Positions 1 through 17,168 of a stretch of 17,168 nt of DNA are shown here, one piece after another. This DNA is from Sulfolobaceae archaeon. Lineage in GTDB: Archaea > Thermoproteota > Thermoprotei_A > Sulfolobales > Sulfolobaceae. Position numbers and translations under genes: made by a program. The DNA is taken from positions 1 to 17,168 of the forward strand of contig JAWARQ010000012.1 of assembly GCA_038893355.1 (NCBI GenBank). Reading direction: 5' to 3'. The number at the start of each line of letters is the position of its first letter. Position 1 is the first letter of the stretch. A model generated the notes under the pieces. It was not told the origin of the DNA. It saw nothing but the letters and a program-made list of their open reading frames with translations, and ran no database searches.

Positions 1-1241
1 AACAATCAACAATATTAGCAATGGGTCTAATCTCTTACATCCCGGGTGCCATAATATTAGGATATTTATCAGATTTAATAGGTAGGCGTAACATGTTAAT
101 TTATACAATCATACTAATTGCAATAGGCAGTGTAGGAATGGCGTTATCTGTAGATTATAATACGTTATTATTCTTTAGGATAATTGAAGGTGCTGGAATT
201 GGAGGGGATTTAGTAATTACTGCAGTTTATATTGTAGAATATGCACCTGCATTAAAGAGGGGCATATATATGAATTGGATCTATATTGCAGGCTGGATTG
301 CAGTAGGTGGGGGTGCAGCATTTACCGGGATATTAGTGCAATCATTGCCGACTATAGGTTGGAGAATAGCATTTGGAATAGCAGCTGCTTTGGCAATTGC
401 TGCAATTGTTTTAAGGATCAGTGCTCCAGAATCAATTAGGTTTTTGGTTAAAAACGGAAGAATGTTAGAGGCGGAAAGATTAACTCGACATATGGAGGAA
501 ATAGTAATAAGTAAGCTTAGCGTTCCAAAACTGCCAGAATATAAATCGTTATCTTATGAGCACGACCATAGAAATCCCTTTAGAATAGTAATTAAGAGAT
601 TCTATTTAAAACGGTTCATTGGTCTATTAATATTTTGGTTTACAATCTATATGGTTCAATACACATTTTCAGGGTTTTGGGGTGGTTATCTACAGTTATT
701 AGGGATAACTGGAGACTTATTCAACAGAGTCTCGATACTTACTGCATACTCCGCAGTAGGTGCTACAATGATGGCGTTCTTGATGTTACTATTTATTGAT
801 AAGGTAGATAGGAGACTATTAATTCAAATTGGATCATTAGGTTGGTTAATAGGGGTATCACTATCTGCAGTAGCTGTAGTGCAGCAAAATTGGGCGCTGA
901 TGTTCCTACTGCAACTCCTGGTATCTAACTTCTTAGGCGGTGGTCTCTCTTATTTAGCTGGATACTTAATTTCAGCTGAAAGCTTTCCCACATCAGCTAG
1001 AGCTACTGGATTTGCATTAACTGATGGATTAGGGCACTTAGGAGGGGGTGTAGGCGCATTGTTAATTGTACCATTAATAAAATCATTAGGTTCAATATTA
1101 CCTTGGGTAATTATCAGTTTTCCAGTAGTTATAGGTGCTGGTTTATTATGGGTATTACTTCCAAGAACTGTAGGGTATAGGCTAGAGGAAATAAATGAGG
1201 TAATGGAAAGAGAAGTAATGTTGAAGTCTAAAATAAGATAA
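1..1241 (+). CDS. MFS transporter (sugar porter / aromatic acid:H+ symporter-like), probably 5'-truncated by the window edge
   Basis: MFS motifs GYLSDLIGRR, FRIIEGAGIGG, EYAPALKRG, PESIRFL and ESFPTSARATG, with many hydrophobic segments. The frame is open upstream of ATG 21 (QSTILA) and the first helix appears to be missing, so the true start is likely before position 1. Confidence 0.9.
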   Translation, partial: QSTILAMGLISYIPGAIILGYLSDLIGRRNMLIYTIILIAIGSVGMALSVDYNTLLFFRIIEGAGIGGDLVITAVYIVEYAPALKRGIYMNWIYIAGWIAVGGGAAFTGILVQSLPTIGWRIAFGIAAALAIAAIVLRISAPESIRFLVKNGRMLEAERLTRHMEEIVISKLSVPKLPEYKSLSYEHDHRNPFRIVIKRFYLKRFIGLLIFWFTIYMVQYTFSGFWGGYLQLLGITGDLFNRVSILTAYSAVGATMMAFLMLLFIDKVDRRLLIQIGSLGWLIGVSLSAVAVVQQNWALMFLLQLLVSNFLGGGLSYLAGYLISAESFPTSARATGFALTDGLGHLGGGVGALLIVPLIKSLGSILPWVIISFPVVIGAGLLWVLLPRTVGYRLEEINEVMEREVMLKSKIR

Positions 1242-1692
1242 GAAAACATTCTTATCTTTTTCTCCTTACCATAATTCTCTTATCAAATTAGCTTAAATTC
1301 ACCTATTGTTAACTATTTCATTCTGCTCAAAGATATTCTATTTATAATAATTTCTATATTTATAAAATTAATTTAAATTATTTTTTATCTTAAAAATTAT
1401 GATAGTTATTGAATAGATATTTTTCATTTAATTCCCTAATTTTGCATTATTTTAGTTAGCGAGATGTCTTTTTTAAATGTTTTTAAAGTAACGTAAAAAC
1501 ATAAAGGATTCTCCGATAAGCTCTAATTTATAGATCTAAGAGTTATGGTTGGATTATCGTAAATTATGGTTTTTATTTATGACAATTCATCTTGAACTCT
1601 TATTGAATTTGGAAATAAGGTGTGTATAAAAGAAAATAGAAGACGATTTATAGTCAATATATATATAGAGTGTAAAATTTATAAAAAATAAA

Positions 1693-2748
1693 TTATGATA
1701 TCTTCATCACAGCACGACCAAGATACTTAGCTTTCTCTAGCTCTTCAAACAAAGTGTTAATTTCACTTTCACTAAATCCTATTACCCTACTTACATGAGA
1801 CTTAACTCTGCCATCAACTGCTAACGAGAACAAGTCCTCAAATTCATTAGTTACTCCGACTATTGATGGTATTACCTTAATAAACCCTAGAATTGAAGCT
1901 AGTGGAGTTATAGGTATTGGTCCTTCATTTTCTGCTGGAATTCCTACTACTATTAAAGCCCCAGGTGGTCTTAATAACCTTAAGCCTAGTTCATAACCCT
2001 TTATCCTAGGAGTGAAGACTAATGATGCATAAACACCGCCTAACCTTTCTTTTACGAATTTTTCGGCTTCTCCCGCATCTACTACGTAATCTGCACCTAG
2101 CTTTTCAACAAATCTTAATCTTTCTTGCCCTATATCAATTCCTACAACTCTGTAGCCAAAAGCCTTAGCTATTTGAACTGCATAATGCCCTAAACCACCA
2201 GCAGCACCTATTATAGCTACAGTCTTACCTGCAGGCAGTCTTACTTCAGTAATAAGTTTTCTTACAGCACCATAAGCCGTTATTCCTCCACACATCATTG
2301 GTGCTACTTCAGTATCTGGTAGGTCTTTAGGTATCCTCGGTGCTGCCATTTCATGAATAATAGCATATTCCGCATACGTTCCATCTACGTTAACTGATGT
2401 ATATTTTGCATTAGAGCACCAGTGCGGATATCCTAATAGACATAGTTCACACTGACCGCACCAATAATTCATCCATGGTACACCAACTCTGTCACCTTTT
2501 CTAAGTCTAGAAACTCCAGGGCCGACTTCTTCAACTATTCCAATCCCTTCGTGACCTAATACCTTAGTATTTGTTAGATCCATAACTTGCCTTACACTAC
2601 TCCAATCTCCTTTCCACTGGTGTAAATCCGTATGACATATTCCAGTAACGCTTAATCTTACTAGAACTTGCCCAAAACCTGGTGTAGGTTTAGGAACCTC
2701 CTCCTTCACTAACGGTTTACCATACTCTTTTATCCTTAATGCCTTCAT
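1693..2748 (-). CDS. Zn-dependent alcohol dehydrogenase (MDR, AdhP-like), NAD(H)-type
   Basis: Catalytic Zn ligands in GICHTD, GHEG and MMCGG. Structural Zn site CGQCELC...C. Rossmann GAAGGLG followed by GIDIG (Asp implies NAD). Confidence 0.93.
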   Translation of the reverse strand: MKALRIKEYGKPLVKEEVPKPTPGFGQVLVRLSVTGICHTDLHQWKGDWSSVRQVMDLTNTKVLGHEGIGIVEEVGPGVSRLRKGDRVGVPWMNYWCGQCELCLLGYPHWCSNAKYTSVNVDGTYAEYAIIHEMAAPRIPKDLPDTEVAPMMCGGITAYGAVRKLITEVRLPAGKTVAIIGAAGGLGHYAVQIAKAFGYRVVGIDIGQERLRFVEKLGADYVVDAGEAEKFVKERLGGVYASLVFTPRIKGYELGLRLLRPPGALIVVGIPAENEGPIPITPLASILGFIKVIPSIVGVTNEFEDLFSLAVDGRVKSHVSRVIGFSESEINTLFEELEKAKYLGRAVMKIS

Positions 2749-2770
2749 TATAATATTTTTAGGTTATATA

Positions 2771-2784
2771 TTTAAAAAGCTTTC
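2771..2784 (-). promoter_or_regulatory. BRE-TATA of the leaderless adh gene
   Basis: The minus strand reads GAAAGC-TTTTTAAA, ending about 23 nt before ATG 2748. Confidence 0.6.
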
Positions 2785-3005
2785 TAACGATTAATTAATA
2801 GATGTATACACAAAAATATTACAAAGATATATATTATAAAGGTAATATTAAATAGTTTTTATCATTATAGTTTAGATCAAGCATTTTATTTACTTTCTAA
2901 CATTTAGGTTAACTTTATAAAATGTACAAAACGAAACATCGAATAAATAATTGTTGAAAAGATTTTCAATATTATAATACAGTTTATCCATAGAATAGAT
3001 TATTA

Positions 3006-4439
3006 CTAAATAAACAACTCTTTATATTTTTCTGTAATAGTTTTAACTAGCTCATCACTAGGTTTAACTTCGATTGGGAATTGATTTCTGATAAGTTTAT
3101 CAAAAGGTTTTACAGCGTATATAATTGCACGCGATGATACATACTCGCTTATAAATTCTCTCCTTTCTGCCATTGGATCTAATGGTGTACTCCATACGTT
3201 TTTTATTACTTCTATAGATCTTATTGGATCAGATCTAGTACACATTGCCCATATAACTTGATTTATATCTGTTGGATCTATGTCATCATCAACTATAATA
3301 ACATATCTACCACCATATGCACTTAATGGACTTGTTGCTACGATGTGTCCTACCGTAGTTGCATGGCCTGCTGAAATTTGTTTTATAGATACAATTATAA
3401 ATGCCCTACCAAATCCTGCTTCATGAACCCATACTCCTTTAATTCCAGGGATTCCAATTCTCTCTAACATATTCCAAATCATTGCGGCACGAATAGGGCA
3501 TCTAAAGTAAGAATAGTCATAAGGCGGAATGCTAGGTGCTGTTCCTAAAAGAATTGGATTTTCTCTATAATATACTCTTTCAACTTCAATAATAGGGCTT
3601 TTCATCTTACCTCCTGCATAATAACCCATAAATTCACCGAAAGGTCCTTCATCTATTGTTTCTCCAGTAATATATCCTTCAATCGCAATTTCACTTTCAG
3701 CTGGGATAGGTAAGTCTGTGAGTTCTCCCTTAATTACTTTAAATCTCTTTTTAATTACAGCACCTGCAAAATTATATTCAGATACTCCATAGGGTACTTC
3801 CATTCCTGCAAATATGAAAAGTGAAAGGGGTGGTCCAAATGATATGGCTATCGGTGCTTTAATTCCCTTTTTAAGATAATTCTCTATATGAATTCTACCA
3901 TGATGTCCTGCATCTATGAATATTGCTAACCTTCTTCTATCTACTAGCATTACTCTATAAGCTCCAACGTTTATCCAATCTGAATCTGGATCTTTAGTAA
4001 TTACAGCATCCGCAGTTCCAATATATCTTCCACCATCTAACTCATGCCACTTCGGTGCTGGGAATTTAAGAAGATTTACATTCTCACCCCTATCAACATT
4101 CTCCATTACTGGAGAATCGTTAACTATTATAGGATCGTAATTCTTATATTCTCTACTTGCATAGTCTAATCTCTGCTTTAAAATTTTGACTAATTGAATG
4201 TCATTGACTTTATCAGGAATCTCTAACGCGAGCCCAACTCTTATTGCATCTAACAATGCGCCAGTTAGTAGTCTATATCCTTTTGGATAATCCTTTATCT
4301 CATCAAATAATAATGTATATTTCTTCTTTTTAGCATTTAAATCGGTTATTGCACCAATCTCTAAGTTCCAATCAGCTCCTCTAATTTCCCTTAAAAGACC
4401 TAACTTCCTAACCTCTTCAATAAATTTTCTAATTTCCAT
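3006..4439 (-). CDS. UbiD-family (prFMN-dependent) (hetero)aromatic acid decarboxylase
   Basis: Motifs ADWNLEIGAI, DGGRYIGT, NVGAYR (catalytic Arg), EGPFGEFMGYY (catalytic Glu pair) and VDDDIDP..WA..TR..P. Length 477 aa. Confidence 0.93.
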   Translation of the reverse strand: MEIRKFIEEVRKLGLLREIRGADWNLEIGAITDLNAKKKKYTLLFDEIKDYPKGYRLLTGALLDAIRVGLALEIPDKVNDIQLVKILKQRLDYASREYKNYDPIIVNDSPVMENVDRGENVNLLKFPAPKWHELDGGRYIGTADAVITKDPDSDWINVGAYRVMLVDRRRLAIFIDAGHHGRIHIENYLKKGIKAPIAISFGPPLSLFIFAGMEVPYGVSEYNFAGAVIKKRFKVIKGELTDLPIPAESEIAIEGYITGETIDEGPFGEFMGYYAGGKMKSPIIEVERVYYRENPILLGTAPSIPPYDYSYFRCPIRAAMIWNMLERIGIPGIKGVWVHEAGFGRAFIIVSIKQISAGHATTVGHIVATSPLSAYGGRYVIIVDDDIDPTDINQVIWAMCTRSDPIRSIEVIKNVWSTPLDPMAERREFISEYVSSRAIIYAVKPFDKLIRNQFPIEVKPSDELVKTITEKYKELFI

Positions 4440-4528
4440 GGCTTATAATTTTTTAAATCCAGTTATTAGAGCTTAACTATGTAATATTATTCACTCATCA
4501 AATTATATTCGTATGATAAAATATTTTA

Positions 4529-5068
4529 TTAAATTGGAAAATAAAGGTTATATGAGGGATAGTTAGGGGTGTCCAAGTATATAATCCTTTTATATAGTTT
4601 CATTTCGTTACCACCGCTATAGATTCGTATGACATCTTCCCTCTTCCCAGATATTAAGTTAAAAGTTCCTTTTATCATTTCATCACCTTCTATTCTAAGT
4701 AGTATAAAACTGCTATTTACATGAATTTCTGAACCTCTCCTTTCTATTATTCTTACATTTCCAATAATTCTTCTAGTAAATGTCTTAGCATAATTGTACG
4801 CCCAACCATATTCAGATTTTAATCTTTGTATATATAGTCTCCACTTGTTTTTATCTGCACTAAATAAAAATTTTTCTTTGGAAAAATTTAATTTTTTATT
4901 TTGAGTAATTTCTCCTACAATGACGAAATACTCAAAATTATCATCTAGCAACTCTAGCCATTTTTCATAGTCTTCTTCATTTAATAACTCAACCTCTTTA
5001 TATACGAAGTTTAATATCTTAAAATACAACTCAACCTCTTCCTTTAATTCACTGTTCACTACTCTCAC
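4529..5068 (-). CDS. Aromatic ring-hydroxylating dioxygenase beta (small) subunit
   Basis: Pattern FVYKEVELL...YEKWLELL, TRRIIGNV, V.SSF...R, SGKREDVIR and L.KRIIYLD. It starts 3 nt after the alpha-subunit stop. An alternative GTG start lies at 5059 behind a GGTGA. Confidence 0.9.
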   Translation of the reverse strand: MRVVNSELKEEVELYFKILNFVYKEVELLNEEDYEKWLELLDDNFEYFVIVGEITQNKKLNFSKEKFLFSADKNKWRLYIQRLKSEYGWAYNYAKTFTRRIIGNVRIIERRGSEIHVNSSFILLRIEGDEMIKGTFNLISGKREDVIRIYSGGNEMKLYKRIIYLDTPNYPSYNLYFPI

Positions 5069-5071
5069 CCC

Positions 5072-6397
5072 TTAGTGTATCATTTCCATAACCCATCTTT
5101 TCCAAAAAGTCCTTTGACATTCTTCATGAAATTGAGTTGGTCTTACTATTCCAGGGCCTTTCCAATCTTTAATAACTGGCAAATCTTTTCCGCCTCCCTT
5201 CAATGCTGTAAAGGCAAAGTTTGCAAAATATCCTCCAGCAACCTTCGTTATACCCCTCCATATAGCTGTATCATCCATCTCTGCAGCCCCAGAAGGTCCG
5301 AAATGGGATACAGTAATCTCATAGACTCTTTTTGCAGTTTCATTATCTACTTCTTTTGGAACTATAACCCATGTCCATACTTCAGTCCTATTTTCACTTA
5401 TAGGTTGCCAGACCCGTAATAATGAAACTGGTGCTCTAGGTTTTACTGGGCCTGGATAATCAGTAGAATCTGCGGCTATGAACCCTGAAAAATTAGGAAA
5501 GATTGTAAAGACTGTATGCGAAACTTTCCTTAAAATTTCAAATCTCTCATCATAATTATTTTCAATATTCTTTAGTTTAAAACCAAAATAACCAGGAATA
5601 TTTTCACTAGGTACTAGTCTAAATCCGAAAGCACCTACTGGTTTGCCATTAACATCTTTTAAATCAGCTATTGAAATCTCATTCTTTCCTGGCGTTAAAT
5701 ACCCGAACCTAGATAATGGGCTTGCAAGACCATATTCTACTACACTCTTATGAGTCATAATAGTGTGCAATCTGTCTTCAGAGAAATTCTCTGCACCTAT
5801 TTTCCAATTAAAATCTGCAATAAATCTTAATGGTGAGTTTACTGGCCTCATTCCACCAGTTAATTTAAATATTACATCAAGATAGTACTTTGCTTCACCT
5901 AAATATTCGTCTAAAGAGATAGAAGGAGCTTCGCTACCGAATATTAAATTTTCATATTGCTGGATTTTTATCTCTATTAATCCCCATTTTTCAATATCAA
6001 GATCCTTGAAGACAATTTCACGCAATGGCATTCCTATCAATTTACCCACATTATTATACGTCCATCCGTGATATGGACATGTAAAAGTTTTTGCATTACC
6101 TTTTTCAGCGTTACATAATATTGCTCCTCTATGTCTACAACTGTTAAAGAAACCTCTTATTTTTCCGTCATCTCCCCTCACAATAATAAATGGGTCTGGG
6201 CCAATATATCTAACGATATAGTCTCCTTCCCTTGGAATTTCATCAGAAAATCCTAAGAATATCCAAGATTTTGAAAAGATTCTTTCAAGTTCAAGGTTAA
6301 ATATCTCCGTATCATTAATCACCTTCAAAGGAATTTCATAGTTCTCATCAATAAAAAATGACTTATACAAACTTTCCAAATGTTTTCTGATACTCAT
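5072..6397 (-). CDS. Rieske non-heme iron ring-hydroxylating oxygenase alpha subunit
   Basis: Rieske ligands CRHRG...CPYHGW. Mononuclear Fe site NWKIGAENFSEDRLHTIMTH (bridging Asp plus two His) and GPSGAAEMDD (Asp ligand). Also ELERIF..SW and TIFPNFS. Confidence 0.95.
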   Translation of the reverse strand: MSIRKHLESLYKSFFIDENYEIPLKVINDTEIFNLELERIFSKSWIFLGFSDEIPREGDYIVRYIGPDPFIIVRGDDGKIRGFFNSCRHRGAILCNAEKGNAKTFTCPYHGWTYNNVGKLIGMPLREIVFKDLDIEKWGLIEIKIQQYENLIFGSEAPSISLDEYLGEAKYYLDVIFKLTGGMRPVNSPLRFIADFNWKIGAENFSEDRLHTIMTHKSVVEYGLASPLSRFGYLTPGKNEISIADLKDVNGKPVGAFGFRLVPSENIPGYFGFKLKNIENNYDERFEILRKVSHTVFTIFPNFSGFIAADSTDYPGPVKPRAPVSLLRVWQPISENRTEVWTWVIVPKEVDNETAKRVYEITVSHFGPSGAAEMDDTAIWRGITKVAGGYFANFAFTALKGGGKDLPVIKDWKGPGIVRPTQFHEECQRTFWKRWVMEMIH

Positions 6398-6427
6398 TAC
6401 AATCTCTTTAAAATCTCTTAATATTAG

Positions 6428-6441
6428 TATTTAAGTTTTTC
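6428..6441 (-). promoter_or_regulatory. Putative BRE-TATA for the oxygenase alpha/beta genes
   Basis: The minus strand reads GAAAAA-CTTAAATA, about 31 nt before ATG 6397. Confidence 0.4.
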
Positions 6442-6506
6442 TATCATTATTATTTTAATAAATCAAATTAATTCTATATTATATTTATATGCATTATAAT
6501 ATTTGC

Positions 6507-7601
6507 TTAAGGTTTTATTAAACTCCGTAAGATCTCTCCCTTTTTCAAATTCTCTATCGCTTGATTTATATCCTCTAACTTATACTTACTAGATATTAAT
6601 TTAGCGGGATCATATCTCTTAGACCTTACCATTGCAAATAATTTTGGCATATCTATCCTAGGTCTTCCACCATGTGCGGTTAATATTCTTATTCCATTCC
6701 TTAAAAGGTGTGCTATCTTTAAGGGTATTTCTTGATTAGCAGGAGGAATTCCAACCTGAATTACTTTACCTCCTATTCTTACTAATTCTGTTGCCATTCT
6801 AATAGTTTCTAATGTACCAGCAACTTCAAATACAATATCTACTCCTCCATCACTAATTTCTTTAACCCTTTCTATAGTATTCCCTTCCTTAGCATTTATA
6901 ATATGAGTCGCACCTAATTCTAATGCCTTTTTTAATTTCCAATTATAGATGTCTATAACTATAATCTCCCCCGCCCCTATTGCCGATAACATCTGGACTA
7001 TCGATAAGCCTACTCCTCCAGCACCAATAACTGCTGTACTCTCTCCTGCTTTAACTTTAGCAGTATTCACTACTGCACCATACGCAGTTAATCCAGCACA
7101 ACCTAATATTGCTAGTTCTTCATTCGGATTAAGGTCGTTAGGGATTTTATTAACTGCATTTTCATGGACTATAACATATTCAGCAAATCCTCCTCCCATA
7201 AACATTCTTAACTCTCTCCCATCCCTGAATCTTAATCTACTTGTACCATCTAACATAACGCCCTTTAATCTATTCTTTATAAAATTCTCACATAAGTTCT
7301 CGAGTCCTGCTATGCAATTTCTACATTTTCCACATGGTTGAATGAATGAGACAACTACTATATCACCTTCCCTAACTCTAGAAACGTTTTTACCTACCTT
7401 AATTACTTCTCCTAATATTTCATGTCCTGCAATAACTGGTGGTTCTATTGGTGTAAATCCTAAAAATACGTTAAGATCGGAATGACATAGACCACAAGCT
7501 TTTACTTTTATCATAACTTCATTTTCTTTAGGATTTTCTATATCTATATCATCACGTATCTCTAAAGGCTGATTATATCTAAATAGTACTGCAGCCCTAA
7601 T
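6507..7601 (-). CDS. Zn-dependent dehydrogenase (MDR), paralog of the Sulfolobales succinate-semialdehyde reductase type; probable start ATT at 7601
   Basis: Motifs GLCHSD, AGHE, CGKCRNC...C, LGCAG and GAGGVG. The frame upstream of ATG 7514 reads [29 protein letters not shown], the normal MDR N-terminus, and is bounded by an in-frame TGA at 7608-7610. Confidence 0.9.
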
Positions 7602-7603
7602 AC

Positions 7604-8938
7604 CTATTCACCCATTAGAGCCTTTTCTTTACTTATTGCACCTTTGGTCTCTGGAGACAGTAAAGTTCCTATAAGTTCAATTATTCCAGCTACTATAATC
7701 GCTACTGTCATTACTAATGGAAATTTTGGGAAACCGCCAACAGCATTAAGTATTAAGGTAACTATTGTTGGTGATGAACCTCCTATTGCAAATCCAATAT
7801 TCCATGTAAGTGCTACACCAGTACCTCTTACTTGTGTTGGATATGTTTCATTTAGATACGTCATTACAATCCCACCTCCAAAATCTGCAATGAATGATAT
7901 TGTGAAGGCTAATAGTATTATTAGATTTAGCTCATTTATCGTTAAACCTCCTAAGATTAAAAATAGTGGACTCATAATTATTACTATAATGCTACCTATT
8001 AATGACATGGTTTTCCTACCTATTAGCTGTGAGAGAGCACCACCTATAACTGGGCCTATCAGCATGCCTAAGGATGCAAATATCATCACTATTCCAACTG
8101 ATGGTCTAGGCAAACTATTCACGTTGCTTAAAAATGTAGGAAAAAGCCCTTGAGTTAAATAATACATCAATGCCCATCCTACCGTAACGATTAGAGCAAT
8201 GAAGAATTTCCTTCTCAATTCAATATTTTTAAATATTTCTCTCAATGGCGATTTTACTAACTGCCCTCTTTGTTTAACCTTAGACCATACTTCAGATTCT
8301 GGCGTTATATAACTAACATAAAACAGAATTATCAAAGGAAATAAACCACTAAAGAACATAACTCTCCACCCTAAATCTAAGTAAGAATTTCCTGGGAACC
8401 AAATTGTAGTAGCGTAAAACCATAATGATGCAATAAGATAAGCAGCACCTGCAGCTGCAAATCCTATACCTCCTACCCAACCTCTATGTCTTTCTGGCAC
8501 AGATTCTGGCCCTATAGTATGACTTCCAGCGGTCACTCCTCCTATAAAGAAGCCTTGAATTAATCTAAGCAATATCAGTAATGTGGGTGCTAATATTCCT
8601 GCAGTATAGAAAGTCGGAAGTGCACCTTGTAGTGATGTAGTTATAACCAATCCAATTATACCATATATTATAGCCCTCTTTCTACCAACTTTATCAGCAA
8701 TCTTTGTACCAAAATAACCGGCACCGAATGGTCTCATTATGAACGATACGAGGAAGCCTGCATATGTTGCAGCTATTGATAATAGGGGAACTTGTGATGG
8801 GAAAAAGAGGGATGAAATGTAGGGTGTAACTAGAAGTATTATGAATAAATCGTATAGGTCAAAGGTCCATGTAAAGAAACTCGCTAATATCCATTTTACA
8901 TGCCTTGATGTTAGCTTATCTTCGCTCAATATACTCAC
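7604..8938 (-). CDS. MFS transporter (metabolite:H+ symporter-like)
   Basis: Motifs WTFDLYD, MRPFGA..FG..ADKVGRK, LRLIQGFFIGG, ESVPERHRG, GWRVMF and ETYPTQVRGTG. GTG start. Confidence 0.92.
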   Translation of the reverse strand: MSILSEDKLTSRHVKWILASFFTWTFDLYDLFIILLVTPYISSLFFPSQVPLLSIAATYAGFLVSFIMRPFGAGYFGTKIADKVGRKRAIIYGIIGLVITTSLQGALPTFYTAGILAPTLLILLRLIQGFFIGGVTAGSHTIGPESVPERHRGWVGGIGFAAAGAAYLIASLWFYATTIWFPGNSYLDLGWRVMFFSGLFPLIILFYVSYITPESEVWSKVKQRGQLVKSPLREIFKNIELRRKFFIALIVTVGWALMYYLTQGLFPTFLSNVNSLPRPSVGIVMIFASLGMLIGPVIGGALSQLIGRKTMSLIGSIIVIIMSPLFLILGGLTINELNLIILLAFTISFIADFGGGIVMTYLNETYPTQVRGTGVALTWNIGFAIGGSSPTIVTLILNAVGGFPKFPLVMTVAIIVAGIIELIGTLLSPETKGAISKEKALMGE

Positions 8939-8954
8939 CGTAGTTGATTTAAAG

Positions 8955-8980
8955 TTGTAACTTAATAAATGTTACTACAA
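8955..8980 (-). promoter_or_regulatory. TATA box of the MFS-dehydrogenase operon, flanked by an inverted repeat (candidate operator)
   Basis: Minus-strand TTTATTAA (8962-8969) lies about 24 nt before GTG 8938, enclosed by GTAAC-N9-GTTAC (8957-8975). Confidence 0.55.
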
Positions 8981-9105
8981 TTTAATAACTTCGGAGTATA
9001 TTAAATAACGTTTTAATTTTATTCTAGATATAAACTACATCAAATCAATTAGATTTTGTGGAAGGTATAATCCACTAAGAATTTGTTCTTATAAAGAACT
9101 AAAAT

Positions 9106-9753
9106 CTAGGAATTGTTTATTAGCTTTTTTATAAAATAACCTATTATCTTATTCTCAGCTCTCCTTAGGTGGTATATTAGTGTAGATTGTTTAATCCCTA
9201 TTATCTTTGCTAATTCTTCTGCCTTAATTCTTCTTGGATAATCAAAATATCCAAGGTCATACGCTAGACTTAGTATTTTTAATTCCCTATCACTAAGGTC
9301 GTTTATTGGGATTTCATCAGTAACATCGACTCTTTCTATTTGAGCGAATTCTTTTATTTCATTTAATAACTTATTCAATTTATATTCATAAGCCAATAAA
9401 TTCCAGATTTCCCCTCCATTAAACTTCATTGTATTCAAGACTATACCATTATTCCTTACTATAACGGACAGTATCGAATTATCGTAATCTCTAGCCAAAT
9501 CTACTATAATTTTATTTTTATAATTAAAAATATTATATATATTTTTTATTTTCTCTTCTGATTTAAGTTTTACTATAGTCCTATAACCTTTCTGGGAGAC
9601 AATGGCAGTAACCCTCAAAATGTTTTTCTCAGGATATGGAATTAAACCTATTATCTTCACTAAATCTTCCTCTAAATAATACTTACTCCAACAGTTTTCA
9701 TGAATTAGGTAAATATTTACCAACTTTATGGGACTTTTATTCACTCTTAGCAT
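9106..9753 (-). CDS. Transcription regulator with C-terminal bacterio-opsin-activator-type HTH (HTH_10)
   Basis: C-terminal LSDRELKILSLAYDLGYFDYPRRIKAEELAKIIGIKQSTLIYHLRRAENKI and N-terminal HENCWS, both typical of Sulfolobales members. Confidence 0.92.
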   Translation of the reverse strand: MLRVNKSPIKLVNIYLIHENCWSKYYLEEDLVKIIGLIPYPEKNILRVTAIVSQKGYRTIVKLKSEEKIKNIYNIFNYKNKIIVDLARDYDNSILSVIVRNNGIVLNTMKFNGGEIWNLLAYEYKLNKLLNEIKEFAQIERVDVTDEIPINDLSDRELKILSLAYDLGYFDYPRRIKAEELAKIIGIKQSTLIYHLRRAENKIIGYFIKKLINNS

Positions 9754-9902
9754 AGAATACTATAGAATTCGTAAAATAATAAATATTCATTACGAATAAT
9801 CACCTTAACATGATTAAAGCTTTCAAAAAGAGGTTTATCTTAATTTTAGTATATTTAAGGTGAGGAAAAAATATATAAACGTATATCGTGAAGATTAGCA
9901 TA
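9754..9902. promoter_or_regulatory. Divergent promoter region between the regulator and the acyl-CoA ligase
   Basis: Minus-strand TTTATTAT (9776-9783) lies about 23 nt before ATG 9753. Plus-strand GGAAAAAA-TATATAAA (TATA 9872-9879) lies about 24 nt before ATG 9903. Inverted pair TCACCTTAA (9800-9808) / TTAAGGTGA (9855-9863). Confidence 0.65.
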
Positions 9903-11591
9903 ATGGTAGAGGTAATAAGAGAGAAGAAGATAGTAGTAGAACCTAATTTAAAGAATTATGAAGAGGTACGAAGAAATTTTGATTGGAATATTGTGAGAAA
10001 GAGCCTAAATTATTTTGGGAAAGTTAATGCTGCAGAAGTTGCAATTCATAAAAAGGATTTAACGACTGCCAGTAAATATGGGTTAATATGGATTAGCGAA
10101 AAGGGTGAGATAAGGAAATATACTTTTTCAGATCTGGAAAAGAAAGGTTCTATATTTAGTAATGTTCTCAAGGAGGCTGGAATTGGCTCAGGGGATAGAG
10201 TTGTATTAATGTCTAAAAGGGTTCCAGCACTTTATTTTAGTTTATTAGGAATAGCTATGGCTGGTGGTGTAATAGTACCGATCTTTTCCACGTTTGGTGA
10301 GGATGCGATAAGGTATAGGGTCGAGAATAGTGGTGCGAGATTTGCAATAGTTCATGAGTCATTAGCTAATAAGTTCAAAAATATTAGTGGAATTAAATTA
10401 CTTAAAATCTCTGATGAGGGTATTCAAAATGAAAGTAGTGTAGCTAATATAAAATATGAGAAAAGGTCTATTGATGATCCATTTCTGATCCTCTATACAT
10501 CTGGTACTACAGGTAGACCTAAAGGTATATGGCATTCTCAAGATATATTAACTTTCTATTATATATCTGGAAAATACCACTTTGATATGCACCCTCAAGA
10601 TATATTCTGGCATACCGGTGATCCTGCATGGGTAGCAGGCTTTGCTGGAGTATGGACAGCGTGGATTAATGATATACCTATAGTATCTTATGAAGGAAGA
10701 TTTAATGCAGAGGCATGGTATTCGATAATTCAAGAAATTAAGGTCTCAATAATCTCTACTGCACCAACTGCATTAAGACTTCTTAAAAAAGAGGGCTTAC
10801 AGTTAGCTAGGAGATACGACTTATCATCCGTTAGATTTATTCATGCTGGAGGAGAGTATGTAGATCCAGATACAGTCAAATTTGGAATTGAATTATTTGG
10901 AATACCAGTACATGACGGGTATGGCCAGACAGAGACAGCTACTTACGTTATTGCTAACTTCATATCTATGCCAATTAAGGTTGGTTCGATGGGTAAACCA
11001 TTACCTGGAGTTGAGGCATTAATTGTTGACGAAAACGGAAACCCATTGCCACCAAACACTAGAGGAATCTTAGCATTTAAACCTGATTTTCCTGCAATGG
11101 CTAGGGGTATATGGGGAGATGAAGAAAGATGGAAGAGAAACTTTAAAAACGGATATTATTTAACTGGAGATTTTGCGTTTATGGACGAAGATGGGTATTT
11201 CTGGTATTTAGGTAGAGTCGATGATGTAATTAAAGTATCTGGATATAGAGTAAGTCCTATAGAAATAGAAAGTGTACTATCAACACATCCTGCAGTAGCG
11301 GAAGCCGCAGTTATTGGAGTAGAGGATCCAATTAGAGGGAACAAAATAAAAGCGTATATAGTTCTTAAGAAAGAATACGAACCTTCAGAGAGTGTTGTAA
11401 AGAGTATACAAGAATTTATAAAGGAAAAACTCGCTGCACATATGGTACCTAAAGAGATAGAGTTCGTTAATGAACTTCCTCATACGTTAAGTGGGAAAGT
11501 AATGAGGAGAGTTTTGAGGGCAATTGAGTCTAAAGCGGATGTGGGAGATATATCAACACTAGAAAACCCTGAAGTAGTAAAATCTAAATAA
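9903..11591 (+). CDS. AMP-forming acyl-CoA synthetase (AcsA-like scaffold, probably for a larger or heteroaromatic acid)
   Basis: Motifs YTSGTTGRPKG, DGYGQTET, YLTGD, GRVDDVIKVSGYR and LPHTLSGKVMRR. Start is placed at ATG 9903 rather than GTG 9888 because the TATA box position puts GTG 9888 upstream of the expected TSS. Confidence 0.92.
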   Translation: MVEVIREKKIVVEPNLKNYEEVRRNFDWNIVRKSLNYFGKVNAAEVAIHKKDLTTASKYGLIWISEKGEIRKYTFSDLEKKGSIFSNVLKEAGIGSGDRVVLMSKRVPALYFSLLGIAMAGGVIVPIFSTFGEDAIRYRVENSGARFAIVHESLANKFKNISGIKLLKISDEGIQNESSVANIKYEKRSIDDPFLILYTSGTTGRPKGIWHSQDILTFYYISGKYHFDMHPQDIFWHTGDPAWVAGFAGVWTAWINDIPIVSYEGRFNAEAWYSIIQEIKVSIISTAPTALRLLKKEGLQLARRYDLSSVRFIHAGGEYVDPDTVKFGIELFGIPVHDGYGQTETATYVIANFISMPIKVGSMGKPLPGVEALIVDENGNPLPPNTRGILAFKPDFPAMARGIWGDEERWKRNFKNGYYLTGDFAFMDEDGYFWYLGRVDDVIKVSGYRVSPIEIESVLSTHPAVAEAAVIGVEDPIRGNKIKAYIVLKKEYEPSESVVKSIQEFIKEKLAAHMVPKEIEFVNELPHTLSGKVMRRVLRAIESKADVGDISTLENPEVVKSK

Positions 11592-11614
11592 CATTATTAA
11601 TTTATTTTGTAAAC

Positions 11615-11667
11615 ATTTTAAAAGTCTTTTTAGCCTTTTATGCATTAGATTTTAAAAGTCTTTTTAG
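11615..11667 (+). repeat. Perfect 19-bp direct repeat ATTTTAAAAGTCTTTTTAG, two copies
   Basis: Copies at 11615-11633 and 11649-11667. The second TTTTAAAA lies about 26 nt before GTG 11683. Confidence 0.85.
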
Positions 11668-11682
11668 TAACTTCTTACTTGT

Positions 11683-12456
11683 GTGAGCATCATGATCAGA
11701 GTCGAAATAGATAAGGAGAATAAAATAGGAAAAATATTAATAGATAGACAAGAAAAGATGAATGCGATAACAGTATCTATGAGAAGAGAAATTGGAGAAA
11801 AATTAATTGAGTTTAATAAAAACCCTGATGTGAAAGTCGTGATAATTAAAGGAATAGGTGGAAAGGCATTCAGCTCTGGCGGAGATATAAGCGAATTCCT
11901 CTCTCTAACTCCAGATATTCTAATTGACTGGGGTGAAGATATTTCTATGTCAGAAAGAGTGTGGAAACCAGTAATAGCTGCAATTGATGGTTATGCCTTT
12001 GGTGCAGGATTTGAGCTTGCATTATCTTGTGATATCAGAATAGCAACTCCAAGAAGTGAATTTAGTTTCCCCGAAATAAGGTTAGGAATGGTTCCGGCAA
12101 GTGGCGGAATTACTAGGATAATAAAAACCTTAGGATTATCCAGAGCTACATATCTCTTAATGTTGGGGAAGAGAATAGATGCACAGACTGCATTACAATG
12201 GGGAATAGTGCATGAAGTAGTAGAACCAGAAAAATTAGATGAAAGGGCCTATGAAATAGCAAAAGAGCTCTCTAATCTATCATCGTTAGCATTAAAAGCA
12301 TTGAAGAAGATTCTTCACGAAATAGCTGATGCCCCCTTATATGTAGGGTTTGATATTGAGAGAAAAACCTTCGGCTTACTTAGATACTCTAATGATTTTA
12401 AGGAGGGTGTAGAAGCATTTCTAAATAAACGTAAACCAAAATTTGATGGGAGGTGA
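11683..12456 (+). CDS. Enoyl-CoA hydratase/isomerase (crotonase) family protein, HmfE (2-oxoglutaroyl-CoA hydrolase)-like
   Basis: FSSGGDI oxyanion loop, KPVIAAIDGYAFGAGFELALSCDIR, PEIRLG and DFKEGVEAFLNKRKPKF. HmfE likeness rests on recalled sequence and on adjacency to the Mo enzyme. Confidence 0.9.
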   Translation: MSIMIRVEIDKENKIGKILIDRQEKMNAITVSMRREIGEKLIEFNKNPDVKVVIIKGIGGKAFSSGGDISEFLSLTPDILIDWGEDISMSERVWKPVIAAIDGYAFGAGFELALSCDIRIATPRSEFSFPEIRLGMVPASGGITRIIKTLGLSRATYLLMLGKRIDAQTALQWGIVHEVVEPEKLDERAYEIAKELSNLSSLALKALKKILHEIADAPLYVGFDIERKTFGLLRYSNDFKEGVEAFLNKRKPKFDGR

Positions 12457-14750
12457 ATTTAATATTTAAAGAAGGTTTTAGGTTTGTATCTGGAAAAGGA
12501 AGATATATCGATGATGTAATTAGAGAATATAAGAATGTTCTTCATGCAAGTATAGTTAGATCTGCTTATGCTCATGCTAAAATAAATTCCATAGACGTAA
12601 GAGATGCGGAAAGATTGAGTGGAGTTATTAAAGTTTTAACGTTTAGAGACATAAAACCATTTTTAGATCCTTTTCCTCTTTCATTAGATATAAATTTAGA
12701 ATATTATCCTATAGCTAAGGATAAGGCAGTATATTATGGTGAACCAATAGCTGTAATCATTGCAAAAGATGAATATATAGCCGAAGATGCTAAGGAATTA
12801 GTTCAAATAGACTACGAACCTTTAAAACCGATAATCTCAATCAGAGACGCTATAAATTCTCCTCCAATACACTCAAATCTTTCATCGAATATAGTTTTGA
12901 ATAAAATACTTACCTATGGAAAATTCGAAGAGAGTATTAAAAAGGCCGAGGTAGTCACTGAAACGAGAGTTAAGTTTCCACGATACTCATGTGCTCCTCT
13001 AGAGACATATGAAGTTCTAGCGAAGTTTGATGGAGAAGAGTACGAGATATATTCAAATTTTCAAGGACCTTTTACTATTCATTACTTGTTAACTAAAGCA
13101 TTAAAAAGTAAAGTAGTTTTAAGAGGTCCACGCGATATAGGCGGGTCTTTTGGAATAAAGAGTGCAATCTACCCATACATGGCGTTAATAGCAGTTGCAA
13201 GTAGAATAGTAAATAAACCAGTAAAATGGATCGAAACAAGAAATGAGCATCTAATAGCTAGTTCTGCAGGTGCAGAAAGAGAGTCTTTAGTTAGAGTTTA
13301 CGGAAATAGGCAAGGTAAAATTTATGCCTTAGAGATTGAAATGACAGATAACCTTGGTGCTTATCCTAGACCTCCAGAGCCGGGTAACCTGCTAAGAAAT
13401 CATGGAAATATTACTGGTGCTTATGAAATAGAAGGACTAAAATTAAATTATAGGGCTGTACTAACAAATACTTTACCTACTGGGCTTAATAGAGGTTATG
13501 GTGGACCTCACTTATATCTTGCACTAGAAACTGCAATAGATGATTTTGCAGAAGAAGTAGGGATCGATCCATTAGAGGTAAGGTTTAAAAATGTGATAAA
13601 GGGAGAGGAATATGAGACATTAACTGGAGGTAAGTATCATGGTTTTAGTTGTTATAAAGTAGTTAAAGAAATGAAGGAAATTTATGAAAAATTAATTAAA
13701 GAATCAAAAAAATATAAAAATAGAGGAATTGGGGTTTCATTAATAGTAGAACCTTCTGGAACAAATATTGGTTACCTAGATTTGGCTCGAGTAAGCAAGA
13801 ATTTCTTACCTAAATCTTCTGCACTTGATGTGGTTTTGGTTCAAATAGATCCATATGCAAAAGTAAAAGTAATAATAAATGGAACTAATGAGGGTCAAGG
13901 CCATGAATCCGTAATTTCTAAAATTGTATCAGAGAGGCTAGGTATTAGTGAAGATGATGTAGAAGTTATTTACTCTGTAGATACAGTAAGGCCATGGAGT
14001 ATAACTTCTGGAACGTATTCTAGTAGATTTTCCCCAATAATAGTTAAAGCATTAAATAACGCGTTAGATAAGCTTGAGGACACTTTACTTACTTACGCAT
14101 CAGAGCTACTTAAGGTTCAGAAATCACAGTTAAAGATTGAAAATGGCAAGATACTGAAAGTTGGTAGTGATAAATCAATATCTATAAAGAATTTAGTAGG
14201 TATCTTCTATTGGGATCCTGCAAAGCTGAAGGGTATAGAGGACGGATTAACTGCAATAGGCTATTATCAATCACCCTACGCGGATGATCTAGAAGAGAAT
14301 AGAATAAATTCATCTATAGCATATGGCTGTCTTGGTCATATAGTTGAATTAGAGTTAGACGAAGAGACAAAAATTCCTAGAATACTTAATTACTTCATTA
14401 TCCACGATTCAGGGAAGATATTAAACGAAGAATTAGCTAAAGGTCAATTATTAGGTTCAACGTTTCATGGAATCGAAGTAGCCCTCTATGCTTCATTAGA
14501 GTATAATGATGAAGGGATTCCAATTTCACAGACCTTTTCAGAGTATGGTATATTATCTACGATGGAAAGTCCAAGAAGTATAAGTATAGTTCATATAGTA
14601 ACTGATCCGAATTATATAGCTGGATTAGGAGAAGGAGGTACAATGGCTGCACCAGCAGCTATAGTTAATGCTATTAAAAGGATATTAGGGGTGAAAGAAG
14701 TTAAGATACCAGTATACAATTTTATAAATGAGTTGTATAAATTGTATTAG
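12453..14750 (+). CDS. Xanthine-oxidase-family molybdoenzyme large subunit, HmfA (2-furoyl-CoA dehydrogenase)-like
   Basis: Motifs GKGRYIDD, VRSAYAHAKI, IGGSFGIK, PTGLNRGYGGP, GQGH, SGTYSSRF and GLGEGG (catalytic Glu). GTGA overlap with the upstream stop. Confidence 0.92.
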   Translation: MNLIFKEGFRFVSGKGRYIDDVIREYKNVLHASIVRSAYAHAKINSIDVRDAERLSGVIKVLTFRDIKPFLDPFPLSLDINLEYYPIAKDKAVYYGEPIAVIIAKDEYIAEDAKELVQIDYEPLKPIISIRDAINSPPIHSNLSSNIVLNKILTYGKFEESIKKAEVVTETRVKFPRYSCAPLETYEVLAKFDGEEYEIYSNFQGPFTIHYLLTKALKSKVVLRGPRDIGGSFGIKSAIYPYMALIAVASRIVNKPVKWIETRNEHLIASSAGAERESLVRVYGNRQGKIYALEIEMTDNLGAYPRPPEPGNLLRNHGNITGAYEIEGLKLNYRAVLTNTLPTGLNRGYGGPHLYLALETAIDDFAEEVGIDPLEVRFKNVIKGEEYETLTGGKYHGFSCYKVVKEMKEIYEKLIKESKKYKNRGIGVSLIVEPSGTNIGYLDLARVSKNFLPKSSALDVVLVQIDPYAKVKVIINGTNEGQGHESVISKIVSERLGISEDDVEVIYSVDTVRPWSITSGTYSSRFSPIIVKALNNALDKLEDTLLTYASELLKVQKSQLKIENGKILKVGSDKSISIKNLVGIFYWDPAKLKGIEDGLTAIGYYQSPYADDLEENRINSSIAYGCLGHIVELELDEETKIPRILNYFIIHDSGKILNEELAKGQLLGSTFHGIEVALYASLEYNDEGIPISQTFSEYGILSTMESPRSISIVHIVTDPNYIAGLGEGGTMAAPAAIVNAIKRILGVKEVKIPVYNFINELYKLY

Positions 14751-15099
14751 TTTCGTTTAAGCTAATCTAGCTTCTCATACTCATAGAGGCGAGAGAATAA
14801 TATCTTTCGGTCAAATTTCGAGTTAGCATTTTTTACGGAAAACTCTAGGGCTTAATAGTTTTTAAGAGAACATGATCAGAACCAAAACTTTTTCTATCTT
14901 AAATACCTCAAATTTTATCTCTATCTTAAAGTAAAAGATAAACATTAACAGAACTATTTATGAGGATTATAGAGTGTAATGATGCCTCTCACCAAAAATT
15001 GCTCATGCTGGATATTGTGATTAATTTGTGGAGGTCTTTAGGAAGATAGATGTTAGATCTTTAATTCTTAATTTTCTTTTTATAGGAATTGGAGCTAAA

Positions 15100-15405
15100 G
15101 GGTGGAAAACCTCGCCTTTTTGAGGAGAAATTAATAGCCCCTTATATTTGCATACTCTTTTTTGAAACATTTTTCAGCGATTTTAGCGACGTTCCTCTTC
15201 AGCTCGATGGAACTTTGGGAGGGGCACCTATAGTCTCTTAAGGGGCTAGACGTTATGGATGAAAGTCACTCTCCTTTCAGGTGGGAGTGGTTCTCTGCCC
15301 TACTCGACTGCCCACTAAATGAGAGATGCAAACCCGAATCGATGGTGGGAACGATGAACTCTCTGGGAGGGAACTTTTACCTCTATGAGGTGGTGAGCAA
15401 GTCAG
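15100..15405 (+). mobile_element. Degenerate non-autonomous IS200/IS605-family remnant(s), including a tnpB 3'/right end
   Basis: GC-richer patch in AT-rich DNA. AAAACCTCGCCTTTTTGAGG resembles a decayed subterminal hairpin, and there is a hairpin CACTCTCC-TTTCA-GGTGGGAGTG. GGTTCTCTGCCC..CGACTGCCC..AAATGAGAGATG.AAACCCGAATCGATG...GAGCAAGTCAG resembles recalled Sulfolobales tnpB ends finishing GAGGAAGTCAG. The left boundary is uncertain. Confidence 0.65.
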
Positions 15406-15425
15406 TTTTTATTGCTCCCTTATTT
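15282..15425 (+). ncRNA. Possible orphan omegaRNA (reRNA) scaffold plus flanking guide
   Basis: Inferred only from resemblance to tnpB right-end sequence. There is no expression evidence and the terminal hairpin is degenerate. Confidence 0.3.
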
Positions 15426-15745
15426 ATTAAATTCTTATCGTCACTTACCAGTGGAATATTATATTTTCTGCTCAAAAATAAATAAGTAGCATCATAATAA
15501 GTTAAATTTTCATTAACTGCAATCTCTAATACTTCCTTGGATAATTTCACATTTTCTACCTTAATGAACTTTAAGATGTTTGAAAAGTCAGACAGTAAGT
15601 CAGTCCTTTTAATCTTCCAAAGAAAATTTCCGATCTCGTAATATACTAAATCAGCAGTTATACACTCTTTAAAAAGGTCTATTGATCTATCTTTCAGTCT
15701 TTGAATTAAATTGATAATCGCTGACGTATCTAAAACATACTTCAC
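15383..15745 (-). CDS. vapC: PIN-domain toxin VapC
   Basis: PIN acidic motifs YVLDTSA, YEIGN, LTYYDATY and LVSDD. GTGA overlap with the antitoxin stop. Confidence 0.93.
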   Translation of the reverse strand: MKYVLDTSAIINLIQRLKDRSIDLFKECITADLVYYEIGNFLWKIKRTDLLSDFSNILKFIKVENVKLSKEVLEIAVNENLTYYDATYLFLSRKYNIPLVSDDKNLINKGAIKTDLLTTS

Positions 15746-15966
15746 CTTTCTCTGTCCTCCCTAATTAGCCTTACAACATCCTCTACGGATAATTTTAACT
15801 CCTCGGCAATCCTCTTAGAGGACTTTCTTGCCTCTTCTTCTTCCCTCTTCTCTATCTCTTCCTCTAGTGATTTTCTCAATACTTCCGATATATTAATACC
15901 GTACTTTCTCGCTTTTTCAAATACTTCTTTTCTTACTTTAGTTGAGACTGTAACCCATTCTGTCAT
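15742..15966 (-). CDS. vapB: Antitoxin VapB (RHH / CcdA-like)
   Basis: 74 aa with VTVSTKVRKEVFEKARKYGINISEVLRKSLEEEI and C-terminal IREDRER. Directly upstream of the PIN gene. Confidence 0.9.
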   Translation of the reverse strand: MTEWVTVSTKVRKEVFEKARKYGINISEVLRKSLEEEIEKREEEEARKSSKRIAEELKLSVEDVVRLIREDRER

Positions 15967-15983
15967 ATATATTACTTAATATC

Positions 15984-16007
15984 TTGTAGTAATAAATTTT
16001 ACTACAA
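15984..16007. promoter_or_regulatory. Palindromic operator over the vapBC TATA box
   Basis: Perfect inverted repeat TTGTAGTAA-N6-TTACTACAA. Minus-strand TTTATTA lies about 25 nt before ATG 15966. Confidence 0.75.
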
Positions 16008-16097
16008 CGTTTAGCATAAAGGCTATTCAATATGCACTGAATTCTTTTTTTACGTTAATAGAAATCTTTTTATATTCATTTATTATCAACTAAATTT

Positions 16098-16620
16098 GTG
16101 GAGAGACTTTTAAGGCCTAAGGAGGCTTGCCAACTGTTAGGCATTTCATACTCAACACTCCTAAGGTGAATTAGGGAAGGCAAAATAAGGGCTGTAATGA
16201 CCGAGGGCGGAAAGTATAGGATACCATACAGCGAGGTTAAGAAGTATTTGGAGAGGAGGGAGGAGACTAGGGCAGTAATTTACGCTAGAGTCTCATCAGC
16301 AGACAAAAAGGAGGACTTGGAGAAACAAATAAATTATTTAACAAACTACGCAACAGCAAAGGGTTACAAAATAGTAGAAGTATTAAAAGACATTGCTAGT
16401 GGGTTAAACGCACAAAGGAAAGGGTTACTAAAGCTGTTCAAACTAGTAGAGGGGAGGAGTGTAGACGTCGTGTTAATAACACACAAGGACAGGCTAACAC
16501 GTTTAGACTTTGAGTACTCAGAGGAGTTCTTTTCAGCCATCGGAGTTAGGATAGAGGTAGTCTTTGGAGAGGAACCGAAAGACACAACACAAGAACTCGT
16601 CGAAGACTTAATCTCAATCA
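16098..16620 (+). pseudogene. tnpA: IS607-family serine transposase TnpA, nonsense mutation and 3' truncation
   Basis: From GTG 16098 it reads MERLLRPKEACQLLGISYSTLLR*IREGKI (MerR-like HTH, TGA at 16167-16169 where Trp is expected), then YARVSS, KDRLTR and ELVEDLISI, cut by the IS1 end at 16621. Confidence 0.9.
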
Positions 16621-17168
16621 GATAGTGTTGTCATTAAGCTACAAATTCTGGGATTAACATTCTCTCCCATAAGACTAAAGCTATAGAATACTTCATCACC
16701 TCCAAACTCCTATTGACAGCCTTCGTGAACCTCTTGAACCTAACAAGCCTATCCCTCAACAAGGCCTCATTAGGGTTAACAAACTTGACCAAAGTATGGT
16801 CCCTCAAGGAAAAGTATAAATTATAATCATCACTAACCCACCCTCTGGGGAATATTGCAAAACTTCCTTGAAAGCCCCTTATTCCTATAAACAACAGAAA
16901 ATAAAGACCAAGGGGAGTATAAACATAGTAAGTAAAGACTAACTGTAAAATGCCTTAACATTCCTAAACAAGTAAGCCCAAAACCTCATCAAAAACCTTA
17001 CCCTTAACCAAATCCTTAGCCTTCCTTAATGAGCTCCTCGTGCTTCTGCCTACCATAGCGTTTAATCCAAGTGAAAACAGTACCCAAAGGTAAGTTAAGT
17101 ACCCTAGAAATTGCCCTCATACTCATACCATCAGAATACATCCTTAAAGCTTCTTCCCTCAACTTCCT
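16621..17168 (-). mobile_element. IS1-family element (ISC1173-like) with decayed transposase; continues beyond the window
   Basis: Terminus GATAGTGTTGTCATTAAG is similar to the IS1-type GGTAGTG end. Minus-strand fragments in different frames: EALRMYSDGMSMRAISRVLNLPLGTVFTWIKR (HTH), KGKVFDE, WVSDDYNLYF and NPNE..LRDRLVRFKRFTKAVNRS. Frameshifts and stops lie around 16900-17030. Confidence 0.85.

Follow-up and report, generated by a model that had tools for sequence, protein, structure and literature searches.

Results

Gene content and assembly support of the locus

The DNA analysed here (the window, 17,168 nucleotides) is an entire 17-kb contig from a Sulfolobaceae genome bin. Within positions 1 to 14,750 we found 11 gene-sized open reading frames, each with a named Pfam family, in agreement with the eleven genes counted in an earlier note on this sequence. 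The features are as follows:

21-1241 (frame open from 3), + strand: MFS1, aromatic acid/H+ symporter-type MFS transporter (Sugar_tr, TIGR00895)
1693-2748, - strand: ADH1, AdhP-type Zn-dependent alcohol dehydrogenase (Pfam; accessory)
3006-4439, - strand: UbiD-family prFMN-dependent (de)carboxylase (Pfam, motifs, PDB matches; core)
4529-5068, - strand: Rieske ring-hydroxylating oxygenase beta subunit (Ring_hydroxyl_B, 1e-16; accessory)
5072-6397, - strand: Rieske ring-hydroxylating oxygenase alpha (catalytic) subunit (Pfam, motifs, 2b1x; accessory)
6507-7514, - strand: ADH2, class III-type Zn-ADH (Pfam; goes with the Rieske pair)
7604-8938, - strand: MFS2, metabolite/H+ symporter (TIGR00883; core)
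9106-9753, - strand: HTH_10 transcription regulator (Pfam; core)
9754-9902, no strand: divergent promoter region of HTH_10 and CoA ligase (inverted repeat at 9768-9796)
9888-11591, + strand: acyl-CoA ligase (AMP-ligase) of the acetyl-CoA-synthetase/medium-chain type (NF003313, 9g79; core)
11683-12456, + strand: crotonase, HmfE type (Pfam, motifs, tree; core)
12453-14750, + strand: Mo large subunit (molybdopterin-binding, xanthine-oxidase family), HmfA type (Pfam, tree; core)

The description of these genes as AT-rich like their host was borne out: the GC content is 34.1%, compared with 31-36% across the bin's other 16 contigs, and the tetranucleotide correlation of the window with the remaining bin is 0.990 (median 0.992 and 5th percentile 0.977 over 74 pieces of 17 kb taken from the bin's other contigs). 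Difference-free matching contigs from an independent sample (run X2 of another study, among hot-spring assemblies) span positions 4147-5198 (UbiD to Rieske beta and alpha), 5207-7527 (Rieske alpha to ADH2), 7872-9491 (MFS2 to HTH_10) and 12151-13045 (crotonase to Mo subunit). The contig terminates in an IS607-like gene with raised depth.

Contrary to the earlier note, not all genes are intact. The N-terminus of MFS1 is lost to the contig end: the reading frame continues without a stop as far as base 3, and its Pfam matches begin at position 42 of one profile and, for Sugar_tr (4e-35), at position 60. The single divergent promoter proposed for the whole set holds for HTH_10 and the CoA ligase only. 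MFS1 converges on ADH1, and between the six other genes of the minus strand the gaps measure 3 to 257 bases. For the CoA ligase, a start at the ATG at 9903 is more likely than one at the GTG at 9888. The inverted repeat TTCGTAA-N15-TTACGAA (9768-9796) between both genes occurs once in the window and in none of 200 shuffles, which makes it a candidate operator; it was not found at the orthologous loci, nor was any conserved operator detected there. The N-terminal 150 residues of the HTH_10 regulator gave no Pfam match.

A six-gene core is conserved within the Sulfolobaceae

A synteny check among Sulfolobaceae showed that HTH_10, CoA ligase, crotonase, Mo large subunit, UbiD and MFS2 form a conserved core, which is kept together in five of 24 sampled family genomes from three genera (G017, G006, G007, G019 and G009) and is complete in three of them. 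The orthologues are 54-64% (HTH_10), 73-79% (CoA ligase), 79-81% (crotonase), 71-76% (UbiD) and 60-68% (MFS2) identical to the window proteins. An orthologue of the Mo subunit (64-72%) occurs at four of the five loci; in G006 its gene is interrupted by an IS element, and no Mo subunit gene lies within the fetched stretch of the G007 locus. Gene order and orientation vary among the genera. Crotonase and Mo subunit genes abut or overlap at every locus that has both, and HTH_10 adjoins the CoA ligase in the five genomes.

The remaining genes do not share this pattern. The eleven genes had been taken for one island, which they are not: the Rieske pair is an accessory module that adjoins the core in 3/24 family genomes, ADH1 and ADH2 lack conservation at the core loci, and the related loci contained no MFS1 orthologue at or above 40% identity. 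Neither the window nor the five core loci carry a gene for an FAD subunit, an FeS subunit or UbiX in the cluster, and aldehyde dehydrogenases and HmfH-type oxidases were absent from the annotated ORFs of the window and the related loci.

Kinship of the Mo subunit and the crotonase with HmfA and HmfE

As benchmarks for bacterial hmf clusters we used D. shibae pDSHI01, G. kaustophilus pHTA426 and the Bacillales genomes G125, G083 and G155; HmfA, HmfD, HmfE and HmfF of the Cupriavidus basilensis HMF14-type hmf cluster were compared only through these counterparts. The G125 and G083 clusters encode XdhC, MobA, MoL, CoxG, FAD and FeS subunits, ligase and crotonase, and further a TRAP transporter, UbiX, ALDH, ADH and UbiD, and the gene order is the same in pHTA426 and pDSHI01. 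A review lists D. shibae DFL12 as a furfural degrader (PMC3223595).

The Mo subunit of the window shares 39-41% identity with HmfA from Bacillales and 35% with that from D. shibae, but only 28-34% with the paralogues of its own genome. It scores 535-560 bits to HmfA (tblastn) versus 214 bits to the S. tokodaii enzyme 4zoh, and its top NCBIfam match is glyceraldehyde dehydrogenase alpha (374 bits, cutoff 790). In a tree of 32 rows, a bacterial HmfA clade (98/98) and an archaeal clade (100/100) together form an ingroup (100/100), outside of which the own-genome paralogues branch. The window protein sits in the archaeal clade, sister to bacterial HmfA and not nested inside. This archaeal clade has duplicated into two groups; in the second, a crotonase gene is adjacent at both loci examined, one of which also has a thiolase and an acyl-CoA dehydrogenase. 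As the clade is both sister to HmfA and duplicated, the same substrate cannot be assumed. At 35-41% identity to HmfA, sequence comparison allows that the substrate can differ, and members of the archaeal clade may use a different CoA ester than the bacterial enzymes. The Mo enzyme had been called an HmfA counterpart, which stands as far as it is an HmfA relative by tree and has to be qualified by its place in an archaeal sister clade and by the missing HmfB and HmfC. No FAD or FeS subunit gene adjoins the Mo subunit gene; the genome's sole such pair lies on contig C4 in a stand-alone set with MobA and CoxG and probably serves four Mo subunits.

In the crotonase, the GAGFELAL and FPEIRLG motifs are legible and the two catalytic Glu residues are retained. 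Its identity to HmfE is 44-47% for the Bacillales and 38% for D. shibae, against 34-38% to its own-genome paralogues, and in a tree of only 15 rows its clade joins HmfE at 92/99, in accordance with the earlier proposal of an HmfE counterpart. Its best PDB matches include the M. sedula 3-hydroxypropionyl-CoA dehydratase, while hydroxycinnamoyl-CoA hydratase-lyase is absent from the best 60. With its stop codon, the crotonase gene runs into the first bases of the Mo subunit gene. Homologues have been annotated automatically by JGI and NCBI as 2-furoyl-CoA dehydrogenase large subunit and as 2-oxoglutaroyl-CoA hydrolase, the latter being the JGI label of an 81%-identical S. islandicus crotonase orthologue.

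The UbiD protein and the CoA ligase are not of the hmf type

The UbiD protein has the catalytic motifs YR and EGPFGEF, and had been regarded as a counterpart of HmfF. This did not hold: against the solved FDCA decarboxylase HmfF (6h6v) it scores 119 bits, compared with 517 bits for benchmark HmfF (that of G125 and G083), and it is 28-31% identical to the benchmark HmfFs. Its nearest solved relative, at full length, is PhdA, the phenazine-1-carboxylate decarboxylase of Mycobacterium fortuitum (7pda, 297 bits), followed by HudA/PA0254, the pyrrole-2-carboxylate decarboxylase (7abn, 4ip2; 183 bits). Both act on heteroaromatic acids, and the window protein keeps their prFMN-type catalytic motifs. 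Unlike them, it belongs by sequence to a widespread, uncharacterised subfamily of its own, which carries an invariant PPYDYSYFRCP motif. Homologues at 50-58% identity extend to further archaeal phyla and to the Acidobacteria, and the named subfamily members listed are all labelled UbiD family decarboxylase or similarly generically. In a tentative reading of the alignment, the residue at the HudA N318/HmfF H297 specificity site appears to be Tyr. According to the HudA study, HudA also decarboxylates furan-2-carboxylate and has side activity on furan, indole and thiophene acids; its authors do not consider the substrate to be fixed by tree position (PMC7976604).

Genes of the wider subfamily adjoin three-subunit Mo hydroxylases at 12/36 metagenome loci versus 3/75 control loci. 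These neighbouring Mo enzymes are of another type than that of the window; at the subfamily loci a CoA ligase is rare (2/36), and no crotonase was found (0/78 loci). On a P. caribensis megaplasmid, a UbiD gene of the subfamily lies beside genes for a three-subunit Mo hydroxylase, an AMP-ligase and MFS transporters. UbiX is encoded on contig C5 of the same archaeal genome.

The CoA ligase matches NF003313 at 596 bits, under the cutoff of 729, and best matches B. subtilis AcsA in the PDB (9g79, 458 bits). Where acetyl-CoA synthetases have DTWWQTE it reads DGYGQTE, so that a Gly replaces the second Trp, which we take to close the acetate pocket in those enzymes. The protein is an acetyl-CoA-synthetase-type ligase with a predicted opened, enlarged pocket. 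Its proposed equivalence to HmfD had to be abandoned: identity to benchmark HmfD is 27-29%, below that to several own-genome paralogues (30-36%).

Transporters, Rieske oxygenase and alcohol dehydrogenases

MFS2 is a probable acid importer. It matches TIGR00883 at 211 bits, below the cutoff, and is 37% identical to the MFS gene product encoded beside HmfF in G. kaustophilus, compared with at most 32% for its own-genome paralogues, and the suggested likeness to the hmf transporter is supported for this protein. MFS1 scores 135 bits with TIGR00895, likewise below the cutoff.

The Rieske alpha subunit shows legible CRH...CPYH and D-x2-H-x4-H motifs. Its best PDB match is the Rhodococcus naphthalene dioxygenase NarA (2b1x, 295 bits), and phthalate 3,4-dioxygenase (9jp5) scores 222 bits, both at full length. 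Like these actinobacterial naphthalene- and phthalate-type enzymes, the enzyme encoded in the window is a terminal oxygenase made up of an alpha and a beta subunit, and it has both a Rieske cluster and a mononuclear iron site; in contrast to them, the alpha subunit has a full-length identity of at most 39% to any representative outside the family, and no ferredoxin or reductase gene lies beside the pair in the cluster. Small Rieske proteins are encoded on contigs C1 and C2 of the genome, and no PF14759-type reductase was found in the 84%-complete bin. Orthologues of the alpha subunit (51-69% identity) occur in 5/24 family genomes. Beta orthologues adjoin alpha in G017, G010 and G022, and in G019 a Ring_hydroxyl_B ORF follows alpha.

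All five related clusters contain a Zn-ADH. Neither ADH1, which is only 33-35% identical to this conserved 344-aa enzyme, nor ADH2 is orthologous to it. ADH2 is 57% identical to the ADH beside the G010 Rieske pair and 35-36% to the Zn-ADH of the Bacillales hmf cluster.

Discussion

What the window shares with bacterial hmf clusters is a block of adjoining CoA ligase, Mo-hydroxylase large subunit and crotonase genes, accompanied by genes for a UbiD decarboxylase, an ADH, an MFS transporter and a regulator dedicated to the cluster. By sequence, the Mo subunit and the crotonase are truly related to HmfA and HmfE and group with them in trees. In contrast to hmf, the FAD and FeS subunits, CoxG, MobA and UbiX are encoded elsewhere in the archaeal genome, the ligase is of the acetyl-CoA-synthetase/medium-chain instead of the HmfD type, the UbiD protein comes from the subfamily near PhdA and HudA instead of the HmfF type, the Mo subunit belongs to a duplicated archaeal sister clade, and a Rieske oxygenase is inserted. 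The regulator is HTH_10 instead of LysR or AraC, the order is ligase-crotonase-Mo subunit instead of A-B-C-D-E, and no HmfB, HmfC, HmfG or HmfH gene was found in the window cluster. The idea of an archaeal hmf counterpart therefore stands for the Mo subunit, the crotonase and MFS2, and falls for UbiD, the CoA ligase and the absent HmfB and HmfC.

We tentatively read the conserved core as an archaeal, rewired relative of the bacterial 2-furoate (lower hmf) pathway; judged from sequence comparison, this is quite possible, if still short of probable, and 2-furoate or 2,5-furandicarboxylate would be the leading candidate for the substrate. MFS2 would import a small heteroaromatic carboxylic acid, with these two favoured, from which UbiD would remove one carboxyl group in the case of a dicarboxylate, using prFMN provided via UbiX from contig C5. 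The enlarged-pocket ligase would then convert the monocarboxylate to its CoA thioester, whose ring would be hydroxylated by the HmfA-like Mo subunit, borrowing the single FAD/2Fe-2S pair (with CoxG and MobA) from contig C4. The HmfE-like crotonase may hydrate or hydrolyse the tautomerised product to 2-oxoglutaryl-CoA and on to 2-oxoglutarate. Acting at the divergent promoter, HTH_10 would control the ligase operon. The accessory genes, namely those of the Rieske oxygenase with ADH2 and, besides these, ADH1 and MFS1, would have been gained in this lineage, and their link to the core is conjectural; through the ADHs, furfuryl-type alcohols could enter the pathway.

The same chemistry could instead act, via the CoA ester, on another heteroaromatic carboxylate such as thiophene-2-carboxylate, pyrrole-2-carboxylate or an N-heteroaromatic acid, with UbiD trimming a dicarboxylate or related acid. 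Thiophene-2-carbonyl-CoA is hydroxylated by a Mo enzyme, and the nearness of UbiD to PhdA and HudA, the position of the Mo subunit beside and not within HmfA, and the neighbourhood of the UbiD subfamily to three-subunit Mo hydroxylases, also in P. caribensis, all point in this direction. However, hmf provides the sole functionally supported relatives of the Mo subunit/crotonase pair in a comparison that held no thiophene or pyrrole pathway sequences, and MFS2 resembles an hmf-cluster transporter, so that we regard another heteroaromatic acid as somewhat unlikely.

We consider it improbable that the genes serve an alcohol/aldehyde/acid pathway lacking an aromatic ring, in which the Zn-ADH oxidises an alcohol, the Mo subunit is an aldehyde oxidoreductase, the ligase activates a short- or medium-chain, possibly unsaturated acid, the crotonase hydrates an enoyl-CoA and UbiD acts on an acrylic-type acid. 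The glyceraldehyde dehydrogenase match, the canonical two-Glu hydratase crotonase with its M. sedula dehydratase match, the ligase type and the Zn-ADH in every related cluster would fit such a route; yet the Mo subunit is far nearer HmfA than 4zoh or any solved aldehyde oxidoreductase, its own-genome paralogues lie outside the HmfA ingroup, and the crotonase branches with HmfE, apart from the other crotonases of the genome, with hydroxycinnamoyl-CoA hydratase-lyase missing from its 60 best PDB matches. Similarly improbable, in our view, is the absence of any single pathway, in which case independent catabolic genes would lie together as a mosaic within a variable region flanked by IS elements and would resemble hmf through commonly recurring families. 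The genome-to-genome variation of the Rieske pair, ADH1, ADH2 and MFS1, the differing gene order and orientation, the absence of the Mo subunit gene from the G007 stretch and its interruption in G006, the IS607-like contig end and the lack of a conserved operator suggest this, but the six core genes have remained linked in three genera in spite of rearrangement, translation of the crotonase and Mo subunit genes is coupled, and such a pair is met again all through the HmfA superclade, among bacteria as well as archaea.

In keeping with the earlier note, full-text literature searches found no paper on an archaeal version of such a cluster. The formation of furans in hot acid is a plausible ecological rationale for a furoate pathway in this habitat. 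If our reading is true, the cluster would be the known bacterial furoate pathway rebuilt in a hot-spring archaeon with different partner enzymes.

Gene content and assembly of the window

The window is the entire contig C12 of a bin of 1.40 Mb, 17 contigs and 83.8% completeness. Eleven gene-sized open reading frames are found at positions 1-14750, and their families are those named in the earlier note: MFS1, Zn-ADH1, UbiD, the Rieske beta and alpha subunits, Zn-ADH2, MFS2, an HTH_10 regulator, an AMP-forming CoA ligase, a crotonase and a molybdopterin-binding (Mo) large subunit. Both this gene count and the host-like, AT-rich composition put forward in the earlier note stand: the GC content is 34.1%, and the tetranucleotide correlation is 0.990, where 74 chunks of 17 kb have a median of 0.992. 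The genes had also been described as all intact, which does not apply to MFS1, as this gene is truncated by the contig end. The single divergent promoter proposed for the whole island exists for the pair of HTH_10 regulator and CoA ligase genes and is shared by no other genes. An inverted repeat in this promoter region (9768-9796) occurs in one copy in the window; a search of the orthologous loci did not find it, and between genera the promoter regions cannot be aligned.

Hot-spring metagenomes from other studies contain DNA nearly identical to the window. Identical contigs of one such metagenome span the UbiD-Rieske, Rieske-ADH2, MFS2-HTH_10 and crotonase-Mo junctions, so that the gene order is no assembly artefact; among the matches listed, no contig bridged the ADH2-MFS2 and HTH_10-ligase junctions. 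No RNA run was listed as containing the stretch. The nearest named homologues in the UbiD listing came from Saccharolobus solfataricus (78%), Sulfurisphaera tokodaii (76%), Sulfolobus sp. A20 (73%) and S. acidocaldarius SUSAZ (71%), which places the organism in the Sulfolobaceae. Beyond the eleven genes, the contig carries the following features:

15383-15745, PIN-domain gene, its start overlapped by the 74-aa open reading frame
15742-15966, 74-aa open reading frame overlapping the start of the PIN-domain gene
16197-16625, IS607-like resolvase gene to the right of this pair

The 74-aa open reading frame and the PIN-domain gene probably form a VapBC toxin-antitoxin pair. Across four metagenome runs, positions 16045-17168 displayed a higher depth and more sequence variants, consistent with a repeated mobile element at the contig end.

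A conserved core carries variable Rieske and alcohol dehydrogenase genes

The search for relatives covered 40 genomes (24 from the same family, the remaining 16 from different families of its order), and stretches from seven genomes were compared by tblastn and Pfam. A core recurred in which the genes for the Mo large subunit (Mo-L), crotonase and CoA ligase adjoin the HTH_10 gene and a group composed of UbiD, a 344-aa Zn-ADH and MFS2. The full core is present in three related genomes (G017, G019 and G009), and in G006 its Mo gene is split by an IS element. The stretch fetched from G007 contains no Mo gene after the crotonase gene. UbiD orthologues of 56-76% identity occur in six of the 24 family genomes, while the 16 genomes of other families yielded only distant UbiD paralogues (at most 38% among the matches listed).

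The Rieske and dehydrogenase genes are distributed differently. Orthologues of the Rieske alpha subunit (51-69%) were found in five of the 24 family genomes and in none of the 16 others, and G017, G019 and G009 are the only genomes with the Rieske pair next to the core. ADH1 and ADH2 are 28-35% identical to the conserved 344-aa ADH and hence not its orthologues. ADH2 goes along with the Rieske pair: the ADH found next to that pair in G010 shares 57% identity with it. The recurrence of the core together with the variability of the Rieske and ADH genes shows that the window is composed of a conserved six-gene core, interrupted between MFS2 and UbiD by an inserted Rieske/ADH2 block, and ADH1 and MFS1 in addition. 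Synteny across related genomes, to which the earlier note had pointed, was thus found for the core, which recurs within the family; ADH1 and ADH2 are not conserved there. The Rieske oxygenase, by which the note saw the pathway extended, adjoins the core in three of 24 family genomes and is a lineage-specific addition.

Two observations were made along the way. In G006, an IS1-type transposase gene lies inside the Mo-L orthologue (locus L106, 2169-5644), so that 560 aa and 225 aa remain as separate pieces; the insertion is a natural Mo-L knockout in a cluster whose other genes are intact. In addition, a PF04199 putative cyclase gene separates UbiD from the conserved ADH in G019 (L102, 14931-15881) and G007 (L107, 10866-11825); the window has none.

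Bacterial hmf clusters as benchmark

Automatic annotation names homologues of Mo-L with 38-42% identity, as well as one with 54%, "2-furoyl-CoA dehydrogenase large subunit"; the label stems from JGI and, for Aeribacillus composti and Neobacillus niacini, from NCBI. Of 151 genomes sampled from the order of genome G041, 8 encode a protein closely related to that of Aeribacillus. In the Bacillales clusters, genes for an AraC-type regulator, XdhC, MobA, Mo-L, CoxG, FAD subunit, FeS subunit, AMP-ligase and crotonase are followed by those for a TRAP transporter, UbiX, ALDH, Fe-ADH, UbiD, Zn-ADH and ALDH. The UbiD of these clusters matches HmfF (6h6v, the solved FDCA decarboxylase) with 517 bits, which identifies them as genuine furoate/furfural/HMF (hmf) clusters. 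The A-B-C-D-E gene order with a nearby UbiD decarboxylase gene is likewise annotated on plasmids pHTA426 of G. kaustophilus and pDSHI01 of D. shibae DFL12. The review PMC3223595 names D. shibae DFL12 as a furfural degrader and reports 54% identity between its HmfA and the one of C. basilensis. The UbiD of a Paracoccus plasmid was dropped as a benchmark, as its neighbouring genes are unrelated.

HmfA of C. basilensis has 1015 aa (PMC8091172), which could be held against homology to the 765-aa archaeal Mo-L. The 983-aa D. shibae HmfA (L228, 8968-11919) is a fusion of Mo-L with a CoxG-like domain at the C-terminus, and this domain shares 31% identity with the stand-alone CoxG of G. kaustophilus; in the Bacillales and in the window's genome, CoxG is a separate gene. 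The fusion accounts for the proteobacterial HmfA being longer than both the Bacillales HmfA (about 805 aa) and the archaeal Mo-L, and the length objection was dropped.

Mo-L and crotonase are relatives of HmfA and HmfE

Mo-L contains all three Pfam domains and, over about 770 residues, is 39-41% identical to HmfA of the Bacillales and G. kaustophilus and 35% to that of D. shibae; its own-genome paralogues reach only 28-34%. In a bootstrapped tree of 32 rows, with which a quick tree of 42 rows agrees, an ingroup supported at 100/100 unites a bacterial HmfA clade (98/98, including all anchors) with an archaeal clade (100/100). The latter consists of the window's group and a second paralogue group, each at 100/100. 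Outside this ingroup fall the three own-genome paralogues, the second Mo-L of the Bacillales and the UbiD-linked Mo-Ls from metagenomes. A Protein Atlas search with the Mo subunit returned generic xanthine-dehydrogenase clusters only.

The crotonase gene overlaps the Mo subunit gene, and its product is 44-47% identical to HmfE of the Bacillales and Geobacillus and 38% to that of D. shibae, with own-genome paralogues at 34-38%. In a tree of 15 rows, the window's crotonase group joins HmfE at 92/99. MFS2 shares 37% identity with the MFS protein encoded next to HmfF in G. kaustophilus, its own paralogues reaching at most 32%.

The second archaeal HmfA-like group (L226 of G017 and L227 of G011) has a fused FAD/2Fe-2S subunit of 432-438 aa and an adjacent, distant crotonase (32-34%). 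The G017 locus also encodes a thiolase, an acyl-CoA dehydrogenase, an old-yellow-enzyme-like reductase and a ferredoxin reductase. As this group, too, lies beside a crotonase, we read the pairing of Mo subunit and crotonase as a hallmark of the whole superclade, fitting CoA-thioester substrates, and the window's group as the one that retained the HmfE-type partner.

Neither the window nor the five core-bearing loci contain genes for HmfB (FAD) or HmfC (2Fe-2S). The sole PF00941 match of the genome is the FAD subunit on contig C4, where a stretch at about 145.3-147.7 kb (L113:7321-9651) encodes FAD and 2Fe-2S subunits, a MobA-like protein and CoxG, without an adjoining Mo-L. The genome has four Mo-Ls (one on C12, two on C2 and one on C10), and none has an adjacent FAD-subunit gene. 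The simplest reading of this arrangement suggests that the one FAD/FeS pair on C4 may be used in trans by several Mo-Ls.

The CoA ligase and UbiD are of other types than HmfD and HmfF

The CoA ligase is 27-29% identical to HmfD of four benchmark clusters, and its own-genome paralogues are closer (30-36%). The window thus encodes no HmfD-type furoyl-CoA synthetase; its ligase is of the acetyl-CoA-synthetase/medium-chain type, with AcsA of B. subtilis (9g79, 458 bits) as nearest solved structure. It carries the motif DGYGQTE instead of the DTWWQTE of acetyl-CoA synthetases. We take the second Trp of the latter to close the acetate pocket, and the residue to be Gly in medium-chain acyl-CoA synthetases. 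Judged from this replacement, the substrate of the ligase is likely bigger than acetate.

In UbiD, the UbiD_N, UbiD and UbiD_C domains were all found, and R162, E264 and E269 are invariant in an alignment of 19 sequences. A UbiX above the cutoff (184 bits) is encoded on contig C5, outside the cluster. Against HmfF 6h6v, the window's UbiD scores 119 bits, compared to 517 for the benchmark HmfF, and its identity to the benchmark HmfFs is 28-31%; an HmfF-type FDCA decarboxylase with HmfG (UbiX) was not found in the cluster. The nearest solved structures are PhdA (7pda; PMC10850782) with 297 bits and then HudA with 183 bits. HudA also decarboxylates furan-2-carboxylate, and its authors note that specificity is not determined by where a UbiD falls in the tree (PMC7976604).

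Members of the UbiD subfamily with 50-58% identity occur in Nitrososphaerota, Aigarchaeota, Thermoplasmatales, Acidobacteria and Thermodesulfobacteriota, and nearly all named ones are labelled just "UbiD family decarboxylase". We compared 78 metagenome loci of the subfamily (L117-L194), 36 of them at least 8 kb long. A Mo-hydroxylase FAD subunit lies near UbiD in 12 of these 36, compared to 3 of 75 Rieske-centred control loci; Mo-L was found in 11, the FeS subunit in 9 and a CoA ligase in 2 of the 36. The Mo-Ls beside these UbiDs are of another type than HmfA, and a crotonase was found in none of the 78 loci. Examples of a UbiD directly beside a three-subunit Mo hydroxylase are L143, L156, L160, L165 and L166.

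A UbiD 42% identical to the window's is also encoded on the megaplasmid of Paraburkholderia caribensis MBA4 (NZ_CP012748, about 1.526-1.560 Mb; L115, L116), where the record is without annotation, together with LysR, AMP-ligase, XdhC and MFS genes, a three-subunit Mo hydroxylase and CoxG. The stretch further contains genes for UbiX, a 553-aa UbiD, porins, an ABC transporter and an alpha/beta hydrolase. The metagenome counts and the P. caribensis locus link the UbiD subfamily repeatedly to Mo hydroxylases, and this decarboxylase-hydroxylase pairing is widely recurring. The linkage fits heteroaromatic acids as UbiD substrates and names none in particular.

Rieske oxygenase and probable aromatic catabolism elsewhere in the genome

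The Rieske alpha subunit has the CxH...CxxH motif and a 2-His-1-carboxylate iron site, and the beta subunit gene is present. The cluster contains no ferredoxin or reductase partner genes; candidate small Rieske proteins are encoded on contigs C1 and C2, and a PF14759-type reductase was not found in the 84%-complete genome. Outside the family, no full-length relative of the alpha subunit above 39% was found in about 186,000 species genomes, the best coming from Actinomycetota.

Elsewhere in the genome, positions 1-25300 of contig C10 (L111, L112) carry genes for a GntR/FCD regulator, an amidase, E1 alpha and beta, a LigA-like protein and LigB (extradiol ring cleavage). The same contig has genes for an RraA-type aldolase, an Amidohydro_2 protein, another Mo-L, an AMP-ligase and two MFS proteins, as well as two Rieske alpha/beta pairs, both divergent. 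C10 is a second contig of aromatic catabolism in this genome, and the organism's capacity for degrading aromatic compounds seems to be broad.

Discussion

The earlier note had proposed an archaeal counterpart of the hmf cluster. Part of this proposal stands, as an HmfA-type Mo-L and an HmfE-type crotonase are encoded side by side in the window; in contrast to hmf, it has no adjacent HmfB/HmfC, no HmfD-type ligase, no HmfF-type UbiD and no HmfG. Judging from these homologies, the best reading of the core is that of a rewired archaeal relative of the lower furoate pathway, at which the automatic JGI labels already hint. 2-Furoate or FDCA is the leading substrate candidate, and the Rieske oxygenase and both ADHs are lineage-specific additions to which we assign no role. 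A full-text literature search yielded no publication describing such an archaeal pathway, and the note likewise knew of no characterised archaeal version.

Other routes were weighed against this reading. We give low weight to a hydroxycinnamate route (Fcs, Ech, aldehyde oxidation): the crotonase is not close to the hydratase-lyase type, which does not appear in its 60 best PDB matches, and the Mo subunit groups with HmfA. An anaerobic phthalate route with a phthaloyl-CoA decarboxylase was rejected, as the 527-aa UbiDs of Aromatoleum aromaticum EbN1 share just 21% identity with the window's UbiD. Plasmid 2 of this strain encodes a third UbiD (EBN1_RS22170; L114, 8908-10422), 40% identical to the window's, beside an ABC transporter and between two modules of UbiX and 527-aa UbiD, one of which is followed by two CoA-transferase genes.

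Taking the rewired relative of the furoate pathway one step further, Sulfolobaceae thermoacidophiles might degrade furan acids by a pathway built independently of the bacterial one, which we consider rather improbable. Such a pathway would share with hmf only the pair of Mo hydroxylase and crotonase, HmfD being replaced by the medium-chain-type ligase. The non-orthologous UbiD, from a large subfamily with links to Mo hydroxylases across many uncultured lineages, would act as a decarboxylase of FDCA or heteroaromatic acids, four different Mo-Ls would use one FAD/FeS module in trans, and in some lineages the Rieske oxygenase may broaden the substrate range. Furan acids, furfural and HMF arise abiotically from sugars in hot acid, and heat-stable furan and FDCA enzymes are of biotechnological interest.

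If the prediction fails, the cluster would be one further uncharacterised acyl-CoA catabolic cluster. As the orthologous cluster is present in cultured, genetically tractable species, direct testing is possible; named orthologous proteins come from Sulfolobus acidocaldarius, Saccharolobus solfataricus, Sulfurisphaera ohwakuensis and S. tokodaii. If the prediction holds, it would provide a testable case of several Mo-Ls served by one FAD/FeS module, and a function for a UbiD subfamily that is common in Nitrososphaerota, Aigarchaeota, Thermoplasmatales and Acidobacteriota and has so far been annotated generically. It would also be the first known archaeal route of furan-acid catabolism, working at high temperature and low pH.

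Follow-up and report, generated by a model that had tools for sequence, protein, structure and literature searches.

The alpha/beta Rieske oxygenases with which the present locus can be compared have been characterised essentially from bacteria, as the original prediction held, and neither a characterised archaeal member nor a publication on the orthologous gene cluster in Sulfolobus was found in the literature searched (main texts of freely accessible articles). The best solved relative is the naphthalene 1,2-dioxygenase of Rhodococcus sp. (2B1X/2B24), with which both subunits align over their full length (alpha with 2b1x_A at E = 1e-86, residues 16-439; beta with 2b1x_B at 9e-15) and share the fold, the Rieske and iron ligands and the bridging aspartate. 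However, identity in the structural alignment is only 34%, a loop at about residues 228-290 is unaligned, the iron motif reads E-D-R-L-H in the archaeal alpha subunit and G-D-A-Y-H in the Rhodococcus enzyme, and host and gene neighbours are different here. Among thermophiles, one report describes the NahAc/NahAd pair of Geobacillus sp. JF8, likewise an alpha/beta Rieske oxygenase, of Gram-positive type, but from a bacterium, with genes that are induced by naphthalene and precede one for a short-chain dehydrogenase; expression of nahAc/nahAd in E. coli gave no product, and the functional data given there are thin (PMC7023095). A Geobacillus genomosp. 3 plasmid protein that is probably the product of the JF8 gene is 38.7% identical to alpha over 99% of the query. 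In phthalate degradation through a 3,4-dioxygenase, the oxygenase is followed by a dehydrogenase and a decarboxylase, the latter not known to be a UbiD enzyme. The phthalate 3,4-dioxygenase of Rhodococcus jostii RHA1 (9JP5), an alpha/beta oxygenase whose substrate is itself an aromatic carboxylic acid, matches alpha at 1.4e-64 over residues 22-435, with a TM-score of 0.81 and 30% identity. The 3-phenylpropionate/cinnamate dioxygenase HcaE/HcaF (8K0A), whose substrate is also an acid, supplies the top NCBIfam models for both subunits (NF042946 and NF042947), but the archaeal pair is not its equivalog, alpha scoring 225.7 (cut-off 830) and beta 65.5 (cut-off 230); because even this best model falls so far short, no equivalog assignment can be given to alpha. 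Large-subunit models of benzoate/anthranilate 1,2-dioxygenase (TIGR03229, TIGR03228 and NF041684) gave 143.4, 122.8 and 132.6 bits, below their cut-offs of 781, 672 and 750, and matched the N-terminal half of alpha alone. In the family of the host, two reports describe, for Saccharolobus solfataricus, a multicomponent phenol/toluene monooxygenase with a catechol 2,3-dioxygenase (PMC7820114) and the Rieske-type ferredoxin ARF (PMC2946596), such that Sulfolobaceae degrade aromatics aerobically and hold oxygenase-type Rieske ferredoxins together with a TodA-like reductase. The phenol/toluene system is, however, a di-iron monooxygenase, unlike the Rieske enzyme encoded here, and tmoA was the only one of the ring-hydroxylating oxygenases screened that was reported from Sulfolobales in the article text, as distinct from the supplements, of a 2022 genome survey of hydrocarbon oxygenases (PMC9535955), with no alpha/beta Rieske enzyme reported for that order.

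The window, by which we mean the whole stretch of DNA analysed (17,168 nucleotides), is one entire short contig (17.2 kb; C12) of the metagenome-assembled genome of a Sulfolobaceae archaeon, and carries the following features.

3..1241, plus strand: MFS transporter, truncated where the contig ends (best model TIGR00895, 135 bits, below cut-off)
1693..2748, minus strand: second Zn-dependent alcohol dehydrogenase, AdhP-like (profile matches)
3006..4439, minus strand: UbiD-family (prFMN-dependent) aromatic acid decarboxylase, 477 aa (Pfam UbiD, UbiD_C and UbiD_N)
4529..5068, minus strand: Rieske oxygenase beta (small, structural) subunit, 179 aa, GTG start (Pfam and PDB)
5072..6397, minus strand: Rieske oxygenase alpha (catalytic) subunit, 441 aa (Pfam, ligands, PDB match and AlphaFold2 model)
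6507..7601, minus strand: Zn-dependent alcohol dehydrogenase of the medium-chain, class III-like type; its candidate substrates are dihydrodiols or aryl alcohols
7604..8938, minus strand: MFS metabolite/H+ symporter (Pfam Sugar_tr and MFS_1)
9106..9753, minus strand: HTH_10-type transcription regulator between two divergent gene sets (Pfam HTH_10, 81.5 bits)
9888..11591, plus strand: AMP-forming acyl-CoA ligase, short/medium-chain ACS-like (profile and PDB matches)
11683..12456, plus strand: enoyl-CoA hydratase (crotonase, ECH) (profile and PDB matches)
12453..14750, plus strand: Mo-hydroxylase/aldehyde oxidoreductase of the xanthine-dehydrogenase family, large (molybdopterin-binding) subunit

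Judged by sequence and modelled structure, alpha and beta constitute an intact Rieske non-heme-iron ring-hydroxylating terminal oxygenase of naphthalene/biphenyl/phenylpropionate-like type. Under the family definition applied to alpha (Pfam PF00355 plus PF00848), the Rieske domain (64.4 bits) and Ring_hydroxyl_A (42.8 bits) both exceed their cut-offs, 20.3 and 24.9 respectively. The [2Fe-2S] motif, C87-R-H89, x17, C107-P-Y-H110, fits C-x-H-x15-17-C-x2-H, and its four ligands are invariant in 77/77 aligned homologues, a count from which three tree rows representing mis-extracted ORFs with very long branches (L035, L039 and L062) were excluded. The mononuclear iron ligands are H211, H216 and D376; both histidines are likewise found in all 77 homologues, while each of D208 (bridging), D375 and D376 is shared by 76, and the ligand columns are invariant or nearly so in a separate alignment of 38 sequences. 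All ligands and the bridging aspartate are thus intact, as had been predicted. The counterpart of D208 in naphthalene dioxygenase is D205. The register of the iron-site motif is that of 2b1x in the pairwise alignment, the iron ligands of naphthalene dioxygenase being numbered H208, H213 and D362 in PMC7023095. The AlphaFold2 model of alpha (pLDDT 92.7) has 2b1x_A as its top Foldseek match (TM 0.91, rmsd 2.2 A, at the 34% identity given above). Residues of about 228-290, flagged beforehand as a divergent substrate-entry region, do align poorly with 2b1x, and it is here that the confidence of the model is lowest (pLDDT 66 at 231-240 and 78-79 at 261-280). Three residues set the orthologue clade apart, as E207, R209 (which falls within the D208-x-x-H211 iron motif) and R230 are invariant in 15/15 distinct clade rows and the same residue occurs in no more than 15% of the 59 other rows. 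The beta subunit scores 61.3 bits for Ring_hydroxyl_B (cut-off 27) and also matches the solved beta subunit 2xr8_B (3e-15). Its start codon (5066-5068) lies 3 nt beyond the alpha stop (5072-5074), and its orthologues (38-57% identity) adjoin alpha in six genomes, bearing out the proposed tight coupling of a cognate beta subunit.

Orthologues of alpha occur in 6/36 other Sulfolobaceae genomes (73, 69, 60, 59, 57 and 51% identity) and in none of 24 genomes from 12 other families of the order. The archaeal survey and phylogeny that had been proposed as a check thus recovered alpha-beta pairs in six genomes and, with the three mis-extracted rows ignored, an orthologue clade of 18 rows with an SH-aLRT of 99. 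Any suggestion that such genes are rare or have gone unnoticed is not sustained, however: named proteins of cultured Sulfolobus, Saccharolobus and Sulfodiicoccus are 50-69% identical to alpha and already annotated ‘aromatic ring-hydroxylating dioxygenase subunit alpha’, and haloarchaeal megaplasmids encode homologues at 36-40% identity. The gene is therefore of an already annotated type, uncharacterised in archaea, and the enzyme type itself is textbook, so that a specialist will find little surprise in it. An old acquisition of the oxygenase by Sulfolobaceae, as originally suggested, is plausible because sequences from five other genera form a single clade and because the G+C content is host-like. 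A simple version of that history fits less well with the patchy distribution, with the optional place of the oxygenase in its module (below), and with alpha identities that range from 73% down to 51% while those of EF-2 stay at 80-83% (five genomes); since the EF-2 values are so flat, they do not separate vertical descent from transfer within the family.

The gene context is that of a conserved module. The UbiD gene starts 89 nt downstream of beta, and its product passes the cut-off of TIGR00148 (267.9 versus 244.85). Its closest solved relative is the phenazine-1-carboxylate decarboxylase PhdA of Mycobacterium fortuitum (7pda; 296.7 bits, residues 3-446; PMC10850782), at a moderate identity from which the substrate is not transferable; the UbiD-like/aromatic acid decarboxylase PA0254 follows at 183 bits and Fdc1 at no more than 144 bits. 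A UbiX gene is encoded elsewhere in the genome (contig C5; TIGR00421, 184.1 bits, cut-off 108.9). Orthologues of UbiD were found in 8/40 other Sulfolobaceae genomes, and those of the ligase (57-80%, adjoining the ECH gene) and of the hydratase (55-83%) in 9/40, namely the same eight genomes plus G024. The ligase is similar to the acetyl-CoA synthetase 9g79 and the hydratase to the 3-hydroxypropionyl-CoA dehydratase 5zai, both general short-chain enzymes, which weighs against the catabolic model given below. Orthologues of the Mo-hydroxylase (63-72%) come after ECH in G006, G017, G019, G009, G027 and G028. The regulator has orthologues of 54-66% in the same position. The symporter at 7604..8938, for which TIGR00883 is the best NCBIfam model (211 bits, below cut-off), has orthologues of 60-68% within the module of seven genomes and is likely to be the uptake system for the proposed acid substrate. 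The frame of the adjacent Zn-dependent dehydrogenase (Zn-ADH) is open from 7607 and lacks a canonical start, an ATT at 7599-7601 aligning with Met1 of the orthologue. Module membership is uncertain for the AdhP-like dehydrogenase, which shares just 34% identity with the module dehydrogenase of relatives, and likewise for the transporter at 3..1241, whose best model, TIGR00895, describes the aromatic acid/H+ symporter family.

In G028, G017, G019 and G009, alpha still has orthologues of UbiD, the symporter, the regulator, the ligase and the hydratase (54-83%) no more than 10 kb away, in spite of rearrangements. In G010 the alpha-beta pair again occurs with a Zn-ADH (57%, adjoining beta), an AMP-ligase, an MFS transporter and a UbiD paralogue nearby, the 56% UbiD orthologue being about 20 kb away. 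Three of the nine module-bearing genomes (G006, G007 and G027) keep the module without the oxygenase, which makes the oxygenase an accessory part of it, and in G022 a 57% orthologue stands outside the module beside a cupin dioxygenase gene; as each occurs without the other, the functional link between the two is not obligatory. At 80 homologue loci of named genomes, nearly all bacterial and one haloarchaeal, UbiD is nearby in only two (L029 and L047) and the module is not shared, and a bacterial precedent or function can therefore not be transferred.

Taken as a whole, these data suggest a model in which the alpha/beta oxygenase would oxygenate a carboxylic acid with an aromatic or heteroaromatic ring and form an optional branch of a conserved catabolic module of Sulfolobaceae, a sequence-based reading to which we give slightly better than even credence. 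The symporter would bring in the acid. By analogy with the established mechanism of the family, the oxygenase would form an alpha3beta3 complex with beta in a structural role, and electrons would pass from the Rieske [2Fe-2S] cluster (C87, H89, C107, H110) through D208 to the Fe(II) of the neighbouring alpha subunit (H211, H216, D376), where O2 would be activated and two hydroxyls (or one) added to the aromatic ring. The oxygenase and the Zn-ADH would then yield a dihydroxy-aromatic acid, and the PhdA-like prFMN decarboxylase may take off the ring carboxyl before or after oxygenation. The divergent acyl-CoA ligase, enoyl-CoA hydratase and Mo-hydroxylase could process a side chain, an aldehyde or a heterocycle, with both arms of the module possibly governed by the HTH_10 regulator, and the products would enter a LigAB-type extradiol pathway on contig C10, which encodes a LigB-type dioxygenase and a LigK-type aldolase (NF006731, 271.7 bits, cut-off 179). 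An acid rather than a neutral hydrocarbon is suggested as the substrate because of the clade-specific R209 and R230 beside the iron site and because of the neighbouring genes. Both arginines presumably line the pocket, a placement taken from the motif register and from the naphthalene dioxygenase pocket, and not from coordinates. Also in favour of an acid, of the nearest solved relatives of the UbiD protein, PhdA decarboxylates phenazine-1-carboxylate and PA0254 is named as an aromatic acid decarboxylase, the second-best PDB match of alpha is phthalate 3,4-dioxygenase, and the transporters are of metabolite/aromatic-acid:H+ type, albeit with model scores below cut-offs. However, the closest solved and best-studied relatives, Rhodococcus naphthalene dioxygenase and Geobacillus JF8 NahAc, use neutral hydrocarbons, and a dihydrodiol role sits less easily with a class III-like Zn-ADH, cis-dihydrodiol dehydrogenases being usually of short-chain type. 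A more far-reaching proposal, which we regard as doubtful, is that of a hitherto undescribed aerobic (N-hetero)aromatic-acid pathway of Sulfolobaceae, in which the E-D-R-L-H Rieske oxygenase, PhdA-like decarboxylase, Mo-hydroxylase and CoA ligase/hydratase would stand under one HTH_10 regulator and electrons would come from general carriers without a dedicated reductase or ferredoxin; if true, a wiring of Rieske oxygenases via general carriers would be one not described for bacterial systems.

The relatedness to naphthalene dioxygenase in sequence and fold would also suit a strict hydrocarbon dioxygenase of naphthalene, biphenyl or alkylbenzene type that acts on neutral aromatics, possibly on the product of UbiD; a cinnamate-type acid might, for example, be converted by UbiD to a styrene-type hydrocarbon on which the oxygenase then acts. 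Fdc-type UbiD enzymes do convert cinnamates to styrenes, the best NCBIfam model is that of the phenylpropionate/cinnamate dioxygenase HcaE, and PMC7023095 describes nahAcAd of JF8, to which the Geobacillus plasmid homologue points, as naphthalene-induced. We nevertheless consider this unlikely, as identity to those enzymes is just 34-39%, the HcaE score is well under its cut-off, the UbiD protein is far nearer to PhdA than to Fdc1, and the clade-specific arginines of the iron motif and the carboxylate-type transporters suit an anionic substrate better. Rather less likely still is a monooxygenase or demethylase that acts on an aromatic acid in the manner of salicylate 5-hydroxylase or an O-demethylase and gives gentisate or protocatechuate with no dihydrodiol step. 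Alpha/beta Rieske monooxygenases exist, and the salicylate 5-hydroxylase NagGH (7c8z) is matched at 2e-24; in addition, the G022 orthologue lies near a 361-aa cupin-domain protein, and in G035 a 41% paralogue is accompanied by an FAA-family hydrolase and by two proteins with cupin domains, of 363 and 393 aa, neighbourhoods that can be read as a gentisate-type lower pathway. Alpha scores far higher, however, with true dioxygenases (295 bits) than with NagG (89 bits), and in this genome and G010, the most divergent of the carriers, a dehydrogenase adjoins the pair, in keeping with a dihydrodiol step.

The supply of electrons is a further point against the acid-oxygenating model. The gene pair had been described as complete, and this holds for the terminal alpha/beta oxygenase but not for its electron-transfer partners: ferredoxin and reductase genes are absent from the window and from about 10 kb around the oxygenase in nine related loci (ORFs of at least 70 aa in L095-L097 and L099-L103). 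The reductase families PF00175 and PF14759 have no matches in this genome (completeness 84%), while PF14759 reductases occur in 26/41 Sulfolobaceae genomes, never near the oxygenase. Two small Rieske proteins, of 100 aa (contig C2) and 139 aa (contig C1), are encoded elsewhere in the genome, and electrons, which would have to be delivered by carriers from outside the cluster, may come from either of these or from the general ferredoxin pool. The 100-aa ferredoxin is present in 40/41 family genomes and is thus uninformative for co-occurrence; the 139-aa protein has matches at E <=1e-15 in seven other genomes, four of them with an oxygenase orthologue (G028, G009, G019 and G010), which is a weak lead because these genomes are related. 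The missing partners, the occurrence of the module without the oxygenase, the lost start codon of the neighbouring dehydrogenase and the lack of RNA runs among the sequencing runs listed as matching the stretch could together indicate intact but idle or decaying accessory genes with no matching electron-transfer partner in the organism. This we hold to be improbable, since both frames are intact with every ligand conserved, and the invariance of the clade-specific residues over 15 distinct sequences argues for purifying selection; further, the genome is incomplete, PF14759 reductases are present in all six other orthologue-bearing genomes, and a 100-aa Rieske ferredoxin is at hand.

Finally, although the window is a whole short contig and the enzyme family mainly bacterial, bacterial DNA misbinned into, or chimeric with, the archaeal assembly is hardly credible, given that ten window genes have 54-83% orthologues in conserved order in complete Sulfolobaceae genomes, that the best named bacterial homologues of alpha are only about 40% identical to it, that the regulator is of HTH_10 type, and that the G+C content of the contig (34.1%) matches that of the genome (32.5%), which is estimated as 83.8% complete with 0.04% contamination. 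The named relatives and the contig-wide synteny likewise agree with the archaeal host first proposed, as do identical pieces of the stretch in sequencing runs that bear the label hot springs metagenome and belong to a study other than the possible sources.

A coherent clade of alpha/beta Rieske oxygenases thus exists in thermoacidophilic Sulfolobaceae, within a module that points to aromatic-acid catabolism. Sulfolobus acidocaldarius is a genetically tractable model. As the orthologue (58-60% identity to alpha) and the same module are present in genomes whose protein is named Sulfolobus acidocaldarius, the pathway, substrate and electron supply are directly testable, and a heat- and acid-adapted enzyme of this class may be a candidate biocatalyst.

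By every sequence and fold criterion of alpha/beta Rieske ring-hydroxylating oxygenases, the pair encoded in the window is a member of that family and, judged in this way, a real, intact archaeal enzyme of the type. Its two genes are as follows:

5072-6397, minus strand: Rieske oxygenase alpha subunit (P0001), 441 aa; Pfam Rieske 64.4 bits and Ring_hydroxyl_A 42.8 bits
4529-5068, minus strand: Rieske oxygenase beta subunit (P0002), 179 aa, GTG start; Pfam Ring_hydroxyl_B 61.3 bits

All three domain scores exceed the curated Pfam cut-offs, and 3 nt separate the alpha ORF from the beta ORF. Alpha carries the Rieske motif C87-x-H89-x17-C107-x2-H110 and the iron motif D208-x2-H211-x4-H216, with D375-D376 more C-terminal; in an alignment of 77 homologues, from which three mis-extracted rows had been removed beforehand, C87, H89, C107, H110, H211 and H216 are invariant and D208, D375 and D376 are each kept in 76 of 77, and ligand conservation is alike in a separate 38-sequence alignment. 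The intact ligands and adjacent beta subunit described in the original prediction are thereby borne out. Among solved structures, alpha matches best the Rhodococcus naphthalene dioxygenase (2b1x_A; E = 1e-86, residues 16-439), followed by phthalate 3,4-dioxygenase (9jp5; 1.4e-64) and then biphenyl, benzene and phenylpropionate dioxygenases, while beta matches the small subunits of these same enzymes. An AlphaFold2 model of alpha built from the 38-sequence alignment (mean pLDDT 92.7, pTM 0.92; lowest blocks 231-240 at 66, 261-280 at 78-79 and 401-410 at 78) again placed 2b1x_A first in Foldseek (TM 0.91, rmsd 2.2 A, 34% identity). A divergent region had also been anticipated, and the stretch starting R230-F-G-Y is indeed poorly conserved and aligns poorly to 2b1x. 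No NCBIfam equivalog was reached by alpha (HcaE, 225.7 against a cut-off of 830; BenA, 143.4 against 781), and by such scores it lies outside every named substrate-specific equivalog. In this family, the bridging Asp relays electrons from the Rieske cluster to the iron in the adjacent alpha subunit, where O2 is activated and the ring hydroxylated; by analogy, the window oxygenase would follow the same route, with O2 activation and ring hydroxylation at its own iron.

A whole-genome search (E 1e-10 or better) returned alpha matches for 13 of the 36 other family genomes and for none of 24 genomes from 12 further families of the order. Within our genome set (G-numbers, G000 being the present genome), clear orthologues occur in G028 (73%), G017 (69%), G019 (60%), G009 (59%), G022 (57%) and G010 (51%). 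Named relatives in the protein collection include those of Saccharolobus shibatae (69%), Sulfolobus sp. S-194 (68%), Sulfolobus acidocaldarius SUSAZ (58%, labelled '2Fe-2S ferredoxin') and Sulfodiicoccus acidiphilus (50%), the usual annotation being 'aromatic ring-hydroxylating dioxygenase subunit alpha'. The G017, G028, G009 and G010 rows of the tree are identical or near-identical to these proteins, and the family is therefore Sulfolobaceae. Homologues at 36-40% identity are further found on haloarchaeal megaplasmids (Haloferax mediterranei, Natrinema, Halostella, Natribaculum and others), and with six other family genomes carrying orthologues, the gene is not unique. On Haloferax mediterranei plasmid pHME322 (locus L111), the alpha/beta genes lie ~3 kb from genes for a small 2Fe-2S protein and SBP56, a selenium-binding protein; in G017 (L096), the pair likewise has an SBP56 gene ~4 kb away.

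A quick maximum-likelihood tree of alpha (80 rows, 3 of them mis-extracted long branches; midpoint root, SH-aLRT support only) unites the Sulfolobaceae orthologues and their metagenomic kin in one 18-row clade (support 99, stem 0.53 changes per column). This clade has as its nearest neighbours a pair of metagenomic proteins, followed by a haloarchaeal Natrarchaeobius protein, with support of only 89-90 at these joins, and named sequences of Actinomycetota, Chloroflexota and Bacillota are placed farther out. Two other alpha genes on contig C10 of G000 (36% identity) fall in separate tree regions, and at least three distinct lineages of these oxygenases are, on this placement, present in Sulfolobaceae. 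EF-2 identity of G000 to G028, G017, G019, G022 and G010 is flat at 80-83%, whereas alpha identity drops from 73% to 51% over those genomes. The patchy occurrence, the clade and the identity data are consistent with acquisition before the genera split, followed by losses; transfer within the family would fit the same data equally well. The host-like composition that had suggested an old acquisition is confirmed (G+C 34.1% for the contig, 32.5% for the genome), but the age drawn from it is not.

The oxygenase genes are flanked by a set of genes listed here in minus-strand and then plus-strand order:

9106-9753, minus strand: HTH_10 regulator
7604-8938, minus strand: MFS symporter
6507-7601, minus strand: Zn-ADH
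3006-4439, minus strand: UbiD decarboxylase
1693-2748, minus strand: second Zn-ADH
9888-11591, plus strand: acyl-CoA ligase
11683-12456, plus strand: enoyl-CoA hydratase
12453-14750, plus strand: Mo-hydroxylase large subunit

Alpha and beta lie between the first Zn-ADH and UbiD, and the plus-strand set is divergent from the regulator. In G028, G017, G019 and G009, orthologues of UbiD (71-79%), MFS (60-68%), HTH_10 (54-66%), ligase (73-80%) and hydratase (79-83%) are at most 10 kb from alpha, and the hydratase is followed by a Mo-hydroxylase orthologue (63-72%). UbiD orthologues occur in 8 of 40 other family genomes (G006, G007, G009, G010, G017, G019, G027 and G028), and ligase and hydratase orthologues in those 8 and G024. 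The most distant carrier, G010, has a 57% orthologue of the 6507-7601 ADH after alpha-beta, with an AMP-ligase, an MFS transporter and a UbiD paralogue in the vicinity and a 56% UbiD orthologue ~20 kb off. G006, G007 and G027 possess the entire module but no oxygenase orthologue, and G022 has the oxygenase near a cupin-domain protein without the module. As judged from gene content, the module is real and the oxygenase an accessory branch of it, carried by 6 of the 9 genomes that have the module, G000 among them. In G019 and G007, a PF04199 'cyclase' gene lies inside the module. In G006, the Mo-hydroxylase (L113, G006:C1:60000-79999, ~1193-4650) gives two separate matches (query 1-543; query 542-758) ~1.2 kb apart, which suggests insertion or disruption of the gene. 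The Zn-ADH gene upstream of alpha lacks an ATG, GTG or TTG where its true N-terminus lies (7599-7610): its frame is open only from 7607, past a TGA at 7608-7610, and overlaps the MFS stop (7604-7606), and ATT 7599-7601 aligns with Met1 of the G010 orthologue. The explanation is a non-canonical start, loss of the start codon or an error in sequencing.

The iron motif reads E207-D208-R209-(L/I)-H211, with an invariant R230, in 15/15 distinct orthologue-clade sequences; at E207, R209 and R230 no more than 15% of 59 other homologue rows per position share the clade's residue, and position 207 is most often G, 209 S/A/G and 230 P. By motif register rather than coordinates, R209 presumably occupies the position of the pocket-lining alanine of naphthalene dioxygenase. 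The window UbiD is closest to 7pda (296.7 bits), described as PhdA, phenazine-1-carboxylate decarboxylase (PMC10850782), then to PA0254 'aromatic acid decarboxylase' (183 bits) and cinnamate-type Fdc1 enzymes (144 bits or less), and the window transporters are of metabolite:H+ and aromatic-acid:H+ types. Because of the arginine signature, the PhdA-like UbiD, the transporters and the phthalate dioxygenase match, the predicted substrate points to an aromatic or heteroaromatic carboxylic acid. A theme using all module enzyme types would be phenylacrylic or phenylpropanoic acids, benzene-di- or polycyclic carboxylic acids, or N-heteroaromatic carboxylic acids, with the last of which the Mo-hydroxylase and PF04199 'cyclase' agree. 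UbiD enzymes require UbiX flavin prenyltransferase, which is encoded on contig C5 of G000.

A second aromatic-catabolism island on contig C10 (L101, 1-17301) holds two additional alpha/beta pairs (~36% identical to the window alpha) beside a LigB-type extradiol dioxygenase and a LigK-type aldolase (NF006731, 271.7 bits; cut-off 179), as well as Amidohydro_2, PIG-L, 2-hydroxyacid dehydrogenase, AMP-ligase and two MFS transporters. In G028, LigA, LigB and related genes directly adjoin the module. Paralogous or orthologous pairs at L102 (G035:C1:1607000-1626999) and L099 (G022:C10:533400-553399) lie beside 361-393 aa cupin-domain proteins, an FAA-family hydrolase, a PrpF-family protein and Amidohydro_2 proteins, a context that suggests a gentisate-type lower pathway tied to other Rieske oxygenases of the family.

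A ferredoxin or reductase gene was found neither in the window, small ORFs included, nor among ORFs of at least 70 aa in ~10 kb around the gene at eight related loci, and 'complete', as used in the original prediction, therefore fits no more than the terminal oxygenase. Searches of the 83.8% complete G000 for the reductase markers PF00175 and PF14759 gave no match; of the 41 family genomes, 26 have PF14759, among them all six other carriers of the orthologue, but in none is it near the oxygenase. Six Rieske-domain genes occur in G000: three alphas, a 252-aa frame and two small proteins (100 aa on C2; 139 aa on C1). The 100-aa protein, found in 40 of 41 family genomes, is a general component. 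Good matches to the 139-aa protein occur in 7 other genomes, of which 4 carry the oxygenase orthologue; among related genomes, this is a weak lead to a partner. The homologue of the 139-aa protein in G030 (G030:C1:1238945-1239340), a genome without the oxygenase, has an in-frame TGA and may be a pseudogene.

In the literature searched, mostly excluding subscription journals, no characterised archaeal alpha/beta Rieske oxygenase was found. The nearest studied thermophilic case is NahAcAd of Geobacillus sp. JF8, whose genes are reported to be naphthalene-induced yet to have given no product in E. coli (PMC7023095); a protein encoded on a Geobacillus plasmid shares 38.7% identity with the window alpha. 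The aerobic aromatic route described for Sulfolobaceae comprises a di-iron phenol/toluene monooxygenase and catechol 2,3-dioxygenase (PMC7820114), ARF, an oxygenase-type Rieske ferredoxin of the family, has been studied as a model protein (PMC2946596), a 2022 hydrocarbon-oxygenase survey reports tmoA as the one ring-hydroxylating oxygenase, of those it screened, that occurs in Sulfolobales (PMC9535955), and a 2017 survey of thermophile Rieske oxygenases covered bacteria only and calls such enzymes rarer in archaea (PMC5209329). Added by this analysis are the conserved Sulfolobaceae module with its PhdA-like UbiD, the clade-specific arginine signature at the iron site and the absence of dedicated electron-transfer genes near the oxygenase in the window and eight related loci, which together provide a concrete hypothesis testable in a genetically tractable relative.

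The window makes up all 17,168 bp of contig C12. Bacterial origin or misassembly of the contig is very unlikely, and the archaeal host originally assigned is upheld: ten window genes have orthologues (54-83% identity) in complete Sulfolobaceae genomes, in an order kept though rearranged, G+C is close to that of the host bin (1.40 Mb, 17 contigs; completeness 83.8%, contamination 0.04%), and low-depth fragments identical to the alpha/beta genes occur in additional runs labelled hot springs metagenome, one from a study distinct from the two possible source studies. Parts of 4529-6397 were also matched at 100% identity by short contigs in runs X5 and X3 ('manure metagenome' runs and a coded-organism run), which could reflect labelling, carry-over or a thermophilic compost-like habitat. 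The contig end (15383-17168) holds mobile and addiction-type genes:

15383-15745: PIN-domain protein, part of a VapBC-like pair
15742-15966: 74-aa ORF overlapping the PIN gene start, the other half of the pair
16197-16625: resolvase-domain protein
17016-17168: HTH fragment running off the contig end

The assembly likely breaks here because of these terminal genes.

Follow-up and report, generated by a model that had tools for sequence, protein, structure and literature searches.

A three-gene module in a Sulfolobaceae archaeon

We analyzed a 17,168-nucleotide stretch of DNA from a hot-spring Sulfolobaceae archaeon (hereafter the window), in which positions 9903–14750 had been assigned by an initial annotation to a CoA ligase, an overlapping crotonase, and a Mo subunit. 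The ORF list and Pfam matches agree with this assignment, the Mo subunit being a large subunit of the CoxL/XDH family (Table 1). The translations of all three ORFs are full length, without internal stops; the ATG used as the ligase start in the initial annotation is also the probable one. The TGA stop of the crotonase gene and the GTG of the Mo-subunit ORF overlap (GGGAGGTGAATT), hence the two genes are either coupled in translation or separated by 5 nt at most. Immediately downstream of the module are a PIN/VapB pair and an IS607 resolvase fragment.

Table 1. Positions of the module genes and their neighbors in the window.
Feature	Position	Strand	Matches and remarks
Zn-dependent alcohol dehydrogenase ADH1	1693..2748	-	Pfam ADH_N and ADH_zinc_N
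UbiD-family (prFMN) decarboxylase	3006..4439	-	Pfam UbiD domains
Rieske non-haem-iron oxygenase beta	4529-5068	-	Pfam Ring_hydroxyl_B
Rieske non-haem-iron oxygenase alpha	5072-6397	-	Pfam Rieske, Ring_hydroxyl_A
Zn-dependent alcohol dehydrogenase ADH2	6507-7514	-	
MFS metabolite/H+ symporter, candidate acid importer	7604..8938	-	TIGR00883, 211 bits, below cut-off
HTH_10-type transcription regulator	9106..9753	-	Pfam HTH_10, E 4e-23; divergent from ligase gene
AMP-forming acyl-CoA ligase, ACS-derived paralogue	9888..11591 (ATG 9903)	+	567 aa; Pfam AMP-binding + AMP-binding_C, E 5e-69
Crotonase-fold protein, HmfE-like group	11683..12456	+	257 aa; Pfam ECH_1, E 2e-58
Mo (MCD) hydroxylase large subunit, crenarchaeal lineage B1	12453..14750	+	765 aa; Pfam Ald_Xan_dh_C + MoCoBD_1 + MoCoBD_2, E 1e-26 to 3e-60

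The Mo large subunit belongs to a sister clade of HmfA

Every motif that the initial annotation named as characteristic of HmfA was recovered. NFQGPFTIH, RPPEPGNLLRNHGNITGAY, PTGLNRGYGGP, EPSGTNIGY, and WSITSGTYSSRF occur literally in the translation of the large subunit, and the underlying patterns (GPF[ST][IL]H, R.PEP...R.HGN..GAY, TGLNRG[YF]GG, EPS..N.GY, and YSSRF) are common to this protein and HmfA but absent from all eight outgroup rows. Of 49 signature columns of the HmfA clade (clade A), the window protein matches 27, compared with one to eight in the outgroups. It also keeps the invariant residues of a 15-sequence alignment, including Glu727 of GxGE.

For phylogeny, the D. shibae and C. 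pinatubonensis proteins stood in for C. basilensis HmfA. In an LG+C20 tree of 28 rows, bacterial HmfA (plus Bacillales and others) and a crenarchaeal group formed one clade (support 100/99), and both the crenarchaeal group and the window's lineage received support of 100/100. The window protein was split from the paralogues of its own genome (100/99), and a 53-row tree had an identical topology. The proposed kinship to HmfA therefore held in part: the joint clade contains genuine HmfA and excludes the other sampled CoxL-type proteins, but the window protein lies in a crenarchaeal clade that is sister to bacterial HmfA (35% identity) rather than nested in HmfA proper.

A tblastn search of 72,556 plasmids returned G. 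kaustophilus pHTA426 as the best match (39.5% identity, 541 bits), followed by haloarchaeal clusters and by HmfA at 34.8% identity (485 bits for the D. shibae protein, 464 bits for that of C. pinatubonensis); below these, scores fell to 313 bits or less. No NCBIfam model was matched at its cut-off. Among the matches listed, 21 of 120 relatives bear the automatic IMG/JGI label '2-furoyl-CoA dehydrogenase large subunit'. Its tree position and motifs mark the large subunit as an archaeal sister to HmfA, the bacterial enzyme of furoic-acid breakdown.

The crotonase is HmfE-like, and the ligase derives from acetyl-CoA synthetase

The crotonase carries the motifs quoted for it in the initial annotation literally (FSSGGDISEFLSLTP and LRYSNDFKEGVEAFLNKRKPKFDG), has the HmfE-type SGGD and LR signatures, and keeps both catalytic Glu residues. 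Its identity to the HmfE proteins of D. shibae and C. pinatubonensis is 38–40%, and it reaches 44% with the crotonase of the G. kaustophilus pHTA426 cluster. In a tree, it clustered with HmfE-type crotonases adjacent to Mo subunits, with SGGD in common, and apart from the four other crotonases of the genome, in line with its earlier description as HmfE-type. The automatic IMG/JGI name '2-oxoglutaroyl-CoA hydrolase' is attached to 12 of 120 relatives among the matches listed, including an S. islandicus protein that is 81% identical. We regard the crotonase as a candidate ring-opening hydratase or thioester hydrolase of the HmfE-like group.

By contrast, the description of the ligase as hmfD-like did not survive: its identity to HmfD is only 27–28% and its relatives are acetyl-CoA synthetases (ACS), which rules it out as an HmfD orthologue. 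The top NCBIfam match was PRK04319 (596 bits, below the 729-bit cut-off), and the top PDB match was B. subtilis AcsA (9g79, E 5e-136; PMC11910552). The WW dyad of ACS (DTWWQTET) is changed to YG in the window ligase and in 17 of 19 orthologues, whereas WW is kept in 99 of 101 other relatives. Just three of the 88 ligase matches beside clade members were of the window's type. The ligase is thus an acetyl-CoA synthetase offshoot specific to Sulfolobales, and its acyl pocket is altered.

Linkage of the module is conserved, and its putative partner subunits are encoded elsewhere

The clade as a whole is characterized by linkage of the ligase, crotonase, and Mo-subunit genes. Among 80 related loci from bacteria and archaea, 68 had a ligase within 10 kb of the Mo subunit, 71 had a crotonase, and 66 had both; each of the five loci in the window's own lineage shows the three-gene linkage. 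The order regulator-ligase-crotonase-Mo subunit is kept in four other Sulfolobaceae genomes (protein identity 64–81%); with this recurrence within the family, the arrangement is not a matter of chance.

No equivalents of HmfB and HmfC (CoxM and CoxS) were found in the window. The sole CoxM/CoxS pair found in the genome lies in a single, unlinked CoxM-CoxS-MocA-CoxG locus on another contig (C4). Four complete genomes each have 8–9 large subunits and three CoxM genes, hence sharing of partners is the norm in these genomes. We infer that the Mo subunit of the window uses the distal CoxM/CoxS.

Next to the module, the other Sulfolobaceae loci mostly have an MFS carrier, a UbiD decarboxylase that resembles PhdA, and a Rieske oxygenase. 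Each of the four orthologous loci has a copy of the HTH_10 regulator (54–62% identical) next to the ligase, and by its position this protein may regulate the module. The MFS symporter, conserved at 60–67% in the same four loci, is 36–37% identical to the MFS proteins of the pHTA426 and C. pinatubonensis hmf clusters, compared with at most 33% to paralogues of its own genome; a description in PMC8091172 places HmfT1 of the hmf clusters in the same MFS subfamily. The top PDB match of the UbiD protein was the phenazine-1-carboxylate decarboxylase PhdA (7PDA, 297 bits; PMC10850782), compared with 183 bits for the pyrrole-2-carboxylate decarboxylase HudA and 119 bits for HmfF (6h6v). UbiD copies (72–76% identical) occur in three of the four orthologous loci, the fourth stretch ending before the expected place, and UbiD is presumably tied to the three-gene module.

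The Rieske oxygenase best matched naphthalene dioxygenase in the PDB (2b1x, E 1e-86), its alpha subunit being nearest to naphthalene and phthalate dioxygenases. The alpha subunit was found in three of the four orthologous loci (not in the G006 stretch) and in none of the 80 loci of the wider clade; this lack of a counterpart hints at a larger or different feedstock. The Zn-ADH genes of the orthologous islands are 28–34% identical to those of the window, so their orthology is not established. Speculatively, the ADHs might oxidize an alcohol or aldehyde upstream of the acid.

Comparison with known systems

We compared the module with the hmfABCDE ('Trudgill') cluster of Cupriavidus basilensis HMF14, using D. 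shibae pDSHI01 and C. pinatubonensis plasmid p2 as proxies. PMC3223595 names D. shibae DFL12 as a confirmed furfural degrader, and cites unpublished data in reporting the same of G. kaustophilus HTA426. Shared with the hmf cluster are a Mo subunit that falls in the same clade and bears its signature motifs, an adjoining HmfE-type crotonase, a CoA ligase that is part of the operon-like unit, and an MFS metabolite/H+ symporter close by. A UbiD decarboxylase occurs in the neighborhood in both the window island and the D. shibae cluster, but that of the window is PhdA-like, not HmfF-like. Besides the sister position and the identities given above, other features set the window apart: HmfA has 983–1015 residues and a C-terminal CoxG domain (see also PMC8091172), whereas the window protein has 765 and no CoxG fusion domain; the counterparts of hmfB and hmfC are unlinked; HmfD is replaced by a non-orthologous ligase of the ACS type; the genes run ligase-crotonase-Mo subunit instead of A-B-C-D-E; and the regulator is of the HTH_10 rather than the LysR or AraC type. 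The PhdA-like UbiD and the naphthalene-dioxygenase-like Rieske oxygenase are missing from bacterial hmf clusters.

The pHTA426 cluster (UbiD, MFS, ligase, regulator, XdhC, MocA, Mo large subunit, CoxG, CoxM, CoxS, ligase, and crotonase) contains the nearest named relatives of both the large subunit and the crotonase. It resembles the window in its MFS (37% identity), in having CoxG as a separate gene, and in its thermophilic host. However, CoxM, CoxS, and CoxG adjoin the large subunit there, the ligase is HmfD-type (29% identical to that of the window), a Rieske oxygenase is absent, and the cluster is bacterial and plasmid-borne.

Two further enzymes are of interest for their chemistry. The Mo-dependent thiophene-2-carbonyl-CoA monooxygenase hydroxylates the CoA thioester of a five-membered heteroaromatic 2-carboxylate at C5, leading to 2-oxoglutarate; to our knowledge, its gene has not been identified to date, and its likeness to the module is one of chemical logic. 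4-Hydroxybenzoyl-CoA reductase alpha (HcrA, PDB 1rm6; TIGR03194) is another XDH-family enzyme acting on an aryl-CoA thioester, but it is far more distant (195 bits in the PDB; 273 bits against a 995-bit cut-off), and its reaction is reductive and takes place in anaerobes.

A second crenarchaeal lineage and alternative explanations

The window's lineage has a sister (100/100), B2, which shares its motifs and keeps 28–36 of the 49 HmfA-clade signature residues compared with 27 in the window; by this count, B2 is at least as HmfA-like as the window's lineage. B2 was found in 12 of 40 relatives (the window's type in four of 40), including each of the four genomes in which an orthologue of the window's type was found, and its hosts comprise Pyrobaculum, Vulcanisaeta, Thermocladium, and many Sulfolobaceae. 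Pyrobaculum B2 loci also have an ACS-like ligase (34% identical to that of the window) and an HmfE-like crotonase (48–51%), and the ligase of a further Sulfolobaceae B2 locus is 36% identical. Nevertheless, B2 and the window protein are only 40–44% identical, CoxM/CoxS adjoin B2, and no UbiD or Rieske neighbors were seen at B2 loci. The loop after the Mo-binding Gln reads GPML..Y in B2, but GPFTIH in the window's lineage, GPFSIH or GPFSLH in HmfA, and GPFTLH in pHTA426. The substrate is probably not the same in the two lineages, either of which could be the furoyl-CoA enzyme.

It is possible, though on balance unlikely, that the module performs the same chemistry on a substrate other than furoate, such as thiophene-2-carboxylate, pyrrole-2-carboxylate, or an N-/O-heterocyclic acid produced by UbiD and the Rieske oxygenase, with B2 being the archaeal furoyl-CoA dehydrogenase. 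The co-occurrence of both lineages in all four genomes and the greater number of clade-A columns kept by B2 would fit, as would a UbiD nearer to PhdA and HudA than to HmfF, a Rieske alpha subunit that is nearest to naphthalene and phthalate dioxygenases and, judged by the 80 other loci, confined to the window's lineage, and the biochemical precedent of thiophene-2-carbonyl-CoA monooxygenase. On the other hand, the HmfA-like loop is that of the window's lineage and not of B2, the MFS is closer to those of hmf-type clusters than to its own-genome paralogues, and nothing points positively to another substrate.

We consider it highly improbable that the genes share no pathway and that the large subunit is an aldehyde or small-molecule oxidoreductase comparable to the Sulfolobales glyceraldehyde oxidoreductase. 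Its top NCBIfam match is indeed glyceraldehyde dehydrogenase alpha, yet the score of 374 bits is far below the model cut-off of 790 bits, and the protein stands apart from its own-genome paralogues. Likewise, the ligase is ACS-like but has lost the WW acetate-pocket dyad. The best PDB matches of the crotonase include the M. sedula 3-hydroxypropionyl-CoA dehydratase (5zai, E 7e-49), and both catalytic Glu residues of a normal hydratase are kept; against this stand the overlap of its gene with the Mo-subunit gene and the recurrent three-gene linkage. Even less credible is a decaying remnant, that is, an orphan, non-functional large subunit at a contig end full of mobile-element debris. The absence of CoxM/CoxS from the window, the mobile-element debris immediately downstream, and the G006 Mo-subunit orthologue, which is interrupted by an IS1-family transposase, could be read in this way. 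However, the three ORFs and the invariant residues are intact, as are the orthologues in three other genomes, and orphan large subunits are the rule where 8–9 of them accompany three CoxM genes.

A proposed Hmf-type lower pathway

We favor, with moderate confidence, the interpretation of 9903–14750 as an Hmf-type 'lower pathway' that acts on an aromatic carboxylic acid, most likely one with a five-membered heteroaromatic ring, with 2-furoate as the leading candidate. Since the kinship to HmfA and HmfE is set against the mismatch to HmfD, HmfB, and HmfC and the existence of B2, furoate is leading yet unproven. Our proposal starts from directly observed gene identities, clade membership, signature motifs, synteny, and three-gene linkage; the substrate and the order of steps would then be as follows. 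The acid would be imported, probably via the adjoining MFS symporter, and converted to a CoA thioester by the ACS-derived ligase with its putatively enlarged acyl pocket. The Mo large subunit, in partnership with FAD (CoxM), 2Fe-2S (CoxS), and CoxG proteins from the unlinked C4 locus, would hydroxylate the ring at the carbon adjoining the heteroatom, with the oxygen drawn from water. Lastly, the coupled HmfE-like crotonase would open or hydrolyze the product, yielding 2-oxoglutarate in the case of furoate. Because the module is an archaeal sister of the bacterial furoic-acid genes, furoate or a ring acid like it is probably broken down by this archaeon.

Organization of the locus

The window has a G+C content of 27–39% and corresponds to contig C12 in a genome of 1.40 Mb (84% complete). 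Its ligase, crotonase and Mo-hydroxylase large subunit (hereafter Mo subunit) had been read in the initial annotation as a candidate Trudgill pathway leading from 2-furoate to 2-oxoglutarate. All motifs quoted there are literally present in the Mo-subunit and crotonase translations. The reported overlap of these two genes is likewise borne out: the crotonase stop codon overlaps the first possible Mo-subunit start, and a GGAGGTGA element lies on that junction. A TATA-like A/T-rich element, AAATATATAAAC, is located ~24–35 nt upstream of the ligase ATG at 9903. A promoter/terminator scan returned 27 promoter-like sites against 27.8 expected, the scan being a bacterial one that is not applicable to archaea.

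Since the MFS carrier at 3–1241 runs off the left edge, the island may extend further left. At the right end of the window, 14750–17168 consists of mobile-element debris. We also noted that the second Zn-ADH, which lies 90 bp from the next gene, matches full-length ADH models of NCBIfam only from profile position ~29–31; ~30 residues may be missing at its N terminus, or its true start may have escaped recognition.

Genes and gene fragments in the window
Feature	Coordinates	Strand	Remarks
MFS carrier, cut at left edge	3/21–1241	+	aromatic acid/H+ symporter type; TIGR00895 135 bits, below cut-off
Zn-ADH	1693–2748	-	
UbiD-family decarboxylase	3006–4439	-	
Rieske oxygenase beta	4529–5068	-	
Rieske oxygenase alpha	5072–6397	-	
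Second Zn-ADH	6507–7514	-	
MFS metabolite/H+ symporter	7604–8938	-	
HTH_10 regulator	9106–9753	-	
AMP-forming ligase	9888/9903–11591	+	
Crotonase	11683–12456	+	Pfam ECH_1, E 2e-58
Mo-hydroxylase large subunit	12453–14750	+	Pfam Ald_Xan_dh_C, MoCoBD_1, MoCoBD_2
VapB-like/PIN toxin-antitoxin pair	15383–15966	-	
IS607-type resolvase fragment	16197–16625	+	142 aa
HTH-containing ORF, off window end	17016–17168	-	

The Mo subunit belongs to a crenarchaeal sister lineage of bacterial HmfA

The Mo subunit has the XDH/CoxL three-domain architecture with the catalytic glutamate in GxGE. This residue, Glu727, is invariant in a 15-sequence alignment and is conserved in all rows of the signature alignment except a truncated Priestia row. 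All 13 NCBIfam models matched by the protein stay far under their cut-offs, and its TIGR02416 score is 276 bits against a cut-off of 991. An assignment to glyceraldehyde oxidoreductase alpha (NF041018) was rejected although this was the best NCBIfam match (374 against 790 bits), as was one to 4-hydroxybenzoyl-CoA reductase alpha (TIGR03194; 273 against 995 bits). Neither is the protein a CO dehydrogenase, because its loop reads TGLNRGYGGP and not AYxCSFR (form I) or AYRGAGR (form II). The best solved structures included CoxL (267 bits) and quinoline oxidoreductase (253 bits); 4-hydroxybenzoyl-CoA reductase scored 195 bits.

A search of 5.8 billion proteins recovered orthologues of 64–74% identity from Sulfurisphaera, Saccharolobus and Sulfolobus, followed by hundreds of proteins at 38–44%; among the matches listed, 21 of 120 bore the automatic name '2-furoyl-CoA dehydrogenase large subunit'. 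Across 72,556 plasmids, the best match was a protein of Geobacillus kaustophilus pHTA426 (39.5% identity, 541 bits), and haloarchaeal plasmid proteins were 36–39% identical. HmfA-type proteins of Dinoroseobacter, Cupriavidus, Paraburkholderia and others matched at about 35% (440–485 bits), and the score fell to 313 bits at the next match below them. Identity to HmfA (furoyl-CoA dehydrogenase large subunit, KEGG K16877) of D. shibae and C. pinatubonensis, our two proxies for C. basilensis HmfA, is 34.8%, a value below the 45% identity to C. basilensis HmfA that serves as a survey criterion in PMC8091172.

Five sequence motifs are as HmfA-like as had been claimed: all are common to HmfA and missing from eight outgroup rows (see the motif table).

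Motifs of the Mo subunit in the Hmf-type clades and in the outgroup
HmfA clade and crenarchaeal clade	Outgroup
N.QGP	(S/T)TQ..
R.PEP...R.HGN..GAY	no counterpart
TGL(N/I/V)RG(Y/F)GG	AYRGAGR or AYRCSFR
EPS..N.GY	no counterpart
YSSRF	YGSRS

Trees were built from 53 rows (LG+G4, SH-aLRT) and from 28 rows (LG+C20+F+G4, UFBoot/SH-aLRT), with a modest outgroup of five plasmid-borne CoxL-type proteins (one a form-I CoxL) and three large subunits from the window's own genome; the two topologies agree. Clade A (93/92) unites both HmfA proteins with those of Bacillales, a Ktedonobacteraceae protein, Halorussus and a deltaproteobacterial MAG, and clade B (100/100) is exclusively crenarchaeal. Within clade B, the window's protein and its Sulfolobaceae orthologues form lineage B1 (100/100), and proteins of Pyrobaculum, Vulcanisaeta and Thermocladium together with Sulfolobaceae paralogues form lineage B2 (100/100). 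Clades A and B are joined at 100/99 in the 28-row tree and at an SH-aLRT of 100 in the 53-row tree, with all outgroups outside. The proposed place of the Mo subunit in the HmfA clade hence holds for this joint clade, but the protein is not nested among bacterial HmfA: it lies in clade B, beside clade A, and therefore represents a sister lineage.

Another large subunit of the same genome (G000:C2:136.5–143.5 kb, 34–36% identical) is sister to the whole HmfA plus crenarchaeal clade (97/93). An ACS-like ligase, 35–36% identical to that of the window, lies ~1.7 kb away, which suggests that the pairing of ligase and Mo-hydroxylase reaches beyond the Hmf-type clade.

The crotonase groups with HmfE-type crotonases

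The crotonase is 44% identical to that of the pHTA426 cluster and 38–40% identical to HmfE (2-oxoglutaroyl-CoA hydrolase), values similar in level to the scores against ordinary PDB hydratases; the tree is more informative. Among its 47 rows (the row MoLadj_Actinomyc, a mis-extracted ORF of 1074 aa on a branch of 4.4, is to be disregarded), 41 form a group with an SH-aLRT of 90, and the four other crotonases of the window's genome all fall outside. This group comprises four clades whose mutual relations the tree leaves unresolved: a crenarchaeal clade (97) that echoes the B1/B2 split, bacterial HmfE (95) and two more, one of which includes a SAR324 crotonase adjoining a clade-member Mo subunit. 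In group members, S(S/A)GGD takes the place of the AGAD of ordinary crotonases and an LR pair precedes the C-terminal DF.EG; both catalytic glutamates are kept in every member. The earlier assignment to the HmfE type is thus upheld, both by the grouping with HmfE away from the genome's other crotonases and by the shared SGGD and LR signatures. Among the crotonase matches listed, 12 of 120 bear the JGI name '2-oxoglutaroyl-CoA hydrolase', one of them an S. islandicus protein of 81% identity.

The ligase fits a non-orthologous replacement of HmfD

An AMP-forming CoA ligase does precede the crotonase and the Mo subunit, as annotated, but it is not HmfD (2-furoate-CoA ligase), to which it is only 27–28% identical; identity to the pHTA426 ligase is 29%. 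Its closest relatives are acetyl-CoA synthetases, as illustrated by the match to B. subtilis AcsA (PDB 9g79, E 5e-136; PMC11910552). Among the matches listed, orthologues of at least 51% identity came from Sulfolobales or unnamed sources only, and none of 120 homologues bore a furoate-ligase name.

In our alignment, the DTWWQTET motif of true acetyl-CoA synthetases is replaced by DGYGQTET in the window's ligase. By our count on the alignment, the first tryptophan of the motif corresponds to residue 414 in the S. enterica enzyme; this residue has a role in limiting the acyl pocket to acetate. YG occurs in 17 of 19 ligase orthologues and WW in 99 of 101 other relatives. This pocket change fits a ligase retargeted to a larger acid. 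Judged from sequence, the ligase would fit a non-orthologous replacement of HmfD and, given the altered acyl pocket, may work like it.

Ligase and crotonase genes accompany relatives of the Mo subunit

We analyzed 80 loci around Mo-subunit relatives of 35–42% identity from clades A and B2 (tblastn, E ≤1e-6, at least 50% query coverage), with loci cut by a contig end counted as misses. A ligase was found in 68 loci, a crotonase in 71 and both in 66. CoxM and CoxS were present in 78 and 76 loci, CoxG in 45, XdhC in 32, a BenE-type carrier in 20 and an hmf-type MFS in 14; UbiD occurred in six and Rieske alpha in none. BenE- and HmfT1-type carriers have been reported with proteobacterial hmf clusters (PMC8091172). 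The ligases beside clade members (88 matches) were of the HmfD/pHTA426 type in 85 cases and of the window's type in three; a Pyrobaculum locus contributed two of the three and a Sulfolobaceae locus the other.

The clusters of D. shibae (pDSHI01) and C. pinatubonensis (p2) have the canonical hmfABCDE order, and that of pHTA426 is hmf-like. Furfural degradation is confirmed for D. shibae DFL12, whose HmfA shares 54% identity with the C. basilensis protein, and G. kaustophilus HTA426 degrades furfural according to unpublished data (PMC3223595). C. pinatubonensis JMP134, which has hmfABCDE only, grows on furoate (PMC8091172).

Clade-A clusters on a Halorussus vallis plasmid and on Priestia megaterium pNCT2_4 carry BenE-type carriers and PaaI/hotdog thioesterases. 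In the Halorussus cluster no crotonase is annotated beside the thioesterase and the two ligases, so the hydrolytic partner may be interchangeable.

CoxM and CoxS are not linked to the B1 loci

Neither CoxM nor CoxS was found in the window or in the ~20 kb fetched around each of four B1 orthologues, and the Mo subunit (765 aa) has no CoxG domain and no adjacent hmfB/hmfC. By contrast, proteobacterial HmfA (1015 aa in C. basilensis; PMC8091172) has a C-terminal extension that is a fused CoxG domain (Pfam COXG, E 2e-25 and 3e-25 in the two proteins), whereas CoxG is a separate gene on pHTA426 and in the window's genome. As assembled, this genome has four large-subunit genes and a single CoxM and CoxS, both on contig C4 (G000:C4:145.3–147.7 kb), in the order CoxM, CoxS, a MocA-type nucleotidyltransferase on the opposite strand and CoxG, with no large subunit nearby. 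In each of the four complete genomes that carry B1, three CoxM genes stand beside 8–9 large-subunit genes, and one CoxM is >70 kb away from the nearest large-subunit match. CoxM/CoxS lie near the Mo subunit in all four B2 loci that we examined. The absence of hmfB/hmfC is therefore no argument against function, and we infer that the window's Mo subunit uses the distal CoxM/CoxS pair.

UbiD and Rieske genes neighbour the B1 module

The regulator, ligase, crotonase, Mo subunit, MFS symporter, UbiD and Rieske alpha are all present in the window and in two other Sulfolobaceae genomes (G017 and G019). A third (G009) has all of these up to the end of the fetched stretch, which falls before the expected place of UbiD. 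In G006, the regulator, ligase, crotonase, MFS symporter and UbiD are present, the Mo gene is split and Rieske alpha was not found. The split orthologue (C1:54000–73900, about 7190–10650) is interrupted after residue ~543 by a 328-aa IS1-family transposase ORF (Pfam DDE_Tnp_IS1, E 1e-11); the module is probably inactive in this genome, its ligase and crotonase being still intact.

The MFS symporter is 36–37% identical to those of the pHTA426 and C. pinatubonensis clusters and at most 33% identical to paralogues in its own genome. UbiD is closest to the phenazine-1-carboxylate decarboxylase PhdA (7PDA, 297 bits; PMC10850782), followed by the pyrrole-2-carboxylate decarboxylase HudA/PA0254 (about 182–183 bits). 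Orthology with the FDCA decarboxylase HmfF was rejected, because 6h6v scored 119 bits where PhdA scored 297, and because identity to the UbiD of the D. shibae hmf cluster is 28%. Rieske alpha most resembles a naphthalene dioxygenase of Rhodococcus (E 1e-86) and a phthalate dioxygenase. The UbiD/Rieske neighbours are specific to B1 and suggest one of two arrangements: an upper pathway that handles a larger (hetero)aromatic acid, or a second pathway encoded in the same island but unrelated to the module.

Discussion

In the pathway that we propose, the ACS-derived ligase would convert an acid to its acyl-CoA, the B1 large subunit with shared CoxM, CoxS and CoxG would carry out Mo-dependent hydroxylation of the ring, and ring opening or hydrolysis would fall to the crotonase. 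General lower-pathway chemistry of the Hmf type, that is CoA activation, Mo hydroxylation and a crotonase step, is highly probable. 2-Furoate is a plausible physiological substrate, though a little short of probable. Taking both together, we lean slightly towards an Hmf-type lower pathway with furoate as the leading candidate substrate.

Two observations hold furoate back. One is lineage B2, whose claim to be the furoyl-CoA enzyme is as strong or stronger. We scored 49 signature columns, each conserved to at least 90% in clade A, with the same residue in both HmfA proteins and in no more than one of eight outgroup rows. The window's protein keeps 27 of these residues, B2 proteins keep 28–36 and outgroups 1–8. 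In the loop after the Mo-binding glutamine, B1 (GPFTIH) resembles HmfA and pHTA426 and B2 has GPML..Y, a difference that runs opposite to these counts. The other is that the B1-specific UbiD and Rieske neighbours point elsewhere. Sulfolobaceae might have two parallel Hmf-type pathways of differing heteroatom specificity, with the B1 enzyme, tied to the PhdA/HudA-like UbiD and the Rieske oxygenase, acting on thiophene-, pyrrole- or fused-heterocycle-carbonyl-CoA and several orphan large subunits drawing on one CoxM/CoxS/CoxG module. We regard this arrangement as unlikely; if true, an enzyme such as thiophene-2-carbonyl-CoA monooxygenase would for the first time have a gene assigned to it.

Automatic KEGG/IMG-style labels already name relatives hmfA and hmfE. 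What is new is an archaeal sister lineage with an apparently replaced ligase, unlinked and presumably shared electron-transfer subunits and a different island context. A literature search, with most subscription journals outside its coverage, found no archaeal furoate pathway, whether for Sulfolobus, Saccharolobus or archaea at large, no paper with both 'Sulfolobus' and 'furoyl-CoA', and no report of the island's gene combination. Searching S. acidocaldarius with furfural or furoic acid gave nothing beyond a single incidental match, matches to '2-furoyl-CoA' with 'archaea' concerned sponges, Burkholderia and Pseudomonas, and those listed for Sulfolobus/Saccharolobus with furfural or HMF included no furan catabolism by these archaea. 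Two reviews that treat hmf genes are confined to bacteria (PMC3223595, PMC8091172).

Named orthologues are known from cultured Sulfolobus, Saccharolobus and Sulfurisphaera species, and the pathway idea is therefore directly testable. These archaea live in hot acid, conditions under which sugars readily give rise to furfural and related furans. If true, a thermoacidophilic route for furoate or related heterocyclic acids would offer heat- and acid-stable enzymes for detoxifying biomass hydrolysates, would show how one FAD/FeS module can serve many Mo large subunits, and would extend to archaea a pathway that has so far been described in bacteria only.
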